Shown: positions 1 through 64,000 of the stretch, one piece after another
How positions within the stretch are numbered: position 1 is the first letter of the stretch
How the letters are laid out: every line of letters starts with the position of its first letter
DNA from: a virus
Taxonomy: Duplodnaviria; Heunggongvirae; Uroviricota; Caudoviricetes
Length of the DNA: 64,000 nt
IMG/VR virus record: IMGVR_UViG_3300013902_000267
Strand: one strand, 5' to 3'
Position numbers and translations under genes: made by a program
The notes under the pieces: generated by a model
Seen by the model: the letters and a program-made list of their open reading frames with translations, nothing else
The model's database searches: none
Told to the model about the DNA's origin: nothing

Positions 1-32
1 TATATATAAGATAGTAAGCTTATAGATTTTAT

Positions 33-103
33 TGGGATATAATGTAATGGTAACATGGAATACTCTGAATGTTCTCTTACTGGTTCGAATCCGGTTATCC
101 CAA
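33..103 (+). tRNA. tRNA-Gln (anticodon CUG)
   Basis: Manual cloverleaf fold. Acceptor TGGGATA/TATCCCA. D arm ATGT-AATGGTA-ACAT. Anticodon stem GAATA/TGTTC with loop CTCTGAA (U33, anticodon CTG, A37). T arm ACTGG-TTCGAAT-CCGGT. Discriminator A. Confidence 0.8.
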
Positions 104-222
104 CATATTCGTAATTTTTATTTTTTATTTTTTTTATTTTTAAAGGATTTATACATAAAGAGAAAAGGTTAATAAGATTTATTTCTTATTAACCTTTATT
201 ATTTTATTTCTTAAAATAAATA

Positions 223-846
223 TTAATCTTCATCATCCCAATAATCATAATATTCATTTGGATCATAATTTAATTCTTTATCTTCCTTAAAATTATCAAT
301 CACCTTAGAATTTTCAACAAATTCTTTTACTTTTTCTATAATATCTGCATCGTTAATCATTATTTCTTGAGTGCCATCTGTTAACATTAAACCATCAATA
401 TTTATTTTATCGATTTTACATTCAGTTTCATCTGGATCATCAGGTTGATCATAATCATGTGAACGCATACCTGGCGTATAATCAACCCAACAATCAATGT
501 CTGCATTAAATGCTAAACTTACGCCATAATCTTCCATTGAACGTGTTAATATTGTTGCTGTTTCATTCTTTGGATCAACATCTGGTATAATATTACACAT
601 TAAACAATCGTCATCTTGATCATATTGCTCTATATATCCATTATCATTAAGAAGATCCATAATTAATGAATTAATTAATTCTTGTGGAAGTGATTCCATA
701 TCAGAAAGATCAATATCTCCATTTTCATCATAATACTTTGGATCAATATTAGATGATGTTATTATACCTTCATTAAGTGATTTCTTAAGTGCTGAAGCAA
801 TACCATTTACTAATGATTCATATAATGCTTTATTTTGTTTCTTCAT
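223..846 (-). CDS. hypothetical acidic protein (207 aa)
   Basis: Uninterrupted ORF ending with a D/E/Y-rich tail. No recognisable motif. Confidence 0.5.
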   Translation of the reverse strand: MKKQNKALYESLVNGIASALKKSLNEGIITSSNIDPKYYDENGDIDLSDMESLPQELINSLIMDLLNDNGYIEQYDQDDDCLMCNIIPDVDPKNETATILTRSMEDYGVSLAFNADIDCWVDYTPGMRSHDYDQPDDPDETECKIDKINIDGLMLTDGTQEIMINDADIIEKVKEFVENSKVIDNFKEDKELNYDPNEYYDYWDDED

Positions 847-942
847 AATTTCTATTAAATGCTAAATTATTTTTTATATTTATCATTTTTAAAACTATTT
901 AAAATAATTAATCTATAATAATTAAAATAAAAGGTTTGTTTT

Positions 943-1518
943 ATGAGTACACGTTGTAATTTACAAATACAAGATAATATAGAAGGAGAACATATATTAT
1001 ATCGACACTGTGATGGCATGCCAGATTCTGCAGGTAATGAAATAAAGAATTTCCTTAATGACTATGTAAAGAATACTAATACAACATATAATTATGAAGA
1101 AATTTCTAAAGGTATTATAGAACAGTTAGGATTTGAAGACGAAGGTAAAGTAGCAAAAGATATAAACTATTTTTATGAAATTGTTGTGCATCCAAATACA
1201 ATATTCTATACATGTTGGCATGTACCTGTATTTGGCAATTATGATATTGATAGTTTGGAGGATTATCCTGATTGTGAAGAACTAGAATGTGAGGAATTCA
1301 ATAAGTGTAATATACGAAAAGAAACTATTAATAAATCAACAGATGATATTGTTGATTCTAAAGAACTATTAAAATATGTAGATAGAAGAAATAAATTTCT
1401 TGATGAACTTTTAGATGAAGTTGAATTAAACGGTGGTATATCAAGAGATAAAATTATGAATATGTTAAAAGTAACATATGATCAGGGGTATAATTATAAT
1501 AGAGTAGATAATATTTAA
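943..1518 (+). CDS. hypothetical protein (191 aa)
   Basis: Uninterrupted ORF in a co-directional gene array. Cys/acidic-rich. Confidence 0.5.
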   Translation: MSTRCNLQIQDNIEGEHILYRHCDGMPDSAGNEIKNFLNDYVKNTNTTYNYEEISKGIIEQLGFEDEGKVAKDINYFYEIVVHPNTIFYTCWHVPVFGNYDIDSLEDYPDCEELECEEFNKCNIRKETINKSTDDIVDSKELLKYVDRRNKFLDELLDEVELNGGISRDKIMNMLKVTYDQGYNYNRVDNI

Positions 1519-1530
1519 TTTATAATTGTT

Positions 1531-1710
1531 ATGAAAAAATATTTAGAGATTCATTTGAAATATGAATTACCAGAAGATTATGATATTGATATTATAAATG
1601 ATGGTATTGATAATAAAGAAACATGGTCTTATATATTAGATTTAATGACAGATAATGAAAATAGAGAAAGTAAGGATACATGTAAATATACAACAGTTAA
1701 GATATACTAA
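1531..1710 (+). CDS. small hypothetical protein (59 aa), absent from the ORF track
   Basis: ATG at 1531 and TAA at 1708-1710. It fills the gap between flanking + strand genes. Confidence 0.35.
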   Translation: MKKYLEIHLKYELPEDYDIDIINDGIDNKETWSYILDLMTDNENRESKDTCKYTTVKIY

Positions 1711-1712
1711 AT

Positions 1713-2396
1713 ATGAAACATTACGATTCAATAGATAATATAAAATATAATACTGAATTAGTAGGAGAACAAGTATGGGCATTCAATAAATTAGATGGTC
1801 AGAATTTTTGTGCTAAATATTCTGTAAAGAAAAAGGAATTTACAAATTTTGGTTCAAGAAAATGTATGGTAGATGAGACATCAGAACAATTTGGTGATGC
1901 TGTACGTTATTTTAAATCACATAATTATTCATCTATATTAAGTAATATAGTTGAAAAACATAGAGTAAAGAAAGATATATTTTGTGGTGTTGATGAAATT
2001 ACATTTTTCTTCGAATGGTATGGAGAACATAGTTTTGCAGGATTTCATTCTGAAGAAGATAAAGATAATATGCATCTTGCATTAATTGATGTGTTCATCA
2101 AAAAGAAGGGATATATTGAACCAAAGATATATATGGATCTATTTAGAGATTGTGGAATAGAATTGCCGCAATTAGTTTATACGGGACCATTATCAAATGA
2201 TTTTATTAAAGATATTCAAGAAAATGACTGGACTGAACCAAATTGTAAATTTCCTTATGTAAAGGAAGGTGTTGTAATAAGGAGATCTACTATTTTAAAA
2301 GGACAACGAATGCCTAAAGTAAAAGTTAAAACAAAATGGTGGTTAACTGAATTACATAAAAGATATACAGAAGAAGAATGTAAATTATTAGAGTAA
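1713..2396 (+). CDS. minimal ATP-dependent polynucleotide (RNA) ligase-like nucleotidyltransferase
   Basis: Covalent nucleotidyltransferase motifs in the correct order: motif I NKLDGQN (KxDG), motif IV EGVVIRR, motif V KVKVKTK. Size 227 aa fits a stand-alone Rnl-type adenylyltransferase domain. Confidence 0.5.
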   Translation: MKHYDSIDNIKYNTELVGEQVWAFNKLDGQNFCAKYSVKKKEFTNFGSRKCMVDETSEQFGDAVRYFKSHNYSSILSNIVEKHRVKKDIFCGVDEITFFFEWYGEHSFAGFHSEEDKDNMHLALIDVFIKKKGYIEPKIYMDLFRDCGIELPQLVYTGPLSNDFIKDIQENDWTEPNCKFPYVKEGVVIRRSTILKGQRMPKVKVKTKWWLTELHKRYTEEECKLLE

Positions 2397-2398
2397 TT

Positions 2399-2851
2399 AT
2401 GACAACAGGTGAATTAGACGAAATTGTAAAAGATATTATTAATATTTTTGGTAAACATATAAAGCTTGCAAGTTTATCAGAAAAATCATATGCAACAGGA
2501 CATGAAAATTATTATGATATAGTGTTTGAGAATACTACATCATTTACTTCACGAATGTTCGGTTATCAATATAGAAAGTTCCTTAATAATCTTGCAAGTT
2601 TAACTAATGGTGAAACAAGAAAAACAAATTCATATAAAGGATTTGTATATTATTGGTTTCCTGGATTTATTTACAAGAAAAATAATTTAAGAATTGAATT
2701 TGGAAGGAAAGGTTGGAATAGACATAGTGGTGATGATTCAACTACATGTTTTTATATGACGACTAATAACAAATATATTATTGAAGAAATTGTTAATAAT
2801 ATATTAAGAGATAGAGATATACGTATTTTAAAGAAGAATGATTATGAATAA
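2399..2851 (+). CDS. hypothetical protein (150 aa)
   Basis: Uninterrupted ORF, translationally coupled to its neighbours. Confidence 0.45.
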   Translation: MTTGELDEIVKDIINIFGKHIKLASLSEKSYATGHENYYDIVFENTTSFTSRMFGYQYRKFLNNLASLTNGETRKTNSYKGFVYYWFPGFIYKKNNLRIEFGRKGWNRHSGDDSTTCFYMTTNNKYIIEEIVNNILRDRDIRILKKNDYE

Positions 2852-3491
2852 TAAACCAACATTAGTTGTTCCAAAAGGCAGACTATATAAAGGAATTAAA
2901 CATATGTTTAATTTATGTAATATTGATATGCCTGATGAGAATACTAGACAATATTATTTCCCTGATTGGAGTGATGATTGTGCATTATTTATAGCAAAAC
3001 CTAAAGCAATACCAGAATTAATTGCAAGTAAATTCTGTGAATTCAGTATGTGCGGATATGATATTATAAAGAATAGTGAATATGAAAATGATATAGAGCT
3101 CATTAAACACACAGGACTAAATAGAGTAAAAGTATGTTTAGCTTCACGATATAATATTGATGAATTGTGTCATATGAATAAACCAGTTATTTGTGCCACA
3201 GAATTTGATGTGTTAGCAAATCATTATTTTACAAAATTAGGAATTCCACATTATATATTAAATACAGCAGGTTCAACAGAAGGATATATTGATATTGGTG
3301 CAGATTGTATTATTGATGTTGTAGAAACAGGGAAAACACTTAAAGAAAATAATATTAATATATTAGATACACTGATTGATACTGATACATGTATATTTGA
3401 ACATGCATCATTAATGGATGCAATGTTACCATCAAATATACAAATAATTTATGATCAATGGATTAATAAGACATGGGAAACGAGAATGTAA
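2838..3491 (+). CDS. ATP phosphoribosyltransferase (HisG)-like protein
   Basis: N-terminal LVVPKGRL resembles the HisG IAxPKGRL block. The C-terminal block TAGSTEGYIDIGADCIIDVVETGKTLKENNI closely matches the HisG PRPP-binding signature (SVElAPxxGlADAIvDLVsTGxTLxaNgL). Confidence 0.55.
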   Translation: MIMNNKPTLVVPKGRLYKGIKHMFNLCNIDMPDENTRQYYFPDWSDDCALFIAKPKAIPELIASKFCEFSMCGYDIIKNSEYENDIELIKHTGLNRVKVCLASRYNIDELCHMNKPVICATEFDVLANHYFTKLGIPHYILNTAGSTEGYIDIGADCIIDVVETGKTLKENNINILDTLIDTDTCIFEHASLMDAMLPSNIQIIYDQWINKTWETRM

Positions 3492-3934
3492 AATATATAG
3501 TAGAATTTGATGGTAATGATGGCACAGGAAAAACTTATACGATAAAAGTATTATCAAAAGTTTTTTCTAACTGTATTTTTATAGATAGAGGATTATTCAG
3601 TAAAGCAACATTGCTATCAGACGAAAATGATGAAATGTATAAGTATATTGATGATAATATTGATATGAATAGAATTTATATTATATTGGATGATTATCCA
3701 GAACATTGTCAAATGCTTATAAAAAGAAGAGGAGATTCTATTGAAGAGAAATATCATACAATAGAAGATTTAGAGTATTATCGTAAACAATTTACAAACT
3801 TATATGGTTATTGTTGTAAAAAGAATTATGATAATGTTTATTTAGTTACACGATTATTACCAGATCATGTTCAGGTAATGATTGATATTATTAAGAAATT
3901 TACTAATTTTAATAAGGAAAATAATAATGAGTAA
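3473..3934 (+). CDS. P-loop (deoxy)nucleoside monophosphate kinase-like protein
   Basis: Walker A motif EFDGNDGTGKTY is of the thymidylate-kinase type (xDGxxGxGKT). 153 aa. Confidence 0.45.
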   Translation: MGNENVKYIVEFDGNDGTGKTYTIKVLSKVFSNCIFIDRGLFSKATLLSDENDEMYKYIDDNIDMNRIYIILDDYPEHCQMLIKRRGDSIEEKYHTIEDLEYYRKQFTNLYGYCCKKNYDNVYLVTRLLPDHVQVMIDIIKKFTNFNKENNNE

Positions 3935-4577
3935 AATAATTATTGGTACCAGTAATCCAGGTAAGATTAGAGAAATTGCATCTATTCTTTCACCATTAGG
4001 ATATGAGATTGAACCGCATGCATTGGATGTTGATGAAACAGGAAAGACTATTAAAGATAATGCTATTATAAAAGCAAAAGCATATAGTAATGTATTTCCA
4101 GATACTTATGTTATTGCAGAAGATAGTGGATTAGTCGTTCCTAAATTGAATAATCTTCCTGGTCCGTATTCAGCAAGATTTCATGAAATTACAATAGATG
4201 ATAATTTGAATGTTATAAATGTTCCACATGAAGAATTTACTACGGATAAATCTGAACATGATAAACTTAATAATGAGAAGTTGTTGAAGTATATTAAAGA
4301 TATTCCGTTTGATGAGCGTGCAGCATATTTTGAAGTATGTTTTGTCATTGCAAAGAATGGAATTATTCAAGAAACATTTAGTGGTTATTCATATGGTTAT
4401 ATAGCAGATGAATTACGTGGAACAAATGGATTTGGTTATGATCCATTGTTTATTGGTGAGAATACATTTGGTAAGACATATGCAGAACTAGATTCTGCAA
4501 GAAAGAATTTAAAGAGTCACAGAAAGCAAGCATTGAAACAATTGGGCCTTTGGGTTTCACAGAATATAGAGAATTAA
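3927..4577 (+). CDS. non-canonical purine NTP pyrophosphatase (ITPase, Ham1/RdgB family)
   Basis: Start is ATG 3927 (MSKIIIGTSNPGK), overlapping the upstream stop. Family motifs present: TSNPGK, AEDSGL, PGPYSARF, GFGYDPLF, KSHR. Confidence 0.75.
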   Translation: MSKIIIGTSNPGKIREIASILSPLGYEIEPHALDVDETGKTIKDNAIIKAKAYSNVFPDTYVIAEDSGLVVPKLNNLPGPYSARFHEITIDDNLNVINVPHEEFTTDKSEHDKLNNEKLLKYIKDIPFDERAAYFEVCFVIAKNGIIQETFSGYSYGYIADELRGTNGFGYDPLFIGENTFGKTYAELDSARKNLKSHRKQALKQLGLWVSQNIEN

Positions 4578-4583
4578 TAATAT

Positions 4584-5075
4584 ATGAAGAAATTTATTTT
4601 TCCAGGTTCATTTGATCCTTTTACAAATGGGCATAAAGCAATAGTAGATCAGACATATAAATTGTGTGATGAATTTATTATAGCATTAGCGACAAACTTA
4701 AAGAAAGGAGAAGGACTTATTAAACGTCCTGAGCGTATTAAGTTAATTAAAGAGATTTTTAAAGATTATCCGAATGTAAAGGTAATTGATATGACAGATA
4801 CCTTGATTTCTGATTATTGTAAAAAGAATGGAGTTTCTTATATTGTTAGAGGTATCAGAAATTCGGAAGACTTTACATATGAAAAATCATTGGCAGCTAC
4901 TAACCATTATTTGGCAGGTGTAGAAACAATGTTGGTAATGGGTTTTTGCGAACCATATAATATTGATATTTCATCTACATTCGTTAGAGAATTGGTACAT
5001 TATAAATTACCTATTGGTGAGTTTGTTCCACCAGTTGTTGAACAATATATTAAAGATAATAATTTAACATGGTAA
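4584..5075 (+). CDS. phosphopantetheine adenylyltransferase (CoaD)-like class I nucleotidyltransferase
   Basis: FPGSFDPFTNGH is the PPAT-type (T/H)xGH motif. VRGIRNSEDFTYEKSLAATN matches the CoaD RGLRxxxDFEYE block. An NMN/NaMN adenylyltransferase role cannot be excluded. Confidence 0.6.
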   Translation: MKKFIFPGSFDPFTNGHKAIVDQTYKLCDEFIIALATNLKKGEGLIKRPERIKLIKEIFKDYPNVKVIDMTDTLISDYCKKNGVSYIVRGIRNSEDFTYEKSLAATNHYLAGVETMLVMGFCEPYNIDISSTFVRELVHYKLPIGEFVPPVVEQYIKDNNLTW

Positions 5076-5938
5076 ATAAGATTCAAGAAGAAGATTTAAA
5101 AGCAGTTGAGTATTGTAAAACTGTATTATATCCTAAATGGAATATCAAAGATTTGTATTCTATAGATTTTGATACATTTAGAAAAATGCCGTTGGTTGTA
5201 GAAGGTGAAAGTAAAGAGATACGTGCATTGGATGATGATTATTGTATCATTTATTTTAAACCTACAATTTATTCATTTACATATAATAGAACTGGTATTG
5301 TAGAAGGAAGTAATATTCCACGTGTTCATGTAAGTAAAGTATTGTGTGAGTTACTTAAAGAAAATGGTATTAAACATGCATATCTAGATTATGGTGATGA
5401 ATTTGTATTAGCACGCATAATTAAAGATACACCTAATATTGAAGTTGTTGTAAAAGCAAATCATACAGGTACAAGTAAACATAGATATTTTGGTATGGGT
5501 AAATCACATGTAAGAATGTCACATCCATATTATTCGGGAATGAAAATTAAAGACATGGAACCATATCCAGCACCTATTGTAAGATTTGATTGGCGAAATC
5601 CATTTTGGGAACCAAATACACATAAGATGTTAGCTGATGAAGTTATGTGCGATGATCAAGCAGATTATTATATTGATGTTAAGAAAGCAAAGAAAACTGC
5701 AGCACTAACATTCAGTGTATTAAGTGATTTTCTTGCAAGTAAAGATATTGTTATTTATGATTTGTGTTTGTTTATATCAGAAGATGGTGAAACAGTATAT
5801 GGAGAAATTTCACCAGATTGTGGAAGATATAGACATTATGATTTAGGAAGTCTTGATAAGGATGTATGGCGTGCAGGAGGTTCATCAGATCAGGTATTGG
5901 AGAAGTGGAATTTACTGTATAAAATGATTACACAATAA
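5069..5938 (+). CDS. SAICAR synthetase (PurC)-like protein
   Basis: Colinear matches to PurC blocks: VVEGESKEIRALDDD (GKxKxVY...D), VVVKANHTGTSKHRYFG (VVRNRAAGSLVKRLG), and IYDLCLFISEDGETVYGEISPDCGRY (DFKLEFG...GDEFSPDxSR). Confidence 0.55.
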   Translation: MVNKIQEEDLKAVEYCKTVLYPKWNIKDLYSIDFDTFRKMPLVVEGESKEIRALDDDYCIIYFKPTIYSFTYNRTGIVEGSNIPRVHVSKVLCELLKENGIKHAYLDYGDEFVLARIIKDTPNIEVVVKANHTGTSKHRYFGMGKSHVRMSHPYYSGMKIKDMEPYPAPIVRFDWRNPFWEPNTHKMLADEVMCDDQADYYIDVKKAKKTAALTFSVLSDFLASKDIVIYDLCLFISEDGETVYGEISPDCGRYRHYDLGSLDKDVWRAGGSSDQVLEKWNLLYKMITQ

Positions 5939-5940
5939 TT

Positions 5941-6177
5941 ATGAGAAAATACGAATGTGAGATTGAAGATTATCATGGACATTTCTTTCACCATCGGTTT
6001 GAAGCAAACGATGATAATGAAGCGTTGGATAAAGCAAATGACCATGGTTATAGATATTATGCTAATGATGATACTTTATATTATGTAGAAGGAGATTATG
6101 TTGATTATAGTAATATAAGTACAGATCATTATAAAGAGAATATAAAGAAGTACCATCAAATATGGACTTCAATTTAA
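5941..6177 (+). CDS. hypothetical protein (78 aa)
   Basis: Uninterrupted ORF, start coupled to the upstream stop. Confidence 0.45.
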   Translation: MRKYECEIEDYHGHFFHHRFEANDDNEALDKANDHGYRYYANDDTLYYVEGDYVDYSNISTDHYKENIKKYHQIWTSI

Positions 6178-6183
6178 ATAGTA

Positions 6184-6216
6184 TATTTAAAAGTCACTAA
6201 AATAAAAACTTTAGTG
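6184..6216 (+). terminator. rho-independent terminator-like hairpin
   Basis: AAGTCACTAAA-ataaaaa-CTTTAGTGACTT followed by a T-run, directly after the 5941..6177 stop. Confidence 0.55.
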
Positions 6217-6263
6217 ACTTTTTCTATTATTATATATGAATTATAATTTAAACTATAAGATAA

Positions 6264-6647
6264 ATGAATTTAATTACAAATATAAAGAAATCATACAAAC
6301 ATATACCATATACATTTAAACATTGGAAGATGGTATTGAAATTAGAGAAGAAATATATAGGCTATTATAAATATCCTTTTCATGATTTAGATAAATTGTT
6401 CATGTATATATTCTTCCCTTATTTAGGAACAAAGATAATTCAGAAAATTCATACAAAGTTTGCTAATCATCATTTACGTAAATATAAGAAACATATGAAT
6501 TTTGATGAAGCTATTCTTGATTGGGAATCTGCAAGGTTTACAAAACCTGATAAACCATTGGATGCGTGGGATACATATCAAAAATATTTTACGGAATTTT
6601 CAAATGAACTTTTACCTATATTTGAAAAATTTAACTTGAAACATTAA
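6264..6647 (+). CDS. hypothetical protein (127 aa)
   Basis: Uninterrupted ORF. Confidence 0.45.
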   Translation: MNLITNIKKSYKHIPYTFKHWKMVLKLEKKYIGYYKYPFHDLDKLFMYIFFPYLGTKIIQKIHTKFANHHLRKYKKHMNFDEAILDWESARFTKPDKPLDAWDTYQKYFTEFSNELLPIFEKFNLKH

Positions 6648-6869
6648 AGACTTTATTTATATACGTTTATATAAAATACATAATGATTTTGTTTTAGAAG
6701 AACATTTATAAAAACTGTTTTAATAATTAGTGTAAAAGTGAGCACACAGAAAAAGAGAATTATGATAATTTCTGTAGAGCATGGATCAATACCAGCATTA
6801 TATAATGTACAGTTTATAGCAACGAATGTTCGAAATTTAAATTAACTATATGTCTAACATTCTTAATTT

Positions 6870-6939
6870 TTATTATTGGTAATAAGTGGCAAAACATGCT
6901 AGGAATAGTAAGTTATCGGTTCGAACCCGATATAATAAA
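6870..6939 (+). other. tRNA-like element (possible degenerate tRNA)
   Basis: Perfect 7-bp acceptor pairing TTATTAT/ATAATAA. Canonical T arm ATCGG-TTCGAAC-CCGAT. No convincing D arm or anticodon arm could be folded by eye. Confidence 0.3.
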
Positions 6940-7154
6940 GATAGAAAATGGATGATAGTTAATGATGCTAGATATAACGCTTATTATAGAAGTATTATAG
7001 GATTTGATTGAAGTGTGGATGTTTATTATACCTGTTCTATTTTTTAATAAAACAAATGTCCCTATAGATTGAAACATGGATTGAGATGAATATAATATGA
7101 TGTAATTTTAAGTTTGTTATATTTAGCATTAATTTTTTAATAAGAATTATTAAT

Positions 7155-7598
7155 ATGTATATGTTACGATTACAAGATTTACCAGATGGTGCAATAGTTC
7201 AATTATACTATAGGTCTTACGAAGAAGGATATGGACGTAGTAAACCAATGTTTAGAACATATATTATATCATTTAATGATAATACTATAATTTTTTCAAA
7301 TGTAGAATCTAAATACGAAGGTAATTTTAGTTTTTATTTAAATCAAACAGCACAATATATACATTTTGATCCAACAGACATAAATAATATTAATAATTTT
7401 GGATTTGATAAAAACTATATTATTGTATATGGAATTTATACATTTGATGATTCTAATAATAAAGTAAAAATGCCATATTCAATGAAAGGCAAGTATAAAA
7501 TGAACATATACAATACAAAATGTATATATCAAGAAGATATATCAAAAATTGCAGGGGATGAAATACAAGCTTACAATAGACGATACAAATATTATTAA
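7155..7598 (+). CDS. hypothetical protein (147 aa)
   Basis: Uninterrupted ORF. Confidence 0.45.
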   Translation: MYMLRLQDLPDGAIVQLYYRSYEEGYGRSKPMFRTYIISFNDNTIIFSNVESKYEGNFSFYLNQTAQYIHFDPTDINNINNFGFDKNYIIVYGIYTFDDSNNKVKMPYSMKGKYKMNIYNTKCIYQEDISKIAGDEIQAYNRRYKYY

Positions 7599-8109
7599 TA
7601 TAAACATATTACCCGGTGCAAAATTTGAATGTACAATATATAAAGGCAACGGACATTATGAAAGTTCATATGGAACTATTATGAAATGCAATGATAGATT
7701 AGTATTAATGTTGTGTGGACTTTTGTTTTTTGGATATGACTATCATTCTTGGAATAGTATTCATACTTATAATAAAAAACATTATCTGTATTATAATTAT
7801 TATAAGAATGATAACGATAGTATGAAAATAAAAGGTATTGTATGGTATTTAGATTTTGAAAAATATCCAGATAATTTTGGATTGTCTCCAAAATTATTTG
7901 TTGTTACTGATATATGGTTTAATAATATACATATATATAAAAGTAATTATATGTTGAAGAAATACAAACCAAGTTTAAAACCAAATTATATACATGAAGC
8001 AAATGAAAATTGTAAATGTTTTAAATATTGCGGTGGTAGTGTATATTCATCGGAAAAGTTAGAGGAATATGCAGAAGTAATACCTAATAAAAATTATAAT
8101 TATGAATAA
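7549..8109 (+). CDS. hypothetical protein (186 aa)
   Basis: Uninterrupted ORF overlapping its neighbours. Confidence 0.45.
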   Translation: MQGMKYKLTIDDTNIININILPGAKFECTIYKGNGHYESSYGTIMKCNDRLVLMLCGLLFFGYDYHSWNSIHTYNKKHYLYYNYYKNDNDSMKIKGIVWYLDFEKYPDNFGLSPKLFVVTDIWFNNIHIYKSNYMLKKYKPSLKPNYIHEANENCKCFKYCGGSVYSSEKLEEYAEVIPNKNYNYE

Positions 8110-9580
8110 TATTAAAGAAAATAATTTTTTCATTCCTAGAAAAATTGCTGTAGGATTTGTAAAAAGAGCAAATACATATTCAGGAAAGTTATCTTATATT
8201 ACTTATTATGATAATACTAATAAATTACGTAAGGACGTATCTTGGAATGGTTGGAGAGATAAAAATATAGAACCTGTATATACGGATAATATTCCAACAA
8301 CAGGTTTTATTATTAATAAACGTGCAGGAGGCGAAAAATGGGGATGGAACCAAAGAGCAACATATGCGCGTATATATGATCCAAGAGGGTTTGAATTTGA
8401 GATAACTATAGATAATCTTCTTTGGATTCTGGAATATACTAATTCAGAAAACAAGGAATTAAAAGGACAATTTGTATATAGTTGGTATGGAACTGAACTT
8501 GTACTTATGCCTATTGTTTCATCTGATTATGAAGAATCTAAACGTTTATCTGAACAACAATATAATAAAACATCGTTTAAAGAACGCGATTTAATTCCTG
8601 GAACACTTTATAAAATGAAAGGTAAGGAATTAAATGAATTGGTATATATTGGTAAAGTAAAAGTATCTACTGAATTCAATATGTCTTATGTTAATAAATT
8701 AGCATTTGTACCTATACAGGATTCTTGGAAGTTATATTCACATTATGATAAAAATATCAACAGATCTGATTTCTTTATATTTAAAAGTGTTTCGTCTGTT
8801 ATAGCAGAAATGCAACAAAATTATTTTAGTGACGATATTGTAAAAGAATATCTACATAGATTTGATATGTGCGCGTATTCATATAATTTCTGGAATAATT
8901 TTGGTAATTTCATTGATAAATTTGTTTCTGACCATCCATGTATAATGAATGATTATAAAAAACCATATAAGATAGAATATAATAGATATAGCACAGAGAA
9001 GAATAATTATAATAATATTATTGATAAATTCGAATATAATGGTATAAAGTTAGATTCATTAAGAATTATTCCTGAATGGTTAATCCAAACAGACAGAGAA
9101 CACATATTTTATGAAAATACAAGTGTATTAAAATCAGTTATATCCGATGATGGTAAATCCGTATTGATAAAAGATCAATATCCTACTATAGAAAAGATTA
9201 ATACATTTAATAGGATTGTATATAAACGAATGTATGATTTCATGAATATTGATTTAAATACAAATACATTTAATAAAATATGTGATCCCGGATTGTGGGA
9301 TGAATATAGAGGTCATCATTCTTGCGAAGTATCAAATATTATATATAAGCATCCATCAGAAACTACAGATGTTCAGAAAGCAAGAGAAATTAATACTCAG
9401 GTTTCATTAAATGATAACAGAACATTCTTATATTATATAACGAAGGATAATTATATATCTATATCATTACAGGAAATGATACGGAATCATCGTTATATGA
9501 AATTCGGTTTCTCGAATGGTATAGATGAGAATAAATGGGTAACATTAGATGTAATATTGTTACCAAAAAAGATTAAGTAA
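8102..9580 (+). CDS. hypothetical protein (492 aa)
   Basis: Long uninterrupted ORF with no in-frame TAG. Confidence 0.5.
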   Translation: MNNIKENNFFIPRKIAVGFVKRANTYSGKLSYITYYDNTNKLRKDVSWNGWRDKNIEPVYTDNIPTTGFIINKRAGGEKWGWNQRATYARIYDPRGFEFEITIDNLLWILEYTNSENKELKGQFVYSWYGTELVLMPIVSSDYEESKRLSEQQYNKTSFKERDLIPGTLYKMKGKELNELVYIGKVKVSTEFNMSYVNKLAFVPIQDSWKLYSHYDKNINRSDFFIFKSVSSVIAEMQQNYFSDDIVKEYLHRFDMCAYSYNFWNNFGNFIDKFVSDHPCIMNDYKKPYKIEYNRYSTEKNNYNNIIDKFEYNGIKLDSLRIIPEWLIQTDREHIFYENTSVLKSVISDDGKSVLIKDQYPTIEKINTFNRIVYKRMYDFMNIDLNTNTFNKICDPGLWDEYRGHHSCEVSNIIYKHPSETTDVQKAREINTQVSLNDNRTFLYYITKDNYISISLQEMIRNHRYMKFGFSNGIDENKWVTLDVILLPKKIK

Positions 9581-9601
9581 TTTTTTTATTTCAAAATAAT
9601 T

Positions 9602-9624
9602 ATGTATCTTTGTATTGTTAATAA
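9602..9624 (+). promoter_or_regulatory. conserved 23-nt promoter-like motif ATGTATCTTTGTATTGTTAATAA
   Basis: Near-identical copies lie upstream of at least four other genes in the window. It contains TATCTTTG, which matches the Bacteroidetes sigma-A -7 consensus TAnnTTTG. It sits 34 nt upstream of ATG 9658. Confidence 0.5.
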
Positions 9625-9657
9625 ACAAAAAGTATAAACAATTAAAAATATATAATT

Positions 9658-10149
9658 ATGGCAACAAATAAAAAGAATACAGTTAAGAAGTATATGCTTT
9701 CCCAAAATTTACCTTTTGGTAATTTAAAAGCAGGCATGATTTTCTCTTATGATACTATTACAAAAACTGCGGTATTTCCAAATGGACAAGAGATCTCACC
9801 ATTTGATGTAACAGATAAGAATTTCGTTAAGTCTGTCGCAGATGTAAAGTTTAATGTAGGTGATTGTGTCATTTATCATACACGATTGTATAAGATTACT
9901 GATATTAACTATGTAACAGGTCGTTGTAAGCTTTTAGAGTTTTACGCAAATAAAGAGGTTGATTTTGTAAGTCATTCTGTATTGACAGCAGCACAAGTTT
10001 ATTGGTTTGTTAATTCGTCTGGAACTGTTTCATCATCATATATTGGCAAACAACCAGATGCAGACTTATGGAGAGCAAAAACAAAGAACATGTTTAATAC
10101 CAAGGAGGAGTGTCAGAAGTATAAGAATATTGTTCTTAAAAGTAAATAA
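9658..10149 (+). CDS. hypothetical protein (163 aa)
   Basis: Uninterrupted ORF preceded by the conserved promoter motif and followed by a hairpin. Confidence 0.5.
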   Translation: MATNKKNTVKKYMLSQNLPFGNLKAGMIFSYDTITKTAVFPNGQEISPFDVTDKNFVKSVADVKFNVGDCVIYHTRLYKITDINYVTGRCKLLEFYANKEVDFVSHSVLTAAQVYWFVNSSGTVSSSYIGKQPDADLWRAKTKNMFNTKEECQKYKNIVLKSK

Positions 10150-10198
10150 AGAATATTTTTCAAATTTAAAATTTTAAATTAATATTTTATTTAACTCT

Positions 10199-10232
10199 TA
10201 AAGAGATTTGTAGTGATTACAAGTCTCTTTTT
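10199..10232 (+). terminator. terminator-like hairpin
   Basis: AGAGATTTGTA-gtgat-TACAAGTCTCT followed by TTTTTT. Confidence 0.5.
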
Positions 10233-10270
10233 TCTTTTTAATAAATATATAAAATATAAAAGAAGTATTA

Positions 10271-10863
10271 TGCCAACAATGATGCCATTAATGGATAAAG
10301 ATACCGTAAGATATATAACATAGAATATTACACCAGAAGAAACTAAATATGTAGCTGATATAAAATCTACTATTGATGATACAAAGTGTGAACCAGAGAA
10401 ATGTGATGATGTTATATATCTTACTAAGATTATCGCTTTTTATACTAAATTTACAAATCTTGCAAATACAACACCTAATAATCAATATAAGATGCATATT
10501 CAAGATTTTATGTGGAGATTACAGCAATATAAGGAAGATATATTTGAAGTTGTTCAATCTATCATAGGAGTTTTAAATGGTTCCGATATTACAAAGATTG
10601 AATTACCTATAAGTGATAATCCATTAGAGATTATAAATGAATTAAAACAATGTGTACAAAATTGGTTTACACTTCATACAGATGATATTGAATATGAAGG
10701 CGCTAGATCATTAACTAGTTCATTCCTTTCTGTAATTCATAAGTTTGTTTACCTTTTTAGATTAGATAAATGCTCGACTGCTGATTATGGTCAGGATTAG
10801 AAATTACCAAATCCTGATGCAGGATTATGTGGAGTAAACGGAGCATATGCAGTAAATTTTTAA
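10271..10863 (+). CDS. hypothetical protein with in-frame TAG codons; needs a -1 shift at a T-run (10438-10441) for continuity
   Basis: Frame from ATG 10271 reads MPTMMPLMDKDTVRYITQNIT... up to the T5 run. The -1 frame continues ...YTKFTNLANTTPNNQYKMHIQDF... through TAG 10798 to TAA 10861-10863. Confidence 0.35.
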
Positions 10864-10874
10864 TATGATATAAT

Positions 10875-11828
10875 ATGAATCCTATAAATCAACCATCATC
10901 TAGAAATTACAATATCAATGGTAGTACAAGAAATAATGGGTTCTTATATAAAATTATGCCTTTATCATTTAATTTACAATAGAGAGGAAATGATTTTAAA
11001 GTTAAAAAATACAATAAGTGTAAATTTAATATCGGCGATAATGTAAGAGGATTGTGTTTGGAAGATAAGAAAGAACATTCAGGACGAATTACTAATATCT
11101 TATACAGTACAAATACAGAAGTTCCTTATTTAGTTTATATCATTGATAATAAGACAAGATAGAAATTATCATTAAACTTTAGTTCGCTAGAATTTAATAA
11201 TTCTAAAATTGATGAGTCATATGGGTTTGATGTTGCCATTAAACTATATGAAACATTAAATAAAGATAAATATAATAAATTAAAACTTTAGAATAGAATG
11301 GTAAATTCAATAAAAGTTTTACTTGAAGAATATTTTAATAATACAGAACAAATGGATATGTTGTTAAATGATTATTAGAAACAACAGAAAAAAGCAAGTA
11401 AAGCATATGATTCACGTCAAGAGTTTTTAAAATCAATATTAGGTAAAGTAACATATAACAAATATCAAAATAAAGGTATGTTTGCTCCTATTCCTTTATC
11501 TGCATTGCATTTAACATTCGAAGATTTTTATTATTTGTTTCCAGAGAATAATATTAAGATGAGACCAATGGATAATGAAGCAGGTGTAGAGAAAGTAAAG
11601 AAACTTATTGCACGTATTAATAAGGAATATCCTAATAACGGTATTAGATTGTTAGATAATGGTGTTTCTTATACATTAAGTTCAAATCTTGTATTTAAGA
11701 GATTAGATAATATAATTGATTTTTTATAGATAATTCAGAAAAATGTTTTGAGGATTTCATCTGATAAAACAAATCCAACAGTTAATTGGAAGGCGATGAT
11801 AAAGAAATTCAGAAATTATCTACGATAA
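10875..11828 (+). CDS. hypothetical protein (317 aa), 5 in-frame TAG
   Basis: Single frame from ATG 10875 to TAA 11826-11828 with no TAA or TGA. It joins ORF-track fragment 11478..11729 to its upstream and downstream pieces. Confidence 0.55.
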
Positions 11829-11861
11829 TCAAATAAGTAAAATAAATTAATTAAAATAATA

Positions 11862-12365
11862 ATGATGATAACTACAAACATAAGTAACATTCCAGACGCA
11901 TGGGATGGTTATTTTGAACAATAGGTTAATAAGTTCACGCCTTCTGTTGAAGTTCCTAAGCCTTGGAGACATCCGGTTGGACCTGAACCTATGATGAAAC
12001 CTTGCAAGCATCATAAGACATAGTTTATTATAAAACATAAACCTGCTACATTACCAAATGGACCAGAACATGGATGTAACGTATGTGATCCATATCATCC
12101 AAATTTGTATGATCATATGAATATGCCTTGTTTTAATCAACATAAACCATATGGTATCGCTACTAATAGATTAATGAGTCCATTTGAAGATGATGATAGA
12201 CCTGATTGGCATGAATTCCATGCTAAGAATCGTAAACCTATGATGTTTGAAGAAGTTATAGATGAAAATGGTTGTTCACATGGTCCTCATGGAACAATTA
12301 ATGTTAGACCAGTTGAACCTGCTGATGATGAAGCAGATGAGATTGAAGATGAAGTAACAGTTTAA
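11862..12365 (+). CDS. Cys/His/Pro-rich small protein (167 aa), 2 in-frame TAG
   Basis: Continuous frame containing ORF 12105..12365. Acidic C-terminal tail. Motifs HGCNVCDPYHPN and CSHGPHG. Confidence 0.5.
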
Positions 12366-12461
12366 AATGAAAATTAATTAATGATAGAAATATAAATTAT
12401 GCAAACATCAAGTAAAGTTTCATACGATAATTGGAGTGATTGGAATTTAGGAAATTAGATA

Positions 12462-13166
12462 ATGAATATAAGACCTGTTGGTACATATTGCTTCTGTGAA
12501 CATCATCATTGTCACCATCATCATCCTTGTGATTGTGTAGATTGTGAATTCTCAGAATCATATATTAAACCAGAATCTTGTTGTCATCATCATCCGCATC
12601 CACCAGTACCATGTCCACCACATCATTGTGATTGTCATGATCCACATTTATTTCCAATTGATCAAGATAATGATGGATTTGTAGAAAGTGATATGATTCA
12701 TAAACATCCAGAACCATATATTCCAGAACCATTACCAGGAGAAATTGGAGATAAAGAAGATGATACAACAAATAGAATGGAAGTAGGTGACGAAGTTGAT
12801 GATATTGATGATTCAACAAATTATTATGGTTCAAATTTAGTTGTAAGTATTCCTAAAGAAATTCAACCAGTAGAAACATCAGATGAAATTGATTCTATTT
12901 TAGATGAAGATACACAAGATGATATGGTAACTACTGATGAAGATGGTTATCATACATTAAGTGATGAAGTTCCAGCAGAAGAAGATAATTGGGAAACATC
13001 AAAAATGATTGATACTAATACATCTAAAATTATTGAAGAAACACCAGTTCCTGAATAGGAATTAAAGGAAGTTGAAACTATTCCATCTGTAGAATCAGTA
13101 GAAGAGAAACCCACACGTGGACGTAGAAGAGTTAATCGTGGAGGAAGACGTAAAAAAGAAGAATAA
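12462..13166 (+). CDS. His/Cys-rich acidic protein (234 aa), reads through TAG 13056
   Basis: CHHHHPCDCVDC...CCHHHPHPPVPCPPHHCDCHDPH metal-binding-like clusters. The frame continues past TAG to TAA 13164-13166 and adds a basic RGRRRVNRGGRRKKEE tail. Confidence 0.55.
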
Positions 13167-13182
13167 TTTTTATTCTATATAT

Positions 13183-13225
13183 AATAGAAAAGAGACTTAG
13201 AACAAAAATACTAAGTCTCTTTTTA
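13183..13225. terminator. bidirectional terminator hairpin between convergent genes
   Basis: AGAGACTTAG-aacaaaaatac-TAAGTCTCT flanked by A/T runs on both sides. Confidence 0.5.
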
Positions 13226-13262
13226 TTTTTTATAAACATTCACATTTAATTTTACTATAAAA

Positions 13263-13889
13263 TTAAAGCATACATTCATCCCACCAGTCAGCGCGGAAAG
13301 TCATATCACAAGACATCAAATCTGTACTGTCATAATTAAGTGTAGGACCAGGTACACCTGTTGTAGGGAAAATGTAATAGAATACCCATTGCCAATATGG
13401 ATTACCAGCACGATCTTGCATAGTAATAGTCATTGATGGCGCCACGTAATCTTTCTTAAGGCCTTCACGACCTGTAAGAGGATCATAAATAAGGTCAACC
13501 CATTCACGAAGGAACTTATATGTGTAGTTCTCAGGTGAACCGTTATCATATGAAAGGTTAAGGTTAAAGTGTAATGTCAAGTCGACATTAGTTCTATCTG
13601 GTTTTGCACCAGCGAATGAACGTTGTGCAAATTTATACTTTTGCTCTGTTGCGTTAGCACCAAATGAAGTAGAAATCTGACCAACACTTTGTACACCTTC
13701 AAGAATAATATTCAAACGTTCATCATCTGTTGTATCAACCATACCTTGAGGACAACTTAATTGAACAGTAAACAAGTTCAAATATATAGGTTCCCATAAT
13801 GAGGTAGATACACGGCTATTTCTAAAATGTGATAATCCTAACAAACCTGGAGATTTCTTAGGTAAAGTAGGTCCATTTGTTACTGCCAT
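13263..13889 (-). CDS. hypothetical protein (208 aa), possible virion or tail-tube-like
   Basis: Uninterrupted ORF on the opposite strand inside the + late module. It is visibly GC-richer than its surroundings and has no TAG. Weak resemblance to phage tube proteins only. Confidence 0.4.
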   Translation of the reverse strand: MAVTNGPTLPKKSPGLLGLSHFRNSRVSTSLWEPIYLNLFTVQLSCPQGMVDTTDDERLNIILEGVQSVGQISTSFGANATEQKYKFAQRSFAGAKPDRTNVDLTLHFNLNLSYDNGSPENYTYKFLREWVDLIYDPLTGREGLKKDYVAPSMTITMQDRAGNPYWQWVFYYIFPTTGVPGPTLNYDSTDLMSCDMTFRADWWDECML

Positions 13890-14042
13890 ATTATTATTAA
13901 AGTATATTTTATTTTATTTATCTGTGAAAAATAGGTAGATTAAATGTAGACAAAAATATTTTTTTATAGTATAAATTAAGAATTTAAAAAAAATAGAGAT
14001 AAATAATTAAGTTCAAAAAATAAATTTTAAATAAAGAAGAAA

Positions 14043-14219
14043 ATGAAGAAGATTTTATTTGTACTTGCTGCTGTTGTAACAATGAGTTTCGCTTCTTGTG
14101 GTAACAAGACTACTACATGTGGAACAGCAAATGATTCAACTGCAACAGATACTACAGTTGTTGATTCTACAGCTACAGATTCAACTGCAGCTGATTCTAC
14201 AGTTTGTCCTATGTAATTC
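14043..14219 (+). CDS. small lipoprotein (58 aa)
   Basis: MKKILFVLAAVVTMSFASCGN has a signal peptide and lipobox Cys, then Thr/Asp/Ser repeats. The ORF-track call 14027..14221(-) is the antisense frame of this gene. Confidence 0.45.
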
Positions 14220-14389
14220 ATAAGACAAACTTTATTTTAGAGAAGATTATTGTGTAATTAAAATATAACCTAATATAAGGTTTATATTAAACTAATTTTA
14301 GAGATATACTAAATATATTCATTTATATTTGGTATATCTTTTTTTATTTAATAAATATTTAAAATTTATTTAACTGAATTATATAATAT

Positions 14390-15286
14390 ATGGCAACATG
14401 GAATCAAGCAGTTCAATAGATGGGTAAGTTTTATCAATAGAATATACATACATATCAAGGAGGTAAATCAGGACATGCGACAGGTGCTAGACGTTCTTAT
14501 TCATGTCCTTTAGTTGGACACAGTGTAGGAGATGATTGTTCAGGATTTACTTCTGCGTGTTTATAGTTATTTGGAGCATTTCCAGGCTCATATATTGTTT
14601 CATCTAGTGGTTTTGCATCAACATCTGGTGCAACAGCCGCATATTTAAGAAAAGCTGGATTTTCACCGTTAAGATATATTAGTTACTCATCTTTATAGCC
14701 ATATGATATTGTTGCAAGAAATGGACATGTTGAAGTATTTTGTGGTATGAAGGGAAGTTCACCAATGTCATACGCATGGGGAAATATTCATGATGGCATA
14801 AATGGACATGTTGGTATGCCATGTTGGTTTTCTAAACAGTCTTATTCTATTGTATGGAGAAATTCTGGTGTAAGTATAGATACACCATTAGATTTTTCTT
14901 CAGTGTCTGGCGGTTCATTACAACAATAGATGAATTCTGGATATGGTACAGGTGGAACATTAAATGGGTAGACAGGTTCATAGTTTAATTATACATCAAA
15001 TACATATCCTGTTCATGATGAATATGAAACTATTTCATCTGGTAATGGTTCAAAATCTGTATTTGAAATTGTAGGTGAAAATACATTACGTATGGCATAT
15101 ACAAATTCATCATATATACAACAATTAGATTCATCTAATTATTAGTTAAAAAATACTCGTATATATTCAACTAATGATGCATCTATAATATTAGATGAAT
15201 TATCAATACCATTAGATCCATTTGATACGAGTGTTAATACATTAGATTCAAGTGTTATTGATAATTCAGTTAAAACAAATAATTAA
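14390..15286 (+). CDS. NlpC/P60-family cell-wall peptidase (298 aa), about 9 in-frame TAG
   Basis: Continuous frame from ATG 14390 to TAA 15284-15286. It carries the catalytic Cys motif GDDCSGFTS (DCSGF) and the His motif NGHVEVF. Its C-terminal module is shared with the next gene. Confidence 0.6.
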
Positions 15287-15292
15287 TAATAT

Positions 15293-16333
15293 ATGGCTGG
15301 CAAGAAATTACTTAATGGTGTTTATATAACAAAGAAAATAATGGAAGCTTTTAATCTTAAAGATTATCAGGCTGCTGGATTTGCTGGTTGTTTTATGGAA
15401 GAATCTGGTTGTGATCCCGGTGCATATAATGCCGCTGAAAAATCTGGAAGATTTAAAGGTTCATCAGCGAACGGTGCAGGTTATGGTGCAGGTCTTGCAT
15501 AGTGGTCTAATGCATGGAAACGGTAGATATAGAGATAGTTTAATAATTCAAGGCCTATAGAAAATTGGACATTAGATTAGCAAATAGCTATTGTTACTAA
15601 AGGCTGTTCATAGTCTTTTGTAAATTTATTAAGAAAATGTACATCAGTAGGTTAGTCTACAGATATTGTTTTAAGAGGATATGAAAATGGTTCTGCAGGT
15701 AAAGGTACTAAATTACGTTCATAGCAATCAATGAAAGCATATACGTGGTGTAAGACATCATATATGGCAGATGGTAGTAGACGTACGTTTAGTGATGGAT
15801 ATATTGGTGCATTAACATGTAGAACATCATGGGCTAATGCAGTTTTAAGTAAAATGGGATCAGTTAATCTTGCAGATTTATCCGGATTAGGAACAGAAGT
15901 AGGTGGAGGATTAGGTGATGATGGCTCTTTTGGTTCTACTGGTGGAGGAGGAACTGGAGATTCAAACGCATATCCTGTTCATGATGAATATGAAACATTT
16001 ACTGGACAAGGTGGAAATATATTTGCAAATGCAAAAGATAATGCATTTCAATTAGCTGCTGATGCATCAAAATCTAAATTTTCATCTAAAGATTCTGAAG
16101 CATCTAAGCATACACGTATATATTCTACAAATGATTCTTGTATTGTTTTAGATGAATTAAGTATACCATATGATCCAAATGATCCAACTATTGAATATGC
16201 AAATCAAAATGTAAAAGCGGAAGATGTTAAGAAAGATACATCTACTAATGCAAAAGATAATACTAAAGACACATCTACAAATAAAAGTACAAATAAATCT
16301 AATACTACAAAAAAGACAACTAAATCTAAATAA
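15293..16333 (+). CDS. lysozyme-like (phage tail lysozyme-type) protein (346 aa), multiple in-frame TAG
   Basis: N-terminus AGFAGCFMEESGCDPGAYNAAEKSGRF...GYGAGLAQWS resembles the phage tail-lysozyme GNxxxESxxxP block. ORFs 15293..15502 and 15731..16333 are in the same frame and are joined only through TAG codons. Thr/Lys-rich tail. Confidence 0.5.
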
Positions 16334-16335
16334 TT

Positions 16336-19300
16336 ATGATTACAATAAATGGTATTAAATATTTAAAAAAAGGAGAGACATCAAATGATAAAACAATAAC
16401 GCATTATTATTATACAGATTCATTAAAGAAAACTTATAACATAATATATAATGGCAAAAATGCTAAATTATATACAGATACTAAAGTATACAAGGATTCT
16501 GATACAAATTAGATTATAAAGAAAGATTTCTTTAATTATACTATTGATTACGGAACAGGAAAATATGGAGGTGTTTGTTATTCAAAATCAGATGAAGATA
16601 AGATATTAGGTATGGTCGATTCTGATAGTAATATAGATGGAAGTTCTAATGGAGATTCTACAACTGATGGTGATAATAGTTCAAACTCTGGAAATAATTC
16701 TGATGATTCTGATAATAATGACGGTAATAGTTCAAATAATGGTAATGGAACAGGTGATGATACAAATGATTCTGATAGTAATGGATCTGGTAATAAAGAT
16801 ACTAATAATAAAGGTATATTTGAGGATTCAATGGGTAATAAAGATAAAGATAATCCTCGAAGTTCATTACCATTAGGAGCAGATATTAAAGATCCTGATG
16901 TTACAGGTTTTAGCATTGATGAAGTAACAGCGCCACATCCACGAGAAAACAATTGGTATAATAAAGGTTCTGTTTGTCCAATAATACGTATAAATGATCA
17001 TTATTTTTCTGATACTGAAATATAGCATTTTTCTATGGAAACTGGATATTATAAGAATTTTTATGATTATCAAGTATACCAAGCACCGTTAACAGGTGTT
17101 TTACCAACTATGAGGCTTATTGTTACAACAACAGATCCAGGTTTATTAAAGAAAGATTTTATAAAGCAAGGTGATAGATGTAATGTATTTTTCTAGAGTA
17201 ATCATTCTATGATTAAATCTATGAGATGTGATTTCAGAATTACTAATGTTGTAACAGATTAGTTAGATTAGACGTAGTATTAGAAATATCAAACATAGAT
17301 TATAACAGGTGAACTTTATGTCCCGGATTTAAGAAATGAAGAAACTCGTTATAATTTTAATGGTTCATCAAGAGATGCTATGATGGATTTGGCAAAGAGA
17401 TTAAGATTAAGTTTTTTCTTTTGTGATCCTGATGATACTAATGATAAAATGGTTTGGTGTAATTGTAAAACACCTGAAATGTTCATTCATGATTTAACAA
17501 CGCATGCATGGAAAAATTCTATATCATTCTTTGAATCTTGGATTGATCCACGTTATGGATTATCTTTTATGAATATTAATAGATTATTAGGTGAAGATGG
17601 ATTTGATGAATCAATAGATATGACATTCTGGACTAATACATTTATTAATAATAGATCAGTTGATGGAAAATCTGCAAATGAAACAGATACAGAATAGAAA
17701 AATAGTACACATATTCAAACAAAATGTTTTACTAATATTATTAATGATAATGAATCTGCTACAGTATATCATGTTAATAGTTGGAGATTGGTTAATAATG
17801 CATAGGAAATACAAGATTTTGTTGGATTGAATTGTAAAATGCAATATTCATCTGTTAATCCTGGATTATTATCAGATGAGAATAATAATCCAAATTATAG
17901 TGTAGAATTTTCATTATGTTTAAATAGAACTAAATTTGATCCAACTAAAAAGGATAATGATTTTTATGTATTATTAGGACCTGGTAGAAATATGACATAT
18001 GCGAGTGGCGATGCCGCCATGGGAACATCTGAAACACAATCTTCAAATAAAAATGAACCTGAACAAGTTACAAATCAAATGTCTGATGGTGATGCAGATG
18101 CAATGGATAGTACAGGAAATAATATGATGTCTTCTGGTAATACACATCAATTTTATGAAGTTGCTTATGAACATAATATGAGAAATTTACTATAGTTATA
18201 GAAATAGTATTTACTTGTAGAATTAAATGGTGCAAACTTAAGTATTGTTCGCGGTGAAAAAATGCCTATTGTATTAATGGATTTAAATAAAGCAGAACAA
18301 GCTATTAGAACTAGTCAAGCACGTACAAAAATAGAAGAATGTATGTATGAAGCTGAATCCGGTTGGTATATAATTGATGGTATTGAATGGGTTTTTGATC
18401 CTGATAATGATTAGGGACAAGGTACAAACTGGCGAACTAATGTGAAATTAGTTAGAAGAGAATGGCCAATACCATCAAAAATAAAAGATGCAAATGGTAA
18501 TACTGTTTCAAAAAATGTCGCAAATAGTATTGTTTTGGTAGATATTGGAAACGGACAATAGATAAGAATGGCTTATTATGATGCAGTAAAGAAATATAGT
18601 TAGGAAATAAAAAATGGTGATGTCAAAATATTAGGTGGAACAACATCTGAAGACGCAGTTGTAATTGGTCAGAAAAAACAAAACATATCTTCAACTAATG
18701 ATGAATAGAATTCAGATGATCTAGAAGAAAGTGGTAAATTATATACTGCAAATGGTGTAGAGACTGTAAGTGCAGTTAATTTTAATCTTGATTTAATGGA
18801 TCAATATGTAAAAGATTCTGATTATGTTGGTTAGTCTACAATACCTTTAACTGGTTTGAAAGATTTTATGAAAAATATTTATAAAACAATATTATCTGAA
18901 TCCGATAATAAATGTAAATTGGTATCTGGAAGACGGTGGGCAGTAGATGAATATGGTAATAAGGTAAATGGAAATGCGTTTGTAAAGAAATATGATTATT
19001 ATAAATGTATGAATGCTATAGGTGAAGTAATGTATTTTAAAAAAAATAATTCAAGTCATTTATATGGTGAAGCTATTGATATTATTAATAATGGTATAGA
19101 TTTTACTGAACTTATGACTAATGTAATAATGAAATCACCTGCGATATTAAAATTATTTTATGATAATGGTGTTTCTGCTTATATAGAGCAAGCAAAGGAT
19201 GATACAGGCGCAACTACTAAACATTACCATATTGGAACTGATACAATAAAACAACGAGAATTTTGGGAATCTGTTAAAGCTATATTAGGTTCTGATATGA

Positions 19301-19425
19301 TTCCAGGAACTATGATAACATTTATGAACTATATGACAAAAAATACATAGAGAACAACAGAATTCTCTGTAAGTAGTGAAATAGACGAAAACACATTACA
19401 AAAAAATAGTAATAATGATAAATGA
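16336..19425 (+). CDS. large tail-associated protein (about 1029 aa) with C-terminal M15 (VanY/L-Ala-D-Glu) peptidase; roughly 25 in-frame TAG
   Basis: ORF fragments 16612.., 17380.., 17827.. and 18856.. are all in the frame of ATG 16336. There is no TAA or TGA until TGA 19423-19425. The protein has a Ser/Asp/Asn/Gly low-complexity region. The C-terminus carries SSHLYGEAIDI (H-x6-D) and KHYHIG (H-x-H), the M15 zinc motifs. Confidence 0.6.
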
Positions 19426-19431
19426 AAATAA

Positions 19432-19461
19432 GGGAATAGATATTTGTAATCTATTCCCTTT
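19432..19461. terminator. bidirectional terminator hairpin
   Basis: GGGAATAGAT-atttgtaa-TCTATTCCC followed by TTTATT, between convergent genes. Confidence 0.55.
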
Positions 19462-19467
19462 ATTATA

Positions 19468-20433
19468 TTAAATATGTTTTCTTTTTAATATTTGAATAAA
19501 TTCATCTTCAGTTATTTGAGCACCTGCTGCACCTTCATGTCCTCCACCATGATAATATTCTTGAAGATATTTACCACAATGGAATTCATGTGTATCTGTA
19601 GGATTATACAATGAAATTGCCCACATACCATCAGGTAATCTCTTAAATACAATACCGTTTTTGATTTTATCTTTACATGTTTTAAATATCTGTGAATTTG
19701 TTGGTTTCTGAATAAACAAAGCACATGCAGATCGATTATCAAATCCTACAGTCCATGTAAAATCACCATATGAATTAATGAGGTTCTTATTGTTTCTATC
19801 AATAATCTCTGATTCTAACTTACCTAATTCTTTAAGTTTCCCTAGTTCACATGCTAATTCTTCTGGTTTTGCTTGATATATTATATAATATACATGATTA
19901 ATAATTTCACTTACATTTAAATCATATTTATTATTAACACCAATGTTTACATATCTACAAAAATCAAAATTAATATTCTCCGCATCATAACTCCAGCTAT
20001 CCCATGCAGACAATACTTTAAACAAATCCGGTATTCTTCCAATAAAATTATACAAATAGCTAAAAGCATTATATAATGCAGAATGATCGATTGTCCTTAA
20101 ACCCTGAATATCGTCAAAATGTAATTCTTTTGAACTATTAATCATAGGCGCATGATGGTCAAACCAATATAGTTTATCACCAAAATGTTTTTTCAGTTTA
20201 AGCATTGTTTCTGCTGTATCAAACGAAATATCTGATATATAAACATAATCATATACACCTATAATATCATTTTGAATATTTAAGTTCTCCATCCCATTAT
20301 AATCTTCACCTAATAGTGTGATCATATTTGGATGTATTCCTTTTTCAATTACAAGAAAATTATATATGATAGCCATCGAAAATAAACCATCATTATCTTC
20401 CTTGTGATATATAATTAAATATTTGTCATCCAT
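19468..20433 (-). CDS. DHH/DHHA1-family phosphoesterase (RecJ/NrnA-like)
   Basis: Motifs present: YHKEDNDG (DxD), WFDHHAP (DHH), GGGHEGAAGA (DHHA1 GGGH). Confidence 0.7.
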   Translation of the reverse strand: MDDKYLIIYHKEDNDGLFSMAIIYNFLVIEKGIHPNMITLLGEDYNGMENLNIQNDIIGVYDYVYISDISFDTAETMLKLKKHFGDKLYWFDHHAPMINSSKELHFDDIQGLRTIDHSALYNAFSYLYNFIGRIPDLFKVLSAWDSWSYDAENINFDFCRYVNIGVNNKYDLNVSEIINHVYYIIYQAKPEELACELGKLKELGKLESEIIDRNNKNLINSYGDFTWTVGFDNRSACALFIQKPTNSQIFKTCKDKIKNGIVFKRLPDGMWAISLYNPTDTHEFHCGKYLQEYYHGGGHEGAAGAQITEDEFIQILKRKHI

Positions 20434-20445
20434 TATATTATTAAT

Positions 20446-20631
20446 TTAATAATTAGTTTTCTGTTTCTCTAACATTTCTATTGCTTTTGCTTGTCTATCT
20501 ACTGTCTCTTGAAGTTGTTCACACTTATATTTGTAATAATGAGCTTCACCAGCTGCAATCAATATACAAACACATGTAAGTCCCAATATATAAATATCAA
20601 GCTTATTAAAAATCTTTTTTATTGTTTCCAT
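20446..20631 (-). CDS. small membrane protein (61 aa)
   Basis: One predicted TM segment. Confidence 0.4.
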   Translation of the reverse strand: METIKKIFNKLDIYILGLTCVCILIAAGEAHYYKYKCEQLQETVDRQAKAIEMLEKQKTNY

Positions 20632-20642
20632 TTAATATATAA

Positions 20643-21344
20643 TTATTTTGATAAAGTACAATTATTAAAGAAAGTACAATATGATATATTAACTATATCA
20701 TTATATATAATTGTATCAACAAGTTCATCATATCTCAAAAGAGATGCTATGAAATTTTTATTATTCTGAAATTTAACACCTGGTTGCAATATCTTCGTTT
20801 CATAATGCATCCATATATTAACATTATTAAACTTATTTTTTAATATATCTATATACTTATGATAATCATCAAATGTATTAAATACACCTTTAAATAATGT
20901 ATCTATTATGTTAATATCATTGAAATCAACACTATTTAATAAATTTAATTCATCTGTATTACATGTTTCATATATTACATTATTATCTTTATCATATGAT
21001 TTTGTATTATATAAAATAAGTTGTATATCCTTTTCAGTTGTATTAATTATTTTTATATTTCTAACTATCAACGGACATGATATAATATATGATATAGGAC
21101 ATAGTATGCAGTTCTTTTTAATATTACTATCAAATATTAATGTAACACCACCATCTGAATATTCTATATCATCTATATTATGAACAATATTAATGTTTAT
21201 ATTATAATCATTCTTTTGTTTCTTTAATTTCAGTATATCATCTTTCCATCTTTTGAATTCTAATTCTCTTTGTTCATTTAGAACCTTTGAACCAACAGAT
21301 TCATTATTTACTATGTTATCAAATTCTTCGTCAAATAAATTCAT
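20643..21344 (-). CDS. hypothetical protein (233 aa)
   Basis: Uninterrupted ORF. Confidence 0.5.
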   Translation of the reverse strand: MNLFDEEFDNIVNNESVGSKVLNEQRELEFKRWKDDILKLKKQKNDYNININIVHNIDDIEYSDGGVTLIFDSNIKKNCILCPISYIISCPLIVRNIKIINTTEKDIQLILYNTKSYDKDNNVIYETCNTDELNLLNSVDFNDINIIDTLFKGVFNTFDDYHKYIDILKNKFNNVNIWMHYETKILQPGVKFQNNKNFIASLLRYDELVDTIIYNDIVNISYCTFFNNCTLSK

Positions 21345-21435
21345 ACCTTTTTAAAATTAATCAATAATTATATAGAAAAATGATGAAAAAGTTATATATT
21401 TTCTTAAAAATATTGATATTTTAACAATAAAAAAT

Positions 21436-21467
21436 GATTCCAGTAGAAGTATACTGGAATCATTAAA
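21436..21467. terminator. terminator hairpin downstream of nrdD
   Basis: AATGATTCCAGTA-gaagta-TACTGGAATCATT immediately 3' of the nrdD stop (minus strand). Confidence 0.5.
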
Positions 21468-21489
21468 ATATTAAAATAAAATAGTTAAA

Positions 21490-21579
21490 TTAAATATTTT
21501 CTTTTGGTAAATAAACACGTGTCTTTTGTTCTTTCTGACGTCCATCAGACCAATTCGAAATTTTAGTTAAATCACAATA
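21490..21579 (-). CDS. nrdD: nrdD exon 6 (approximate)
   Basis: YCDLTKISNWSDGRQKEQKTRVYLPKENI*. Joined to exon 5 it gives RIIG-YCDL...NWSDGRQ, matching the class III RNR RVCGYLG...NFNPGK...RV C-terminus. Confidence 0.5.
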   Translation of the reverse strand, partial: YCDLTKISNWSDGRQKEQKTRVYLPKENI

Positions 21580-21818
21580 TACCCGAACTTTCATTCTATT
21601 TTAAAGGGGTTAGACTATACCACTAACTTCTTGAGTTACATCTTGGTAGTCGTTGAGGGCTTTTATTTGTTTCGTATCAAATAACTATCCCTGCTGATTA
21701 TCCATTGTTATATCATTAGAATTTTTACACTTTGGTATCTAATGCTTTAGGAACTTCCAGCATATTCGATGTTTGCTATATATGTCACCATATATAGGGG
21801 CATTTAATTAAAAATTTA
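21580..21818 (-). mobile_element. group I intron 5 in nrdD (ORF-less, about 240 nt)
   Basis: Minus-strand CTCAACGACTACCAAGATG (R) and GGTATAGTCTAACCCC (S). It splits the glycyl-radical motif between RIIG and YCDL. Confidence 0.55.
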
Positions 21819-22152
21819 CCCGATTATTCTGTCATATAAACTTACATGAACTGATCCACACTTTGGACATACACTAAATGGTGTCTTTGAAATATATCCA
21901 CAATCTTCACATTTACAATTAGGAACATTAAATGTCCAATATTGACAACCATTCTCTGCCGCAAATTTCATAATGTGAACAATCTGTTTCTTAGACAAGT
22001 GCTCTGACAAATTGAGATGCGCTGCTGAACCACCATCCAAAAAATCTCCAATATAGTTCTTACCATGTAAGGTAATCTTATCAAAGATTGACAATGTTTT
22101 ATCATTTGGTTTGAATATGTAAGACGCATACAGGTTAGTGTCTGTTGGTACC
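21819..22152 (-). CDS. nrdD: nrdD exon 5 (approximate)
   Basis: ...NCKCEDCGYISKTPFSVCPKCGSVHVSLYDRIIG is the zinc ribbon plus the start of the glycyl-radical motif. The ORF-track start is TTG. Confidence 0.5.
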
Positions 22153-22191
22153 CAATCAACTCTGTTACATGATTACATAATAATTTTAATA

Positions 22192-22479
22192 TTATTGTTG
22201 AATGTAATCTGATTTATTAATATATTCATTTAGATTTATTAAACCTGCATGAATTTTCCTATGACAATTTGAACATACACATACACATTTTTTTATTTCT
22301 TCATATAGTTTTTCTTTACCTCTCCCTCGATGTTTACCTATTGTAAAATCTTTTTCATTTGGATCTATATGATGAAAATCTATACAACATGGTTCATATT
22401 CACTACATATTATACATGGATTCTTTAATGAATATAACCATTCTGTTTTTCTTTTTTGTGAACGCTTATTTTTGTTCAT
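22192..22479 (-). CDS. small HNH endonuclease (95 aa)
   Basis: CIICS...FHHIDP...CSNCHRKIH HNH / zinc-finger motif. Confidence 0.6.
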   Translation of the reverse strand: MNKNKRSQKRKTEWLYSLKNPCIICSEYEPCCIDFHHIDPNEKDFTIGKHRGRGKEKLYEEIKKCVCVCSNCHRKIHAGLINLNEYINKSDYIQQ

Positions 22480-22612
22480 TATGTATTTCAGGATGTGCTT
22501 TTCTCATCTATTTCCTATATAATTTTCTACATTCTTTACATACTGCACGTCCTTTTTCAAACATTTCTATAGACAATTCTTTACCACATTTATTACATAT
22601 TTTTGTTGTCAT
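22466..22612 (-). CDS. small zinc-ribbon ORF (48 aa, 1 in-frame TAG), possibly an N-terminal extension of the HNH protein
   Basis: MTTKICNKCGKELSIEMFEKGRAVCKECRKLYRK(Q)MRKAHPEIHNEQK. It overlaps the HNH start in another frame. Confidence 0.3.
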
Positions 22613-22912
22613 ATATATTAAATTATGTTTTATTATTTATCACCGGAACATGACAAAAATAACATAACCCAATTATATTAATAAACGCTTAATTATTTCT
22701 AATCAAGTCTCTATGTTACCATAGAGTTCGGACTATTGCATAGTTTTGTTTCACAACAAAACTCCTTTTTATTTAGTCTCTCAGGCTGCCCATAACATTG
22801 TTGTTATTGCTTGCCCCTCGTTATCCTTACTACCGGTACCTAAGGTAATAAAATGTAAGGAACTTCGAGTCAATTAAAAAAGGTTTTACATGGACATTGT
22901 TATTGTTGTCTA

Positions 22913-23395
22913 TCCATCTTCAGAATCCCAATTATAATTCTTTATTGCCAAACTTTCAGCTGGTATACATTCAGTATTGAACGTTAACTTATGACCGTTA
23001 AATGTACCTGCAGCTTCTTGATTCTTTTGCTTTATATATCCAAATATTGTTTGACAAAGTTTTTCATAATGAGGATTTACATTACAAGTAATTCCTAAGA
23101 ATTCTGCCATTTGATTAAGACCATTCAAACCAATTGTTAAATATTGCTTATTCAAATTAATAAACCCTGCTTTATATACAGGTAATAATCCTGCGTCATA
23201 CATATCCCAAAGAAGTTCATTATATGCTGTATGATATTTATATACTCTATCAAGAATATTACCAAAATATTCGCACATATCATCATAATGCTCTTCTACA
23301 TTTTCTTTTGTTACTCCAGATTTCTTAACACTGTTAAACCAGTCTTGAGTTATGCGACTAAGATTCAGGGTTATCACACTTTTACTTCCTGTTTG
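22913..23395 (-). CDS. nrdD: nrdD exon 4 (approximate)
   Basis: ...RKRQTGSKSVITLNLSRITQDW...LNKQYLTIGLNGLNQMAEFLGI...FNTECIPAESLAIKNYNWDSEDG. The exon ORF stops at a TAG beside the intron. The ORF-track start is GTG, not a true initiator. Confidence 0.5.
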
Positions 23396-24600
23396 ACGTT
23401 TTCTCCATATATTTCTATATGGTCCGGGTCATATCTTATGTTTATTTAAATAATAAACATTGCACTATTTCGGCATTTAAAACGATTCGTTTCCTAAAAC
23501 GTTACTACGTATCAATAGTAGTCCTACTCCACCTGCTCATCACTTAGGGGATGACCTCCACACACATTAATAATTTTTATATGTTCTACCTATTAACATA
23601 TTCCTAAAATTATTCATTAAATAATTTTTATATTTACCGATTTTTAATTCTTCAATAGATTTGCCATTATTATATTGTTCTCTTAAATAAACAACTTCAT
23701 CTTTAGATAACAATGGTAACTTCTATTTACATTTATCAGTTCTAATAGGCATTTTTACATGCATATATGATTTTCCAAATAATATTTTATTAAATCCACT
23801 CCATGAATATAAATTACTATATTCTTTAAAAATATCATCTTCTTTTTCACCATTTACAAAATATCTTATTCTTATGTTTAATACTTCTTCATCAGATAAA
23901 TTCTTAGAATTTGCATGCATATTTCCTCTACGTGTTCTTCGATCTGATTTATAAAAATCATTTACTTTATCTGTATTATATTCTATACCAATTTCAGGTC
24001 TTGTATAATAATGCCAATATTTTGAAAATCCACTTTTTGACATTCTATCTTTATACATTTCATATACTTCTCCAAAAGTATATTTCATAGAATAACGTAT
24101 TTTTCTTAATTCTAATAATTCATTATCATTTAATATTGCTTTGGGATGCTCCTCCCCAACTTTTATTATAGTTGCAGAATGTCCACCCAATGTAGAATTA
24201 TATCCATTATTATAACTATCATATAATTTAATGTAATATATTTCTTTATTATCAGCTTCATCCTAATTAGGAACATTATCTTCTAATATTGAAAAATTTG
24301 ATTCATTAATATTATATTTTCTCATTGCTCTATATAATTTATAATCACTATGTTTCATATCATTTAAATGTTCTCTTACTCTTATATGATAATGATGTGT
24401 CTACCCAATATATACTTTTCCATTAGGAAATGATATTTTATAAATTGTAAATATTTTATTCATATATTATAAATGTAAAATTATAACATATTTATATTAA
24501 CTTGGCTCGGTATTACCATGCATATAGTTTCACAACTTATGTTTAGGCTTCACCGATGCATTAATATCGCTATATTAATACATTGCTTGATTAGCAATTA
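23396..24600 (-). mobile_element. group I intron 3 in nrdD, carrying a GIY-YIG endonuclease ORF
   Basis: R-like GGAGTAGGACTAC and S-like AAGATATGACCCGG on the minus strand near 23425-23530, 3' of the ORF. Confidence 0.5.
23723..24463 (-). CDS. GIY-YIG homing endonuclease (246 aa), 2 in-frame TAG
   Basis: N-terminal IYKISFPNGKVYIG(Q)T...RVREH GIY-YIG motif, with a TAG inside the YIGxT block. C-terminal GEEHPKAILNDNELLELRKIRY DNA-binding module. ORF 23723..24190 is only its C-terminal part. Confidence 0.65.
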
Positions 24601-25440
24601 AGCACATAAAGGACCCAAGTTGATCCCTAAATTTCCATTTGTGAAGTTGAATTCCTTTGTTTGTATCTTATTCTTAAGTCTGCAGTTATGTGTTATATTT
24701 CCATTAGGCATTAAGAAATATGGTTCAAGATTCTTATCGCAGAGTTCTACACAATAATAATCTTTTGGTTCATCAAGATTTACAACTTCAACCTTTGTAA
24801 TTTTTCTTATAACAATGTCTTGATCTACATCTTTAAAATCATTTCTAAACATACCCATATATTGTCCATACTCAAAGATAAGTTGATCTCCTGTTTGAAG
24901 CAAATATGCTTGCTTATCTTTAATCATCTTATCATCATCAATAATAGGGAATATATGATCCGGTGTAACTCTCATTACATTTCGTGATTCATCCGGATTA
25001 AAATCGTCTGGAGCGAAATAAATTCTTACTTCTTGAACTGCTTCTGCTTTTACAAACTTAGCATTTACCCATTCACCTGTACATTTACCTGTTGTACCAT
25101 TAAAATTCATATGATATACATTAATAATTTCATCCTTATGCTTTTCATATGCATTTTTAAATGACTCAACCATATATGCGTTTGAACCTGCGTTTTCTTC
25201 CATATTACAAGGTTCTACATACATGAATGGAGTATCACCATCGAAACAACAACTTGATAATGAATCAACTGTATCTGACATATATGTAAAGAATGAATGA
25301 CCTCTTGCATATTCATCCGCCACAAAATCTGCAGATTCCTTATCAAGGAATTCTCCATCCTTATATACTAATGCGAAACTTTCCCATTTATATTCTATAT
25401 AGTTCGTTACACTATATACGTTCATAATAATGAACTGCTT
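24601..25440 (-). CDS. nrdD: nrdD exon 3 including a mini-intein (approximate boundaries)
   Basis: ...GHSFFTYMSDTVDSLSSC, then the intein, then CRLKNKIQTKEFNFTNG... Removing the intein reconstitutes SCCRL. Confidence 0.5.
24685..25248 (-). mobile_element. mini-intein (188 aa) inserted at the nrdD SCCRL active-site motif
   Basis: Begins with Cys1 in CFDGDT (intein block A). Ends ...DYYCVEL...PYFLMPNGNITHN (blocks F and G, terminal HN), immediately followed by extein Cys (CRL). No endonuclease domain is visible. Confidence 0.6.
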
Positions 25441-26214
25441 TATGTTACCATAAAGATTAGACTATATCACAATCCTATAAATATAGGATTCTCCCCATTT
25501 CCACTCACTTGAGTGTACTTCCTTTCGGAATAGTCGTTGAACCTTATTATATAAATGAATATTTATGACCATAATATAATCTATTTGCATTTATCGATTT
25601 TACTAATCCTGATATACATGCAGTTCCTCCAATATTTTTAATAACTTCGGACATTGATGAATATATTATATTATTATCTAAACATTTTATTTTCTTTGGA
25701 AACGTTTTTCCCTTCATCGTATTACCAAATGTTTTAATAGAATATAATTCATTCTCTGATTGTGTGCACCATTCTAAATTATCTACTCTATTATCTGATC
25801 TATTACCATTTAAATGATTTACAAATGGTTTATTTTCAGGATTTGGTATAAATTCTTGAGCAACAAGTCTATGACATAAATATCTAGTTTTAATAGAATT
25901 TTGCATTAATGATATTCTTAAATAACCATCTAATGTATATTCTACTTTTAATGGTTTACCTTTATACGGACGTAATCCACCCCATCTACAAGGCACCATT
26001 CTATCTTTACTTCTGAAATTACCTAAATTACTAACTTCAAATGCGCCATCATATCCTGTTATACTTTTCCAAATTTCTTCCATAATATTCTCTTATATAA
26101 TCTTGGTTGCTGATTATCTAATAACTTCGCATATTTATTAGAGTTCCCAGCAGTTAAAGGAGTTTTTCAATAATAAATTACTTTATTATGCCGCAGATTG
26201 ATTTACGGGGAAGG
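25441..26214 (-). mobile_element. group I intron 2 in nrdD, carrying an HNH endonuclease ORF
   Basis: R-like GTTCAACGACTATTCC and S-like GTGATATAGTCTAATC on the minus strand at 25450-25535. Confidence 0.55.
25547..26083 (-). CDS. HNH homing endonuclease with NUMOD4-like N-terminus (178 aa)
   Basis: WKSITGYDGAFEVSNLGNFRS (NUMOD4-like). NHLNGNRSDNRVDNLEW is an HNH_3-type motif. Confidence 0.65.
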   Translation of the reverse strand: MEEIWKSITGYDGAFEVSNLGNFRSKDRMVPCRWGGLRPYKGKPLKVEYTLDGYLRISLMQNSIKTRYLCHRLVAQEFIPNPENKPFVNHLNGNRSDNRVDNLEWCTQSENELYSIKTFGNTMKGKTFPKKIKCLDNNIIYSSMSEVIKNIGGTACISGLVKSINANRLYYGHKYSFI

Positions 26215-26452
26215 TGATTATCGTACGAAGACGTTCCTTATTAAACCATATCATGAAGTCTTTCTGTAACCATGAAACACTTTCCCAACATGGTCTTGTT
26301 CCTTCTTCATCAGGAAATACAAATTCACCAAACATACCTTCAAAGAACGGTTTATCAAAATAAGAGAAATTTACAACATTTTTTCTTCTACATAAATCGT
26401 TACTTTATGTACGTTACTATTTGTAACTGCTCTATGATTTCCATAGACGATT
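26215..26452 (-). CDS. nrdD: nrdD exon 2 (approximate)
   Basis: Open frame ...NVVNFSYFDKPFFEGMFGEFVFPDEEGTRPCWESVSWLQKDFMIWFNKERLRTIITFPV between two intron cores. Confidence 0.4.
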
Positions 26453-27839
26453 AACGAATTTCACGTTAAAAGGGTTTGTTTAAACCGTTTAGACTATATC
26501 ACCAAATTTAATTTTCTTAAATTTGCACCTACACTTCCATAACACTTGTTATGTACTCTACTAACTCATTTAAAGTTTTCGATAGTCGTTGAACTTTTAT
26601 CCTTGTAGGATAATTAGCTGCGTATGATTACCCAATCTTTATCGTTTTTACAATCTGATAGCCGTTATACTATCTGCTACTATCTATGTTACCATGATAT
26701 GCTGTAGATAAAGCTCTAAGGGACTTCCCGCAATTCAAGGTGTTTATTAACGTCAGCACATGTAATTTCTCTTATAATTTAATTATTACCAAAATTATGT
26801 ATTTTATACATGTGACAATTTTTACAATATGTTATAAGATTATCTATGTTATTAAGTTCTTTATTTTTTATCGCTAAATTAAATAATTCATCAAAATTAT
26901 CAGTAGGATTTAATTCTGGATGTTCTGATAATAAATTATGAAATAATATTTTAAATGGAACTATATGATGAACTTGAAGATTTTCATGACAACCGCATAG
27001 CTAACAAGTATTATGATCTCTCTCTATAACTTCTGGAACTAATCGATTAAAATATGTTCTTATTTTATTACCTAATCTTGTAGTATCTGTTGTATATGGA
27101 ATATTAGTAATATTTAAACTATTTAATACTCTATTAATTACAGCTATTGTACAATTATATCTCCGTGCCAATTCTGTTTTTGATATTGACTATTCAATAT
27201 ATAAATTATATAATTTTTTATAATCATTAAAATCTTCTGGTATTTCTTTTTTATGATAATTCCACATAGATTCTGCAAAAGTACGTCTTTTAATCCCATT
27301 ATGTTTTAAATGACTTCTTATAGTAGTTGCTGAACAGTTAAATATTTTACCTATTTCTACTGTAGATTTACCATCATTATATAATTTTATTATTTCCTAA
27401 TCATTTGTATCATCATATTGTTCATAAACTTCATAATTAGTATTTTTTATATTATATTTTTTAAAATATCTATTAATAGTACCTTTATGACATTTATATA
27501 TTTCTGAAATTTCTTTCATTGTTAAACCATTATTAACATAATTTATTAAATCTTCTTTTTTAATTATTAATTTAGATTTTTCAATATTCCATTTTCTTAA
27601 ATATTCTTTAATATTTGCTAATGTTGTATTTCCTTCTTTAGCACACTATTTTCGTGTTAAACCTTTAATAACATAATTTTCATATAACCAATCTCTATCT
27701 TTTGTAAAATATCTATAATTAGACATAATTTCAGATATGTAAAATTACATACAGGATTATGTAATTTTTAATTTATTTTAGTTTATGCTGACTATAATCC
27801 TCTGGAGGCCGCAGGTTGGTTAATTGAATACACGACCTA
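26453..27839 (-). mobile_element. group I intron 1 in nrdD, carrying an HNH homing endonuclease ORF
   Basis: Minus-strand AATTGCGGGAAG (P element), GTTCAACGACTATCG (R) and GGTGATATAGTCTAAAC (S) lie 3' of the ORF. Confidence 0.6.
26779..27726 (-). CDS. HNH homing endonuclease (315 aa) with repeated HTH modules; 4 in-frame TAG
   Basis: C-terminal C(Q)LCGCHENLQVHHIVPF...NLITYCKNCH HNH motif, where the first CxxC includes a TAG codon. Three GxxxxEIxxxxxxxxxTI HTH-like repeats. ATG at 27726, TAA at 26779. Confidence 0.65.
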
Positions 27840-28901
27840 TTGAAAGAATTGTTGAATACATGAACCAATAGTTCTTGTACCATCACCTATCTTAATAGGA
27901 TTCGTAAAATCTTTTATTGAACCTTCAACATCATATTGTGATAATTCTTTCTCATATGCTTCAAGTTCTTCATCTGTTAACTCTCTTTCTGAATTATAAA
28001 CAAGTTCATCACGAAGTTTGTTTAATTCGTCTGAACCAAAATCATGTTTTCTCAATGTATCTACATCTTTACACCAATAATTAGATTCATTAAGAAGTTT
28101 CCTATATTTAGGCCCAATCTTATAAAATTCTTTACTATGCAAATGATAATCTTCACCAAACTCTTTTCTTGCAAAATAATCAAAATAAACAAGAAATTCC
28201 GATGTTGCAACTGCACCTGCAAATTGAGCAGCAACTGCAAATACAAGATTTACATACATACCACAATAAGAATCAAGATTTTGTGGATGACATGAAAGAC
28301 CTCCTATTTTTTCTAAACCATTATGAAGGAATGGATACATAGTTATACTTGTGCAATACGGACTTATGGCACCAGCGAAGCTAGACTCATCGTTCTTATA
28401 TATAATATGGTTTTTTAAATCTTTTTGATATTGTTTTGCTTTAAAATTTGGATATAGTTCTTTAAGTTTCCTTGTAATCATACCTCTGCTTACAAGAATA
28501 TTATCAGCTTTATGAATTTCAGCATTTAATACACCGATATTCTTAGAAGAAACATTAGAATTATCATCTACAGTACTATTTGCAGTATTAGATGCATTCT
28601 TATATCTTTCAATAAATGCTTCCTTATTAGCAACCCATTCTCTAATTTCCTTTTTCTTGTTACGATAAAGAATAAATTCTTTCGCAACTTTAGGATAATC
28701 ATGAGAATACAAACTTGTTTCAATTTGATCCTGTATTTCCTCTACAGGAATACCATCATATGGTGTTATTGAGTTTGCAATATTAGCTATAGTATCTTTA
28801 GTATACTTAGTTTTCGTAGACTTAAACGCCTCACGAATCGCTCGTTTAACTGTCTAAACACTATAGTTCTCAAAACTACCATCACGTTTCGTTACCTTCA
28901 T
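27840..28901 (-). CDS. nrdD: nrdD exon 1 (approximate 3' boundary)
   Basis: ATG at 28901. ATP-cone, then the YCTSITMYPFLHNGLEKIGGLSCHPQNLDSYCGMY region. Contains in-frame TAG. The exon ORF closes at a TAG next to the intron. Confidence 0.55.
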
Positions 28902-29038
28902 ACTTAGTTTTCTTTCTATTTTATTTTTGGTAAAATATTTATTCTCGACTATGAGAATTTTTCAAAATATTATTTTATATATTATATAAAAAAATGCAAA
29001 TGAAGTCTTATAACAAACATCATTTGCATTAAAATATT

Positions 29039-29758
29039 TTAATTATTTTTAAAAATTTTTTCTTTCCAATAATTAAAGTCAATATCTTTGATTTGATATT
29101 GAATTAAATTTCCAGTTAATACATCAGAAAGTTTTACAGGTTTATAATCATTTCCATCAACACCAACATCATATGTCATTGCTTTTTCTTTTAATTTCTT
29201 AGCAATATTTGCATCTGTACCTGTATATGTTTCAACATTCTTTGGTGTATGCAGATGTCCATGTATATTGAACTTTCCTAAAAATTGACCATCACAATGT
29301 GGATAATGTGAAACTGTAAATTGAAGAATTATTTTATCTTTATAATCGTCATATATTTGTACAATAAGTTCTGTACTCCAATATACTTTACTATTCTCAT
29401 TATATGGCATCATATTCCTTCTTTGCAATACATTCTTTACATCATGATTTCCAATAATATTATAAATCTTTTCAGCATTAATATTATTAACCATTTCATC
29501 ATATGTACTTACATTACTAAATATAAAATCACCACAATTTATAAGTATTGGATTAACGCATTCAGATAAAGTTTCATTAAGATTATCAAATAAAACTTTA
29601 TTCATTTCTTGTACATCTTTAAATGGTCGATTACAATATTTTATTATATTTGCATGATTTGCATGTATATCACTAGTAAAAAATATTCTATTTATATCAG
29701 ATACTTTAAACTTTAATATATGCGGCCCCATTACTACTGTTTTCTTTTCTTGCTTCAT
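29039..29758 (-). CDS. calcineurin-like metallophosphoesterase
   Basis: Motifs DIHANH, GDF, GNHD, HGHLH. Confidence 0.65.
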   Translation of the reverse strand: MKQEKKTVVMGPHILKFKVSDINRIFFTSDIHANHANIIKYCNRPFKDVQEMNKVLFDNLNETLSECVNPILINCGDFIFSNVSTYDEMVNNINAEKIYNIIGNHDVKNVLQRRNMMPYNENSKVYWSTELIVQIYDDYKDKIILQFTVSHYPHCDGQFLGKFNIHGHLHTPKNVETYTGTDANIAKKLKEKAMTYDVGVDGNDYKPVKLSDVLTGNLIQYQIKDIDFNYWKEKIFKNN

Positions 29759-29761
29759 TAT

Positions 29762-30016
29762 TTACCAAAATCCCCTTTTATAATCTTCATATTCTACATA
29801 ACATCTTTCTACATTCCTAAATAGAATTTTAAAATAACGTGGAAGTTCATCATACATTAATGCTAAACATTGATCTACACTTAATGGATCAACTATATAT
29901 TCATGTCCAGATAATTCCCAACATTTAGTTATAAGTTTTGCTTCACTTTCAACATAATCACACATAAATGGAGCAATCCATATATTACCAGAGTTCTTAA
30001 TTGTTACAATTCTCAT
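29762..30016 (-). CDS. hypothetical protein (84 aa)
   Basis: Uninterrupted ORF. Confidence 0.45.
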   Translation of the reverse strand: MRIVTIKNSGNIWIAPFMCDYVESEAKLITKCWELSGHEYIVDPLSVDQCLALMYDELPRYFKILFRNVERCYVEYEDYKRGFW

Positions 30017-30018
30017 TA

Positions 30019-30822
30019 TTACATATTTCTAAATGAAGTTTTTGGATCAAAACCTGCATTTATAATTTTTGTTTTATTATCAGGTAAGCATTCAGGTTCT
30101 TTCTTTGTTTCCCAAAGAAAATTCTCTATATCTATATAAACATTCTGTTCATTCGTTATTCTACTTCTATTTGAACCTAATACATCAAACTTTTGTTTTA
30201 CAAATATAGGATTAATTGTTAATCCTGCATTACCATCAAGATAGTGAGAAATATCATCTGATTCATTAGCATACATAAAAGTAGGTGATTCAAGCTTTCT
30301 GAATATATCTGGATTCTCTATTTTCCAACTTTGTTTTTCAAATTCAAATTTAGGAATATACCACCTACTATTTCTATCATACAATTTATCAATATGAAGC
30401 TTTTCTCTTAATCCATTTTTCTTACAATATTCATCAAATTTACATTGGACCTTATTATAAATTTTATCCCACAAATTCTTATCATGTACATATTCTTCAG
30501 CAACTGGTATAGGATTTAATTCAATAGGGACATATGTATTTCTTGTAATTTTATGCATAATTACATAAAATGGACATATATAGATATAAGGATAAAATCC
30601 ACATACAATAGATTCCATCCATGCTACATAATCTTCTTTAAATCCATATGTATGAAAATAAAGATGTCCATAATCATGAATTTCCTTTATAATAGATTTA
30701 TATTTTTTATCATCTTTATCTATTTGTATAGGATTACGTACATAGGTAATACTTTCATCTGGTTTACCAAGAATAAATCCAAATGAATCATAAAAATCCT
30801 TATATTTTGATACTATTTTCAT
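30019..30822 (-). CDS. hypothetical protein (267 aa)
   Basis: Uninterrupted ORF. Confidence 0.5.
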   Translation of the reverse strand: MKIVSKYKDFYDSFGFILGKPDESITYVRNPIQIDKDDKKYKSIIKEIHDYGHLYFHTYGFKEDYVAWMESIVCGFYPYIYICPFYVIMHKITRNTYVPIELNPIPVAEEYVHDKNLWDKIYNKVQCKFDEYCKKNGLREKLHIDKLYDRNSRWYIPKFEFEKQSWKIENPDIFRKLESPTFMYANESDDISHYLDGNAGLTINPIFVKQKFDVLGSNRSRITNEQNVYIDIENFLWETKKEPECLPDNKTKIINAGFDPKTSFRNM

Positions 30823-30827
30823 AATGA

Positions 30828-31280
30828 TTAAACTTTCATTTCTTTGTTAGATTCTGCAATATAAAGTTTCATATGTGTAAATATCATATATCCCCTATAT
30901 ACAGTATCTAAATTTTCATTTTCGTAAAAATGCTTTACTGCATTCTTCCTTTGTTCTTCACGTATTTCATCTATTCCTCTCCATTGAGATTCAGACCTAT
31001 ATGTATATTCATTAAATTTAAATCCATATGAATATTGTTCATATAAATCATTATTTAGTTTTCGAACGTGATTATATATATTTTCCCAAAGTTTCTTATC
31101 TATCCGTTTATTTGCATTCATAAAAAGATAAATCATGTCATAATTATCTTCTATATATGTAGCAAATGTTTCTTTAATATATGGCTGAAATTCTTCATAT
31201 GGATGATGTTTCTTTGGACGACCTCGTTTTCTTTTAACCGGTTGTTCAATAATTTCTTCAGTATCTTTAATTTCTTCCAT
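30828..31280 (-). CDS. hypothetical protein (150 aa)
   Basis: Uninterrupted ORF with a basic KRKRGRPKK segment. Confidence 0.45.
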   Translation of the reverse strand: MEEIKDTEEIIEQPVKRKRGRPKKHHPYEEFQPYIKETFATYIEDNYDMIYLFMNANKRIDKKLWENIYNHVRKLNNDLYEQYSYGFKFNEYTYRSESQWRGIDEIREEQRKNAVKHFYENENLDTVYRGYMIFTHMKLYIAESNKEMKV

Positions 31281-31282
31281 TT

Positions 31283-31477
31283 TTACTTTGCAAACTTTAA
31301 TTTCATAATAAGTTCATCCACTAATTCACCTGGAACATCATTCACTTTAATATATTGATTATCAAACTCAGACCATACACATGTGCATTCAGTCCACTTC
31401 AATACATCAATTAACTTTTGAACCATATCCTTTGAAAGTGATACTTGATTATTATTTCCTTTAAGTGTAAAATCCAT
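31283..31477 (-). CDS. hypothetical protein (64 aa)
   Basis: Uninterrupted ORF. Confidence 0.4.
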   Translation of the reverse strand: MDFTLKGNNNQVSLSKDMVQKLIDVLKWTECTCVWSEFDNQYIKVNDVPGELVDELIMKLKFAK

Positions 31478-31598
31478 TATCGTTTTAATTTAAGTTATTA
31501 ATATACATATATTACTTTAAAAATATTGATTTGTTTACTCATATAAAATAAAAAATCTCTAATAATCTTTCAAAATTATTAGAGATAAAAATATAAAA

Positions 31599-32393
31599 TT
31601 ACTTTCCAAGAATTAAATTAGGAATTCCGTGACTACCAACATATGTTTTTGGTAGTTCTCCTGTCCATTTTTCAATTGCCATTTTTTGAATAAGCAAAGG
31701 TGTAAGAGACTGTTCTTTCAACTTATTTGCTTTAGCTTCTGCTTCTGCAAGAACAATCTTTTTCTTTGCTTCTGCTTCTGCCACGCGTATCTCATTGCTG
31801 ACTCGCATTTCATCTTGTATAGCTTTGTTTTTAGCATTAATAGCTTCTTCATAAGATTTCGGATAACCAATACCTGGTGTTAGTTGCTGAAGAATAAAAT
31901 GTTCTTTTGCAAATGATTTTCTAACTCTATCCTCAAATGATTTATCAACTGATTCTCGATTTGATACAATCTGATCTGCTGTATACTTGTTGAATTCAAT
32001 ACGAGCAGCGTCTCTAATATATACATATAATGTATTCTTTACAATATCATCAAGTTGCTTACGATATTTCTTAAATATAATAGGCGATTTCCCATCTTCT
32101 ATTTTTACAAGAACTGCTGGATCAACTGTAAATTTTGTTCCATCTTTACTGTTTACTTCAAATGATGGATAATCTACTGTCTGAATATATGTAGGATATT
32201 CAAATACGTCATTCGTAAATGGACAATACCATTTAACGCCTGTACATAGACTTACTTCACCCACACCCTTATCATCACCATAAAGATTTACATAAATACC
32301 TTCACACCCTGCGTCTATCCTCTCATACCAGCAAGATGTCAAACTCATACATGCTATAATAGCAACAATAAAATTCAATAGAATTTTCTTCAT
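31599..32393 (-). CDS. SPFH/band-7 (prohibitin/HflKC-like) lipoprotein
   Basis: Signal peptide with lipobox (MSLTSCW). C-terminal coiled coil with an AEAEAKKKIVLAEAEAKANKL repeat typical of stomatin/HflC. Confidence 0.5.
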   Translation of the reverse strand: MKKILLNFIVAIIACMSLTSCWYERIDAGCEGIYVNLYGDDKGVGEVSLCTGVKWYCPFTNDVFEYPTYIQTVDYPSFEVNSKDGTKFTVDPAVLVKIEDGKSPIIFKKYRKQLDDIVKNTLYVYIRDAARIEFNKYTADQIVSNRESVDKSFEDRVRKSFAKEHFILQQLTPGIGYPKSYEEAINAKNKAIQDEMRVSNEIRVAEAEAKKKIVLAEAEAKANKLKEQSLTPLLIQKMAIEKWTGELPKTYVGSHGIPNLILGK

Positions 32394-32418
32394 ATAAAAT
32401 TATATTTTAAATAGTTAA

Positions 32419-32670
32419 TTAATGTTGTATATTCTTATTCATTTCTTTTTGTCTCTTCATATATCTAATATAAAAATCATTATAATATCGCAATACAATA
32501 ATACAGCAATATATAGTAAATAATATAACAAATAACGCTACAATATTTAAAATCGTAGATGTTACAGAAAGTAATGTAGGTATTGCATATCCAAACATTA
32601 CAACCAGCAGAATAATAAATCCTGATGTTACTGTATAAATTCCTAATTTTCTAAGTGGATTATGATACAT
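32419..32670 (-). CDS. small 2-TM membrane protein
   Basis: Two hydrophobic helices. Adjacent to the SPFH gene and a possible NfeD-like partner. Confidence 0.4.
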   Translation of the reverse strand: MYHNPLRKLGIYTVTSGFIILLVVMFGYAIPTLLSVTSTILNIVALFVILFTIYCCIIVLRYYNDFYIRYMKRQKEMNKNIQH

Positions 32671-32779
32671 AGTTTTAATTTTTATAATTATAATTTTATA
32701 TAATTATTTATTACATTTGTCTACTTTTAATATAAAGAAAAGAGAATAACAAGTTAATGTTATTCTCTTCAATATAAAA

Positions 32780-34816
32780 TTACTTTTCAATCATCTTAAT
32801 AGATCTCTTAACGAATTTCGCTAAATCTTCACCTTGAAGCAAACCATACTGCAACAATGCAATATCAATCAACTCGTGAATATGATTATCTGTATGTGCA
32901 TGATTATTGATGATTTCTTTCTTCTTCTCTAGGACTTTATCAAGTTCTTCCTTAATAGGTTTCTTTGCATCATCATTTTCTGCGTTTTCAAGGCGTGAAT
33001 TAATGTCTTTAACTTGTTCATTAATTTCATTAATTGCAGGTCCAATTTCTTTTTCTGCAATCTTAATAATTTTCTTAACAACCTTTGAATCTGCATTAAT
33101 TACAAATTTAATATTTGCATTATCCTCAAGATACATACCAGCATTATTAAGCATAGACATTTCTTTCATACGACGGAAGAACTCATCTGCGATAATAGTA
33201 ATAGGCAAAGCATCCTTGCCATCTTGCTTAACCTGGAATTGATGTGTAATCTTAGGAAGATTCAAATCAATACAATCAAACAAAGAAATAAGCATACTAA
33301 TAATATTATCAGAAATTGGTTTAACTTTCTTTGTATCATCTTCTTTCTGAATAAGTTCCTCTGGTACTGCAGAGTCAATTCTCTTAAATGTTACATTCTT
33401 ATCCTGAAGTTTCATCTCGAATGTATGAACTTCAAATGCACCATATTGACTATTAAACAACAAGATGTTATATCCATATTCCTTCAATGCTTCAATATAT
33501 GTATATTGTGTAGCAGTATCATATGTATAAAGATATACAATCTTTCCATTCTTATCTTTCTGTGTCTCTAATACCTTATCATAATATTCATCAAAAGTAT
33601 ACATCTTATTATCTGTATCAACAAGAAGAATAATATCCTTTGCCTTGTCAAAAATATTAGGCTCCGTTACAACACCAAGGTTAATAAATGTTTTAATCGT
33701 CTCCCATTTCTTTTCATATGTTTCACGATCTTTCTTCATAAGAGTTCTCAATGAACTCATTACCTTATTTGTAATATGTGAACTAATCTTCTTAACATTC
33801 GCATCATTCTGAAGAACTGATCTTGAAACATTCAAAGGAATATCAGGGGAATCAATCACACCATGAAGAAGACTCAAATAATCTGGCAATACACCATCAA
33901 CATCATCTGTAACGAATACGCGGTTACAATACAAATTCAAATGTCTACGTTCAAAAATAGGATGTTTTTGATCGAATGCTGGGAAATAAAGAATACCCTT
34001 AAATGTAAATGGTGTATCAATATTAATATGAATCCAGAAAAGAGGGTCAGGTCTACCAGGAAATGTATCCTTATAAAACTTAATATAATCTTCATCTTTA
34101 AGTTCTGATGCAGACTTCAACCACAATGGTTCATCTCTTGTAATCAAATTTTCTGTAGGCTCTGGATATGTAACTTCACCTGTAGACGCATCTGTTGTAG
34201 GTGCAGGAATATCTTTAAGATAAATCTTTACAGGAAGATATTCAGCATATTTCTTAAGAAGTTCAGAAAGTTTTGAATTATTTACATATTCCTTATACTC
34301 ATCAGAAATATGCATAATTACATCTGTACCAACAGTTTCTTTATCATCATCTACAAGAGTAAATTCTGTTGTTCCTTCACAAGTCCAACGACATGCTGTT
34401 GAACCTTCCTTATAACTCTTTGTGACAATCTCAACCTTTGAACTCACCATGAAACTTGAATAGAATCCAAGTCCAAAATGTCCAATAATCTGAGTATCTT
34501 TATATTTCTCAAGAAAATCATTAGCACCCGAAAATGCAATCTGATTAATATACTTCTCTACTTCATCAGCAGTCATACCGATACCCATATCAGATACAGT
34601 AATAGTATTATCTTCATGATTAATAGATACTGTAACTTTCAAATCATCGGGATTTGCATTATACTCATTTGCGCTAATAACCTTAACAAGTTTCTCTGTT
34701 GCATCAACTGCATTACTAACAATCTCACGGATAAAAATATCCTGATCGTTGTACATGAACTTTTTTATCAATGGAAAAATATCCTAACTAGTAACTCCAA
34801 TATTACCTTTTTGCAT
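32780..34816 (-). CDS. htpG: Hsp90-family chaperone (HtpG), 678 aa, N-terminus extended through a TAG codon
   Basis: DIFIREIVSNAVDA, GHFGLGFYSSFMV and ~660 aa of colinear Hsp90 layout. The true start is ATG 34816 (MQKGNIGVTS(Q)DIFPLIKKFMYNDQ...). The ORF track starts at an internal Met after a TAG. Confidence 0.8.
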
Positions 34817-34900
34817 ATTTAATTATCAATAAAATTTTTATTTAATTATTATACTCTAATATAAGTTAATTGTTTGAATTATTTTAAAATAAAAAAGGGT

Positions 34901-34929
34901 ATAACCTTTAGAGTTATACCCTTTAAAAA
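34901..34929. terminator. hairpin GGGTATAAC-ctttaga-GTTATACCC
   Basis: 9-bp stem flanked by A- and T-runs in the htpG upstream region. Confidence 0.35.
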
Positions 34930-35495
34930 TTAATAGTATGTTTTTAATAATTATTCAAAATCTAAAAGTCCAATAAAATCTCCGCTTTAAATTAACCTCC
35001 AATAACACAGGGACATTCATTACTCATTAATCATCCAATTAATCTATAATACTATTTTCATCTCATTTTCAACTCCTAAACTTATATCAAACTTTTATTT
35101 TAAAATAAAAATCTTTATAAAAATTATCATCTCATTTTCAATTCCAATATATTACTTCATAATCTTCAAATTAACTTTCTTGGGTATAATACTACTGTAC
35201 TATTAAAATAAAGTTTCAATAATACCTTCCTAATAAACTGAAATAACTAATAAATAGTATCTAATTTATGTTTTTACTTGATTTATGGGATTATCAGAAA
35301 TATGTATATTGTTTATTCTTAAATATATTTAATCGTTCATATTCTATTATATATTACTACAACTATACATATATTCATATCATATTTCTAATTATAAATA
35401 TCTATTGATACTTATCTGATAAAGGAAATGGTCATAAAATCATAATGGTTTAGCCTATAGATTCAGTTATACTATTATTTTTTATATTATATCTT

Positions 35496-35921
35496 TTACT
35501 TATTAGTACTATCCTCTTTATTATTTTGAGCAATATCTTCATTCATCATTCGATAAATACGCTCAGGTGATTCATTGAATGTTGCAGACTCAATTGTCTC
35601 ATTATTAAAGTAAATAGTTGATACATACTTTCCAGATTCCTCTGTTTGAGAAATAACAGAAATAATATCTGTATTTACAATCATTACAGAATTATCGTCA
35701 TTCGAATGAAGCTTCAAAAAATCTGTATTACCAAAATCAATAATATTTTGATAAATTTTCTCGGGTGTTTCATTCACTGTAATACTATCAATATTATCAT
35801 CATCAAAATATACAGTTGTTACTTTATCTTCTGTACATACAATACTAATCTTATTAATACGTATAATAATAACACTGTTATCTTCCTTTGAATGAAGTTT
35901 CAAAAACTTATTTGTTGACAT
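35496..35921 (-). CDS. protein with two tandem ~60-aa repeats (FlbD-like pattern)
   Basis: FLKLHSKEDNSVIIIRINKISIV...VNETPEKIYQNI is duplicated as FLKLHSNDDNSVMIVNTDIISVI...FNESPERIYRMM. Confidence 0.4.
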   Translation of the reverse strand: MSTNKFLKLHSKEDNSVIIIRINKISIVCTEDKVTTVYFDDDNIDSITVNETPEKIYQNIIDFGNTDFLKLHSNDDNSVMIVNTDIISVISQTEESGKYVSTIYFNNETIESATFNESPERIYRMMNEDIAQNNKEDSTNK

Positions 35922-36016
35922 ATTTGTTATTTAGTTTATATTACTTTATTAAATTCAAATTACAATAATCATATAATGTAAATTAGATAAAGTCTATAAT
36001 TTATTTAAAATATTTT

Positions 36017-36421
36017 TTACTTACAAGGAATCCAATTAAACTCCATAGAAAATACTTGCAATCCTGGTTCATACTTAATATGATACATTTTGCAATCATT
36101 TCTATTTAATGTAAATATAGTTCCTTGTGGTCCTTCTACTTGCTTAAGAATTAATACATTAAGAAGTTGACTTTTTGATGTATAAATAAACTTCTTACAT
36201 ATATATTTCTTAACTATTTCTCTTGATCCACAAACTGACTTTTGCCTAAGCATATACTTTTGTCCAATAACAAACTTTTTGTTAACAAGAGCTTTTGCAT
36301 TATTCTTTGCCTCTTGTTTTGATAATTCAACAATAGGTTCAATTAATGCGTCTTGCTCTTGTTCTTGCTTAGTCTTTAGTTCAGATTTTTTTGGACTCGC
36401 TTCCATCAAAAAAAATCCCAT
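36017..36421 (-). CDS. hypothetical protein (134 aa)
   Basis: Uninterrupted ORF. Confidence 0.45.
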   Translation of the reverse strand: MGFFLMEASPKKSELKTKQEQEQDALIEPIVELSKQEAKNNAKALVNKKFVIGQKYMLRQKSVCGSREIVKKYICKKFIYTSKSQLLNVLILKQVEGPQGTIFTLNRNDCKMYHIKYEPGLQVFSMEFNWIPCK

Positions 36422-36438
36422 AACTATATATACTAAAA

Positions 36439-37560
36439 TTACTTTTTATCTGTATCTGTCAATGATACTTCAAGTTGACGTGCAAATTCACGCAAATGAT
36501 GCTCATATTCTTTTCGCTCCTCTGCACCACGTTCATGAATATTCTTAACTTCCTGAATAGTCTGAATAAGTTCCTGAGTTGTGTCCTTAAGTGTATCAAG
36601 TTTAATAACCGATTCCTCACTTGCCTTTGCAACATTAACAGAATTCATATGCAATGCCTTTGCATTTTCACGAAGGATCTTATTCGTTGTATCAGTAATT
36701 CTTTGTTGTGCCTCAATAGAATTTTTCTGATTATTCATAATGATACTAATAGAAATCTGATTCTTCCACAACGGTAAAACATTATTTACAATATTATCAG
36801 ACTTATCTGCAATTGCAATATTATTTTGCTGAGTTGCTCTAATCTGAAGAAGATTCTGCGTCAATACATATTCAGTTGTCTCCATATCAACAACCTTCTT
36901 CTGGATCTGATTCAAGAAATTCTGAGTATCATTAATCTCATACATTTCATAATCATTTGCATGTGCCTTCATATTTTCAAGTTCATCCTTTACTGCTTGC
37001 TCACGAATTTTAGCAGCCAAAATCAACTCTCGTATTTGCTCAATATATGATACATTAGCATCAAAAATAACATTAAGTGTTGAGTTATCTCTCAATGCAA
37101 CAGTACGTGCTTGGTCAATCTTTTCACCAATCTTAGATACACTATCCTTAATAGTATCATATTTTGTCATAATAGACTCAACAGAAGTCATCATCTTTCC
37201 AATAATAGGGAAATTACGCCAAAACTTCTTCCATCGTGTATTAGTATTAATCTCATCAATATCAATAAGATTAAGTTGTCCAAGAAGTTCATTTGTCAAC
37301 TGAACAACAACAGATGAATTATCGCCACGAACAGAATTCAAAAGGTTATCACCATTTCGAGAAATAACAGAGCTAAGTTCCTTACCATATGATGTAACAG
37401 TTGTCATATCATGTCGATCAAGTTTCTCTGTCTTTTGTAGATACTTTTGCTTTTCATCAGCAGACATAACAGCAATACGCTGATCATAGTTATACTGATT
37501 TTGAGTAAGGGTTTCTACTTGTCCCTTCTCATTAAACATTGCTACTTTTGTATTATCCAT
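36439..37560 (-). CDS. TelA-like (toxic anion resistance family) coiled-coil protein
   Basis: 373 aa, highly helical, Q/N/E-rich. Overall resemblance to TelA/KlaA only. Confidence 0.35.
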   Translation of the reverse strand: MDNTKVAMFNEKGQVETLTQNQYNYDQRIAVMSADEKQKYLQKTEKLDRHDMTTVTSYGKELSSVISRNGDNLLNSVRGDNSSVVVQLTNELLGQLNLIDIDEINTNTRWKKFWRNFPIIGKMMTSVESIMTKYDTIKDSVSKIGEKIDQARTVALRDNSTLNVIFDANVSYIEQIRELILAAKIREQAVKDELENMKAHANDYEMYEINDTQNFLNQIQKKVVDMETTEYVLTQNLLQIRATQQNNIAIADKSDNIVNNVLPLWKNQISISIIMNNQKNSIEAQQRITDTTNKILRENAKALHMNSVNVAKASEESVIKLDTLKDTTQELIQTIQEVKNIHERGAEERKEYEHHLREFARQLEVSLTDTDKK

Positions 37561-37633
37561 TAACTTTAGTAATTTAAAATTATTAATTAAAATTTACATT
37601 AATATATATAATAACTTATTAAAAATGTTTAAT

Positions 37634-38197
37634 TTACCAACCACATTTTTCAGTTATTAACTTTAATTTGTCTTTCTCCTCTTTTTTCAATGCATCAACT
37701 TCTTCTTTTACCATATGTGGATCATCATATATTTGAATTTTAGGTAAAACTTTTTTATTCTTATTACGACCCCACATTTCATTTAGATATTTGCTATATT
37801 TAGACATCGCTTCAAATCTATAATCAGGTGCATATCTATTATTATTTGTTGCAATATAATATAATTCTTCCTTTTTCTTATCAACGAAATCTTCTAATGT
37901 TTTGTTATTACCTATATATCTTTCCAATAATCTATAATTAAAAGATGTATTTTGAATATTATCCGGAGTAATAGTATTTGCAAGAATTTTTTTACGTTCT
38001 CTATCAATAACAATATATCTAAGTTCACATACGTTAAGTTCTTCGATAAAATTATCACAAACAGACTTATCATCAAATTCTTCTGCTTGTTCATTATCTG
38101 AATTTTGTGGAATACCGTAATTATTGATAGATCTAATCTTATCTATATAAATAACTACATATCTCTTATGCCATAAATATCTTCTATAATTATTCAT
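37634..38197 (-). CDS. hypothetical protein (187 aa)
   Basis: Uninterrupted ORF. Confidence 0.45.
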   Translation of the reverse strand: MNNYRRYLWHKRYVVIYIDKIRSINNYGIPQNSDNEQAEEFDDKSVCDNFIEELNVCELRYIVIDRERKKILANTITPDNIQNTSFNYRLLERYIGNNKTLEDFVDKKKEELYYIATNNNRYAPDYRFEAMSKYSKYLNEMWGRNKNKKVLPKIQIYDDPHMVKEEVDALKKEEKDKLKLITEKCGW

Positions 38198-38202
38198 AAT
38201 AA

Positions 38203-38982
38203 TTAAACTTTATCTTGACTAAATATATTATATGAAATATTAAATTCTTTCTCGTTATTTGTTATATTTTTAATAGTACCGAATTCATCTATCATAAATC
38301 CAGCTCTACAATCCAAACATGCATATGTTTCTCTAAATATAGGTGTTTCTTGTTGTTGTGTATGTCCAAATATCTGATAATAAATATCATCTAATTTATT
38401 ATCTTCATATTGTAATTCGCATTCATCAGCCCAAAGTATTGAACCGTATTTAGAATACCCTCCACGTGCATATCCTACATAATCAAAAACTTTTGCTAAC
38501 TTTTGATTATCATGTTTCCGTATAAGTTCATTTAAATATGTAATAGAATCATAAATATTCTTATGTTTTATTTCACCTACATATTCGTTTTTCCATTGAT
38601 TACCAATACATGAATGACTAAATGTTACCATACAATCATTTATCATTCTGTATGTAACTACTTTAAAATATTTTATATTATCAATAAACAATTTACGATA
38701 TTCATCAGCATGCTCATAATCATATCGCGATCTAGATAAAAATTTCTTGCTGATATATTGTATATCATGATTTCCTAATAATAGTGTTACTTTATCAATA
38801 TTTTTAGATTTAAAATCAAGAATTTCTTTGAAATTACTTATAGCATCATCTATAGTTATTCCTTCATATCTATATGGATCCAAATAATCACCTAAGAATA
38901 TAATTTCATCACATTCTTGATTCACACATTCTTTCCAAAATGTACGTCCATGAATATCCGGTATAATTATAATTTTACTCAT
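38203..38982 (-). CDS. Ser/Thr phosphatase-like metallophosphatase (lambda PPase/ApaH-like)
   Basis: IPDIHG, GDYLD and GNHD motifs. Confidence 0.65.
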   Translation of the reverse strand: MSKIIIIPDIHGRTFWKECVNQECDEIIFLGDYLDPYRYEGITIDDAISNFKEILDFKSKNIDKVTLLLGNHDIQYISKKFLSRSRYDYEHADEYRKLFIDNIKYFKVVTYRMINDCMVTFSHSCIGNQWKNEYVGEIKHKNIYDSITYLNELIRKHDNQKLAKVFDYVGYARGGYSKYGSILWADECELQYEDNKLDDIYYQIFGHTQQQETPIFRETYACLDCRAGFMIDEFGTIKNITNNEKEFNISYNIFSQDKV

Positions 38983-39035
38983 TAAATAAAATACTTTTAT
39001 AAATTATATTCATTAGATGATTATTTGTTTGATAA

Positions 39036-40082
39036 TTATTCAGATACATTATCTTTCATAACTTCATGATATTGTTCCTTTGCATATTCTTGCATATCAG
39101 GAACGTCATCTGTTTCATCAATAATTTCAATATTGAGTATTGTTTCGATAACATCCTCCAATGTTACAATACCTCTAAACGTTCCATATTCATCAGTAAT
39201 TGCAGAAATATGTTCATGATTCTTTACCATATCATTAAATATATCTGATACATCTGTAGTATCAATATAGTTATGAATATCATGGACATAATCAGAAATC
39301 TTAATATCCTCCTTTGTTAAATCCAATTCATTCTTAAGAATATAACCACTACAATAGTTATTCATATTCATACAAGGAATACGAGAGAATGTATCACCAT
39401 TAGAAAGATATTTATATAAATCTGTATCTTTATGAACTGTTATATAATCCGCAATAGTTTCAACAACAGTTGCAGGCGTCATAATATCTTCAGCTTTATA
39501 TTGATTAAGTTTCAATATACGTTGAATAATCATATTCTCTTTCTTATCAATTACTCCCTCTTTTGCACCTTCATCTGTCATTGCAATAATCTCTTCACGT
39601 GAAATAGCAACAGCATTATCATTACTAATAAGACGTGTTACAAAATTAAGAATCTTAACCAGTGGATATGTAATATAAATCATTATATTAATTACACGAG
39701 TAACATACAATGTAATATTTTTCCAATAATTTGCACCTATAGTTTTTGGTAAAATCTCAGCAAACATAAGAATCAATACTGTAAATATTGCTGATATGAT
39801 ACCTATAAATGAAGCGCCATCAATACCTTGTTCAACTGCATATGCTGATGCAGCTGAACCAACAATAGATGCACCTACTGTATTTGCAATAGTATTAATA
39901 ATAAGGATAGCAGACAATGGTTTATCCATATTTTCCTTAAAATTTCTTAATATATCTGCCCCAGATTTTCCTTTAAGTGTAGATACAAAAGACATAGGTG
40001 TAGAAGACAAACATGCTTCACATAACGAGCAAATTGCTGATACCACAATGGCAATCAACATATAAATTATAATTGTTTCCAT
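39036..40082 (-). CDS. CNNM/CorC-family membrane protein (DUF21 + CBS pair)
   Basis: Four N-terminal TM helices followed by tandem CBS domains (ILKLNQYKAEDIMTPATVV..., ...EHISAITDEYGTFRGIVTLEDVIE). Confidence 0.6.
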   Translation of the reverse strand: METIIIYMLIAIVVSAICSLCEACLSSTPMSFVSTLKGKSGADILRNFKENMDKPLSAILIINTIANTVGASIVGSAASAYAVEQGIDGASFIGIISAIFTVLILMFAEILPKTIGANYWKNITLYVTRVINIMIYITYPLVKILNFVTRLISNDNAVAISREEIIAMTDEGAKEGVIDKKENMIIQRILKLNQYKAEDIMTPATVVETIADYITVHKDTDLYKYLSNGDTFSRIPCMNMNNYCSGYILKNELDLTKEDIKISDYVHDIHNYIDTTDVSDIFNDMVKNHEHISAITDEYGTFRGIVTLEDVIETILNIEIIDETDDVPDMQEYAKEQYHEVMKDNVSE

Positions 40083-40087
40083 TTAGC

Positions 40088-40396
40088 TTAATCTTTTTTA
40101 TAATAATCATTCAGCCAATCACATTTTTTAAGATAATGGATATATTCACCATTACGGAATGATCCCTCTAAATATTGTGTATCATCCCATGTTTCTTCAT
40201 GTGTATAACCTGTCTGAAGACTATGACATAATACTCTTACATCATTACATTCATCTTCATTGAAATCAGTTAATAATGTAAATACCATATCACCTTCACC
40301 ACCACCATTACGGAATGTATAACCAGTTTTCAGATATTGAGGACGAGACCAGAAATCTGAATGATTCATAGGATAGAATTGTACTTTATTACTCAT
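40088..40396 (-). CDS. hypothetical protein (102 aa)
   Basis: Uninterrupted ORF. Confidence 0.45.
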   Translation of the reverse strand: MSNKVQFYPMNHSDFWSRPQYLKTGYTFRNGGGEGDMVFTLLTDFNEDECNDVRVLCHSLQTGYTHEETWDDTQYLEGSFRNGEYIHYLKKCDWLNDYYKKD

Positions 40397-40434
40397 AATT
40401 ATTTTATTTTTAATTGTTTAATATACCATATTAA

Positions 40435-40698
40435 TTAGAATGGCAGTTCAGATTCAATAACACCTGGCTCTCCTAATGGGAGAAAATCCATACATGTATT
40501 AGTATTAAATACACGATCAAATGCATACATTACAGAAAACTTTACAAACTCATCCTTATCAACAATAAGATCTGATGTTTCCTGCTGAATATATGATGCT
40601 TCTGCAACTAATGTATTTAATGTATCATTATCAGTTAATTCTTTATTAAAACGATTCTTATATTCGTTTTTAATCATTTCTATTAATGTTGTATTCAT
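40435..40698 (-). CDS. hypothetical protein (87 aa)
   Basis: Uninterrupted ORF preceded by a degenerate copy of the promoter motif. Confidence 0.45.
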   Translation of the reverse strand: MNTTLIEMIKNEYKNRFNKELTDNDTLNTLVAEASYIQQETSDLIVDKDEFVKFSVMYAFDRVFNTNTCMDFLPLGEPGVIESELPF

Positions 40699-40724
40699 AT
40701 TTCTTATTTTTTATAATTGAATTA

Positions 40725-40745
40725 TTACATCACAAAGATACACAT
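40725..40745 (-). promoter_or_regulatory. degenerate copy of the conserved promoter motif
   Basis: ATGTGTATCTTTGTGATGTAA on the minus strand, about 27 nt upstream of start 40698. Confidence 0.3.
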
Positions 40746-40810
40746 ATTTTTTAAAACAAAAAAATGATGATACTATATTTTTCAATATAATACCATCATT
40801 TAATATTTAA

Positions 40811-41974
40811 TTATTGTTCGTCAATATAACTATTTGAATCATCATTATCAATATTTTCAGATTGTTCATCTTCAATATTAGTTATACTCTTTAATATATT
40901 ATCTTTATATTTTTTATTTATACATTTATTTAATATATATGGTTCCATAGTTTCCGATCTACTAAACATAAATCCATTTGATTCATATAAATTTGAATTC
41001 TTTTTACATAAAGCAGATATTCTAGAAAATGCAACACCTGTTATCTTTTCCGCATCTTTTAATTTATTACATTTATATAACAATTTTCCGTTTAAATTAA
41101 ATACATTTACTCCTTTTTGTGTTAATAATATATCTTTATTTTTATAATTTACACAATAATTATATATTTCATTAGTCCATTTTCTAGTTAATGTAGGTAA
41201 CTAATATTTTATTATATAATTTTCATAATAATATTTAAAAATAGTTCTTGCTTTCTTAGATGATATAATATAATAACCAAAATTTTTTGTTTTATCTTCT
41301 ATAAAAATATTTGATGTTTTATCCTATAATATTTCTTCAAATCTTTGTTTTATATATAATAGTGTTTCATATGTTCCTACACAACTTATATATAAACGTT
41401 TACTTTTATGTCTATTTTCATTATATACTCCTATAGAACCATCTCCATCTATTACACCTATAATAAAGCAATCCTTATATATAGTTTCTAATATTGGTGG
41501 TATATATACATTCGTTTTCTATTTAGTAATATTAAAATTTTTATATAAATCATTCACTATCTACTCAGATAAAATATGAAAACTTACATTTTTAAATTTT
41601 TTATTATTTAAAATATTATAACCATAATATAATTTATATGTTGATGATATATTATATTTCAACTATTTTAAAAAATTCTCATCTTTTATTGATAATTTTA
41701 TATTCAAATTTTTATTTGTTTTATCTATAGAACCATCGGCAGCTATAAACCCTGCATAGTAAGAATTTATCGGATTTATTAATGAAAAATAATTATCATT
41801 AACATTATAAATACGTTCTCCTTTAATATTTTTCTTTAGTTGTAAATTATATACCTTTTTCCAATATGTTAAATTCTTACAAATTTTACCGGTAATTTCT
41901 TTTGATGCAACCTATTCTGAAATATTTTTATTATTTGCATAATCTATAATTTCCTATAATATATTTTTATCCAT
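40811..41974 (-). CDS. double-motif LAGLIDADG homing endonuclease (387 aa), 7 in-frame TAG
   Basis: YYAGFIAADGSI and CFIIGVIDGDGSI motifs. Continuous frame from ATG 41974 through ORF-track fragment 40811..41083. The C-terminus duplicates the C-terminus of the upstream ligase gene. Confidence 0.7.
40860..40886. repeat. 27-nt direct repeat GATTGTTCATCTTCAATATTAGTTATA (copy 1; copy 2 at 42066-42092)
   Basis: Identical 27-mers encode ITNIEDEQS at the C-termini of both the LAGLIDADG gene and the RNA-ligase-like gene. Confidence 0.6.
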
Positions 41975-42043
41975 TTATTAAAAAATATTTTATATATTTA
42001 TATAAAATATGGAAGCATTTAAACTTAAATGCTTCCATAAATA

Positions 42044-43555
42044 TTAATTAGTTTCATTTTCTGATGATTGTTCATCTTCAATATTAGTTATACCTGCATC
42101 TAATTCTTTTTCTTCCTTATTAACAAAACGATAGCACTTCAATTTGAATGCACGAGGTATCATATCATCTATTTTAATTACAACACCTTCATGTGGAACT
42201 TTATTATTACATTCAGGTGATAACATTTCCATATAAAAATTCTTATCACTTGACATCTTATTCCAAAAATTTTCGTGCCAATGATTAGTTATATCAAGCT
42301 CAGGATACAAATCTTTAGCTTTACCATAATAATATTCAATTACAGGTGTTAATTCATGTTGAATACACCATACTTGTACTTCTCGTGGTGAAAATTCATG
42401 TACATCTCCATCAACATTTGTTAAAGTAATACGATATATCATTATCTTAAAATGCTTTCCATATGTATACTCTTCACCAGACTTTAAAGGTACACATCCA
42501 TAATCATATCCCTTTTGTATATAATTATTATTTGGAAGATAACCTACAATTTCTGCATAAATCATCATTCCCTTTATCATGTGTGGCTTTAATACATTAA
42601 ATGCTTCACCCCATATATCAAAATTATAGAATCCCTTATGATATACATTACCATTTTTTTCAGATTCCTTCATTATATACTGGTTTTTTATAACAGTTCT
42701 TGATGAATATAAATAATCATAATCATTAAATTCATAACCTGTTAAAAATTTCGCAATTTTCTGCTTTATAGTTAATTGTTTCTTACATAAAACATAACCA
42801 ACACAAAGAGAAGTACCGTGCCATTTAGAACTTATATGTATATAATCATTAGGTTGAACAACAAATGGAACCTTCTTAACAAGTGCAGTGTCGTAATGGA
42901 ACCTAAATTGTTCTGGTATAACTCTGTTAAATCTCTTTAACTTTCGTTGTCTTCTCTTATATCTAGATTGATCACCTCCAGTTTTATTTCTCTTTATAAA
43001 TATCTTTGGTATAAATTTCTTTGATAACCAAAATGATTTACCATTATGTTCAATAGTATCAAACCATGTTCCATCCTTTATATCATTCTCATTAACTTCT
43101 ATATTAAAATTATCTAATATAAAATTAAGAACTACTTGTAATTCTATCAAGAAACCATCTGATACACCATTAGGTAAAAATACTTTTTCAACTTCTCCAG
43201 TAGATGGATCAATTTTATCCATTGTTGCTCGTAGTCTAATGGACTTCACTCTACCATTATCATCAAATAACCCAGTTTTATTAGGATTACTATTCATTTC
43301 ATTTTTACGATATAAATTAGCATATCTTAAAAATTCAGGATTTATTTGTGTACTTGATGGAAAGAATACATATTTTCCTGGTTGTGAATCCTTACTTACT
43401 ATAACATTATAAATTGTATCTCCACCTATTCTACAACACTTTAACTTGTTAACTTCAGGATTAGGATGTGGAGAGAAATCCTCTTCCTTGATATAAATTA
43501 CACGTGAAACATAATTAGGGTGTAATTCACTTTCCTTCGACTTAATAAACTTCAT
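42044..43555 (-). CDS. RNA ligase-like nucleotidyltransferase with long N-terminal extension (503 aa)
   Basis: ISSKWHGTS (KxHGT, Rnl2-type motif I), HEGVVIKID (motif IV EGxVxK), FKLKC (motif V). Confidence 0.45.
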   Translation of the reverse strand: MKFIKSKESELHPNYVSRVIYIKEEDFSPHPNPEVNKLKCCRIGGDTIYNVIVSKDSQPGKYVFFPSSTQINPEFLRYANLYRKNEMNSNPNKTGLFDDNGRVKSIRLRATMDKIDPSTGEVEKVFLPNGVSDGFLIELQVVLNFILDNFNIEVNENDIKDGTWFDTIEHNGKSFWLSKKFIPKIFIKRNKTGGDQSRYKRRQRKLKRFNRVIPEQFRFHYDTALVKKVPFVVQPNDYIHISSKWHGTSLCVGYVLCKKQLTIKQKIAKFLTGYEFNDYDYLYSSRTVIKNQYIMKESEKNGNVYHKGFYNFDIWGEAFNVLKPHMIKGMMIYAEIVGYLPNNNYIQKGYDYGCVPLKSGEEYTYGKHFKIMIYRITLTNVDGDVHEFSPREVQVWCIQHELTPVIEYYYGKAKDLYPELDITNHWHENFWNKMSSDKNFYMEMLSPECNNKVPHEGVVIKIDDMIPRAFKLKCYRFVNKEEKELDAGITNIEDEQSSENETN

Positions 43556-43657
43556 ACTAGATTTAATTTTATTTTCCTATGTCATTCTTTAGTTCGAGTC
43601 TCCACTACTCACGTATCACCAGATTATTTTTTAATAGGAAAATAATCAAACCTATTA

Positions 43658-43930
43658 TTAATATTTAGAAAACTGTTCATTCAGAACAGATAATTCTTTT
43701 TCTTTCTTAAAAATTAGCTTATCTAGGAAATCATCCATCATTCTCATTTCATCTTGATTTAGAATAATGTCAATATATGGTTTTCCATAATGATATGTTT
43801 GATAATCACTTTTCATTATCCATTCAATATCATGCAACTTTTTTAATTCTTTACATGCGGATATAATACCTTTAGTCTTTAATATTCTTTCATGTAAAGA
43901 ATTAATTTTTTTTAAAGTATCTTCATTCAT
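43658..43930 (-). CDS. hypothetical protein (90 aa)
   Basis: Uninterrupted ORF. Confidence 0.45.
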   Translation of the reverse strand: MNEDTLKKINSLHERILKTKGIISACKELKKLHDIEWIMKSDYQTYHYGKPYIDIILNQDEMRMMDDFLDKLIFKKEKELSVLNEQFSKY

Positions 43931-43933
43931 AAT

Positions 43934-44425
43934 TTAAAATAGTTTAACGGACGCATTAGTATCCATTCTTTCCTTCATACCATTATTATAATAATCAGCC
44001 AAAATTTCAGCTTTAATTTTAGGTGACAATACTTTCCGTACTACATAATCATAATTAAAATTAAAGAATTCATTTATAGCTATTACCATTTCATATGCAG
44101 ATAATGTCTTCACCTCTGCTAATTTATTTTTCATGTAATAGAAGATTTTCCCTGTTTCTTCCTTAGGTATTTTTGGAACGACGAATGTAGATGTATCAAC
44201 TTTATATTGTTCTGCAAATGGAGATTCTATCCATATGCTATATAATTTTTCTGCTGTATCTTTCCTTTCATGCAACAAGACTATATCATCTGTCATCGCA
44301 TAATCATACTAATCTGCGACTAAAGGAGATACAGTCATTGTTTGACTTGAAAGATCTGCATTATAGTCTGAACTCGCAAAATACCCATCATTACTAAGCA
44401 TCTTCTATGTATTAATTCTTGCCAT
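43934..44425 (-). CDS. hypothetical protein (163 aa), 2 in-frame TAG in N-terminal extension
   Basis: ATG 44425: MARINT(Q)KMLSNDGYFASSDYNADLSSQTMTVSPLVAD(Q)YDYAMTDDIV..., continuous with ORF 43934..44296. Confidence 0.45.
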
Positions 44426-44491
44426 ATAATGTTTGATATTTTTTCTTTTACTATAATTATATGATAAAAATAGCAAATTGTTTATAATATT

Positions 44492-46000
44492 TTACATAGA
44501 AAATAAATCTTGTGCTTGTATTTGTGTTTCAGTTAATCCTAATTGCGGAGTACTCATAGAATCAGATGCACCGGGACGAATACCAACAGATGAAGAATAA
44601 TTATTTGAATTATTATGTTGGTAATTATTATCTCCTTTATGCTTATCTTTTACTAATCCATCCAATGAAACATTCTCAGGAATAATATTTTCCTCAAGAT
44701 TCTCTTCAATTCTTAAATATGTAGGATTAAAATCAAATTTCTTCTTATCTCCCATGTGTCCAGAATTACGTATTGCTACTGCTTTCAAATAATATGTATT
44801 ATCTACACGCATTAAAGATGACTGAATAATACCGAACAAACTATCAACAGTTGCGATAAGACCTCCAGATTCTGAAACGTTACTCATACCAATATCAGTA
44901 GAATCATATGCAGTTCTATTTGTCTGTGTTAATGATACAACACACCAATTATTTCTCTGAGCCATCGCACGAACATCCTCGCAGATAGATTTAATCTTTA
45001 AATATGTACTTTCAGAATTTGGATTCTTTGCGTCTTTCATAATATTAACATAATCAATGAAAATGTTCTTAAACTTAAATGGTTTATCTTCTGTAGATAA
45101 CTCTTCTTCTTGCTTAAGTAAGAATGACTCAATATCATAAACAGTTGCAGATGATGTAGGGAACTCTTCTATAATAAACTTACCTGGATTAATAAGTGAA
45201 TTCATATAAAATTCCTTCATTTTCTGCATCATAAGATTTGTGTCTGATGCATACTTATCATATTCTTCAATTGGAATATTAAAAAGATTTGAACCTATAC
45301 GTTGTGCTACAAGCTGATAAGCCATCTCCAATGTAATATATGCAGAATTCTCACCATTTCTTACAGAATTCGCACATAGGTTACAAAGCCACATAGATTT
45401 ACCAACTTTAGGTGACCCCATAAATACATTAAGAGTCTTATTTGCCCATCCGCCTTTCAAACATTGATCAACAAAATTATAACCTGTTTTCCTTGTTTCA
45501 AGTTCAGTTTGTTTATGATTAATTGGGTCAAAGAAATCATGTCCTTTAGAATTATTTAATGTAAAATTAGTTTCACTCTGAAATAATGATTTTATATGTT
45601 GTACAATTTCTGCACAATTTTCAAATGTAACTTCAGATTCTGTTGTCTTTACATATTCAATAACTCTTCGGAGACCTGTCATTAAATTCTACCATTCGCC
45701 AAATGCTACTGTATTCTGTTCCAACCATTCATCTGTATATTGACTAACCATATCACGAGTTTGCCATAATGTATGAATTTGATCTTCTGTTACTTTATCA
45801 TCTTTAGCTGCTAATCTAATAAGATCTATTGTTTGTTGCTCAGTTGGTTCTGCTCTAAAATCTAATATATGCGGTTTAACCACATCAAATATAATTTTTA
45901 ATGCAGGATTAGTAAAATATCTTCCTTTAAAAGACTATACAAGATTTAAATTCTTAATTATATAAAAGAATATGACGTTTTCAAGATACGTATTATTCAT
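44492..46000 (-). CDS. DnaB/gp4-like replicative DNA helicase (502 aa), 2 in-frame TAG
   Basis: ORF 45689..45883 ends in TAG and reads through into ORF 44492..45682. Walker A GSPKVGKS, then ITLEM (DnaB SLEM-like) RecA-fold. The N-terminal extension continues to ATG 46000 through another TAG. Confidence 0.6.
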
Positions 46001-46125
46001 AAATAAATTATTCTACCTTTGTTTTAATTTATAGTGAGTAAAAGTATTAAAGTTTATTAGCAATTCAAAAATTAAGAAAATTATATATAGTTTTGTAAAA
46101 CTATAAAAATTTCTCAATTTTTATA

Positions 46126-46938
46126 TCATTTTATTGGAATTTTTGATGTTTTTTCAAAGATTTTTCTATTGTTTTCATCATTAAGTATATACCCACTGTG
46201 AATAACAAATTTATCTCTATCAAACTCCCCATATTCATCTGATTTCATATGAACAGTTTCCTTATATACAAATCTTCCATATTTCTTTCCATCATCAAAT
46301 GTATTCCAATCAATATCAGTTGATTCTTTCAAAATATCTATAAGTTCATCTGCTTTCTTTGATGTACATTCCTTATGTGACAAATAAGTTCTTACTGTTT
46401 GTTGCTTGCTGTTTCTTATACAATCAAGTTGTCTATATAAGAACCATGTATAAACATCATTATATGATGGAACATTCCATGCTTTACAATCGAACTCATG
46501 TAATTTTATATTATTAATAATATCAATAAGTTCAGATTTACTGAATTGCTCTTTACATGTTCTATTAATTGCTTCAATAATCATTAATTGATTAAACTTA
46601 GATGTTGCCATTGATGCACATAGTGGTAATATTTTCTCCAATCTATAACCAAAAAATGAATCTGTTTCTGGTGTATCAAAATCCGTAATAACAAGAGATA
46701 TTTCATCTGACTGGACATATGCGAATTTACATCCTTGTATACATTCACATAAATATCTTGCGGTTTCATTCATAATATTAATGAATGTATCATCAAATGG
46801 TTTCTTGAAATATTTTTTAATGGTTGATGAAAATGATCTACCGTCTAACATAACCATTACATAACTATTTGGCATTAACTTATAATCTGTTAAACCACGA
46901 AGATATAGCATTCTATCTTCAATATTCTTAAATTTCAT
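46126..46938 (-). CDS. Thg1-like protein (tRNA-His guanylyltransferase family; 3'-5' polymerase)
   Basis: MKFKNIEDRMLYLRGLTDYKLMPNSYVMVMLDGRSFSSTIKKYFKKPFDDTFINIMNETARYL matches the Thg1 N-terminal signature (KFEYV..., vvRxDGxxFxxF, kPxD...LMn.aA). The start is probably the internal ATG 46938. Confidence 0.55.
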   Translation of the reverse strand: MKFKNIEDRMLYLRGLTDYKLMPNSYVMVMLDGRSFSSTIKKYFKKPFDDTFINIMNETARYLCECIQGCKFAYVQSDEISLVITDFDTPETDSFFGYRLEKILPLCASMATSKFNQLMIIEAINRTCKEQFSKSELIDIINNIKLHEFDCKAWNVPSYNDVYTWFLYRQLDCIRNSKQQTVRTYLSHKECTSKKADELIDILKESTDIDWNTFDDGKKYGRFVYKETVHMKSDEYGEFDRDKFVIHSGYILNDENNRKIFEKTSKIPIK

Positions 46939-47025
46939 AATTATACAAATATAATAAAAGGATATTATCAAATAAATCAAATATTTGGTAATATCCTCAT
47001 GTTATTAAAAATTAAATATTCATTA

Positions 47026-47262
47026 TTAATATACAAATTGAATCTTTGATTCAGCCATATTTGTGATACGCCATGAGAACATAGTACCACTCATTTGCTC
47101 AGTTACCTTGTGTTCACAATTTGTAACATTTGTAGCCTCAACAAGATGCACTTCCTTAATTTTCTTAGGCTTACCATTATCTGGATTTTCTCCATCAATA
47201 ACAACAGTACACATATAGAACTTATTGCCTTCTGATGGTTGCATTACTTTCATGTCTTCCAT
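47026..47262 (-). CDS. hypothetical protein (78 aa)
   Basis: Uninterrupted ORF. Confidence 0.45.
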   Translation of the reverse strand: MEDMKVMQPSEGNKFYMCTVVIDGENPDNGKPKKIKEVHLVEATNVTNCEHKVTEQMSGTMFSWRITNMAESKIQFVY

Positions 47263-47457
47263 AAATTAAACAATTAAATTTGATTTTTTACTTCTTGCTT
47301 ATCCTTCTTAGTTTTAGTTTTTAAATTAATTATTTTTAAAAACCTATGTTTCTTGTTTCATAGACACACTACTTTTTAGTATAGTTATTATTTATAACTT
47401 CTGTCATCCATAGTTAGTATCTCCACAAGCGTAAATTCGGTAAAACTCAACCCTATT

Positions 47458-47772
47458 TTAAACTATTAAATTTAATTTTTTCTCTTCTTGCTTATCATTT
47501 TTATTCTTCATATTCTTTCTACTTTCAAAAAGTTTCTTATCATATGGACTTAATTCCCTACAATTAGCACATATAAAAACTTTCAATGGAACTTGTGTAG
47601 TTTCTGAACCTTGACCAATAAGCATGCCAGGAACTTTCTTAAAAATAATACCAGGTATAAAAACCTCACATCCACAATTTGGACATACTTCTGAAGGATA
47701 ATCTAACGGATTTACCGCTGGCATATTTGCATTAGTACCAGCGGCATTTCCAAATAGTTTGCTATTTTCCAT
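47458..47772 (-). CDS. zinc-ribbon protein (104 aa)
   Basis: CPNCGC...CANC pair of CxxC motifs. Confidence 0.45.
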   Translation of the reverse strand: MENSKLFGNAAGTNANMPAVNPLDYPSEVCPNCGCEVFIPGIIFKKVPGMLIGQGSETTQVPLKVFICANCRELSPYDKKLFESRKNMKNKNDKQEEKKLNLIV

Positions 47773-48881
47773 TAGTCAACTTTATTTTCTTCTTTTTCTG
47801 CATCAGCTGCAGCTTCTTCAGCCTCACGACGTGCAATAACAGCATCACGTTCATCAGATGGTACATCTGACAAAATTACACGATTCTTCTCAATCTTATG
47901 TACATATACCTGTACATTTGCACCTGCAGGAATTTCATTATTTCTCATTGCCTCGCGAGTCTCATCCTTTACAAGTGTCTTATGCAACATACCTGTAATA
48001 AACTCGTCAAGCTCGACGAACACACCAAATGAGGTTGTACCTGTTACTTTACCCTCAAATACATGGTCCTTATCATTCTCCAACAAATCCTCAAGTTCAC
48101 GAAGCTTGACTGGAAGCATTGTTCTCAAGAACTTCTTACGTGATACAACAAAACCATAATTTGGATCATAAGATTCAATCATAACCTCAAACTTAGTACC
48201 AACCATGCTCTCAAAATCAGTTACACGGTTAGCTGCTGCCATTGAACCAGGCATAAATGCCTTAACCGTATTCATAATATCAACAACAAATCCACCCTTA
48301 TTAGTAGACAAAATTGTTGCGTAATATGCCTTAGACTTCTTGGTAATCTGTTCCTTCATCTCTCTCTCAAGAGTTTCAACATAACCATTCCAGATAGACG
48401 CTTTCTCAACATCACCCTCTGTAATCTTAGCATTCAAATCCATACCAAGAAGTTGTTCCTTAAACTTAGGGTCCTTCAATGCGGTTACAAACATATCCTT
48501 ATCCATTGTCTTATCATCACCGACATTGAACTGATTAAAGAACTGATGTTCCTTATTAAGATCAACGATAACATTGTTAGAACCACCATTAATTGTCAAC
48601 ATCAATGTATCATCATCAATAGGATCAATATCAGAAATATGCACAAGTGCATTCTTAATAAGTTCCTTACTACCAATTACATGAACATTTGCATATGCAT
48701 CATACAAATCCTGTGCATAAGATTCATGACTATAAACTTTCTCGTTATTCTTTGTCTTAATATTCTTATTTACCTTAAGTGAAGTACCATTCCATCCATC
48801 ATCATATGGACTCCAATCAAATGAACCCGGTGTTGGTTCGCCCCATTCATAACGTTGGGTCAACTCATTAAATTTCGCCAT
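47772..48881 (-). CDS. RNA-binding protein with two S1 domains
   Basis: GFVVDIMNTVKAFMPGS and GKVTGTTSFGVFVELDEFITGMLH S1-fold signatures. Acidic C-terminal tail. Confidence 0.5.
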   Translation of the reverse strand: MAKFNELTQRYEWGEPTPGSFDWSPYDDGWNGTSLKVNKNIKTKNNEKVYSHESYAQDLYDAYANVHVIGSKELIKNALVHISDIDPIDDDTLMLTINGGSNNVIVDLNKEHQFFNQFNVGDDKTMDKDMFVTALKDPKFKEQLLGMDLNAKITEGDVEKASIWNGYVETLEREMKEQITKKSKAYYATILSTNKGGFVVDIMNTVKAFMPGSMAAANRVTDFESMVGTKFEVMIESYDPNYGFVVSRKKFLRTMLPVKLRELEDLLENDKDHVFEGKVTGTTSFGVFVELDEFITGMLHKTLVKDETREAMRNNEIPAGANVQVYVHKIEKNRVILSDVPSDERDAVIARREAEEAAADAEKEENKVD

Positions 48882-48950
48882 TAAATATTCGTTTTTAAAA
48901 AATTAAACTTAAAATTATCAAAAATTAAAAATTATTAAATATTAAATTAA

Positions 48951-49829
48951 TTACTGTTGTACTGTTGAAAGAACAGTAAATGATGTTTGATCAGTTGATT
49001 CAATTCTTACCTTTTGCTTTGAATCATTAGGTAATGTAATAATAATACTCTCTGCATCACCTTTAAGATTTACTGCTGTAAAGAAATTACTTCTGTAAAT
49101 AGGTATTGCATTTTCTGCACCTGTACCATCTTTCAAGAAACCAAGCAAATAATCATAAGATTCATTTGTATCATCATACGCATAAAGTGCCCATTTGCCT
49201 GTACCTTCATCAATCTTTGTATAGAACTTAATAATATCTTTCTTTGCATCTGTAACAAAAATAGAAGAAATATTAGTAAGATTCTTCAATACATTCATTG
49301 AAATCTCAAATGACATAGGATTTGCAATAACATTAATTCTATCAAAGAAAAGTTCATCTGATACTTGTTCAAACTCAGATATATTGCAATCCTTTACCTT
49401 CATTGTATTTGTACGAGATTTAAGTCTAATAGACTGTGCATGGAACTCATCTCCTACATGTCCCTTATAAACATCAAAATCTACATTCAATTGAAAATCT
49501 GTATCCTTGAAAATATCGATAACGGAAATAAATCGTGGAAGAATCATAAAGATACCAATCTTAATTCTTACATTATATTTCTCATTCCATTCATCAAGAG
49601 AATATGCAACATTATCATTATCTCTGATATTCAAAATTTCCAATCCAGCATTTTCAAAAGAAATCTTTGCATATTTAACTACAGTATGATCTGCAGTAAA
49701 ACCCTTTGAAACAAAGCATTGTTCTTTCAAATCACATTCTATGAGAAGTGAACTTTGGATTTCCTTAAAGGCTTTCAACCATGTAGAAAATCCTGCAGTT
49801 GTTCCTTTATTCTTAAATACTAAATTCAT
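48951..49829 (-). CDS. hypothetical protein (292 aa)
   Basis: Uninterrupted ORF preceded by a 300-nt AT-rich leader. Confidence 0.45.
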   Translation of the reverse strand: MNLVFKNKGTTAGFSTWLKAFKEIQSSLLIECDLKEQCFVSKGFTADHTVVKYAKISFENAGLEILNIRDNDNVAYSLDEWNEKYNVRIKIGIFMILPRFISVIDIFKDTDFQLNVDFDVYKGHVGDEFHAQSIRLKSRTNTMKVKDCNISEFEQVSDELFFDRINVIANPMSFEISMNVLKNLTNISSIFVTDAKKDIIKFYTKIDEGTGKWALYAYDDTNESYDYLLGFLKDGTGAENAIPIYRSNFFTAVNLKGDAESIIITLPNDSKQKVRIESTDQTSFTVLSTVQQ

Positions 49830-50134
49830 TATTAAATTATGTTAAAATTAAACGTTTATAATTATTAGATATTTAACTTAATAACAACATATACAAACTT
49901 TATAATATATGTGAAGTTAACCTAAGAAACTATATTATAATATAGAAGATAATTATCTAAATCTTATCTTATCTTTTTTTTAAAAATATAAATTAATTTA
50001 AATTCTATATGCATAATTTATAAACTAAATTCTTCCAATGACTTAAATTTATAAATACATAATGTATATAAAATAAATATATTCATATTTTAATATTTTA
50101 TTTATTATATTGATTAACTTATAAAAAGTTTATA

Positions 50135-51073
50135 TTAAATTCTTGAAAAATTTTTAATAATTGAATTTATACGTTTTGTATGTTTTAATTGTTGTTGTGT
50201 AGTTGGCCATTTAGTATATCCTCTGCTAAACCATGTATGAACAGCAATTAAATTTGTATCATAAAATTCATTTTTAATATCATTGCTATATATCGCTGAT
50301 GTTAATCCCGATAAATCAAATGTACAATTATTTTTTACAAAATCTGAATCATATAAATCTGTACCAAACAAATAATATATAGGTGTATCAGATAAAATTA
50401 CTAATGCTTGCTACAATATATAATATGGTTCAAAATTAGGTTCTTCTTCATCTTTATAACTATATGGAATTTGATGGGGTTCAATTTTATTATCAGGATC
50501 ATCTCTTACTGTTTTACAATAAGGTGTCTCATGATTTGGTAAATCAACTCTTGTTTCTCGAAATATCTTTGCATTAGAAATCATTTTCATTGATTCTCCA
50601 TTCATATACTTATATAAATCTTTATCTTTATTGTTTATTAATTTATTGATAAATTCTTTATATAAAGTATTAGGATTTTTCTCAAATTCGTTTGATATAT
50701 ATGTAATTATATTATTAAAAGAAATATTTTTATCTCTTAATAATTTAATATTCCAAAAACTTAAAAAAGTATTAATCATAAAACGACTATGATTCCTATG
50801 ACAAAATACCCCACCATCTTGAGGACCTGCTATACAACAACCACTTTGTACAAAATTCTTAAATTCTTTTATTAAAGATTCAAAATCATTAATAAAACAA
50901 TCCTCATCTATATAAATTACATAATCAAAATTTTTATTAGATAACATATAACTAAACATTAATAAAAATGCATCTAACCCATAAAATGGCTTGTTATCTT
51001 TTATACCTGGAATAACCCAAAAATTTTGAATAGGTATATATTCTATATATGTCTTTAATGACGGTATTAACAA
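50135..51073 (-). CDS. hypothetical protein, possible glycosyltransferase-like (312 aa), TAG read-through
   Basis: ORF 50411..51073 ends in TAG (50411-50413) and continues in frame into ORF 50135..50371. YIDEDCF DxD-like motif only. Confidence 0.4.
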
Positions 51074-51209
51074 TGAACTAGGTAAACATATTGAATTTGT
51101 TACAAAGCATACTTTATTCTATGATAACCATGTTTTAATCTCTACTATATTATCCATTTAAATAAAATTAAATTATTGTATATATTTTACTTTAAATTAA
51201 TAATAAAGT

Positions 51210-51518
51210 TTACAATGTTGATATATTAAAGCCACAATAACTCAATAAAATTACTATACGGATAAAATCTTGCATTTTAACATTTTCAAAATCTTTAACT
51301 TGCTCAAGATGTATCTTTAATAATTTTATATCTAATGGTTTATTTTCCTTATATAGTTTATATACATAATCATAACATATTTCAAAAAGTTCTTTTTCAC
51401 TTTTAGGCATATCACCATTAAGAATAGTATTCTTCATTTCTAAAGAATAATGGTCAAAGTCCATTTTCTCAAGGGACTTTGACCATTCATTAAAATCTTG
51501 TTTATTTGTTGTGTTCAT
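51210..51518 (-). CDS. hypothetical protein (102 aa)
   Basis: Uninterrupted ORF. Confidence 0.45.
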   Translation of the reverse strand: MNTTNKQDFNEWSKSLEKMDFDHYSLEMKNTILNGDMPKSEKELFEICYDYVYKLYKENKPLDIKLLKIHLEQVKDFENVKMQDFIRIVILLSYCGFNISTL

Positions 51519-52227
51519 AATACTTTCTATACTCTTTGTATAATTTATCTATAATCAATTGGTTATCTAAATTTTCAATATGAATTTCATTTACCATTGC
51601 ACATAATTTCCATAATTCATATTGATTAATACCAGATTTTTCATAATCATGATACCATGTAGTTTCAGGAAACATCCATCCATCATCCTCGCCAATACCA
51701 AATATATGAATATCATTATGTAATTTATCTATAATTAATGATACACCACCATATGATTGACAATGACTATTATATGTAAAATGGTAAAGTCTTATAGAAG
51801 CTTCATCATAAAACCCTTTATCATAACAACCAAATGAATCCATCATATTACCTAAATAACACGGATCATAATCATATTCATATTTAACTTCTGCTAAATC
51901 ATTATACCAACGTGGTTGTCGATTTTTAATAACACCTATTTGAATAAGTTTATCTTCAATATCCTTATTATAAGGCCAATATTGCCATAAACAATTGCAT
52001 CCATAATGAGTTAATTCAGCAAATTTATATATATCATTCTGAATACATTCAAAGAATGGTGCATATTGCGTTTTATCTATATTATTTTCTTCAAAATATT
52101 TAAGATCATAACCACAACAACTACCATCTGCATCGGCAAGTAAATCTTCTTTCTGTTTATCAGATAATTCAGTTTTATTAAATATATATGGTAACCATTC
52201 AGAGCCTTTATTATAATCTAGAATCAT
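51502..52227 (-). CDS. hypothetical protein (241 aa)
   Basis: Uninterrupted ORF, Cys/Tyr/Trp-rich. Confidence 0.45.
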   Translation of the reverse strand: MILDYNKGSEWLPYIFNKTELSDKQKEDLLADADGSCCGYDLKYFEENNIDKTQYAPFFECIQNDIYKFAELTHYGCNCLWQYWPYNKDIEDKLIQIGVIKNRQPRWYNDLAEVKYEYDYDPCYLGNMMDSFGCYDKGFYDEASIRLYHFTYNSHCQSYGGVSLIIDKLHNDIHIFGIGEDDGWMFPETTWYHDYEKSGINQYELWKLCAMVNEIHIENLDNQLIIDKLYKEYRKYYEHNK

Positions 52228-52478
52228 ATGGTACCTCCTTTCTTTATTAATATAGGTTTATAATAATCCTGAAAAAATTCAGGACATGCTAAAGGATTAA
52301 ATTCATTAGCTTTACGTAAATCTATATTTTCCCTTACATTTTTACAAAAAGGTTTAAGTACAGAAATTATATCATCTTCAAATATCTTTTCGCCTGTATT
52401 AATATCAACTAAACCAGTCCATGCAACATCTGATCTTTCAGATACCCATTGATTATTTTTATTTAGCCATGTTCTCAT
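52224..52478 (-). CDS. hypothetical protein (84 aa)
   Basis: Uninterrupted ORF. Confidence 0.45.
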   Translation of the reverse strand: MRTWLNKNNQWVSERSDVAWTGLVDINTGEKIFEDDIISVLKPFCKNVRENIDLRKANEFNPLACPEFFQDYYKPILIKKGGTI

Positions 52479-52600
52479 TGTATAATTATCTTTTAGTTTT
52501 ACATTTAATTATACAAGATATTGAATAGAACAATAAATATATATATTCTATCCAATATCAGGCAGCCAGTTTCATTTATAGTTTGAAACAAACTTTTTAT

Positions 52601-52738
52601 TTATCGTACATCACCAGTAAAAATTGCCCATATAAACTGAAGTACCATTCCGATAACTCCAAATACTACAGGAATAATTACACATGCAAGTGCAAATACA
52701 GCAATCGCTATGATGATACCAAGTAAAAACATTATCAT
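52601..52738 (-). CDS. small hydrophobic membrane peptide (45 aa), absent from the ORF track
   Basis: MIMFLLGIIIAIAVFALACVIIPVVFGVIGMVLQFIWAIFTGDVR*, preceded by a degenerate promoter motif. Confidence 0.35.
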   Translation of the reverse strand: MIMFLLGIIIAIAVFALACVIIPVVFGVIGMVLQFIWAIFTGDVR

Positions 52739-52777
52739 AATCTTTATATTTAAATTGTTAATATTTATGTTTATTAT

Positions 52778-52800
52778 TTACATTACAAAGATACATAATA
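52778..52800 (-). promoter_or_regulatory. degenerate copy of the conserved promoter motif
   Basis: ATTATGTATCTTTGTAATGTAAA on the minus strand, about 40 nt upstream of start 52738. Confidence 0.3.
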
Positions 52801-52834
52801 TTTTCCTAAATAAAAAATATATTACCTAAAATTA

Positions 52835-53368
52835 TTAAGAATTTAAATAATTATGAAATGAACCATCATCAGAATCTCCAATAAGATTGTTCAATACATG
52901 CCAATACTCAAGATAACGCTTTGCTTTCTCCATATCCTGTGTTTCTTTCTCCTTATGGTCAGATCTCCAAATATACTTAAATGAATTCAACTTACAGAAA
53001 TCCATTGTTGCTTGTTTTCCAAATGTCTGAAGCATAGCTTCTATACATTGTAAGCCATTACCACCAGCGCCATAATGATTTGGATGTTCAACAACATTCA
53101 AATTCTGTGTACTAAAAATAGGATTTAATTTTGTCTTATGTAATTGTAAATGTGCAGGTTCATCCTTAAATACAATCTTCTCATAATTCAACGGTTCTCT
53201 ATTCTATTCAGCTACATTATCACTAATAGGTTCACCACATTTCTCGTCATTATCTGTTGCAACTTCATCGGTTCTATTAGAAACAAATACAATATCTTTA
53301 TCATCCTTTGTACGTGTAGGTTCACCATATACAGGTTCCTATGTACGAGTTTCCTTATTATAACTCAT
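52835..53368 (-). CDS. DUF3310-family phage protein (177 aa), 2 in-frame TAG in N-terminal extension
   Basis: HPNHYGAGGNGLQCIEAM...KYIWRSDHKEKETQDMEKAKRYLEYW fits the DUF3310 pattern. The true start is ATG 53368 (MSYNKETRT(Q)EPVYGEP...VAE(Q)NREPLNYEK...). Confidence 0.5.
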
Positions 53369-53413
53369 ATTATATCAATTAGTTTTCATTTATAATTATA
53401 CAGTAAAAATAAA

Positions 53414-53884
53414 TCATTGTTTAATAGATTTTAACGAAATTAATGTAGTTCCAGATAAATCTATTAAATCTTTTTCTTTTGATGAAAAATCTAATATATG
53501 TTGTGTATGAGTTTCTTTAATTATACCATCGTTTTCCTATATAGGTTCAGGTTCAATTAAATAAGATAACTATTCATTATTATCTTTTTTATGTATCATA
53601 TATAATGTATTCTGTTCTAACGCATCTTCTATTGAAAGTTCTTTAGTTGAACCATCAGCAAAATATGTTACGCTTGGTATTGGTGCATCTAAATCATAAT
53701 ACGTCTAAATAATATCATATTTAGACGTATCTATATCATTTATACTTTTAATATTAGTTAAATCATCTTCATCATTATTTTCATCTACAATATCTGACGT
53801 AATATCATTAACTCCTGTAAATTTTACTAATAGACAAAGAATAACAAAAAAACCTATACTTATTGATATTACTGGATCTATCAT
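53414..53884 (-). CDS. N-terminally membrane-anchored acidic protein (156 aa), 3 in-frame TAG, absent from the ORF track
   Basis: MIDPVISISIGFFVILCLLVKF..., then an acidic region. Continuous frame from ATG 53884 to TGA 53414-53416. Confidence 0.45.
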
Positions 53885-53913
53885 AATCTCTTATTTTATT
53901 AAATTAATAATTA

Positions 53914-54147
53914 TTATTTACTCTCAAAATTAATAGTTGATACATCTTCCACTTTTTCTTTTAAACTATCAACTGTTATTGTATGTGTATTCTGTTGCTC
54001 TTGTAATGAGTCTACAATGAATTCCTGTGTTTGCTTAATATGCTTTAGCTTCTCTTCATAATCAATACGGAGACGATTTGCAATTACAAGCATCATTATA
54101 AATCCTAATACAAATAAAACAATAAATACTGTTACTATTATATTCAT
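53914..54147 (-). CDS. small membrane protein (77 aa)
   Basis: N-terminal TM helix. Confidence 0.45.
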   Translation of the reverse strand: MNIIVTVFIVLFVLGFIMMLVIANRLRIDYEEKLKHIKQTQEFIVDSLQEQQNTHTITVDSLKEKVEDVSTINFESK

Positions 54148-54264
54148 ATTATTTTCTAATTAAAATTTTACTTTTTATTTATAGTATATTAAATCAATAA
54201 AGTTTATATATTAAAATAAAAAATGGATAGATAGTTAAACGAAAAAACTATCTATCCATCATAA

Positions 54265-55302
54265 TTATGCTTGATACGAATACTTGTCAAACAATGATTC
54301 AATATTAGAGGGATGCACAGCATTTATGCCGATTTCATTGCATTTTTTCAATGTATCATGGAAATCATCTATAAGACATACATCCTTAACATTCCACTTC
54401 ATTTTATGAGCAAACTGCTCAATAAAAACGTGCTTATAATTTTTATTTCCGACAAACATTCGGTTCTCAACAGGAATCTCTGGGAAATATTTATCAAGCC
54501 ATTCATTCTTCTCATTCCACGCTATTGAATTAGCACATGCAGTCACAATATAAACATTCTTCATGTCATAATGTTTCTTAACAAAATCAATGATATGTTT
54601 AACAGGCTTCAAATTTTTAAATAGTTCGCTACTTACAAAATCTGAATTTCCGTTAATATCAAGTTTTGCCTTGCCATAACAAGCTAATGTACCATCCATG
54701 TCAAGAAGTAAATACTTATTGGTAAAATAATCAACGCGAATGAATTCATCTACCAATGGGATGTACTTATTCTTACATGCTTCAATACGTAAATTTTTCT
54801 TATAAATATCTTCAATTGGAACTTTACGAGTTCTTCCTTGAAGTCTATTTATACAAACTTCTACAGGAGTATCAAAGAATATACAAGTAATCTTATCTAC
54901 ATTTTTATTTCTTAAATAATCTATAATACTAAGATTATAATGATTATTAATTCCACCGCCGTCAAGAATAACATTACAATTAATCTTTGAACTATCTGCA
55001 ATAGCAAAAATTATTTTTCGTGTTATTTGAACCGACTCTTCATGAACAACTTCCGGATGTTCATCAGTATAACCTTTTAACAATGGTTTAATTTCATCAG
55101 CAGAAATTACTATTGTTTCATTTATACAAAGATTATCTTCAATTGTCTGAATAATTTTATCTAAATTACATTCATCAAATGGTTTATCTAAAATAGATGT
55201 TAACCATTCAATGAGATGCAAAATATTTGGATAATTCTCTTGAAGATATGTACTTTTACCAGATGCAGGCAAACCGAGGAAGTACGAGAACTTACTGATC
55301 AT
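54265..55302 (-). CDS. P-loop kinase fused to HAD phosphatase (polynucleotide kinase-phosphatase-like)
   Basis: N-terminal Walker A GLPASGKST, as in T4 Pnk GCPGSGKST or NadR-type kinases. C-terminal LLLDMDGTLA is the HAD motif I DxDGT. Domain order matches T4 PseT. Confidence 0.55.
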   Translation of the reverse strand: MISKFSYFLGLPASGKSTYLQENYPNILHLIEWLTSILDKPFDECNLDKIIQTIEDNLCINETIVISADEIKPLLKGYTDEHPEVVHEESVQITRKIIFAIADSSKINCNVILDGGGINNHYNLSIIDYLRNKNVDKITCIFFDTPVEVCINRLQGRTRKVPIEDIYKKNLRIEACKNKYIPLVDEFIRVDYFTNKYLLLDMDGTLACYGKAKLDINGNSDFVSSELFKNLKPVKHIIDFVKKHYDMKNVYIVTACANSIAWNEKNEWLDKYFPEIPVENRMFVGNKNYKHVFIEQFAHKMKWNVKDVCLIDDFHDTLKKCNEIGINAVHPSNIESLFDKYSYQA

Positions 55303-55327
55303 AACTAAAATATAATTTAATTTTTAA

Positions 55328-56911
55328 TTAGTCAACAGTTCCATCAAGAAGTTTATGAACTGCATCTTGACGAGTCTTTCGGATTTCAGCAAGTGTAAAC
55401 TCTCTTACTAACTTACCATCTTCAAAAACAGTCTTCAATTCATTCTTATCTGATGCTTCCTCTTCAGGCGTTACACGATCAACTGGTACATACTTACCAT
55501 TACCATCTTTTACAACCATAAGAAGTCCACGATGTGATTTCTTTGGCATACCGCATACTGTTTTAGGATCCTTATAAATTTCTATAGGTTTGCCATTAAC
55601 TTTACACCATGTAGACTTACAGGCTATGCCTAAAGAATCTCTGGATCGTACATTATAAGTAAAGCTTCCTATACCTTCAATAAGGTTAGTTGCTGCGAAA
55701 CCCTTATCTTCAAGTTGAGAATATGTATCCTTTTGGCGTTTCATATTAATTGAGTCTCCATAAAGAAGTCCAATATGTGGATCAAGAATTTTATATCCTT
55801 TTTCATTAAATGTTCCACCGAACGTATTCCAAAGAAATTCATAAGAACCCATCTTTACAAATGGATCTTCTGCTTCCGGATCACCACAAATAATTTTAAC
55901 AGGATCACCACTATCAGGACGAATTACTACACGCCCATTACGAGACATAATTTGTTCTTTATACTTAGGAACAATCTTTGTCAAGAAATACCAATAATCA
56001 TAACCATCTGCAACAATTGAAATAATACCATCTGGAAATTCATCAAGCATATTCTTAAAATAAACTTCATCATTTGGCTTACCTGTTTCATCTGTTGCAT
56101 TAGAGCACTCAATAGAATGTTCAGTAGCTGGAACAGTTGCAGCTATCAATTCTTTTTTAGGATCTGCATTATAATAATACTCAATCATCTTAATTGCTGG
56201 AACTGTTTCAGAACCACAAAAAGAAGTAAGATGTGCCATACCAGAAACAATAGATGCTTCAAATGAACTCATTCCTCTCATAGAGAAATCATGACATAGA
56301 AATGCAAGATTAGACATATCGTTAGGATTATAAAAACCAGTTTTCATAGCATGTCTAACAAGTTCACGTTTAAATACATCAGCTGTTGTTGCAGAAGTAA
56401 TTGGAAGCCAAAGGACATTTGAAGTCAAAGACTCCAAATAATTTGTGAGCCAAGCAAAATCAGGATGTGTATTTGTGATTGTTAAAATAGGGCATCCGAT
56501 TGGACAATATGAACCTTCAGGAAGTGCCTTAATACGAATAGGAAGATAACCAAGTTTATGCAATGCAATAATATGATCAACCCCTACTTTCTTTGCAACT
56601 GCTTCTCCTAGAAATGTAGTTGTCAAATCTGTATAAGTTTTTCGTACAGTATCTTCATCAAGATTAAAGAAATAATTATTAAATGTATTAATAAGATACT
56701 TCTTAATAAAATACTGAATACCAAACACAACTGCTCCCTCTGTAGCTTCCGGAAAATATTTATTACTACGAGGAGTAAAGTTACTGAAAAGTTGCGTCAT
56801 TCCCTTAGGGTACATACAGTGATGACCAAGCTTGTAGCCATCTGTCATAAGCATTGCATTAAGAAGTATGTCTTCTACCAATACATGCTGTGAATCTTTT
56901 ACGTTTGTCAT
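55328..56911 (-). CDS. nadV: nicotinamide phosphoribosyltransferase (NAMPT/NadV family)
   Basis: 527 aa with TDGYKLGHH, HDFSMRG, RPDSGD and GYDYWY-type blocks colinear with NAMPT. Confidence 0.75.
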   Translation of the reverse strand: MTNVKDSQHVLVEDILLNAMLMTDGYKLGHHCMYPKGMTQLFSNFTPRSNKYFPEATEGAVVFGIQYFIKKYLINTFNNYFFNLDEDTVRKTYTDLTTTFLGEAVAKKVGVDHIIALHKLGYLPIRIKALPEGSYCPIGCPILTITNTHPDFAWLTNYLESLTSNVLWLPITSATTADVFKRELVRHAMKTGFYNPNDMSNLAFLCHDFSMRGMSSFEASIVSGMAHLTSFCGSETVPAIKMIEYYYNADPKKELIAATVPATEHSIECSNATDETGKPNDEVYFKNMLDEFPDGIISIVADGYDYWYFLTKIVPKYKEQIMSRNGRVVIRPDSGDPVKIICGDPEAEDPFVKMGSYEFLWNTFGGTFNEKGYKILDPHIGLLYGDSINMKRQKDTYSQLEDKGFAATNLIEGIGSFTYNVRSRDSLGIACKSTWCKVNGKPIEIYKDPKTVCGMPKKSHRGLLMVVKDGNGKYVPVDRVTPEEEASDKNELKTVFEDGKLVREFTLAEIRKTRQDAVHKLLDGTVD

Positions 56912-57106
56912 AAAATAATTTGTTTAAATTTTAATTTGATTACAATAATAATTTGTTTGTTTAATTATCTTGTAATCATTATTTATATATATTATTAATT
57001 AAATTGTTTATAAAATTCATATTAAAAAAATAACATCCTATTTTCACAAACAAGATGTTAATAATTCAAAGACATATTTATTTGAAAATTAAGTTGCGAA
57101 ATTAAT

Positions 57107-57652
57107 TTATGCAGCCTGTCGAACTTCCCAATCAATAATATCAACAACATACTTTTCTTTGTTGATAGAAATTGACTTAATATTTTTAAGTGAAAGTGTT
57201 CTATACTCAATAACAGAAGTACTTGCCTTTTTCTTTGGCATGAATCTCTTCATATACACTTCATCTTCTGCAGAAATCTTCTCACCATTAAGAATAATAT
57301 TATTCTTTGAATAATTATTAGGAATGTAAATCAAACATACATTACCTGTACTAATATATTGCATAACAACATTCTTTACAAGATGACGGCGATTTGTATC
57401 TGTTGCCTTATAATCCTCACCAAGAATCTTACTCATTGTCTTTTCATAATCCTGTCCAAAATGGAAAGTAACTGAGAAATCTGTGCGTGGTTGAAATCCA
57501 TCCTTAATATGTTCCTTAGGAAGACCATCTGTATTAAACTTATTCAACTTAATATCAGACTCACCATATACAGTGACATACTTACCGTTGCACTTTGCGT
57601 TAGACATAAGCTCGATAAACTCATCTACTGTTGTAATAATATTGTTGTTCAT
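57107..57652 (-). CDS. hypothetical protein (181 aa)
   Basis: Uninterrupted ORF with the conserved promoter motif 36 nt upstream. Confidence 0.5.
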   Translation of the reverse strand: MNNNIITTVDEFIELMSNAKCNGKYVTVYGESDIKLNKFNTDGLPKEHIKDGFQPRTDFSVTFHFGQDYEKTMSKILGEDYKATDTNRRHLVKNVVMQYISTGNVCLIYIPNNYSKNNIILNGEKISAEDEVYMKRFMPKKKASTSVIEYRTLSLKNIKSISINKEKYVVDIIDWEVRQAA

Positions 57653-57687
57653 ATTCTTTATATTTTTAATTGTTCAACTTAATTGTT

Positions 57688-57710
57688 TTATTAACAATAC
57701 AAAGATACAT
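57688..57710 (-). promoter_or_regulatory. conserved promoter motif (minus-strand ATGTATCTTTGTATTGTTAATAA)
   Basis: Identical to the copy at 9602-9624. TTTG lies 17 nt upstream of TAtcTTTG. Confidence 0.5.
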
Positions 57711-57888
57711 GTTTTATTTCAAATAAAAAAATATTAGAAGAAAAAATTAAATATTTTCTCTTAAAAATTTATCGATAAGTTTTTTAACACTATTACATTT
57801 ATATTGTGTTTCTACATAACTACCTGTCCAATCAGTATGAACATGAAAATTCTCAAGAAACCAGTTTGCAATCTTTTCTTTATCCATA

Positions 57889-58188
57889 TCAATAATCTTC
57901 TGCATCTCGTGAAACTCTCATATTCTTTAAATCATTAATGAGTTTTTCACACTCTTTTAACAATACATATATAGTAGAAATAATTATCACTATAATAAAT
58001 AATAATATTCCTAATGCTATATAAAACCCTGAATCTTCATAATTAGAAATAAACTTAAAACATGTAATTATATATGTAAAAGTAAATGGTATTACTAAAC
58101 ATAAAATCCAATTTATTATATGTCTCCATACATGTTTCTCTATATATTCGTTTCTCTCTTTATGTGATTTAAACCATTTATTTTCCAT
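57889..58188 (-). CDS. membrane protein (99 aa)
   Basis: Two TM helices. Confidence 0.45.
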   Translation of the reverse strand: MENKWFKSHKERNEYIEKHVWRHIINWILCLVIPFTFTYIITCFKFISNYEDSGFYIALGILLFIIVIIISTIYVLLKECEKLINDLKNMRVSRDAEDY

Positions 58189-58229
58189 ATTTCCTATTTC
58201 TTTTTTACATCATCAATAGTTAGAATACG

Positions 58230-58415
58230 TCACTTTTTAATATAAAATTTCTTTATAGATGGAGATTCCTGTATTTCTTCAAATAATGAACATGGACTAA
58301 ACCAATTATGTACAGTCTTAGCATATTCCATTGCTGTCTCTTCTGAATCGCAAACTGCAGATAATTCACGATTATATTCGTCACATGTACGATAAACTTC
58401 TACAACTTCTTTCAT
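58230..58415 (-). CDS. hypothetical protein (61 aa)
   Basis: Short ORF. Confidence 0.35.
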   Translation of the reverse strand: MKEVVEVYRTCDEYNRELSAVCDSEETAMEYAKTVHNWFSPCSLFEEIQESPSIKKFYIKK

Positions 58416-58434
58416 AATTATATGTAATTTAAAA

Positions 58435-58623
58435 TTAATTATTCAAATGTATATCATTAATACATAAAGGGATAAAAATATAAAATATATTTTCTATATA
58501 TAATGATAAAATCAAATTCCATAAATTATCTATAGTTAACATATTATAATACCAAAATCCCAATATAGTTAGTACGCTACCTATGATAGAACATAAAATA
58601 GTAAATTTATATATTTGTTTCAT
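58435..58623 (-). CDS. small membrane protein (62 aa)
   Basis: Hydrophobic. Confidence 0.35.
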   Translation of the reverse strand: MKQIYKFTILCSIIGSVLTILGFWYYNMLTIDNLWNLILSLYIENIFYIFIPLCINDIHLNN

Positions 58624-59009
58624 TCTTTAATTTTTCTACCTAAAATATTTTTTAACATCCATACCAACATATTAAATGCAACCAATAATTTATTTTCTGT
58701 ATCATCAGTCTCTTCTGAATGAACTATATTATCACCTTTCATATTTTCAAGTTTCACCGAATAACTATCAATAACCATATAATATTCTGTACTCATAGTC
58801 AAATCTTCAATACGACGGTATAAATCTTGAAGAGTATATGTATAATAACCTAATTTATACTTAACTAATTGTTCACAATAATCTTTGTGCATATTTACAT
58901 TATATTGATTTTTACCAATATAAATTAATGAAGCATCTGAAATATCAAGTCCAAGCTTCACCAATATATCCATATTATCTTTTGATAATGTAATTGTATT
59001 CTCTTTCAT
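58620..59009 (-). CDS. hypothetical protein (129 aa)
   Basis: The ORF-track start at 59030 is TTG. The first ATG is 59009 (MKENTITL...). Confidence 0.45.
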   Translation of the reverse strand: MKENTITLSKDNMDILVKLGLDISDASLIYIGKNQYNVNMHKDYCEQLVKYKLGYYTYTLQDLYRRIEDLTMSTEYYMVIDSYSVKLENMKGDNIVHSEETDDTENKLLVAFNMLVWMLKNILGRKIKE

Positions 59010-59020
59010 ATATATAATTT

Positions 59021-59043
59021 TTATTAACAATACAAAGATACAT
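59021..59043 (-). promoter_or_regulatory. conserved promoter motif
   Basis: Minus-strand ATGTATCTTTGTATTGTTAATAA, 11 nt upstream of ATG 59009. Confidence 0.45.
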
Positions 59044-59147
59044 ATTTTATTTTAAATAAAAAAGAGATATAACAAAATAATCTGTTATACCTCTTATAAA
59101 ATATATCTTAAAATAATAAAAAATTACATAATATATTGTAAAAGCAT

Positions 59148-60137
59148 CTATGTTTCCTCATCAGCTTTTAATTTTGGATATGCAGCTCTAAGTATCTGTA
59201 ATACACGTGTTTCTGTCATTCCATGTTCTTCTGCAACTTGCCATGTATTCTTTTCACCACGTCCATTAATACCATAGCAATCACATACAATTTCACCATC
59301 TCTTTCACCAAGAACTCTCTTTACATTATCTTCAAGTTCTCTTTCAAGATCAGCGTTATTAAGATTACTATCAGGGTCTTTAAATGTCCTATTAGCTGTT
59401 ACATCACCTAATGTTGTTTTAGAATCATCATCATCCCCGTATGATTTATCCAAACTATTTGCACGTGTATTTGCTTCCATTGTTTGTGCAAATGTTTCAT
59501 ATTTCAAATCTGGATGTTTCTTTACGAGAACATTATAAATATCATCAATATCAGGTTCATAACCATTCTTATTATATAATTGATCCTTGATACGAGCGGC
59601 TTCACGAGCAATACTACCCATATTACGGGGAACTGCCATATGTCCACCTACCTCATCAACAGCAGTCATAATTTCTCTACGAATATACCAAATAGCATAA
59701 GAAACAAAACGTACATCTTTACCTGGCAAACTTGGATCATATGTATCTGCTGCTTGCATAAGTCCTATATTTCCATATTGAATCATATCTTCCTTTGGTA
59801 TATTAATATTTTTATACTTATTGACAACAGAAATAACAAATGGAAGATTTGCGGACACCAACTTATTCTTTGCCTTTTCAATTTCTCTCTTATTATCAGA
59901 ATGTTGAATAATATCAGCAAGTTTCACTTCATCTGCATGTGATAATTGTTTTTTCTTATTAATAGCATGTAAATATGCAATAGTAGACTTTGCTGTATTT
60001 TCATCCTGTGTAATAGCAAAATCATCATGCAAATCCATATGCATTCCATTATTAGCTTCATTGAGTTTCTTTCTAATAGTCTTAGAAACATTTCTCATGA
60101 TACTTTCATACAATGTCTTCTTTTCATTTAACTTCAT
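59148..60137 (-). CDS. sigma-70 family RNA polymerase sigma factor
   Basis: Region 2: LPFVISVVNKYKNI...QYGNIGLMQAADTYDP...RFVSYAIWYIRREI. Region 4 HTH: TWQVAEEHGMTETRVLQILRAA. Confidence 0.7.
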   Translation of the reverse strand: MKLNEKKTLYESIMRNVSKTIRKKLNEANNGMHMDLHDDFAITQDENTAKSTIAYLHAINKKKQLSHADEVKLADIIQHSDNKREIEKAKNKLVSANLPFVISVVNKYKNINIPKEDMIQYGNIGLMQAADTYDPSLPGKDVRFVSYAIWYIRREIMTAVDEVGGHMAVPRNMGSIAREAARIKDQLYNKNGYEPDIDDIYNVLVKKHPDLKYETFAQTMEANTRANSLDKSYGDDDDSKTTLGDVTANRTFKDPDSNLNNADLERELEDNVKRVLGERDGEIVCDCYGINGRGEKNTWQVAEEHGMTETRVLQILRAAYPKLKADEET

Positions 60138-60189
60138 ATCTTGATAAAAATTATTTCAATATTTTAAATATTTATCTTAAAATAAAAAT

Positions 60190-60220
60190 AGAGAATAGTT
60201 ATCGCAACTACTCTCTATTT
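60190..60220. terminator. hairpin downstream of the HAD gene
   Basis: AGAGAATAGT-tatcgcaact-ACTCTCT (near-perfect) flanked by A/T runs. Confidence 0.35.
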
Positions 60221-60231
60221 ATAATTATCTA

Positions 60232-60789
60232 TTATTCTATATTTAATATTTGTTTAATCTTTACTATGTCATCCTGTGTTATACCTGAATAACTATCTAT
60301 TTTTATAAAGTTATCCTGTTGATATGTCATCATATCATCATCGTCATCTACTATACAATAATCTATTCTTAATTCATCATCTTTAAATTTAAAATAATCT
60401 TCATCATAAAATTGTTTATAGTTTCGCACATTTGTATTTCCGCTATACATAAGGAAATAATGAATTTCATTTCCTCTTATTGAGTGTTCATCATGATATT
60501 TTGGTGTTATACCTACTATATATTTAATTAAACATTTCAAATCTTTATACTTATCAAACGCATATTTTGTTGCTTCTAATGAAATCTCTCTCCATGACGA
60601 TGATATAACTAATCTTACATTATAATTCTCACATAATTGTTCTATAAGTTTTACTGCATTTTTGTCTACAAAATGATCACCATTTTCTTCATTTATATAT
60701 TTCTTTCCTTCCTTTGTAAAACACCAATTCGCATATTGTTCAGAATTCAAAACACCGTCTATGTCTAAAAATAATATTTTTATATTCAT
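60232..60789 (-). CDS. HAD-superfamily phosphatase (5'-nucleotidase / polynucleotide 3'-phosphatase-like)
   Basis: N-terminal LFLDIDGVLN (DxDGxL motif I), about 185 aa. Confidence 0.6.
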   Translation of the reverse strand: MNIKILFLDIDGVLNSEQYANWCFTKEGKKYINEENGDHFVDKNAVKLIEQLCENYNVRLVISSSWREISLEATKYAFDKYKDLKCLIKYIVGITPKYHDEHSIRGNEIHYFLMYSGNTNVRNYKQFYDEDYFKFKDDELRIDYCIVDDDDDMMTYQQDNFIKIDSYSGITQDDIVKIKQILNIE

Positions 60790-60792
60790 TTA

Positions 60793-61116
60793 TTAATCTT
60801 CATCAAAATTATCATATATTGAAATCTTATTCTTCCTACGTTCTTTCTTAGGTTCTATACAAGGAAAACAATACTCTCCTACATGCTTTATATATCTTTC
60901 ATTCGTATATGTTGGTTCACCTTTAAAATTAAAATTCCGTTGTTCACCATATGCAATATGTTTCTTTTTCTTCCATTTAACAACTTTATCTTTCTGTACT
61001 TCTATATCTTGTAAATCCTTATGTTTATTCTTTACTTTAAATTTTTTATCACATTCTACTACAAAACTAGATGAACCCTTATTTACTTTATGTGTTTGAT
61101 GATAACTTCTTGACAT
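60793..61116 (-). CDS. basic hypothetical protein (107 aa)
   Basis: Lys-rich ORF. Confidence 0.45.
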   Translation of the reverse strand: MSRSYHQTHKVNKGSSSFVVECDKKFKVKNKHKDLQDIEVQKDKVVKWKKKKHIAYGEQRNFNFKGEPTYTNERYIKHVGEYCFPCIEPKKERRKNKISIYDNFDED

Positions 61117-61132
61117 AATATAAATTTTTTAT

Positions 61133-61444
61133 TTATAATCTTTCTATATTTATAACTTTATCTGCTAATAATGGTTTTAATGTTTTATTAAACGTGTTTT
61201 CACTTATAGAAATTTTTTTATATCTTAATTTATATTCTCGTGTATTACTTTCAAAAGGATTATTTACTTCATATTTTAATTCAGAAGCAAAATATATTGT
61301 ATAATATATATTTGGTCTAACAGAATCATATGTTCTACTTATATTCTTTTCTATATATACAATGGATTTAATAGGTAAAATTATATTACTACATTTTATA
61401 TATTCTATATTATTTCCTTTACTATGATTTTTAAATTTTATCAT
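61133..61444 (-). CDS. hypothetical protein (103 aa)
   Basis: Uninterrupted ORF. Confidence 0.45.
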   Translation of the reverse strand: MIKFKNHSKGNNIEYIKCSNIILPIKSIVYIEKNISRTYDSVRPNIYYTIYFASELKYEVNNPFESNTREYKLRYKKISISENTFNKTLKPLLADKVINIERL

Positions 61445-61448
61445 TTTA

Positions 61449-61853
61449 CTAAATATATCTTAAATCATCTGCATAATCGCACATATCTAAAAATTCATTT
61501 TGAAGTTCACTATCTATAATAGTAAATGCTCTGACTTCATCATATGATTTCTTGTCTGGAATAACATCACACCAATCTGCATCCACATCATATACTTTAT
61601 GCGTCGCTGTAGACATAACACGAATCATTGTTTTTTCTTTATATTCTTGTGTATATCCTAACGGTCCATATTCGTTAACTAATACTGTTTTCTTAAATGG
61701 CTTCATAATACATACAAGTCTTGTATTCATTTCATCTTTCTCACATGAATACATTCCTGGTATAAGCAATACTCTTTTACCTGTTGTTACATTTATATTA
61801 TATTCACAGTTACTTCTGAGAAATATCAAATCACCAATATTAAAGCACATCAT
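61449..61853 (-). CDS. hypothetical protein (134 aa)
   Basis: Uninterrupted ORF with the promoter motif 36 nt upstream. Confidence 0.5.
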   Translation of the reverse strand: MMCFNIGDLIFLRSNCEYNINVTTGKRVLLIPGMYSCEKDEMNTRLVCIMKPFKKTVLVNEYGPLGYTQEYKEKTMIRVMSTATHKVYDVDADWCDVIPDKKSYDEVRAFTIIDSELQNEFLDMCDYADDLRYI

Positions 61854-61888
61854 AATTCTTTATATTTTTAATTGTTTATATTCTTATT

Positions 61889-61911
61889 TTATTAACAATA
61901 CAAAGATACAC
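61889..61911 (-). promoter_or_regulatory. conserved promoter motif
   Basis: Minus-strand GTGTATCTTTGTATTGTTAATAA. Confidence 0.45.
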
Positions 61912-62091
61912 ATTATTTTTGATATAAAAAAGAAAACATAAAGAAATATCAATTTTTATAGTAAAAACAATTAAAATTCTATAGAAATCTTATTAAATTT
62001 TATAATATTTTTTAAACAAGTATAGATAAGAAAAGTCTACCATGACTTACATCATAATAGACTTATAGTACATCTTTAAAAATAATATCTG

Positions 62092-62187
62092 TGGATATAG
62101 ATGGACTCGAACCACCATGTATCTGCCCTAGAATTATGATACAAACTAACATCATATTAGTCGCGTTTACCATTTCGCCATATATCC
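62092..62187 (-). tRNA. class II (long variable arm) tRNA, 95 nt, tentatively Ser(UGA)-like
   Basis: Acceptor GGATATA/TATATCC. D arm GCG(A)-AATGGTAA-(A)CGC. Anticodon stem ACTAA/TTAGT with loop TATGATG (anticodon TGA but A at position 33). Variable arm TGTATC-14 nt-GATACA. T arm GGTGG-TTCGAGT-CCATC. Alternative folds are possible. Confidence 0.5.
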
Positions 62188-62193
62188 ATATAG

Positions 62194-62266
62194 CAGGCCT
62201 GATGAGATTCGAACTCACAACAACATGATTAAAATTCGTGTGCTCTACCAATTGAGCTACAGGCCC
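62194..62266 (-). tRNA. tRNA-Lys (anticodon UUU)
   Basis: Acceptor GGGCCTG/CAGGCCT. D arm GCTC-AATTGGTA-GAGC. Anticodon stem CACGA/TCATG (one mismatch) with loop ATTTTAA. T arm GTGAG-TTCGAAT-CTCAT. Discriminator G. Confidence 0.7.
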
Positions 62267-62378
62267 AAAGTTCTATTTTAAATTTCCACGCAATAGAACT
62301 CCGAAGATTTGTAGATCTGTGTTCATGGTACTTAATCTAATGCTTGTTTTTAATACTGACGTGTTAACCTCTTCACCA

Positions 62379-62437
62379 AATCCCCGATTAAATAATATGT
62401 AATAGAGGGGATTCATGGGTTCGAACCATGGATAATC
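62379..62437 (+). other. tRNA-derived or tRNA-like structured element (T arm plus flanking 7-bp inverted repeat)
   Basis: AATCCCC-21 nt-GGGGATT immediately followed by a canonical T arm CATGG-GTTCGAA-CCATG and then GATAATC. No full cloverleaf on either strand. Confidence 0.3.
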
Positions 62438-62931
62438 AGTAAAATCATGATATATCACGAATGACACCATGACAATCTACGTTAACTGTAATACTAAAGC
62501 TCTTGACTCAATGCTAACGCTAAAATCTAGGATTCTGTTTATGCTAAATGTAATCAAGCTAATGCTTTAGTCAATTTACATATGTTATATATGATATTAT
62601 ATTCAAAGTCTATTATTCATATCAAAAATATTTTTAAGAAATAAATATCATAAATGAATCGATAACATTTATTATATAATATATGAATAAGAATTATAAC
62701 AAACTATATGAAGAAATGATGTCAGATATTTCAGTTATCGTTAAAAAGAAAATAAATGAAGCATATGACAATCAGCTTCTCGAAGAATATGGTGCAAAGG
62801 ATATGTTTAATGATATTATGAAAGAAGCATCAAAAGAAGGTAAAATCTTTTATAAGCATCTTAAATAGTTTATAATTTATATCATCAAAAAATTACAAGA
62901 GACAGATCAATATAAAAAAGCTGAAAAACTT

Positions 62932-63897
62932 ATGAATGCGTATGTTCAGAAAGTACAGAAATATATTGATGAACATAAGAAGATTACTCCGAGACGTATG
63001 TTGAAAATTACTGTTGCTGTATTGACAATGTATGGAGGTGTTTCAATGATACAAGATTGTAAATAGATGATTAAATCTTTATAGGGTAATGTTGAAACTT
63101 ATGAATAGAAAGTAGAAAATGTACCGGATGAAAAGCAACAAGAAGTAATAGTAGAAGAACCTGAAGATTTTGTTGTTGAAGTTAAAGATGAAGCAAAAGA
63201 AAAATTAAGTGTCAAGAAAGTATCTACTGAAGATATTAATAATACACCTGAAAAGAAATTTAAGGAAGACAAGAATTTCAATTTTAAGTCAAGCAACGAG
63301 GCTCGCGAATTTATTAAACATCATGAGTTATGCTTACTTTACCCTTATTACGCAAAACCCGAAGAGGAAGCAAAAGGAATGGTAACTATTGGTTATGGTC
63401 ATGTTGTATTGGAATCAGATGGTGAATTATACAAGAAAGTATAGCAATTAAAAAAGAAAGGCTTAATTAAACAATCATTTGTTACAAAAAATGGTAAAAC
63501 TATTTTAAACCCTAATCATTGTAAAACCATTATAACAAAGACTGACGCAGATAAATTATTTTAGAAAGATATTAAGATTGCTGAATAGCGTGCATATAGA
63601 ACTATACAAAATATGCCTACTGATGATGATAATGTTAAATATTATATGTTATATAATCAAAAAATAAGAGATGGTTTAACATCATTATGTTATAATGCTG
63701 GATAGCTTAAACATGAAAAATATACATTCATAACAAAAGGTCTTGCAAAATCTAGATATGATTATCAAGCATAGAAAATAAATGCAGGTGATTATAATGT
63801 ATCCTTTAAATATTTCAAGAATATTAAAGATAATCCTAACAGAAGAAATGAGGAATATAAGTTATTCTTTATGAACGCAAATAAGTCTATGTCATAA
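62932..63897 (+). CDS. GH24 (T4 e-type) lysozyme with N-terminal signal-anchor (SAR-endolysin-like), 321 aa, about 8 in-frame TAG
   Basis: EAREFIKHHELCLLYPYYAKPEEEAKGMVTIGYGH matches the T4L EGxxLxxYxDxxGxxTIGxGH block. ITKTDADKLF(Q)KDIKIAE matches T4L ITKDEAEKLFNQDV. N-terminal TM segment ITVAVLTMYGGVSMI. The frame is also open, through a TAG, back to ATG 62683, giving a possible 404-aa form. Confidence 0.65.
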
Positions 63898-63921
63898 TAA
63901 AAAATAAATTTTAATTAAATA

Positions 63922-64000
63922 TATGAAAAAATTATTTGAAGCAAAATAGAAGCCATTAGTTGTTTATAATCCTGCTGATATTTTCATGAAATATAATATG
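63922..64000 (+). CDS. 5' end of a gene truncated by the window edge
   Basis: ATG 63922 MKKLFEAK(Q)KPLVVYNPADIFMKYNM..., which already contains a TAG. Confidence 0.3.

What the first reader, a model, noticed from the sequence alone, without database searches (positions are those of the whole stretch)
1713..5938. Unusual nucleotide-metabolism gene cluster (HisG-like, NMP-kinase-like, ITPase, PPAT-like, PurC-like, plus a mini ligase) of unknown pathway
Seven co-directional, overlapping genes include homologs of two PRPP- or ribosyl-handling biosynthetic enzymes that are not normal phage cargo. One is ATP phosphoribosyltransferase (HisG), which makes an N-glycosidic ATP-PRPP adduct. The other is SAICAR synthetase (PurC), an ATP-dependent amide ligase. 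They sit with an adenylyltransferase, a P-loop kinase and an ITPase house-cleaner. The combination suggests synthesis of a non-canonical nucleotide. Candidates include a modified base, a signalling-molecule mimic or an NAD/ADPR-related metabolite for anti-defence, linking to the NAMPT gene elsewhere in the window.
Basis: inference. Interest (0 to 1): 0.75.

Follow-up and report, generated by a model that had tools for sequence, protein, structure and literature searches.

The report
Phage branch pathway off histidine synthesis
Four genes of this Lak megaphage cluster form a widely shared but undescribed enzyme set that diverts ATP through the first steps of histidine synthesis, probably to make a ring-expanded purine nucleotide like the deaminase inhibitor coformycin.

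Summary
Window 1713-5938 (Prevotella phage Lak-B7/B8) carries seven tightly packed + strand genes: RNA ligase-like, an unknown 150-aa protein, short-form HisG, a mini thymidylate-kinase-like P-loop protein, an active-type Ham1/RdgB ITPase, a bona fide PPAT (CoaD) and a PurC-fold protein that is not a canonical PurC.

Comparative genomics shows that HisG, the P-loop protein, Ham1 and the PurC-like protein form one conserved module. It recurs in other huge phages, giant-virus MAGs, CPR bacteria, Myxococcota, Bdellovibrionota and Planctomycetes. It usually sits with a HisA-HisI-HisE fusion, and the parts are repeatedly fused. One phage protein carries P-loop, PurC-like, HisA, HisI, HisE and HisG together.

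The only characterised precedent for HisG, HisA and a SAICAR-synthetase homologue working together is coformycin/pentostatin/adechlorin biosynthesis. I therefore infer a branch of the histidine pathway that makes a coformycin-type (1,3-diazepine) nucleotide. The product and its role, perhaps blocking adenine-nucleotide deaminases, are untested.

The main problem is that no reductase is present anywhere. The RNA ligase, the unknown gene and CoaD are Lak-specific neighbours. The proposed NAD/NAMPT link is not supported. I found no published description of this module.

The parts
943..1710 (+). Two upstream co-directional ORFs (943-1518, 191 aa; 1531-1710, 59 aa) of unknown function, packed against the cluster
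   Evidence: No Pfam or PHROG family. Whether they share a transcript with the cluster is inferred from spacing only.
1713..2396 (+). g1: small RNA-ligase-family nucleotidyltransferase (227 aa, KxDG motif NKLDGQ). A Lak-specific neighbour, not part of the conserved module.
   Evidence: PF09414 E 2e-8 and phrog_548 E 2.9e-12. No PDB sequence match. Absent from all non-Lak loci. dN/dS 0.12.
2399..2851 (+). g2: 150-aa protein of unknown function. It overlaps the HisG start by 14 nt and is Lak-specific.
2838..3491 (+). g3: short-form ATP phosphoribosyltransferase (HisG, 217 aa, no C-terminal regulatory domain). Entry enzyme of the module.
   Evidence: TIGR00070 scores 106.6 against a cut-off of 75.75. 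PDB HisG chains E 4e-13. Closest relatives are all phage-type HisG, some fused to Thymidylate_kin.
3473..3934 (+). g4: mini P-loop protein (153 aa), a truncated thymidylate-kinase/dNK-like putative NMP kinase. Core module component.
   Evidence: Family profile against PDB thymidylate kinase 2pbr gives E 9e-13, with TMPK residues ~23-75 missing. Thymidylate_kin is hit by 15 of 17 family members. The domain is fused to HisG, Ham1 or the PurC-like protein in other genomes.
3927..4577 (+). g5: Ham1/RdgB non-canonical purine NTP pyrophosphatase (ITPase) with the catalytic EDSGL motif intact. Frequent module component.
   Evidence: PF01725 E 6.5e-48; TIGR00042 above cut-off. Ham1 lies next to the PurC-like gene in 28 of 59 loci and is fused to it in L033, L037 and L043.
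4584..5075 (+). g6: phosphopantetheine adenylyltransferase (CoaD). It is inserted within the module in Lak phages only.
   Evidence: TIGR01510 scores 132.5 against a cut-off of 103.3. The 34 best PDB matches are all PPAT, E down to 3.6e-28. dN/dS 0.026. Absent from non-Lak loci.
5069..5938 (+). g7: PurC-fold protein of a distinct, highly conserved family (invariant KPTIYSF, H(S/T)GTSKHRY, VRFDWRNP and DLCLF motifs). Proposed committed enzyme of the branch.
   Evidence: PF01259 E 6.7e-10, but TIGR00081 scores 26.7 against 189.9. 55-76% identical homologues occur across phages and several bacterial phyla. AF2 pLDDT 89; Foldseek matches SAICAR synthetases with TM 0.80 at 17-27% identity.
5941..6177 (+). 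g8: 78-aa ORF of unknown function, 2 nt after g7
   Evidence: No family found.
6189..6222 (+). Terminator-like hairpin (13-bp stem plus T-rich tail), the probable end of the transcription unit
   Evidence: 5 terminator-like sites found in 7.3 kb against 0.9 expected.

Best explanation
Genes g3 (HisG), g4 (mini thymidylate-kinase-like P-loop), g5 (Ham1 ITPase) and g7 (PurC-like) are the Lak copy of a mobile four-to-seven-enzyme module that branches off the histidine pathway.

Proposed mechanism:
1. The feedback-insensitive short HisG condenses ATP (or dATP) with PRPP.
2. HisE, HisI and HisA carry the product to PRFAR. These are encoded in the module in most bacteria and some phages. In Lak they must come from the Prevotella host.
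3. The PurC-like enzyme binds the aminoimidazole-carboxamide ribotide half of PRFAR. By analogy with the SAICAR-synthetase homologue of coformycin biosynthesis, it cyclises PRFAR to a ring-expanded (1,3-diazepine, 8-oxo-coformycin-type) purine 5'-monophosphate.
4. The P-loop kinase phosphorylates a nucleoside monophosphate of the pathway, most simply the product.
5. Ham1 removes (d)ITP-like triphosphates.

Proposed purpose: to block adenine-nucleotide deaminases, either host purine catabolism or ADA-family immune deaminases such as RADAR RdrB or Kongming KomA. Ham1 would clear any (d)ITP that still forms.

Shown: the gene identities, the module and its fusions, and the link to HisA/HisI/HisE.
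Inferred: the substrate (PRFAR), the product, the roles of the kinase and Ham1, and the biological purpose.

My own estimates:
- functional module: ~0.9
- branch at ProFAR/PRFAR: ~0.75
- diazepine product: ~0.4
- deaminase inhibition as purpose: ~0.3

The RNA ligase, g2 and CoaD are treated as co-transcribed neighbours with separate functions.
For: 1. Synteny. The order HisA=HisI=HisE, HisG, PurC-like, Ham1, P-loop recurs in CPR, Myxococcota, Planctomycetia, Oligoflexia and other loci. Subsets occur in four or more independent huge-phage lineages.
2. Fusions (Rosetta-stone evidence):
- L024, one 1228-aa protein with P-loop, PurC-like, HisA, HisI, HisE and HisG; all but the PurC-like part confirmed by Pfam, the PurC-like part by tblastn and my family HMM.
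- Giant-virus MAGs, HisG=P-loop=PurC-like proteins of ~800 aa.
- L033 and L037, PurC-like=Ham1=P-loop.
- P-loop=HisG and P-loop=Ham1.
- Eight P-loop=PurC-like proteins.
- PurC-like fused to guanylate kinase.
3. Precedent. In pentostatin, coformycin and adechlorin gene clusters the signature is a HisG homologue (PenA/AdeC), a HisA homologue (AdeK) and a SAICAR-synthetase homologue (PenC/CofB/AdeA) (PMC12648386, PMC13055916, bioRxiv 10.1101/728154). Like the pen cluster, Lak carries only the first enzyme and the branch enzyme.
4. The PurC-like protein.
- It keeps the PurC fold.
- It keeps the GS, R and LDKDxxR motifs. From memory, these are the ribotide-binding motifs of PurC.
- It replaces the acidic D-x-K-x-E and D-E positions with C233, F235 and G245 (alignment).
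- It is never next to pur de novo genes.
5. No HisA or HisI in any Lak genome (tblastn), so host enzymes are needed.
6. Inosine theme. Phages L004 and L014 insert endonuclease V inside the module, and the Lak Ham1 keeps its catalytic Asp. RADAR converts (d)ATP to (d)ITP (PMC9994260) and Kongming signals with dITP made by an ADA-family enzyme (bioRxiv 10.1101/2024.12.20.629578). RdrB acts only on the nucleoside triphosphates ATP and dATP, which would give the kinase a rationale.
7. The sporadic, HGT-like distribution in viruses, episymbionts and predators fits an accessory 'weapon' better than core metabolism.
Against: - No short-chain dehydrogenase (the CofA/PenB step that creates the inhibitory 8-hydroxyl) appeared among the flanking ORFs I scanned (precomputed Pfam for L001-L008; scans). 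I did not search the 59 loci systematically for one. A FabG-type tblastn gave no sign of one in Lak genomes. An 8-oxo product is not a known transition-state analogue.
- Direct orthology with CofB/PenC could not be tested because no sequence was available. No actinobacterial protein appeared among the listed homologues.
- A kinase and an NTP pyrophosphatase acting on the same nucleotide would form a futile cycle, so at least one assigned role is wrong or incomplete.
- Ham1 is also conserved in the bacterial copies, where an anti-defence role makes no sense.
- PurA sits beside the module in four CPR loci, which hints at ordinary purine interconversion.
- Short-form HisG normally needs HisZ for full activity, and none is present.
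- It is unknown whether Prevotella hosts carry ADA-family defences.
Confidence: 0.42

Rival explanations
1. Purine interconversion or salvage. The module turns adenine nucleotides into AICAR or IMP (ATP + PRPP, then PRFAR, then AICAR/IMP-type product) without a deaminase. Ham1 yields IMP from ITP and the kinase re-phosphorylates NMPs. This would help organisms and viruses that live on scavenged nucleotides.
For: The module occurs in CPR bacteria, which generally lack de novo purine synthesis (established knowledge). Adenylosuccinate synthetase lies next to it, or inside it, in four CPR loci. Ham1 and an NMP kinase are ordinary nucleotide-pool enzymes. The histidine pathway is a known route from ATP to AICAR.
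Against: A pathway of five or more enzymes that consumes PRPP is an expensive substitute for a single deaminase. The distribution is sporadic: 45 loci among 185,579 species representatives by motif search, unlike a core salvage route. Lak DNA is about 26% GC, so the phage needs more A, not less. The PurC-like family lacks the residues for ATP-dependent ligation. The four CPR loci with PurA are related lineages.
Confidence: 0.15
2. Non-canonical base for the virus's own nucleic acid. By the T4 or Z-genome logic (NTP pyrophosphatase, modification at the monophosphate level, then a dedicated NMP kinase), the module makes a modified purine (d)NTP that is incorporated into phage DNA or RNA.
For: The module combines a pyrophosphatase (Ham1) and an NMP-kinase-like protein with base-remodelling enzymes. 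NMP-kinase domains of two different families are fused to the PurC-like enzyme: thymidylate-kinase-like and guanylate kinase. The module sits near RNA repair genes in three phage lineages.
Against: The same module is chromosomal in many bacteria. A diazepine base has no Watson-Crick face. Lak genomes were assembled from ordinary short-read data with no reported anomaly (PMC6784885). No dedicated polymerase, and no enzyme that excludes the canonical dNTP, is linked to the module.
Confidence: 0.12
3. HisG, PPAT and NAMPT make or restore an NAD- or ADPR-related metabolite to counter NAD-depleting defence.
For: NAMPT is present in the window. Phage NAD-reconstitution pathways are known (my knowledge: NARP1/NARP2). 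PPAT is an adenylyltransferase of the same superfamily as NMNAT.
Against: NAMPT is 50 kb away on the opposite strand. g6 passes the CoaD equivalog cut-off, while NMNAT and NaMNAT models score 12-44 bits against cut-offs of 112-409. CoaD and NAMPT are absent from every non-Lak copy of the module, whereas HisA/HisI/HisE are present.
Confidence: 0.04
4. No shared pathway. These are seven independent auxiliary metabolic genes that happen to be neighbours in a gene-dense megaphage.
For: Megaphages carry many nucleotide-metabolism genes (PMC6784885). Three of the seven genes (RNA ligase, g2, CoaD) show no conserved link to the others outside Lak.
Against: For HisG, the P-loop protein, Ham1 and the PurC-like protein, this is excluded by synteny across phyla and viruses and by multiple independent gene fusions.
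Confidence: 0.03

Closest known systems
Coformycin / pentostatin / adechlorin biosynthesis (CofB/PenC/AdeA SAICAR-synthetase homologue, PenA/AdeC HisG homologue, AdeK HisA homologue, CofA/PenB reductase) of Actinomycetota
   Same: The enzyme logic is the same. A dedicated HisG homologue plus histidine-pathway steps up to PRFAR feed a SAICAR-synthetase-fold enzyme. As in the pen cluster, the Lak version carries only the entry enzyme and the branch enzyme and borrows HisE/I/A from primary metabolism (PMC12648386, PMC13055916, 10.1101/728154; the CofB reaction itself is from my recollection of Ren et al. 2020 PNAS, which is not held).
   Different: There is no reductase and no phosphatase. Instead there is a mini thymidylate-kinase-like protein and a Ham1 ITPase, so the end product is probably a nucleotide, not a nucleoside. 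The hosts are viruses, CPR and predatory bacteria rather than actinomycetes, with no partner 'protégé' antibiotic genes. Sequence orthology to CofB is untested.
Histidine biosynthesis, steps 1-4 (HisG, HisE, HisI, HisA)
   Same: g3 scores as an equivalog of HisG. Relatives of the module carry a HisA-HisI-HisE fusion with all three Pfam domains.
   Different: HisH/HisF, HisB, HisC and HisD are never linked. A PurC-fold protein takes the place of the PRFAR-consuming enzyme. HisG is the short form without HisZ.
Canonical SAICAR synthetase (PurC)
   Same: The fold is the same (Foldseek TM 0.80). The glycine-rich loop and the GS, R and LDKDxxR motifs are retained; I recall these as ribotide-binding motifs.
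   Different: Identity is 17-27%. The equivalog score is 26.7 against 189.9. The acidic motif residues are replaced by C, F and G. New invariant motifs appear (KPTIYSF, HxGTSKHRY, VRFDWRNP). There is no pur gene context.
Phage pathways for non-canonical nucleotides (T4 dCTPase/dCMP hydroxymethylase/dNMP kinase; Z-genome PurZ/MazZ/DatZ)
   Same: A biosynthetic-enzyme homologue recruited from purine metabolism is combined with an NTP pyrophosphatase and an NMP kinase in a phage operon (my knowledge).
   Different: The chemistry differs: N1-phosphoribosylation and ring opening rather than C5 or C2 substitution. There is no evidence of incorporation into DNA. The module is shared with cellular genomes.
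Phage counter-measures to nucleotide-based immunity (for example T5 Dmp against Kongming)
   Same: An active ITPase, and in related phages endonuclease V, would remove the (d)ITP and inosine produced by RADAR or used as the Kongming signal (PMC9994260; 10.1101/2024.12.20.629578).
   Different: No anti-RADAR or anti-Kongming activity has been shown for any Ham1. Biosynthesis of a small-molecule deaminase inhibitor by a virus has no precedent that I could find.

Membership tests
ATP phosphoribosyltransferase, short form (HisG-S) | Scores above the curated equivalog cut-off of TIGR00070 / Pfam HisG | tested here: met
   106.6 bits against 75.75; PF01634 E 2e-24.
ATP phosphoribosyltransferase, short form (HisG-S) | Catalytic domains only, no C-terminal histidine-binding domain | tested here: met
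   217 aa. It aligns to residues ~9-186 of a 289-aa long-form chain and to full short-form chains.
ATP phosphoribosyltransferase, short form (HisG-S) | Works with the HisRS-like partner HisZ | tested here: inconclusive
   [not shown]
Canonical SAICAR synthetase (PurC) | Scores above the PurC equivalog cut-off (TIGR00081) | tested here: not met
   26.7 bits against 189.9. It reaches only the Pfam domain threshold (39.6 against 20).
Canonical SAICAR synthetase (PurC) | SAICAR synthetase fold | tested here: met
   AF2 pLDDT 89.2. The top 38 Foldseek PDB hits are all SAICAR synthetases or PAICS, TM 0.8.
Canonical SAICAR synthetase (PurC) | Acidic residues of the D-x-K-x-E and (A/G)-D-E motifs (Mg-ATP ligands in E. 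coli PurC, as I recall them) | tested here: not met
   The aligned positions are D231-L-C233-L-F235 and G245-E246, invariant in 25 family members.
CofB/PenC/AdeA-type diazepine-forming SAICAR-synthetase homologues | Clustered with a dedicated HisG homologue, and in some clusters a HisA homologue | tested here: met
   HisG is adjacent in Lak and in 31 of 59 loci. HisA/HisI are adjacent in 16 loci. All are fused in L024.
CofB/PenC/AdeA-type diazepine-forming SAICAR-synthetase homologues | Partner NADPH-dependent short-chain dehydrogenase (CofA/PenB) | tested here: not met
   No SDR appeared among the flanking ORFs scanned (precomputed Pfam for L001-L008; scans); the 59 loci were not searched systematically. 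A FabG tblastn shows no Prevotella-phage records among the tallied hits (a weak negative).
CofB/PenC/AdeA-type diazepine-forming SAICAR-synthetase homologues | Sequence orthology to CofB/PenC and conversion of PRFAR to 8-ketocoformycin 5'-phosphate | not testable with these tools
   No CofB or PenC sequence or structure was reachable (PDB searches). No actinobacterial homologue was listed.
Ham1/RdgB ITPase | Above the TIGR00042 cut-off, with the catalytic Asp retained (unlike the inactive KomB sensor) | tested here: met
   157.5 bits against 145.35. The AEDSGL motif is read directly from the translation. The KomB contrast is from 10.1101/2024.12.20.629578.
Thymidylate kinase / dNK-type NMP kinases | Full-length match above the Pfam gathering score, including the NMP-binding segment | tested here: not met
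   The Lak protein alone matches nothing. The family profile matches TMPK 2pbr at E 9e-13 but skips TMPK residues ~23-75. Walker A, the DR motif and the lid region are retained.
Phosphopantetheine adenylyltransferase (CoaD) | Above the TIGR01510 equivalog cut-off; TxGH and ISST motifs | tested here: met
   132.5 bits against 103.3. All 34 PDB matches are PPAT. The motifs FTNGH and ISSTFVRE are visible in the translation.
NARP2-type NAD reconstitution (NAMPT + NMNAT) | An NMN adenylyltransferase paired with NAMPT | tested here: not met
   NAMPT is present at 55328-56911 (-). g6 fails every NMNAT/NaMNAT model cut-off and lies 50 kb away.
RNA ligase (PF09414, Rnl2-like nucleotidyltransferase) | Pfam gathering score and KxDG motif | tested here: met
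   34.9 bits against 27. The motif NKLDGQ is in the translation. No C-terminal domain is present and no PDB relative was found by sequence.

The most novel reading that the evidence does not exclude
Huge phages, giant viruses of eukaryotes, CPR episymbionts and predatory bacteria share a mobile pathway that hijacks the host's histidine enzymes. It makes a ring-expanded purine nucleotide in di- or triphosphate form. This molecule is a small-molecule inhibitor of ADA-family nucleotide deaminases, including immune enzymes such as RADAR RdrB and Kongming KomA. A linked ITPase, and sometimes endonuclease V, mops up inosine nucleotides. This would be the first virus-encoded biosynthesis of an enzyme-inhibitor metabolite used as counter-defence.
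Probability: 0.2. Interest if true: 0.92.

Novelty: new variant of a known kind. Interest (0 to 1): 0.77.

Why it matters
If the inference holds, viruses do not only degrade or sponge immune signals. They would also synthesise drug-like nucleotide analogues by plugging two or three of their own enzymes into a host amino-acid pathway.

The finding matters in four ways:
- It defines a sharply conserved, uncharacterised PurC-fold enzyme family with dozens of invariant residues. The family is present from megaphages to giant viruses and candidate-phyla bacteria.
- It gives the 'partial histidine pathway' in such genomes a testable function.
- It points to a natural source of phosphorylated coformycin-like compounds, which could be useful as probes for deaminase-based immunity.
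- Every step can be tested in vitro with commercially available substrates.

Tried and rejected
- Literature. Searches for coformycin or pentostatin with phage or anti-phage terms, for HisG, SAICAR or ITPase with phage or giant virus, and of the Lak papers found no description of this module. One search was wasted because 'PenC' matched 'pencil'. Ren et al. 2020 (the CofB reaction) is not held.
- PADLOC. None of the module proteins is in a known defence family.
- Riboswitches. A search of 18 bacterial loci to learn the regulatory ligand found none.
- Promoters. The scan was uninformative: 71 found against 69 expected.
- Clustering. Single-linkage clustering of neighbourhood ORFs was corrupted by fusion proteins and antisense shadow ORFs. 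I replaced it with custom domain HMMs.
- Reaching CofB/PenC. Searching with a distant Bradyrhizobium homologue returned no actinobacterial proteins.
- Ham1 as a replacement for HisE. I considered this and set it aside as unsupported, because most bacterial modules carry both.
- CoaD as the NMNAT partner of NAMPT. Rejected on model scores and distance.

Full report
**Source and gene structure.** The PurC-like gene of the cluster is 100% identical at protein level to Prevotella phage Lak-B7/B8 (about 550 kb) and 92.7-99.7% identical in all 15 Lak records in GenBank. The window is therefore Lak-B7/B8-type megaphage DNA. Lak phages recode TAG, and elsewhere in the window the + strand genes at 10270-19425 carry 2-19 in-frame TAGs each. 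The cluster genes carry none, and all stop at TAA. The packed block actually begins at 943 and runs to 6177. A 13-bp-stem, T-tailed hairpin follows at 6189-6222.

**What each gene is.**
- g1 (1713-2396): a small RNA-ligase-family nucleotidyltransferase (PF09414, phrog_548).
- g2 (2399-2851): no family. It has only nine relatives among 1.84 billion representatives and an inconclusive fold search.
- g3 (2838-3491): passes the HisG equivalog cut-off and is a short-form enzyme.
- g4 (3473-3934): matches nothing alone. A profile of its family hits thymidylate kinase structures (E 9e-13) while skipping about 50 residues of the NMP-binding region. 15 of 17 members touch Pfam Thymidylate_kin.
- g5 (3927-4577): a Ham1/RdgB ITPase above the equivalog cut-off, with the catalytic EDSGL motif.
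- g6 (4584-5075): a bona fide PPAT/CoaD.
- g7 (5069-5938): has the SAICAR-synthetase fold (AF2 pLDDT 89; Foldseek TM 0.80) but scores 26.7 bits against the PurC cut-off of 189.9.

All seven genes are under purifying selection between Lak clades, with dN/dS 0.03-0.37.

**The key result: a conserved module.** Homologues of g7 are 55-76% identical across very different sources. These include other contigs of 0.2-0.66 Mb that look like phages, and MAGs of Myxococcales, Blastocatellia, Armatimonadetes and Peribacteria. The family has about 90 invariant positions among 25 diverse members.

Their neighbourhoods and 69 loci fetched from viral and genome collections were mapped with custom domain HMMs. 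A recurrent arrangement emerged: a HisA=HisI=HisE fusion, then HisG, the PurC-like gene, Ham1 and the P-loop gene.

Counts of each component within 4 kb of the PurC-like gene:

| Component | Loci |
|---|---|
| HisG, among the 25 non-redundant loci at least 44% identical to Lak | 20 of 25 |
| HisG, among all 59 non-redundant loci | 31 of 59 |
| P-loop | 31 of 59 |
| Ham1 | 28 of 59 |
| HisA/HisI | 16 of 59 |

The components are fused in many combinations:
- P-loop=HisG (L002, L026, L029; Lak-like Wendovervirus relatives).
- P-loop=Ham1 (L004, L014, L025).
- P-loop=PurC-like (eight proteins).
- PurC-like=Ham1=P-loop (L033, L037; L033 confirmed by Pfam).
- HisG=P-loop=PurC-like in giant-virus MAGs (L015-L023).
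- A single 1228-aa protein in a 481-kb viral contig carrying P-loop, PurC-like, HisA, HisI, HisE and HisG (L024; Pfam confirms all but the PurC-like part).
- A second NMP-kinase family, guanylate kinase, fused to the PurC-like domain in other members.

This establishes g3, g4, g5 and g7 as parts of one pathway that runs through the first four steps of histidine biosynthesis. g1, g2 and g6 occur only in the Lak version.

**Lak carries a reduced version.** No Lak genome encodes HisA or HisI (tblastn). The phage therefore supplies the entry enzyme and the branch enzyme and must rely on host HisE/HisI/HisA. The entry enzyme is a HisG without the histidine-sensing domain, so it is presumably insensitive to feedback. 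That Prevotella has these genes is an inference I did not test. The closest relatives of the phage HisG are all phage-type, not host-type.

**Closest known system.** The only characterised pathways that combine a dedicated HisG homologue, a HisA homologue and a SAICAR-synthetase homologue make the 1,3-diazepine adenosine-deaminase inhibitors pentostatin, coformycin and adechlorin (PenA/AdeC, AdeK, PenC/CofB/AdeA; PMC12648386, PMC13055916, bioRxiv 10.1101/728154). From my recollection of Ren et al. 2020 (PNAS, not held), CofB converts PRFAR to 8-ketocoformycin 5'-phosphate, releasing ammonia and erythronate-4-phosphate and without consuming ATP. CofA then reduces the ketone.

The Lak family fits such chemistry in broad terms. 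It keeps motifs that I recall as ribotide-binding in PurC. It has lost the acidic residues of the canonical D-x-K-x-E and D-E motifs, now C233, F235 and G245. From memory, those residues ligate Mg-ATP in E. coli PurC.

I therefore propose that the PurC-like enzyme takes PRFAR and makes an 8-oxo-coformycin-type nucleotide, and that the mini kinase phosphorylates it.

**Why a virus would want this.** ADA-family deaminases are used in bacterial immunity. RADAR RdrB converts ATP and dATP, but not AMP or adenosine, to ITP and dITP (PMC9994260). Kongming KomA generates the dITP signal (10.1101/2024.12.20.629578). A nucleotide-form inhibitor plus an active ITPase would address both. Two related phage lineages also insert endonuclease V, an inosine-specific nuclease, inside the module. 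This step is inference only.

**Weaknesses.**
- No reductase appeared among the flanking ORFs I scanned, although I did not search all loci systematically. None is evident in Lak genomes (a weak test). The 8-oxo compound is not an established inhibitor.
- Orthology with CofB/PenC could not be tested.
- Ham1 and the kinase would oppose each other if both act on the product.
- The module also sits in bacterial chromosomes, where counter-defence is not an explanation.
- Adenylosuccinate synthetase is adjacent in four CPR loci, which keeps a purine-interconversion reading alive.
- The sporadic distribution (45 loci among 185,579 species representatives by motif search) and the bias toward viruses, episymbionts and predators argue for an accessory rather than a core role.

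The domain calls and the general idea of a non-canonical nucleotide pathway are right. The NAD/ADPR-NAMPT link is not. NAMPT is 50 kb away on the other strand, g6 is CoaD rather than an NMNAT, and neither travels with the module. PurC acting as an amide ligase is unlikely given the lost motif residues.

**Novelty.** I found no paper describing this module in phages, giant viruses or CPR, and the Lak papers do not mention it. I rate it a new variant of a known kind: a coformycin-type branch of the histidine pathway without a reductase, with a kinase and an ITPase, carried by viruses and parasitic or predatory bacteria. If the PurC-like reaction proves different from CofB's, it would be a new pathway altogether.

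Noticed in passing
window 10270-19425 (+) versus 943-6177 (+): Genes at 10270-19425 carry 2-19 in-frame TAG codons each, so they are read with TAG recoded. The nucleotide cluster has none. This is compatible with expression before the code switch.
   Followed up: partly
window 55328-56911 (-) and 54265-55302 (-): NAMPT (NAPRTase + NAMPT_N domains) sits next to a P-loop (AAA_33) + NT5C-like phosphatase protein. No NMN adenylyltransferase was identified beside them.
   Followed up: partly
window 42044-43585 (-), 46126-46938 (-), 38203-38982 (-), 19468-20433 (-): A second, larger RNA ligase (PF09414), a Thg1-like tRNA-His guanylyltransferase, a metallophosphoesterase and a DHHA1-domain protein. 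RNA repair genes also flank the module in unrelated huge phages: L004 has Tpt1 and RlaP, L005 has Thg1 and RtcB.
   Followed up: partly
[not shown]
   Followed up: yes
window 33-104 (+) and 62193-62266 (-): tRNA-Gln(CTG) and tRNA-Lys(TTT). No TAG-suppressor tRNA lies in this window.
   Followed up: no
window 164-197: A 14-bp-stem hairpin with T-rich tails on both strands lies between the tRNA-Gln and the divergent gene 223-846. It looks like a bidirectional terminator.
   Followed up: no
window 32780-34816 (-): A 678-aa protein whose N-terminus (…IFIREIVSNAVDATEKL…) reads like an Hsp90/HtpG ATPase. This was read from the translation only and not run against any library.
   Followed up: no
L024 7233-10919: A 481-kb IMG/VR contig encodes one 1228-aa polypeptide with P-loop, PurC-like, HisA, HisI, HisE and HisG domains. 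The whole proposed pathway is in one protein, which makes it an ideal candidate for biochemical work.
   Followed up: yes
L015-L023 (GVMAG contigs), about 6560-8970: Giant-virus metagenome bins encode HisG=P-loop=PurC-like fusion proteins of ~800 aa, 32-37% identical to the Lak PurC-like protein. No HisA/I/E or Ham1 lies nearby.
   Followed up: partly
L034 3798-5117, L036 4676-6016, L038 158-1621, L039 6661-7932: Adenylosuccinate synthetase (PurA; Pfam E 1e-150 and 1e-142 for the two ORFs scanned, L034 and L039) lies directly beside the module in four CPR genomes. In L039 it sits between HisG and the PurC-like gene.
   Followed up: partly
L058 2629-11494 (Bradyrhizobium genosp. A chromosome): A distant member of the PurC-like family (37% identical, family motifs kept) sits with a PhyH dioxygenase, a MetRS-like protein, an aminotransferase, a HAD phosphatase and a P450. 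The MetRS-like, aminotransferase and SAICAR-synthetase-homologue combination recalls formycin/pyrazofurin-coformycin clusters (10.1101/728154).
   Followed up: partly
L005 11754-13063 and window 4584-5075: CoA-pathway genes accompany the module in two unrelated phages. CoaD lies inside it in Lak. CoaBC (DFP + Flavoprotein) and a TANGO2-like gene lie 1-3 kb downstream in L005. The reason is unknown.
   Followed up: no
L005 6598-7926 and L006 323-1651: In a 453-kb phage-like contig that lacks HisG near the module, a 442-aa protein with no Pfam match directly precedes the PurC-like gene. It may replace a missing step.
   Followed up: partly

What the first reader, a model, noticed from the sequence alone, without database searches (positions are those of the whole stretch)
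9602..61911. A 23-nt conserved promoter motif with a Bacteroidetes-type -7 element, plus a phage sigma factor
ATGTATCTTTGTATTGTTAATAA occurs in near-identical form upstream of five unrelated genes: 9602 (+), and 57688, 59021 and 61889 (-), with degenerate copies at 40725 and 52778. It lies 11-40 nt before the start codons. Its core TAtcTTTG matches the Bacteroidetes sigma-A -7 consensus TAnnTTTG. A TTTG is often about 17-19 nt upstream. This supports a Bacteroidetes host. The conserved motif extends beyond the -7 box, so it may also be a regulator site or be read by the phage's own sigma-70-family sigma factor (59148-60137).
Basis: partly seen in the sequence, partly recalled or inferred. Interest (0 to 1): 0.6.

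Follow-up and report, generated by a model that had tools for sequence, protein, structure and literature searches.

The report
Lak megaphage standard-code (early-type) promoter
The repeated 23-base motif is the core of a promoter used about 60 times in a 550-kb Prevotella megaphage; it heads the genes readable with the normal genetic code, while a second, T4-late-like motif heads the recoded late genes.

Summary
The motif is real: 5 copies with 3 or fewer mismatches, 0 expected by chance. The window is Prevotella phage Lak-B7.

Genome-wide I found 60 sites. Of these, 59 are intergenic and 56 point the same way as the next gene. They are conserved at matching positions in Lak-A1 and Lak-C1.

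The architecture is a T-run, an A-rich spacer, an invariant RTG-TATCTTTG-TA, a predicted start at a conserved G, and an unstructured A-rich leader of 15-49 nt.

The box fits the Bacteroidota -7 consensus. The claimed upstream TTTG does not exist; a T-run with no G sits there.

Genes just downstream almost lack in-frame TAG (0.4-0.6 versus 10.9 per 1000 codons). Recoded genes instead carry nATAAATA about 35 nt before the ATG, with no -35 element.

The sigma ORF is a real sigma-70 family member derived from a Bacteroidota sigma-A-like ancestor. Its gene sits behind ATAAATA, between two terminators. Its region 4.2 is poorly conserved.

It also carries a 27-aa N-terminal tag ending in LNE, shared with at least 12 unrelated proteins.

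Best reading: the motif is an early-type promoter read by host RNA polymerase with host sigma-A, and the phage sigma more likely serves ATAAATA. No transcript data exist.

The parts
9580..9624 (+). Class-1 promoter: T-run, A-rich spacer, ATG-TATCTTTG (box 9605-9612), predicted start G at 9617. Drives ORF 9658-10149 (163 aa).
   Evidence: The start site is inferred from the -12..-5 position of the sigma-A box in PMC9723704.
40721..40765 (-). Class-1 promoter, degenerate downstream half. Box at 40733-40740, predicted start 40728. Drives ORF 40435-40698 (87 aa).
40764..40799 (-). Intrinsic-terminator hairpin (dG -17.3) whose U-tract is the T-run of the 40721 promoter.
52774..52818 (-). Class-1 promoter (2 mismatches). 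Box at 52786-52793, predicted start 52781. Drives a 45-aa hydrophobic ORF at 52601-52738.
57688..57732 (-). Class-1 promoter (exact 23-mer). Box at 57700-57707, predicted start 57695. Drives 57107-57652, then the NAMPT gene 55328-56911.
59021..59065 (-). Class-1 promoter (exact 23-mer). Box at 59033-59040, predicted start 59028. Drives ORF 58620-59009 (129 aa, 19-nt leader).
59063..59094 (-). Terminator hairpin (dG -15.7) just after the sigma gene. Its U-tract is the T-run of the 59021 promoter.
61889..61933 (-). Class-1 promoter (1 mismatch). Box at 61901-61908, predicted start 61896. Drives ORF 61449-61853 (134 aa).
59124..60137 (-). Sigma-70 family sigma factor, 337 aa, with one in-frame TAG (59148-59150) read as a sense codon.
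   Evidence: Pfam Sigma70_r2 1e-11 with weak r1.2, r3 and r4 hits. NCBIfam RpoD/RpoS-type matches. PDB RpoD/RpoS matches at 1e-24. C-terminus alignment.
60057..60137 (-). Codons 1-27 of sigma: the N-terminal tag MKLNEKKTLYESIMRNVSKTIRKKLNE, shared with at least 12 unrelated Lak-B7 proteins.
60169..60175 (-). Class-2 motif ATAAATA, 38 nt before the sigma ATG.
60179..60219 (-). Terminator hairpin (dG -16.4) that insulates the sigma gene from the upstream operon.
61147..61153 (-). Class-2 motif before ORF 60793-61116.
62641..62647 (+). Class-2 motif before the tagged lysozyme-domain protein 62683-63897 (9 in-frame TAG).
41995..42001 (-). Class-2 motif before ORF 40811-41974 (7 in-frame TAG).
14351..14357 (+). 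Class-2 motif before ORF 14390-15286 (8 in-frame TAG).
877..883 (-). Class-2 motif before the tagged protein 223-846. Further class-2 sites are at 10241-10247 (+), 13915-13921 (-), 24489-24495 (-), 28936-28942 (-), 32705-32711 (-) and 54176-54182 (-).

Best explanation
The 23-mer is the core of the Lak megaphage's standard-code (early-type) promoter.

Anatomy, read from the sequence:
- an optional terminator hairpin
- TTTTTT(T)ATTT at about -37 to -26
- an A-rich spacer
- an invariant (A/G)TG-TATCTTTG-TA
- a conserved G five bases after the box
- an unstructured, A-rich 15-49 nt leader ending in ATTATG

Inferred mechanism:
1. Host core RNA polymerase carrying the host's Bacteroidota-type primary sigma-A recognises TATCTTTG as its -7 box (positions -12 to -5).
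2. It starts at the conserved G.
3. It transcribes short operons of TAG-free genes, which can be translated before the phage switches TAG to a sense codon.

The invariance would reflect selection for one maximal-strength version of the promoter, as in T4 early promoters. The T-run doubles as the U-tract of the preceding terminator in about 40% of sites.

Recoded and structural genes use a second promoter, nATAAATA-N4-AA, with no -35 element. The phage sigma more likely reads that one, and it would then also drive its own gene.
For: Shown by the sequence:
- 5 window copies against 0 expected.
- 60 genome-wide sites scoring 16-53 bits, against a Markov-control maximum of 11.5.
- 59 of 60 sites are intergenic and 56 of 60 co-oriented with the next gene.
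- The ATG lies 7-41 nt after the 23-mer.
- Some sites precede tRNA or non-coding stretches, so this is a transcription signal, not a translation signal.
- Orthologous sites are kept in Lak-A1 and Lak-C1 while the flanks diverge.
- The exact 22-mer occurs only in 9 viral contigs of 86-554 kb.
- The box matches TAnnTTTG, which occupies -12 to -5 in Flavobacterium (PMC9723704; PMC7366714).
- 35 of the 80 labelled bacterial hits to the 16-mer are Bacteroidota, and some sit in promoter position.
- 23 of 60 sites abut a terminator hairpin, against 6% of random positions.
- Leaders are unstructured.

Link to the genetic code:
- The first and second genes after a site carry 9 TAG in 19,190 codons. About 162 would be expected at the genome mean. 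Genes with no site upstream have 10.9 per 1000 codons.
- Lak late, structural and lysis genes are known to be recoded (bioRxiv 10.1101/2021.08.26.457843).

Second promoter class:
- 118 genes have ATAAATA at -45 to -22 and no -35 signal. 70% of genes with the motif contain TAG, against 28% of the rest.
- One of these genes is the tail sheath.

Sigma and the second class:
- ATAAATA precedes the sigma gene in four lineages.
- Region 4.2 recognition residues are altered and not conserved.
- No RNA polymerase catalytic motif is found in the phage ORFs.
Against: There are no transcript 5' ends and no timing data. 'Early' rests on the TAG proxy alone.

The canonical -33 TTTG is absent: 0 G in 31 sites at the expected position. 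A small sample of Bacteroidota bacterial loci does show that G, and shows diverse 'nn' in the box.

In the phage only nn = TC is enriched in promoter position: 46 of 103 occurrences, against about 3% for every other dinucleotide. The flanking TG and TA are invariant. That is more specificity than host sigma-A is known to need, and it could point to a dedicated factor.

The sigma's N-terminal tag suggests it might be present at the very start of infection.

My ORF calls are home-made (first ATG, at least 50 aa).
Confidence: 0.5

Rival explanations
1. The phage's own sigma reads the class-1 motif. The sigma is made late, packaged into the capsid through its N-terminal tag, and cleaved after LNE. 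It is ejected with the DNA and at once redirects host core RNA polymerase to the phage-specific extended box TGTATCTTTGTA.
For: - The motif is much more invariant than the host consensus: nn = TC only, with fixed TG and TA flanks and no -33 G.
- The sigma descends from a Bacteroidota sigma-A-like protein but has changed region 2.4 (WWIRQS to WYIRRE) and region 4.2 (RERVRQ to ETRVLQ).
- The sigma gene is a late-type, terminator-insulated unit.
- The 27-aa tag ends in (L/I)-(N/S)-E and is shared by at least 13 proteins. One has a lysozyme domain and one looks like a membrane protein, as ejection proteins often do.
- The tag is kept on sigma homologues only 33-51% identical, and it is conserved at the protein level rather than the DNA level.
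- T4 internal proteins carry 10-20-residue N-terminal targeting peptides, and the related head proteases cut after Glu (PMC5694885).
Against: - There are no virion proteomics data, and no head protease was identified here.
- The same TATCTTTG core is kept in lineages whose sigma region 4.2 differs completely.
- One contig with a tagged sigma (L168) has six ATAAATA sites and no class-1 site in 14.6 kb.
- Known phage sigmas read middle or late promoters (my knowledge of SPO1 gp28, phiEco32 gp36 and T4 gp55).
Confidence: 0.25
2. Host sigma-A reads the -7 box, but only together with a phage-encoded activator that binds the conserved upstream block TTTTTTTATTT-n-AAAATAA. This would resemble T4 MotA/AsiA sigma appropriation, making this a middle-type promoter.
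For: The upstream block is conserved independently of how the sites were chosen, and it replaces the canonical TTTG.
Against: The block is low-complexity A/T sequence, and in 38% of sites it is simply the U-tract of a terminator. No activator candidate was identified. The immediately downstream genes are the most TAG-free in the genome, which suits the earliest class.
Confidence: 0.12
3. It is not a promoter. It is a repeated intergenic cassette spread by recombination, or an RNA-level leader element for translation or stability.
For: About 25 sites share an extended leader, AACAATTAAAAATATAAAGAATTATG, and the pair ATTGTT/AACAAT could form a stem.
Against: - The invariant part lies upstream of the variable leader.
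- Sites also precede tRNA or non-coding DNA.
- The leaders fold no better than shuffled sequences: dG 0 to -2.9.
- AACAAT occurs equally often without ATTGTT, 10 versus 10.
- Orthologous sites keep the core while the leader diverges.
Confidence: 0.05

Closest known systems
Bacteroidota primary sigma-A (sigma-ABfr) promoters: -7 TAnnTTTG and -33 TTTG (Bayley 2000; Vingadassalom 2005; PMC7366714; PMC9723704)
   Same: A perfect TAnnTTTG box, an A/T-rich spacer, a short leader without a Shine-Dalgarno sequence, and a Prevotella host.
   Different: nn is fixed as TC. TG directly upstream and TA directly downstream are invariant. The -33 TTTG is replaced by a T-run without G. About 45 nt are conserved across 60 copies.
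Phage T4 early promoters (strong host-sigma70 promoters with extended conservation) and T4 late promoters (TATAAATA, gp55)
   Same: A two-tier layout. One class is a many-copy, highly uniform host-type promoter before small genes of unknown function. The other is an 8-bp -10-like element (nATAAATA), with no -35 element, before structural genes.
   Different: The host phylum and box sequence differ. The classes here also divide by genetic code (TAG-free versus recoded). The only sigma found has regions 2 to 4, unlike gp55. No timing data exist.
Phage-encoded sigma-70 family factors (SPO1 gp28, phiEco32 gp36)
   Same: A phage sigma that depends on host core RNA polymerase, with altered promoter-recognition residues.
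   Different: The Lak sigma carries a 27-aa N-terminal tag shared with unrelated proteins, and it sits behind the late-type motif. Its cognate promoter is unknown.
T4 capsid targeting sequence on internal proteins and Alt; N-terminal propeptides of phiKZ and SPN3US ejection proteins (PMC5694885)
   Same: A short shared N-terminal peptide on unrelated proteins, ending in x-x-E. The genes are of the late type, and one carries a lysozyme domain.
   Different: Cleavage and packaging have not been shown. As far as I know, a sigma factor has not been reported with such a tag.
Bacillus subtilis pro-sigma-E and pro-sigma-K
   Same: A sigma factor with an N-terminal pro-sequence of 20-27 residues.
   Different: Those pro-sequences are specific to the sigma. 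Here the peptide is shared by a dozen non-sigma proteins.

Membership tests
Bacteroidota sigma-A promoter | -7 box TAnnTTTG | tested here: met
   TATCTTTG is present in all six window sites. It is invariant in the 31 seed sites and is the core of nearly all 60 PWM sites.
Bacteroidota sigma-A promoter | -33 TTTG about 19-21 nt upstream of the box | tested here: not met
   0 G in 31 sites at the expected position; a T6-7 run sits there. Bacteroidota bacterial loci show G at -20 from the TA in 12 of 29 sites.
Bacteroidota sigma-A promoter | Box at -12 to -5 relative to a mapped transcription start | not testable with these tools
   No RNA data. A conserved purine (G in 28 of 31, A in 3) sits where +1 would be.
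Bacteroidota sigma-A promoter | Transcribed by host sigma-A holoenzyme | not testable with these tools
   Needs in vitro transcription or a reporter in Prevotella or Bacteroides.
Phage early promoter class | Many co-oriented intergenic copies at operon heads | tested here: met
   60 sites, 59 intergenic and 56 co-oriented.
Phage early promoter class | Drives genes expressed first | tested here: inconclusive
   By proxy only: 0.4-0.6 TAG per 1000 codons in the first two downstream genes, against 10.9 elsewhere.
Phage-sigma-dependent promoter | The phage encodes a sigma-70 family protein | tested here: met
Phage-sigma-dependent promoter | The motif departs from the host consensus in step with changed sigma residues | tested here: inconclusive
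   The motif is more specific than the host consensus, and sigma regions 2.4 and 4.2 are changed. However, the core is identical in lineages with very different region 4.2.
T4-type late promoter (for the second motif) | Short -10-like TATAAATA-type element, no -35, before structural genes | tested here: met
   nATAAATA with no upstream information content. It peaks at -40 to -26 from the ATG. Genes behind it include the tail sheath and are TAG-rich.
T4-type late promoter (for the second motif) | Dependence on a gp55-like sigma, a co-activator and the sliding clamp | not tested
   I could not annotate the whole proteome. No gp55 search was done.
Sigma-70 family, group 1/2-like | Regions 1.2, 2, 3 and 4 | tested here: met
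   Region 2 scores 44.6 bits, above the Pfam cutoff. Regions 1.2, 3 and 4 fall below the Pfam cutoffs but align over their full length to RpoD and RpoS in PDB.
Capsid-targeting propeptide | A shared N-terminal peptide on unrelated proteins, ending at a head-protease-type x-x-E site | tested here: met
   At least 13 proteins end the tag in (L/I)-(N/S)-E. Conservation is at the protein level.
Capsid-targeting propeptide | Cleavage by the head protease and presence in virions | not testable with these tools
   Needs virion mass spectrometry.

The most novel reading that the evidence does not exclude
The Lak sigma factor is a virion-delivered sigma. It would be synthesised late from an ATAAATA promoter and targeted to the capsid by a 27-aa N-terminal peptide shared with at least 12 other proteins. 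It would then be cut after LNE and ejected with the DNA, so that host core RNA polymerase is captured from the first seconds of infection. In that role it would read either the invariant class-1 box or bootstrap the ATAAATA class. This would be a sigma-based counterpart of the virion RNA polymerases of N4, phiKZ and crAss-like phages.
Probability: 0.25. Interest if true: 0.85.

Novelty: new member of a known kind. Interest (0 to 1): 0.55.

Why it matters
Lak megaphages are uncultivated, about 550 kb long, and switch the meaning of TAG during infection.

A sequence-level map would turn the published 'recoding as a timer' idea into something testable on existing metatranscriptomes. The map has two promoter classes that follow the genetic code: class 1 before TAG-free genes and ATAAATA before recoded genes.

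It also offers a compact, probably very strong promoter-plus-leader cassette for Prevotella and Bacteroides engineering.

Finally, the tagged sigma raises the possibility of a new way for a phage to seize host transcription. Neither the Lak discovery paper nor the recoding preprint mentions promoters.

Tried and rejected
- **Leader hairpin (ATTGTT...AACAAT).** Rejected. Leaders fold at 0 to -2.9 kcal/mol, no better than shuffles. AACAAT occurs as often without ATTGTT.
- **Motif as part of a longer repeat or of paralogous genes.** Rejected. The flanks beyond about 90 nt differ, and the downstream proteins are unrelated.
- **Generic TAnnTTTG enrichment.** Absent in the window and, for every nn except TC, across the genome.
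- **Rfam.** It found only tRNAs in the window and around sites that have no ORF.
- **phmmer for sigma paralogues.** It found none. The hits came only through the shared N-terminal tag.
- **Naming the nearest non-Lak sigma relatives.** The cluster look-up returned no names. I call them Bacteroidota sigma-A from their length of about 287 aa and their N-terminus MRQLKIxxxITNRE. That identification rests on my own knowledge.
- **Scan of bacterial genomes with the 16-mer.** It shows Bacteroidota enrichment but little else.
- **Covariation between sigma residues and motif variants across L166, L167 and L168.** Uninformative, because both motifs are the same in all lineages that have them.
- **Regex for RNA polymerase catalytic motifs.** No hit. 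This is weak negative evidence.
- **Literature search for a packaged sigma.** Nothing found.

Full report
**Identity of the window.** Window 52000-62500 is 100% identical to Prevotella phage Lak-B7 (MK250026.1, 550,702 bp, circular, from baboon faeces). It is 99% identical to the other Lak-B genomes and about 80% to Lak-A and Lak-C. The record has no annotation. I fetched the whole genome; the window is genome 139512-203511. G+C is about 27%.

**The observation.** The 23-mer has 5 matches with 3 or fewer mismatches, against none in 100 shuffles. A sixth, degenerate copy lies at 40721-40743. The conserved block is longer than reported. Upstream is TTTTTT(T)ATTT-n-AAAATAA. In a subset of sites there is also a shared leader, AACAATTAAAAATATAAAGAATTATG. 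The six downstream proteins are unrelated. Generic TAnnTTTG is not enriched in the window, 130 versus 113 +/- 11.

**Genome-wide picture.**
- 31 real sites lie within 4 mismatches of the 23-mer.
- An iterated position-weight matrix gives 60 sites at 16-53 bits. The best score in Markov-simulated genomes is 11.5.
- 59 of 60 sites are intergenic, although only 13% of the genome lies outside ORFs of at least 80 aa. 56 of 60 are co-oriented with the next gene.
- The ATG lies 7-41 nt after the 23-mer.
- Several sites precede tRNA genes or ORF-free stretches, such as genome 129717 before tRNA-Lys and 125970/126093 inside the tRNA array. The element is therefore a transcription signal, not a translation signal.
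- Orthologous sites in Lak-A1 and Lak-C1 keep the T-run and RTGTATCTTTGTA while the flanks and leader diverge.
- The exact 22-mer occurs in IMG/VR only on nine contigs of 86-554 kb.
- More distant megaphage contigs (L166, L167) have the same core, TGTATCTTTG(C/T)A.

**Anatomy.**
- In the 31 seed sites, the positions upstream of the 23-mer were not used for selection. They show T at -21 to -16, A at -14, TTT at -13 to -11 and an A-run at -9 to -2.
- The sigma-A box occupies -12 to -5 in Flavobacterium (PMC9723704). On that basis the conserved G at 23-mer position 16 (G in 28 sites, A in 3, of 31) is the predicted start.
- Predicted leaders are 15-49 nt, A-rich and unstructured. That suits translation without a Shine-Dalgarno sequence, as in Bacteroidota.
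- 23 of 60 sites have a strong hairpin ending within 4 nt of the T-run, against 6% of random positions. In those sites the T-run is also a terminator U-tract. In the rest it is conserved without a hairpin.

**Fit to the host consensus.** The box fits. The -33 TTTG does not: no G at the expected position. Among all TAnnTTTG boxes in the genome, only nn = TC is enriched in promoter position, 46 of 103 against about 3% for every other dinucleotide. In 8-kb loci from Bacteroidota bacteria that I had fetched, TAnnTTTG boxes upstream of genes have diverse nn. They show G at -20 from the TA and have no fixed TG in front (only 29 sites). The phage therefore uses one rigid derivative of the host-type promoter. 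35 of the 80 labelled bacterial hits to the 16-mer are Bacteroidota. About a third of those are intergenic with an ORF downstream.

**Link to the genetic code.** Reading TAG as a sense codon raises coding density from 65% to 90%, as is known for Lak phages. Genes ranked first and second after a class-1 site have 0.39 and 0.56 TAG per 1000 codons. The rate rises with distance from the site, and genes with no site upstream on their strand run have 10.9. In total there are 9 TAG in 19,190 codons, where about 162 would be expected at the genome mean. The gene map shows promoters followed by runs of TAG-free genes, and large recoded clusters without the motif.

**A second motif.**
- Upstream regions that lack the class-1 box are enriched for ATAAATA: 129 of 289 regions, with 20 expected.
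- It peaks sharply at -40 to -26 from the ATG. 98 of the 141 genes that have it contain TAG, against 126 of 457 without it.
- Its logo is nATAAATA-N4-AA with no upstream signal. This resembles the T4 late promoter TATAAATA (my knowledge).
- One gene behind it is the tail sheath.
- Twelve such sites lie in the window.

**The sigma factor.**
- It has Pfam region 2 at 1e-11, with weaker region 1.2, 3 and 4 matches. It gives RpoD/RpoS-type matches in NCBIfam and in PDB at 1e-24.
- The true ORF is 59124-60137. The TAG at 59148 is followed by MLLQYIM, which matches the C-terminus of homologues.
- The closest relatives outside the Lak group are proteins of about 287 aa beginning MRQLKIxxxITNRE. I recognise that N-terminus as Bacteroidota primary sigma-A, from my own knowledge; the database gave no names.
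- Against those relatives, region 2.4 changes from WWIRQS to WYIRRE, and region 4.2 from LTRERVRQI to MTETRVLQI. Region 4.2 varies widely among the megaphage homologues.
- The gene is monocistronic. A terminator (dG -16.4, 60179-60219) and ATAAATA (60169-60175) lie upstream. A terminator plus the 59021 class-1 promoter lie downstream.
- ATAAATA also precedes the sigma gene in L166, L167 and L168. L168 has six ATAAATA sites and no class-1 site in 14.6 kb.
- No RNA polymerase catalytic motif occurs in any phage ORF.
- These points, together with what is known of other phage sigmas, favour the pairing of this sigma with ATAAATA.

**An unexpected tag.**
- A phmmer search with the sigma hit six unrelated small proteins, only through a shared N-terminal peptide, KKxLYESIMxxVSKxVKKKLNE. 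A profile built from it finds at least 13 carriers.
- Almost all of them sit behind ATAAATA.
- One (window 62683-63897) has a phage lysozyme domain.
- The tag is conserved at the protein level: identity is 76-77% at codon positions 1 and 2 and 59% at position 3, with serine codon-family switches.
- It is kept on sigma homologues only 33-51% identical.
- It ends in (L/I)-(N/S)-E. T4 internal proteins carry 10-20-residue N-terminal capsid targeting peptides, and the T4, phiKZ and SPN3US head proteases cut after Glu (PMC5694885).
- Packaging of the sigma is thus a live but untested possibility.

**Verdict.** The motif is a real, lineage-wide promoter element of the Bacteroidota -7 type. Its most likely reader is host sigma-A holoenzyme. 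The phage sigma is a less likely reader of this motif, and more probably reads ATAAATA. No paper I could search describes Lak promoters. The Lak discovery paper has no occurrence of 'promoter', and neither does the recoding preprint.

Noticed in passing
window 877-883, 10241-10247, 13915-13921, 14351-14357, 24489-24495, 28936-28942, 32705-32711, 41995-42001, 54176-54182, 60169-60175, 61147-61153, 62641-62647: A second promoter-like motif, nATAAATA-N4-AA, with no -35 element. It lies 22-45 nt before the ATG of 118 genes genome-wide and is enriched before TAG-containing genes. It resembles the T4 late promoter.
   Followed up: partly
window 60057-60137 (-), 766-846 (-), 62683-62760 (+); also L001:41507, L011:32936, L003:1598-2023, L005:31343-31915 and others: A 22-27-aa N-terminal peptide, KxLYESIMxxVSKxVKKxLNE, is shared by the sigma factor and at least 12 unrelated proteins. 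One has a lysozyme domain. The peptide ends in a head-protease-like x-x-E site, so it may be a capsid-targeting propeptide.
   Followed up: partly
whole window, for example 10270-10863, 14390-15286, 40811-41974, 62683-63897: TAG is read as a sense codon. Coding density rises from 65% to 90% under code 15. This is known for Lak phages. Recoded genes cluster away from class-1 promoters.
   Followed up: yes
window 59148-59150 (-): The apparent TAG stop of the sigma ORF is a sense codon eight codons before the real TAA. Full-length sigma therefore needs TAG suppression.
   Followed up: yes
L002:45144, L007:36795, L008:34545, L010:39598 (+); L011:44291, L005:21586 (-); none in the window: A third repeat family. 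The exact 34-mer CTCAAAATACCAGTATTTATTTTACTTACTTTTG occurs six times, inside an intergenic block of about 90 nt that is also conserved. Its function is unknown.
   Followed up: no
L001:30261-30400, L003:25970-26200, L010:31900-32053 (-): Class-1 sites that are followed by no ORF. Three share TCTTTGAAATTTTGATA downstream, so they may drive non-coding RNAs or tRNA-precursor leaders. Rfam gives no match at gathering score.
   Followed up: partly
window 33-103 (+), 62092-62187 (-), 62194-62266 (-); L007:45556-45628; L009:14053-14125: There are tRNA genes in the window. Elsewhere in the genome are tRNAs with anticodons UUA and CUA (suppressor-type) and two tRNA arrays.
   Followed up: no
window 52601-52738 (-): The class-1 site at 52774 drives a 45-aa, very hydrophobic small ORF that ordinary ORF-length cut-offs miss.
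   Followed up: no
window 55328-56911, 54265-55302, 32780-34771, 36439-37560, 39036-40082, 42044-43555, 44492-45682, 47772-48881, 60232-60789, 5069-5938: Recognisable genes in the window: NAMPT-type phosphoribosyltransferase, NT5C/kinase, HSP90-like, TelA, CNNM/CBS transporter, RNA ligase, DnaB-like helicase, an S1-domain protein, an RNA-repair HAD domain, and a SAICAR-synthetase-like protein.
   Followed up: no
L005:31950-31972 (-): One promoter region carries both motifs back to back: ATGTATCTTTGTTAAAAGATAAATA, before a tagged protein.
   Followed up: no

What the first reader, a model, noticed from the sequence alone, without database searches (positions are those of the whole stretch)
10271..63897. 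TAG is used as a sense codon across most of the window, so the ORF track under-calls genes
At least 25 genes are continuous reading frames only if TAG is read through, with conserved domains on both sides of the TAG. Examples: HNH CxxC as C-TAG-LCGC; GIY-YIG as YIG-TAG-T; T4-lysozyme block as KLF-TAG-KDI; a helicase N-domain joined to the Walker A part only via TAG; HtpG, nrdD, and a 1030-aa protein with about 25 TAGs. All of these end in TAA or TGA. The affected genes are on both strands and include replication genes, not only late genes. By analogy with TAG-recoded gut phages the amino acid is probably Gln. Several contexts place TAG where Gln or Asn is the family consensus.
Basis: partly seen in the sequence, partly recalled or inferred. 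Interest (0 to 1): 0.85.

Follow-up and report, generated by a model that had tools for sequence, protein, structure and literature searches.

The report
Known TAG-to-glutamine recoding in Lak megaphage
The window is a piece of the published Prevotella megaphage Lak-B7, whose genes really do read the stop codon TAG as glutamine, but this was described for this very genome in 2019, so the finding is correct and not new.

Summary
The window is 100% identical to Prevotella phage Lak-B7 (MK250026.1, bases 139512-203511), a GenBank record with no annotation.

- **Coding density.** Reading TAG as sense raises density in 10271-63897 from 0.69 to 0.87. A TGA-sense control gives 0.72.
- **Frames.** Reading frames continue past TAG but not past TAA or TGA.
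- **Domains.** Pfam and PHROG domain hits span the TAGs.
- **Selection.** Substitutions against Lak-C1 downstream of each gene's first TAG are biased to the third codon position (693:399:1640).
- **Count.** About 25 ORFs carry 91 in-frame TAGs, and all of them end in TAA or TGA.

Three lines support glutamine:
- TAG exchanges with CAA/CAG in Lak-A2/C1 orthologues.
- Q dominates the most conserved TAG column in distant tail-lysozyme homologues (64 of 84).
- The genome encodes a tRNA(CUA) with a tRNA-Gln-like acceptor end and D-arm, plus release factor 2.

- TAG use is modular, not spread across most of the window. There are four TAG-free stretches of 4.5-6.4 kb (one 3.6 kb) inside the claimed range.
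- The 1029-aa protein has 19 TAGs, not about 25.
- nrdD is broken mainly by a group I intron, homing endonuclease genes and an intein.

All of the main result was published by Devoto et al. 2019, Crisci et al. 2021 and Borges et al. 2021. Verdict: already known, low interest.

The parts
1..10149 (+). TAG-free block of 14 ORFs, all ending in TAA. It includes RNA ligase-like, HisG-like, Ham1, cytidylyltransferase and SAICAR-synthetase-like genes. tRNA-Gln(CUG) lies at 33-104.
   Evidence: 0 TAG among 58 Gln-type codons, P=1.3e-8 if TAG were used at the genome average of 27%. Pfam. tRNA.
10270..13166 (+). Four ORFs with no family match (10270-10863, 10875-11828, 11862-12365, 12399-13166), carrying 2, 5, 2 and 2 in-frame TAGs. 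All end in TAA.
   Evidence: Third-position substitution bias downstream of the first TAG against Lak-C1. No Pfam or PHROG match among those tested; 12399-13166 was scanned against neither library, and 11862-12365 only against Pfam.
14390..15286 (+). 298-aa ORF with 8 in-frame TAGs and no Pfam or PHROG match. It shares a C-terminal segment (YPVHDEYET...TRIYSTND...ILDELSIP) with the next gene.
15293..16333 (+). Phage tail lysozyme-like protein (PF18013) with 8 in-frame TAGs, all inside the single domain hit.
   Evidence: Pfam hit on residues 12-150 covers profile positions 6-137 of 140, E=2.6e-9. At the TAG column in 'GLA-TAG-WS', 64 of 84 distant homologues have Q.
16336..19425 (+). 1029-aa ORF with 19 in-frame TAGs, ending in TGA. 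Function unknown.
   Evidence: 997 codons align to Lak-C1 with differences of 124:76:265 by codon position downstream of the first TAG. No Pfam or PHROG match.
22886..28901 (-). Split nrdD (anaerobic ribonucleotide reductase) locus. Exon 1 is 28901-27783 (ATP-cone plus NRDD, TAGs at codons 16, 355 and 370). An HNH homing endonuclease gene (HEG) lies at 27726-26779 (4 TAGs) and a NUMOD4/HNH_3 HEG at 26083-25547 (0 TAG). The 3' half of a group I intron lies at 25546-25438. An exon plus intein ORF runs to 24598. A GIY-YIG HEG lies at 24463-23567 (3 TAGs). A further NRDD piece lies at 23278-22886.
   Evidence: Pfam. Intron similarity to Herelleviridae group I introns, 86% over 109 nt. PDB alignments to Thermotoga NrdD on both sides of the intron. 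The ATP-cone TAG aligns with Q in chain 8p23_A.
32780..34816 (-). HtpG/Hsp90 homologue, 678 aa, with one TAG at codon 11.
   Evidence: Pfam HSP90 and HATPase_c. PDB Hsp90-family alignments start at query residue 8-11, so the homology reaches the TAG.
40811..41974 (-). LAGLIDADG homing endonuclease gene with 7 in-frame TAGs. It is absent from the syntenic position in Lak-A2 and Lak-C1.
   Evidence: Pfam LAGLIDADG_3 spans the TAG at codon 104. Synteny gap at 40887-42066. No paralogue in Lak-B7.
42044..46000 (-). RNA ligase-like gene 42044-43585 (TAG at codon 3, ambiguous), ORF 43934-44425 (2 TAGs), and DnaB-like replicative helicase 44492-46000 (TAGs at codons 22 and 104).
   Evidence: Pfam RNA_ligase and DnaB_C. 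PHROG 19 hit on residues 25-459 spans codon 104.
50135..53884 (-). Three TAG-containing ORFs: 50135-51157 (2 TAGs), 52835-53368 (DUF3310, 2 TAGs) and 53414-53884 (3 TAGs, ends in TGA). TAG-free ORFs lie between them.
59124..60137 (-). Sigma-70 family factor. Its single TAG lies 7 codons before the TAA, so whether it is a stop or a sense codon cannot be told from the sequence.
   Evidence: Pfam Sigma70_r2 and r3. TAG at codon 330 of 337.
62683..63897 (+). Lysozyme (T4-type glycoside hydrolase domain) with 9 in-frame TAGs, 5 of them inside the domain.
   Evidence: Pfam Phage_lysozyme on residues 225-366. T4 lysozyme alignment places 'KLF-TAG-KDI' against 'KLFNQDV'.

Best explanation
The window is part of the 550.7-kb genome of Prevotella megaphage Lak-B7, which uses genetic code 15. 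TAG is decoded as glutamine in a subset of gene modules, and only TAA and TGA terminate.

Shown here:
- TAG lies in frame inside conserved domains.
- The frames past TAG are under purifying selection.
- TAG is interchangeable with CAA/CAG among Lak orthologues.
- TAG is not enriched at gene ends.
- The genome carries its own tRNA(CUA) and a bona fide prfB (RF2, which reads UAA and UGA but not UAG).

Inferred from published work and general knowledge of translation, not shown here:
- After infection of a standard-code Prevotella cell, the phage tRNA(CUA) is charged with Gln and outcompetes or replaces host RF1 at UAG, while phage RF2 keeps termination at UAA/UGA.
- TAG-free genes can therefore be translated immediately, and TAG-containing genes only once the suppressor is present. 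In this window the latter include a putative virion/tail-lysozyme block, lysozyme, helicase, NrdD and homing endonucleases.
For: - **Identity.** 100% to MK250026.1 over window 10000-30000 and 40000-64000.
- **Coding density.** 0.69 to 0.87 in 10271-63897, with a TGA control of 0.72. Genome-wide 0.54 to 0.86, with a control of 0.56.
- **Frame continuation past TAG only**.
- **Domain hits spanning TAGs**.
- **Third-position bias downstream of the first TAG**.
- **Orthologue codons.** TAG aligns with TAG, CAA or CAG in 39 of 56 (A2) and 42 of 60 (C1) positions, with 0 TAA/TGA. CAA, two mutations away from TAG, is the commonest replacement.
- **Distant homologues.** Q is 19.5% at TAG columns against a 4.1% background, and 64 of 84 at the conserved AQW column.
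- **tRNA(CUA)** at genome 414053-414125. Its U1-A72/G2-C71/G3-C70/A73 acceptor end is shared with both phage tRNA-Gln, and its D-arm is nearly identical to that of tRNA-Gln(UUG).
- **RF2.** TIGR00020 scores 402 bits against a cut-off of 370. RF1 models score below their cut-offs, and the gene has 0 TAG.
- **Published for this genome set.** PMC6784885, PMC8346664, bioRxiv 10.1101/2021.08.26.457843.
Against: - There is no protein-level evidence for Lak phages. Proteomic proof of TAG=Gln exists only for crAss-like phages (bioRxiv 10.1101/2022.01.06.475225).
- tRNA identity is inferred. The same acceptor end also occurs in two predicted tRNA-Ile, and overall identity to tRNA-Glu (67%) is as high as to tRNA-Gln (64%).
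- At several TAG columns, distant homologues prefer E, D, L or K rather than Q.
- The homologue set was retrieved with a code-15-translated relative (P0001), which gives a mild bias toward Q.
- The temporal-switch part of the mechanism was not tested here.
Confidence: 0.95

Rival explanations
1. The TAGs are genuine stops. On this view the affected genes are pseudogenes or naturally split genes, or the TAGs are assembly or sequencing errors.
For: The GenBank record is a metagenome-assembled genome without annotation. Some genes here are truly split, but by introns and an intein (nrdD).
Against: Purifying selection on the frame downstream of TAGs. Single domain hits span up to 8 TAGs. TAG positions are conserved or swapped for CAA/CAG in independently assembled Lak-A2/C1, never for TAA/TGA. 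Nine Lak-B genomes are 99.3-100% identical here. 1363 in-frame TAGs genome-wide against 0 excess at gene ends.
Confidence: 0.01
2. TAG is a sense codon but encodes something other than Gln, such as Glu, Lys, Tyr or pyrrolysine, or it is decoded ambiguously.
For: ARAGORN labels the CUA tRNA 'Pyl', from the anticodon only. E and D are also enriched at TAG columns, 1.7x and 3.1x. The HtpG TAG aligns with K in TRAP1. The tRNA(CUA) is 67% identical to the phage tRNA-Glu.
Against: Q is the most enriched residue (4.8x) and dominates the only strongly conserved TAG column. Within Lak, TAG exchanges with CAA/CAG far more than with GAA/GAG, AAA/AAG or TAT/TAC. The acceptor end matches the phage tRNA-Gln and not tRNA-Glu (G1-C72). 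Published alignments gave Q in 75-85% of terminase TAG columns (PMC8346664).
Confidence: 0.03
3. TAG has a dual meaning. It terminates some genes, for example early genes read by host RF1, and is read through in others.
For: A few window ORFs have their only TAG within 0-7 codons of the TAA: sigma factor 59124-60137, 61446-61853 and 22886-23278. The model of early standard-code translation (Borges et al. preprint) would permit this.
Against: Genome-wide there is no excess of TAG in the last 20 codons of ORFs, 53 observed against about 86 expected. 301 of 505 genes simply avoid TAG altogether.
Confidence: 0.05
4. TAA is also partly recoded, because the genome carries a tRNA with anticodon UUA.
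For: tRNA(UUA) at genome 345556-345628. Such a tRNA is reported as universal in Lak genomes (PMC8346664).
Against: Frames stop after TAA, with a median of 6 open codons downstream, as expected for an AT-rich genome. 444 of 505 code-15 ORFs end in TAA. Crisci et al. also found no evidence for TAA recoding (PMC8346664).
Confidence: 0.03

Closest known systems
Lak megaphages of Prevotella (Devoto et al. 2019, Nat Microbiol, PMC6784885; Crisci et al. 2021, PMC8346664)
   Same: It is the same object: the window is Lak-B7 itself. Code 15, modular TAG use with large TAG-free regions, tRNA(CUA), tRNA(UUA), RF2 and low code-11 coding density are all reported there.
   Different: Nothing essential. The public GenBank record carries no gene annotation, which is why the ORF track looked broken.
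TAG-recoded crAss-like and other gut phages (Ivanova et al. 2014; Borges et al. 2021 preprint 10.1101/2021.08.26.457843; Peters et al. 2022 preprint 10.1101/2022.01.06.475225)
   Same: TAG is read as Gln. Suppressor tRNA is phage-encoded. Recoded codons are concentrated in structural and lysis modules. The hosts are standard-code Bacteroidota.
   Different: Those are different phage lineages with much smaller genomes. TAG=Gln was proven by proteomics there, not for Lak. In Lak the DNA replication genes are also mostly recoded, as noted by Borges et al. and seen here for the helicase and NrdD.
E. coli supE-type amber suppressor, tRNA-Gln with CUA anticodon (my own knowledge, not tested here)
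   Same: A tRNA-Gln-like body with anticodon CUA inserts Gln at UAG in competition with RF1.
   Different: supE is a weak mutational suppressor in a genome that still uses TAG as a stop. Here the phage has removed TAG from its terminators and brings its own RF2.
NCBI translation table 15 (TAG = Gln; my own knowledge)
   Same: Same codon reassignment.
   Different: The table was first defined for a eukaryotic nuclear code. In the phage the code is imposed transiently on a standard-code host cell.

Membership tests
Lak megaphage (Prevotella phage Lak-B7) | Nucleotide identity to a published Lak genome | tested here: met
   100% identity to MK250026.1 over window 10000-30000 and 40000-64000, at the expected offsets. 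99.3-100% identity to eight other Lak-B genomes.
Code-15 (TAG to Gln) recoded phage | In-frame TAG inside conserved protein domains, with homology on both sides | tested here: met
   The PF18013 hit spans 8 TAGs. Phage_lysozyme spans 5. GIY-YIG, HNH_2, ATP-cone, NRDD, LAGLIDADG_3 and PHROG 19 helicase hits also span TAGs.
Code-15 (TAG to Gln) recoded phage | Coding density is restored by TAG-sense gene calling and not by a control reassignment | tested here: met
   Window 10271-63897: 0.69 to 0.87, TGA-sense 0.72. Genome: 0.54 to 0.86, TGA-sense 0.56.
Code-15 (TAG to Gln) recoded phage | TAG is not used as a terminator; genes end in TAA or TGA | tested here: met
   There is no excess of TAG within 20 codons of ORF ends, 53 observed against about 86 expected. 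The test is indirect and cannot exclude a few individual cases such as the sigma factor gene. ORF ends were 444 TAA and 61 TGA, but that is by construction, because only TAA and TGA were used as stops.
Code-15 (TAG to Gln) recoded phage | TAG aligns with Gln in homologues | tested here: met
   Lak-A2/C1 orthologues show CAA/CAG as the main replacements. In distant homologues Q is enriched 4.8x, and is 64 of 84 at the conserved column. The ATP-cone TAG aligns with Q in chain 8p23_A.
Code-15 (TAG to Gln) recoded phage | Phage-encoded suppressor tRNA with anticodon CUA | tested here: met
   None lies in the window. One lies in the same genome at 414053-414125, with a canonical cloverleaf and a tRNA-Gln-like acceptor end and D-arm.
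Code-15 (TAG to Gln) recoded phage | Release factor 2 is encoded (an accessory feature reported for Lak) | tested here: met
   Genome 291031-292167, 378 aa. TIGR00020 prfB scores 402.4 bits against a cut-off of 370. GGQ is present, with SPY in place of SPF. The gene has 0 TAG.
Code-15 (TAG to Gln) recoded phage | Gln found at TAG positions in expressed protein | not testable with these tools
   This needs metaproteomics. It has been done for crAss-like phages only (10.1101/2022.01.06.475225).

The most novel reading that the evidence does not exclude
The selfish elements in this window may belong to a mobile-element pool that can only be expressed in a TAG-suppressing cell. They are the HNH and GIY-YIG homing endonucleases in nrdD and a LAGLIDADG endonuclease present in Lak-B but missing at the same site in Lak-A/C. 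They carry 3-7 in-frame TAGs each, and the LAGLIDADG gene has about 18 per 1000 codons, twice the genome mean. On this reading the alternative code acts as a barrier and filter for horizontal transfer of homing endonuclease genes. Meanwhile the intron RNA core itself (86% identical to introns of Staphylococcus, Bacillus and Enterococcus phages) moves across code boundaries. A related untested reading is that the code switch must occur before DNA replication, because the helicase and NrdD need TAG read-through.
Probability: 0.2. Interest if true: 0.4.

Novelty: already known. Interest (0 to 1): 0.1.

Why it matters
Stop-codon recoding in phages matters because it breaks standard gene callers and may time late-gene expression. 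For this genome it is textbook by now. Code 15, the tRNA(CUA), RF2 and the patchy TAG distribution were all reported in the paper that described Lak-B7. The practical lesson is that this window must be annotated with translation table 15. Even then, nrdD stays fragmented because of an intron, homing endonuclease genes and an intein.

Tried and rejected
1. **The search for homologous proteins on the tail-lysozyme domain.** It returned only Lak-clade relatives and code-11 fragments. Their Q residues at TAG columns may be code-15 translations of TAG, so I did not count them as independent evidence.
2. **The search of protein representatives.** I used the relative P0001 instead, which introduces a mild bias toward Q.
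3. **A coordinate error of mine.** I first misread the short megablast hits to Staphylococcus, Bacillus and Enterococcus phages as lying in gene 15293-16333, because I forgot the 9999-base query offset. They lie at window 25438-25546, in a group I intron.
4. **Rfam.** It found no group I intron in the window at the gathering threshold, or at E up to 0.1 in 20000-30000. Presumably only the 3' half is recognisable next to large ORF inserts.
5. **PHROGs.** It gave no match for the TAG-rich block 10270-19425. Its 'structural/late' status therefore rests only on the PF18013 hit and on the literature.
6. **nrdD splice junctions.** I could not fix the exact junctions. No phase-compatible junction with a U at the 5' splice site and a terminal intron G was found by eye.
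7. **ARAGORN with introns allowed.** It produced doubtful calls, such as tRNA-Leu with a 649-nt intron and tRNA-Asn with a 4-nt intron, which I did not use.
8. **Homing endonuclease paralogues.** A blastp search within Lak-B7 found none.

Full report
**Identity of the window.** Megablast of window 10000-30000 and of 40000-64000 against the phage collection gives 100% identity to Prevotella phage Lak-B7. The accession is MK250026.1, a 550,702-bp circular metagenome-assembled genome from baboon faeces. The matches lie at 149511-169511 and 179511-203511, so the window is bases 139512-203511 of that record. Eight other Lak-B genomes are 99.3-100% identical, and Lak-A and Lak-C are about 80% identical. 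The record carries no annotation. The window has 27% G+C.

**Is TAG in frame more often than chance allows?**
- A mechanical caller (first ATG to TAA/TGA, at least 60 aa, greedy overlap removal) gives 83 ORFs. Of these, 25 contain at least one in-frame TAG (9 on +, 16 on -), for 91 TAGs in all.
- In the claimed range 10271-63897, coding density rises from 0.69 under code 11 to 0.87 with TAG as sense. The control reassignment, TGA as sense, gives 0.72. ORFs of at least 300 aa rise from 11 to 20.
- For the whole genome, rebuilt from the window plus ten fetched stretches, the figures are 0.54, 0.86 and 0.56. 204 of 505 ORFs carry 1363 in-frame TAGs.
- An assumption-free test agrees. For every open stretch of at least 80 codons, I measured the length of the next open stretch in the same frame. 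After TAG the median is 32 codons, after TAA 6 and after TGA 12 (window p=6e-4; genome p=8e-40).

**Are the frames past TAG really translated?**
- Single Pfam domain hits run across the TAGs. PF18013 (phage tail lysozyme) covers profile positions 6-137 of 140 across all 8 TAGs of gene 15293-16333. Phage_lysozyme spans 5 TAGs of 62683-63897. GIY-YIG spans 2 TAGs, and HNH_2, ATP-cone, NRDD and LAGLIDADG_3 each span 1.
- The PHROG 19 DnaB-like helicase hit (residues 25-459) spans the TAG at codon 104.
- Hsp90-family PDB alignments begin at residues 8-11 of the HtpG homologue, so they reach its TAG at codon 11.
- Against the syntenic Lak-C1 sequence, nucleotide differences downstream of each gene's first TAG fall 693:399:1640 on codon positions 1, 2 and 3. 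The chi-square p is about 3e-201. The frame is therefore under purifying selection beyond the TAG.

**Is TAG ever a stop?** Genome-wide, TAG is not enriched in the last 20 codons before the TAA or TGA, with 53 observed against about 86 expected under uniform use. A few window ORFs remain individually ambiguous. These are the sigma factor 59124-60137 (TAG 7 codons from the end), 61446-61853 (TAG as the last codon) and 42044-43585 (TAG at codon 3).

**Which amino acid?** Three independent lines point to Gln.
1. *Orthologue codons.* At in-frame TAG positions of Lak-B7, Lak-A2 has TAG 23, CAA 11, CAG 5 and other codons 17. Lak-C1 has TAG 25, CAA 12, CAG 5 and other codons 18. Neither has TAA or TGA. 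CAA needs two mutations from TAG yet is the commonest replacement. Conversely, 3.9% of CAA and 6.7% of CAG codons align with TAG, against 0.6% or less for AAG, GAG, TAT, TTG and TGG.
2. *Distant homologues.* 85 homologues of the tail-lysozyme domain at 50% identity or less show Q at 64 of 84 sequences in the conserved 'GLA-TAG-WS' column. Pooled over the 8 TAG columns, Q is 19.5% against a 4.1% background, the strongest enrichment of any residue. The ATP-cone TAG of NrdD aligns with Q in PDB chain 8p23_A. The lysozyme TAG aligns with N68 of T4 lysozyme.
3. *Decoding machinery.* No tRNA(CUA) lies in the window. The genome has one at 414053-414125 with a canonical cloverleaf. It has U1-A72, G2-C71, G3-C70 and A73, as in both phage tRNA-Gln, and a D-arm almost identical to that of tRNA-Gln(UUG). 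This is consistent with Gln identity but is not proof. Two predicted tRNA-Ile share the acceptor end, and overall identity to tRNA-Glu is similar.

A TAG-free prfB gene at 291031-292167 scores 402 bits on TIGR00020 (cut-off 370) and falls below the cut-offs of the RF1 models.

**Distribution.** TAG use is modular.
- 301 of 505 genes have no TAG, against 111 expected if TAG were used uniformly at its 27% share of Gln-type codons.
- In the window, 46 of the 91 TAGs lie in the + strand block 10270-19425, where TAG is 41% of Gln-type codons.
- The blocks 1-10270 (0 of 58), 28902-40810 (1 of 106), 46001-50134 (0 of 26) and 53885-59123 (0 of 20) avoid TAG.
- TAG-free genes are mostly metabolic or host-interaction types. 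They include an RNA ligase-like gene, HisG, Ham1, a cytidylyltransferase, SAICAR synthetase-like, Band_7, TelA, CNNM, Thg1, an S1-domain protein, NT5C and NAMPT/NAPRTase.
- TAG-containing genes include the tail-lysozyme block, a T4-type lysozyme, the DnaB-like helicase, NrdD, HtpG and three homing endonucleases.
- 'Across most of the window' is therefore too strong, while 'not only late genes' is right.

**Corrections to the finding.**
- The 1029-aa ORF has 19 TAGs, not about 25.
- nrdD is fragmented mainly by mobile elements rather than by TAG. Exon 1 (28901-27783) is followed by an HNH endonuclease gene and a NUMOD4/HNH_3 endonuclease gene. Next comes the 3' half of a group I intron (25546-25438, - strand), which is 86% identical over 109 nt to introns that Rfam recognises in Herelleviridae phages. 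After that come an exon with an intein, a GIY-YIG endonuclease gene and further NRDD pieces.
- The single 'in-frame' TAG of ORF 24598-25590 lies in that intron RNA, so it is not a codon.

**Comparison with what is known.**
- Devoto et al. 2019 (PMC6784885) described Lak-B7 among 15 curated Lak genomes. They reported low code-11 coding density, TAG repurposed to Gln (code 15), large TAG-free regions, high TAG use in regions encoding structural proteins, a CTA-anticodon tRNA and RF2.
- Crisci et al. 2021 (PMC8346664) added terminase alignments, with Q at 75-85% of TAG columns, and the universal tRNA(UUA) with no evidence of TAA recoding. My one search agrees on TAA.
- Borges et al. (bioRxiv 10.1101/2021.08.26.457843) proposed the temporal code-switch model. 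They noted that Lak DNA replication genes are mostly in the alternative code.
- Proteomic proof of TAG=Gln exists for crAss-like phages only.

**Verdict.** Membership in the code-15 Lak clade is met on every feature that could be tested here. Novelty is nil for the main claim. Minor items not followed to the end are listed under things noticed in passing.

Noticed in passing
window 22886-28901 (- strand): nrdD is interrupted by mobile elements. These are an HNH homing endonuclease gene (HEG, 27726-26779), a NUMOD4/HNH_3 HEG (26083-25547), the 3' half of a group I intron (25546-25438), an intein (Intein_splicing hit in ORF 24598-25590) and a GIY-YIG HEG (24463-23567). Presence of the HEGs differs among Lak-A2, Lak-C1 and Lak-B7. 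Exact splice junctions were not resolved.
   Followed up: partly
window 25438-25546 (- strand); L015 1511-1735, L016 1509-1761, L017 1509-1733: The intron's 3' core is 78-86% identical at the nucleotide level to group I introns of Staphylococcus, Bacillus and Enterococcus Herelleviridae phages. The first search also listed Vibrio, Alteromonas and Rhizobium phages, but where those match was not examined. This suggests horizontal spread of the intron across very different phage-host systems. Rfam itself does not call the window copy.
   Followed up: partly
window 40811-41974 (- strand): A LAGLIDADG homing endonuclease gene with 7 TAGs is absent from the syntenic site in Lak-A2/C1. Its C-terminal tail (ITNIEDEQSEN) repeats the C-terminus of the upstream RNA ligase-like gene 42044-43585. 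The flanks overlap by about 28 nt in the Lak-A2 alignment, which looks like an insertion that duplicated the target gene's 3' end.
   Followed up: partly
window 62092-62187 (- strand): A 96-nt tRNA-like sequence (Rfam tRNA, 45 bits) lies next to tRNA-Lys(UUU). It has a 25-nt variable arm and a non-canonical anticodon loop (UAUGAUG, nominal anticodon UGA, with A33 and U37). The variable-arm loop contains UUCUAGG. Its identity is unresolved.
   Followed up: partly
Lak-B7 genome 345556-345628 (L006 42045-42117): A tRNA with anticodon UUA, a nominal ochre suppressor, even though TAA behaves as the main terminator (444 of 505 ORF ends). This was already noted as unexplained by Crisci et al. 2021.
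   Followed up: partly
Lak-B7 genome 291031-292167 (L005 37520-38656): The phage RF2 has SPY where bacterial RF2 has the SPF stop-codon recognition tripeptide (SPF is from my own knowledge). It contains no TAG and, as assembled, shows no sign of the +1 frameshift site of bacterial prfB. ARAGORN also predicts a doubtful intron-containing tRNA just upstream.
   Followed up: no
window 14390-15286 and 15293-16333 (+ strand): Two adjacent TAG-rich genes share a conserved C-terminal module (YPVHDEYET...G..GN.F......TRIYSTND..I.LDELSIP) behind different N-terminal domains. This suggests a common virion-attachment or targeting module.
   Followed up: no
window 1-10149, 29039-40082 and 46126-56911: The TAG-free blocks hold an unusual set of auxiliary genes for a phage. 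They include HisG-like, SAICAR-synthetase-like, Ham1, NAMPT/NAPRTase, a Thg1-like tRNA-His guanylyltransferase, TelA, a CNNM/CBS transporter, Band_7 and two metallophosphoesterases.
   Followed up: no

What the first reader, a model, noticed from the sequence alone, without database searches (positions are those of the whole stretch)
14390..19425. Three consecutive peptidoglycan-hydrolase genes in the late module; one is a ~1030-aa protein with extreme TAG density
An NlpC/P60 peptidase, a tail-lysozyme-like protein and a ~1030-aa protein with a C-terminal M15 metallopeptidase follow one another. All are readable only with TAG as sense. In the large gene, 17255-17300 encodes DQLDQTQYQKYQTQ with five TAGs in 14 codons. 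Such clustering would make translation strongly dependent on suppressor tRNA levels. That is a plausible timing switch restricting lysin and tail-protein synthesis to late infection.
Basis: partly seen in the sequence, partly recalled or inferred. Interest (0 to 1): 0.55.

Follow-up and report, generated by a model that had tools for sequence, protein, structure and literature searches.

The report
Megaphage tail-hub cell-wall-cutting gene cassette
These three genes of a known gut megaphage (Lak-B, which reads TAG as glutamine) encode the central hub of the tail baseplate and two wall-cutting enzymes that probably ride on it, and the striking run of TAG codons is what chance gives in a glutamine-rich loop.

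Summary
The window is Prevotella megaphage Lak-B; the region is 100% identical to Lak-B4, B7 and B8. This published phage reads TAG as Gln (code 15). The three ORFs are real and intact only if TAG is sense:
- g1: 14390-15286, 8 TAG.
- g2: 15293-16333, 8 TAG.
- g3: 16336-19425, 19 TAG.

Domain calls:
- g2 is a Phage_lysozyme2 protein (Pfam, above the curated cut-off).
- The g3 C-terminal domain carries invariant LAS/M15-type motifs but fails every M15 profile search. M15 membership is therefore probable, not shown.

g1 and g2 share an ~80-aa C-terminal module. In related phages this module sits on one to three different lysins just upstream of the hub, or is fused to it. The set looks like virion entry lysins, not a lysis cassette.

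TAG density is ordinary for TAG-using Lak genes (ranks 27, 44 and 73 of 482 ORFs). The five-TAG cluster is real and the densest in the genome. Shuffling TAG among Gln codons gives such a cluster in 70% of trials. It lies in a variable loop and is absent in relatives. The timing-switch idea is an already published hypothesis.

The parts
14390..15286 (+). g1: 298-aa tail lysin. It has an N-terminal NlpC/P60/CHAP-like cysteine peptidase (res 1-160, 14390-14869; Cys50 at 14537-14539, His113), a Gly/Gln-rich linker and a C-terminal module. 8 in-frame TAG.
14999..15229 (+). C-terminal module of g1 (res 204-280): YPVHDEYET...TRIYSTNDASIILDELSIPLDP.
   Evidence: 40% identical to the g2 C-terminus over 94 aa, E=1e-17. 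Only two copies in the window. Invariant T-R-I and D-E-L. AF2 pLDDT below 40 when modelled alone.
15293..16333 (+). g2: 346-aa tail lysozyme. It has a Phage_lysozyme2 domain (res 12-150, 15326-15742), a Gly-rich linker, the module (res 225-300, 15965-16192) and a Lys/Thr-rich tail. 8 in-frame TAG.
   Evidence: Pfam PF18013 at 7.3e-13, 49.3 bits against a cut-off of 28.2. PHROG 9570 lysozyme region of tape-measure proteins. Module.
16336..19425 (+). g3: 1029-aa baseplate central hub with a lytic C-terminal domain. 19 in-frame TAG.
- N-terminal beta domain: res 1-95, 16336-16620.
- Asp/Asn/Ser/Gly low-complexity linker: res 97-209, 16624-16962.
- Hub core: res about 210-715, 16963-18480.
- C-terminal LAS/M15-like domain: res about 830-1010, 18823-19365.
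17257..17298 (+). The TAG cluster. Codons 308-321 (DQLDQTQYQKYQTQ) hold 5 TAG and 1 CAA. They lie in a variable loop between two hub beta-strands (CDFRITNV... / ...IITGELYVP).
   Evidence: positions. (variable column block). (Lak-A/C: TAG at 309, 312, 319, 321; CAA at 314; CAG at 316). (statistics).
19051..19230 (+). Putative zinc site of the g3 C-terminal domain: S906-x-H908-x-x-G-x-A-x-D915 (19051-19080) and H963-x-H965 (19222-19230). LVS(A/G)RR lies upstream (res 862-867).
   Evidence: All invariant or nearly so in 53 homologues. hhalign aligns the three motifs collinearly to the true Pfam M15_3 domain of P0047, P=6e-4, probability 29%. The same motif in P0047 matches 1lbu, the Streptomyces albus D-Ala-D-Ala carboxypeptidase.
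19430..19460 (.). Bidirectional intrinsic terminator hairpin (12-bp stem) between convergent g3 and the DHH phosphoesterase gene. It ends the g1-g2-g3 operon.
   Evidence: Lak-A1 has a hairpin at the same place with a different stem sequence.

Best explanation
This is a three-gene operon of Prevotella megaphage Lak-B that encodes the cell-wall-penetrating centre of the contractile tail's baseplate.

g3 is the central hub, with the fold of T4 gp27, Mu gp44, P1 gp6 and VgrG. An extra C-terminal domain is most likely a divergent LAS/M15-type zinc peptidase. g1 (NlpC/P60/CHAP-type cysteine peptidase) and g2 (Phage_lysozyme2 muramidase) each end in the same ~80-aa module. I infer that this module anchors them to the hub. 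On tail contraction, up to three different bond specificities (glycan, stem peptide, cross-link) would then reach the Prevotella murein at the point of entry.

The TAG codons are ordinary Gln codons of the Lak code (code 15), read by the phage's tRNA(CTA). About half of the Gln codons in these genes are TAG, as in other TAG-using Lak genes. Full-length protein can therefore be made only once suppression works. That fits synthesis after the code switch, but these genes are not specially tuned. The five-TAG run is a by-product of a Gln-rich, fast-evolving surface loop.

Shown: ORFs, folds, motifs, TAG=Gln, synteny, statistics.
Inferred: hub docking by the module, enzymatic activity, virion location, timing.
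For: Identity and code:
- 100% nt identity to Lak-B4/B7/B8 over 14000-19500.
- Lak uses code 15, and TAG concentrates in structural regions (PMC6784885).
- One tRNA(CTA) in Lak-B4 (PMC8346664).
- Of 35 TAG codons in g1-g3, the Lak-A1 orthologue has TAG at 14 and CAA/CAG at 12.
- TAG at g3 residues 620, 622 and 624 falls on invariant or near-invariant Gln columns. This includes the TAG-free relative P0038.

Hub:
- A tail-tube-like gene lies next door (phrog_45 at 3e-11).

Lysins:
- Pfam Phage_lysozyme2 for g2.
- NlpC/P60/CHAP fold and a Cys/His pair for g1.
- LAS motifs for the g3 C-terminus.

Module-hub link:
- g1 and g2 share the module.
- L020 has three different module-bearing enzymes directly upstream of the hub. 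L018 has one and L019 has one (T4-type lysozyme).
- In L004/P0049-52, P0022 and P0095 the lysozyme and/or module is fused in frame to the hub.

TAG is ordinary:
- Genome-wide ranks 27, 44 and 73 of 482 ORFs. TAG share of Gln is 0.47-0.57 against a median of 0.43.
- The fused hub of L004 has 21 TAG (47% of its Gln codons), and its large neighbours have 45-56%.
- The cluster is explained by chance.
Against: - No Pfam or PDB sequence profile recognises the hub, the g1 peptidase or the g3 C-terminal domain.
- The module is predicted with pLDDT below 40. Its binding to the hub rests only on gene order and fusions.
- No virion proteome exists for Lak, so virion location is inferred.
- Within the 64-kb window these three genes do hold 35 of 91 in-frame TAGs. 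Their TAG share is higher than in other TAG-using genes there (Fisher P=4e-4). Some enrichment relative to non-structural genes is therefore real.
Confidence: 0.75

Rival explanations
1. The dense TAG run, and the high TAG load of these three genes, is a selected translational timer. It makes lysin and tail synthesis steeply dependent on suppressor tRNA level and so restricts it to late infection.
For: - Any in-frame TAG blocks full-length product before suppression. With 19 TAG the yield falls as e^19: 0.135 at 90% read-through per codon and 2e-6 at 50%.
- The three genes carry 38% of the window's in-frame TAGs in 9% of its codons.
- A fourth lysozyme gene (62683-63897) and three homing endonucleases in the window are also TAG-rich. 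This echoes the published bias of lysis genes and an intron endonuclease in other recoded phages.
- The cluster keeps 4-5 TAG of 6 Gln in both Lak-B and Lak-A/C.
Against: - Conditioned on Gln positions, the cluster is not significant (P=0.07). A genome-wide maximum of at least 5 arises in 70% of shuffles, and 6 genes have a cluster of at least 4 against 5.7 expected.
- TAG positions are not conserved. Only 9 of the 22 aligned g3 positions that are Gln in both Lak-B and Lak-A and carry TAG in at least one of them have TAG in both.
- g1 and g2 have half as many TAG in Lak-A/C.
- The loop has no cluster in L004 or other hubs.
- TAG density and share are near the middle of TAG-using genes genome-wide.
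- The adjacent tail-tube-like gene has no TAG.
- A TAG-free relative keeps the same cassette.
Confidence: 0.1
2. The three genes are the phage's end-of-cycle lysis cassette (endolysins), not virion components.
For: - Three consecutive muralytic domains.
- A small lipoprotein ORF lies just upstream (14043-14216) and could be spanin-like.
Against: - g3 is a baseplate hub by fold.
- g1 and g2 carry a module that is fused to the hub in relatives.
- No holin-like membrane protein is adjacent.
- None of the three has a signal or transmembrane segment in its sequence.
- A better endolysin candidate lies elsewhere in the window: a T4-type lysozyme with an N-terminal hydrophobic segment, at 62683-63897.
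Confidence: 0.08
3. TAG use here has no regulatory meaning. After the suppressor tRNA was fixed, TAG drifted into every gene that is translated once it is present. Genes needed before that stay TAG-free by purifying selection. The pattern marks expression class and controls nothing.
For: - TAG and CAA/CAG turn over freely between Lak clades.
- The TAG share is about 0.45-0.55 in most large TAG-using genes.
- Clusters match random expectation.
- 282 of 482 ORFs have no TAG at all, a bimodal pattern.
Against: Sequence alone cannot separate this from a regulatory role. The published comparison found some lysis families biased beyond other late genes in crAss-like and Agate phages. Within the window the hub and lysin genes exceed other TAG-using genes.
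Confidence: 0.4

Closest known systems
T4 cell-puncturing device (gp27 hub + gp5 lysozyme) and Mu gp44 / P1 gp6 / P2 gpD hubs
   Different: - In T4 the lysozyme is a domain of the spike protein gp5. Here the lytic domains sit on the hub C-terminus and on two separate proteins.
- No beta-helix spike domain was seen in g3.
- No Pfam hub model matches.
Hub-hydrolases and tail-associated lysins: diffocin CD1368, phage phi812 hub with CHAP/C51 domains, phage 80alpha gp59 (Tal)
   Different: The lytic domain type (LAS/M15-like) and its C-terminal position differ. In addition, one to three separate lysins share a common C-terminal module. I did not find this arrangement described in the papers I read.
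Stop-codon recoding (code 15) in Lak and crAss-like phages, with the proposed control of late and lysis genes
   Same: This is the same phage group and the same phenomenon: TAG=Gln, a suppressor tRNA(CTA), and TAG concentrated in structural and lysis genes (PMC6784885; PMC8346664; bioRxiv 10.1101/2021.08.26.457843).
   Different: The papers read do not mention these genes: lysozyme, lysin and peptidoglycan each have 0 occurrences in the two Lak papers. The published statistical test of lysis-gene bias was done for crAss-like and Agate phages, not Lak. Here the bias is not beyond other TAG-using Lak genes.
LAS metallopeptidases of MEROPS family M15 (Streptomyces albus D-Ala-D-Ala carboxypeptidase 1lbu; Pfam Peptidase_M15_3)
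   Same: The motifs and their spacing match: (S/T)-x-x-R, N-S-x-H-(L/M)-Y-G-x-A-x-D and H-x-H / x-H-I-G. They are invariant in the family.
   Different: About 35 residues are inserted between the first two motifs. No M15 HMM or PDB profile hit was found, and no M15 structure appears in the top fold-search lists.
T6SS VgrG-effector loading through adaptor domains
   Same: The logic is the same if the module is a docking element: exchangeable enzymes attached to a hub or spike of the same fold, sometimes fused to it ('evolved VgrG').
   Different: This is an analogy only. There is no sequence or fold relation of the module to known adaptors, and no binding has been tested.

Membership tests
Lak megaphage / genetic code 15 (TAG=Gln) | Sequence identity to published Lak genomes | tested here: met
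   100% identity over 5.5 kb to Lak-B4/B7/B8, 99.7% to other Lak-B and 80% to Lak-A/C.
Lak megaphage / genetic code 15 (TAG=Gln) | Genes intact only with TAG as sense, and TAG aligned to Gln in relatives | tested here: met
   TAG and CAA/CAG swap at 12 of 35 positions against Lak-A1. Invariant Gln columns 620, 622 and 624, including the TAG-free relative.
Lak megaphage / genetic code 15 (TAG=Gln) | Amber suppressor tRNA encoded by the phage | tested here: met
   ARAGORN finds tRNA(cta) at Lak-B4 414758-414830. None is in the window.
Baseplate central hub (T4 gp27 / Mu gp44 / P2 gpD / VgrG N-terminal fold) | Hub fold | tested here: met
Baseplate central hub (T4 gp27 / Mu gp44 / P2 gpD / VgrG N-terminal fold) | Match to a curated hub sequence model (Pfam, PHROGs) | tested here: not met
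   No Pfam or PHROG hit for g3.
Baseplate central hub (T4 gp27 / Mu gp44 / P2 gpD / VgrG N-terminal fold) | Trimer at the centre of the baseplate in the virion | not testable with these tools
   There is no virion structure or proteome for Lak.
Pfam Phage_lysozyme2 (PF18013), g2 | HMM score above the gathering cut-off | tested here: met
   49.3 bits against 28.2, E=7.3e-13, residues 12-150 covering profile positions 6-137 of 140.
NlpC/P60 / CHAP papain-like peptidoglycan peptidases, g1 | HMM match to NLPC_P60 or CHAP | tested here: not met
   Only PF25309 ELLD at E=0.02, 15.2 bits against a cut-off of 27. Homologues carry no precomputed Pfam domain for this region.
NlpC/P60 / CHAP papain-like peptidoglycan peptidases, g1 | Papain-like alpha+beta fold with catalytic Cys at a helix start and His on a strand | tested here: met
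Peptidase M15 / LAS zinc peptidases, g3 C-terminus | HMM match to a Peptidase_M15 family | tested here: not met
   No hit for the conserved domain in 20 members at E up to 10. The M15_3 and M15_4 hits come from an extra domain of P0047/P0187. One member (P0159) has M15_4 at E=0.11.
Peptidase M15 / LAS zinc peptidases, g3 C-terminus | Zinc-site motifs H-x6-D and H-x-H, with S-x-H-x-x-G-x-A-x-D | tested here: met
   S906, H908, G911, A913, D915, H963 and H965 are invariant or at least 90% conserved in 53 homologues.
Peptidase M15 / LAS zinc peptidases, g3 C-terminus | Homology or fold similarity to a known M15 domain | tested here: inconclusive
Holin-endolysin-spanin lysis cassette | Adjacent holin or spanin genes, with soluble or signal-anchored endolysin architecture | tested here: not met
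   The neighbours are a tail-tube-like gene, a 57-aa lipoprotein ORF and a DHH phosphoesterase. g3 is a hub.

The most novel reading that the evidence does not exclude
The ~80-aa C-terminal module (YPVH-EY-T ... TRIYSTND-I-LDELS-P) is a dedicated hub-docking adaptor. It lets Lak-like megaphages load one to three interchangeable wall-degrading enzymes as cargo on the trimeric baseplate hub. These include NlpC/P60-type, a second Cys/His peptidase type, Phage_lysozyme2 and T4-type lysozyme. Fusion to the hub occurs in some lineages. This would be a phage counterpart of VgrG-effector loading in type VI secretion.
Probability: 0.4. Interest if true: 0.5.

Novelty: new member of a known kind. Interest (0 to 1): 0.3.

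Why it matters
It gives a functional label to three unannotated genes of the Lak megaphages, whose GenBank records carry no annotation. It identifies the baseplate hub and its wall-degrading equipment, which bears on how a 550-kb phage gets through the Prevotella envelope.

It also supplies a negative control for the recoding-as-timer idea. Local TAG runs in these genomes need no special explanation, and the same cassette exists without any TAG in a relative.

The shared lysin module next to, or fused to, the hub is a testable lead on how tail lysins are recruited.

Tried and rejected
1. Homology between the g3 N-terminal beta domain and the g1/g2 module, suggested by a MAFFT placement. hhalign probability is 0.06, so this is rejected.
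2. Sequence and profile searches of g3, or of its C-terminal domain, against PDB. No relevant hit.
3. Pfam scan of 20 family members at E up to 10, looking for weak M15 signals. There are none in the conserved domain. Scanning short or stand-alone relatives from the exhaustive HMMER search gave only one M15_4 hit at E=0.11.
4. The last fold search (Foldseek against PDB) was used in the hope of seeing the C-terminal domain. The list is taken up by hubs.
5. Sigma-70 promoter scan. 57 sites found against 56 expected, so it is uninformative and not suited to a Bacteroidota host.
6. Profile search with the module. It returned mostly short fragments of code-11 gene calls and no new annotated domain.
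7. Pfam on the L018 module-bearing 224-aa protein. No hit.
8. The idea that g1-g3 are genome-wide outliers in TAG use. Rejected by the whole-genome ranking.
The 92%-identical P0054 was modelled instead.
Full report
**What the sequence is.** Window 14000-19500 is 100% identical to Prevotella megaphages Lak-B4, B7 and B8, 99.7% to other Lak-B genomes and about 80% to Lak-A1/A2/C1. None of these GenBank records carries any annotation. The window has 27% G+C. Lak phages are published as users of genetic code 15 (TAG=Gln), with TAG concentrated in regions that encode structural proteins (PMC6784885). They encode a tRNA(CTA) and a release factor 2 (PMC8346664). I rebuilt Lak-B4 from twelve fetched pieces. 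ARAGORN found 33 tRNAs. One has anticodon CTA, at 414758-414830, and one has TTA, at 346243-346315. The window itself holds only tRNA-Gln(CTG) and tRNA-Lys(TTT).

**Check of the observation.** With TAA and TGA as the only stops, three + strand ORFs follow one another with gaps of 6 and 2 nt:
- g1: 14390-15286, 298 aa, 8 TAG.
- g2: 15293-16333, 346 aa, 8 TAG.
- g3: 16336-19425, 1029 aa, 19 TAG.

A 12-bp hairpin followed by a T-run at 19430-19460 closes the unit. Lak-A1 has a hairpin at the same place with a different stem sequence. The peptide DQLDQTQYQKYQTQ is encoded at 17257-17298, with TAG at 17260, 17269, 17275, 17281 and 17296.

**TAG is Gln.** In codon alignments with Lak-A1, A2 and C1, the 35 TAG codons of g1-g3 face TAG 14 times, CAA or CAG 12 times and other codons 9 times. 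Conversely, several CAA or CAG codons of Lak-B face TAG in Lak-A/C. The TAGs at g3 residues 620, 622 and 624 (motif LQLQKQ) fall on columns that are Gln in 53, 52 and 45 of 53 homologues. This includes P0038, whose gene and 13 neighbours contain no TAG at all.

**Domains of g1 and g2.**
- g2 matches Pfam Phage_lysozyme2 (PF18013) at 7.3e-13, 49.3 bits against a cut-off of 28.2.
- g1 has no significant Pfam or PHROG hit. ELLD scores E=0.02, below the cut-off.
- An AlphaFold model of g1's 92%-identical homologue P0054 has a confident N-terminal domain, residues 1-160.
- Cys50 (DDCSGF), His113 (GHVE) and His134/Asp135 are at least 90% conserved in 27 homologues.

**What g3 is.** g3 has no Pfam, PHROG or PDB sequence hit. 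Its model, built from 53 homologues with mean pLDDT 70.8, shows the following parts:
- an N-terminal beta domain (1-95);
- a disordered Asp/Asn/Ser/Gly linker (97-209);
- a large core (about 210-715);
- a C-terminal alpha/beta domain (about 800-1010).

**The C-terminal domain of g3.** The M15 call is only partly borne out.

For it:
- S906-x-H908-x-x-G911-x-A913-x-D915 and H963-x-H965 are invariant or nearly so in all homologues, as is LVS(A/G)RR upstream.
- One homologue, P0047, carries a second domain that Pfam does recognise as Peptidase_M15_3.
- hhalign aligns the g3 domain profile to that domain with the three motifs in register: SGRR to SGFR, NNSSHLYGEAID to KNSAHMYGYAAD, and HYHIG to WIHIG. 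P is 6e-4 and probability 29%.
- The P0047 motif in turn hits the D-Ala-D-Ala carboxypeptidase 1lbu, SNSRHMYGHAAD.

Against it:
- No M15 model matches the conserved domain in 20 members, even at E up to 10.
- A domain-only profile finds nothing in PDB.

I rate a divergent LAS/M15-type zinc peptidase as likely, about 0.75. Membership is not demonstrated.

**A shared module and a conserved cassette.** The C-termini of g1 (res 204-280) and g2 (res 225-300) are 40% identical, E=1e-17. The motif is YPVHDEYET ... TRIYSTND-I-LDELSIP. The module is modelled with pLDDT below 40, as expected for a segment that folds only on a partner. Its distribution in related phages links it to the hub:
- L020 is TAG-recoded. 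A g1-like peptidase, a second Cys/His protein and a Phage_lysozyme2 protein each end in the module and lie directly upstream of the hub gene.
- L018 has one module-bearing protein 24 nt upstream of the hub.
- L019 has 37% G+C and no TAG in 14 genes. A T4-type lysozyme with the module lies 7 nt upstream of the hub.
- In L004 and proteins P0049-52, a T4-type lysozyme, the module and the hub form one 1128-aa protein.
- In P0022 and P0095 the module is fused to the hub N-terminus.

Gene order together with fusions argue that the module ties these enzymes to the hub. This is an inference, and no binding was tested. A 208-aa tail-tube-like protein (phrog_45 at 3e-11; weak Pfam T4 gp19) is encoded divergently just upstream. 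Together this points to virion-borne entry enzymes rather than an end-of-cycle lysis cassette. A better endolysin candidate lies at 62683-63897: a T4-type lysozyme with an N-terminal hydrophobic segment.

**Is the TAG load unusual?** Within the window, yes. g1-g3 hold 35 of 91 in-frame TAGs in 9% of the codons. Their TAG share of Gln codons is 49%, against 26% in the other TAG-using ORFs (Fisher P=4e-4). Across the whole Lak-B4 genome, no.
- Of 482 ORFs of at least 100 aa, 200 use TAG.
- g1, g2 and g3 rank 27th, 44th and 73rd by TAG density.
- Their TAG shares (0.47, 0.57, 0.47) sit between the median (0.43) and a little above the 75th percentile (0.55) of TAG-using genes.
- In the related phage of L004 the fused hub has 21 TAG (47% of Gln), and the two giant neighbouring genes have 45-56%.
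- In Lak-A/C, g1 and g2 carry only 4 TAG each.

So about half of the Gln codons being TAG is the normal state of TAG-using genes in this phage group.

**Is the cluster more than chance?** Against all codon positions, five TAG in 14 codons is unlikely (P=0.0009). But the segment has six Gln in 14 residues (P=0.002 for that). When the 19 TAGs are shuffled among the gene's 40 Gln codons, a cluster of at least five appears with P=0.07. It is the densest cluster in the genome. Shuffling TAG among Gln codons within every gene gives a genome-wide maximum of at least five in 70% of 2000 trials, and 5.7 genes with a cluster of at least four, against 6 observed.

The segment is a variable loop between two conserved hub strands. 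In Lak-A/C the same six Gln are TAG, TAG, CAA, CAG, TAG, TAG. In L004 the loop has one TAG. Nothing indicates selection for clustering.

**Mechanism.**
- Shown: full-length g1-g3 need read-through of 8, 8 and 19 TAG codons, and the only evident decoder is the phage tRNA(CTA).
- Arithmetic: yield falls as the n-th power of read-through efficiency, for example 0.135 for g3 at 90% per codon.
- Inferred: these proteins are made only after suppression is established.

That is the published hypothesis that recoding coordinates late genes and protects against premature lysis (bioRxiv 10.1101/2021.08.26.457843). It cannot be told apart here from the neutral view that TAG simply accumulates in genes translated after the switch. 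Two facts show that TAG use is neither universal among tail genes nor needed by this cassette: the TAG-free tail-tube-like neighbour and the TAG-free relative with the same cassette.

**Novelty and verdict.** The phage, its code and the timing hypothesis are known. What this analysis adds:
- the assignment of the hub;
- the three lytic activities;
- the shared module, with its conserved position next to the hub or fusion to it.

The two Lak papers I searched do not mention lysozyme, lysin or peptidoglycan. I file it as a new member of a known kind (hub-hydrolase and tail-associated lysins in a known recoded phage), of modest interest. The module as a cargo-docking element is the most novel reading still open.

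Noticed in passing
window 62683-63897 (+): A 404-aa ORF with 9 in-frame TAG. It has a C-terminal T4-type Phage_lysozyme domain (PF00959, 3e-6, above the cut-off) and an N-terminal hydrophobic segment (ITVAVLTMYGGVSMI). It is a candidate membrane-anchored endolysin and a fourth wall hydrolase in the window.
   Followed up: partly
window 40811-41974 (-), 26779-27726 (-), 23567-24463 (-): Three homing-endonuclease-like ORFs are TAG-rich: LAGLIDADG with 7 TAG, HTH+HNH with 4 TAG and GIY-YIG with 3 TAG. They lie among nucleotide-metabolism genes, including an NrdD N-terminal fragment at 27783-28901. This echoes the recoded intron endonuclease reported for Agate phages.
   Followed up: partly
window 14043-14216 (+): A 57-aa ORF with a lipoprotein-type signal (MKKILFVLAAVVTMSFASC...) and a Thr/Asp/Ser-rich tail, with no TAG. 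It lies between the tail-tube-like gene and g1 and is conserved in Lak-A1/A2/C1. Its function is unknown. It could be spanin-like, or an inhibitor of incoming tail lysins in the manner of T4 Spackle (the latter from my own knowledge, untested).
   Followed up: partly
window 13263-13889 (-): A tail-tube-like protein (phrog_32623 at 7e-23, phrog_45 tail tube at 3e-11, weak Pfam T4 gp19) with 8 Gln codons and no TAG. It is a structural-type gene that stays readable in the standard code, right next to the TAG-rich hub operon.
   Followed up: partly
window 11862-12365 (+) and 12399-13166 (+): Two TAG-containing ORFs encode His/Cys/Pro-rich proteins (for example CFCEHHHCHHHHPCDCVDCEF...CCHHHPHPPVPCPPHHCDCHDPH) with long acidic tails. 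Neither has a family match.
   Followed up: no
Lak-B4 genome 413973-414830 (outside the window): The single amber suppressor tRNA(CTA) lies 24 nt downstream of a GIY-YIG-like ORF that itself has 8 TAG in 253 codons. The ORFs before that are TAG-free.
   Followed up: partly
locus L019 (ena:ERZ914838 scaffold_507), 1-14919: A relative with 37% G+C uses TAG neither as a sense codon nor as a stop in 14 called genes, yet has the lysozyme+module and hub pair. It looks like the 'TAG-depleted' stage proposed as a step towards recoding.
   Followed up: partly
window 33-104 against Lak-B4 139342-139413: The window-to-genome offset at the tRNA-Gln(CTG) gene differs by 8 nt from the offset at 14000-19500, and the first 2 kb of the window is not found verbatim in Lak-B4. 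The window is therefore not Lak-B4 itself over its whole length. It could be B7, B8 or another Lak-B variant.
   Followed up: no
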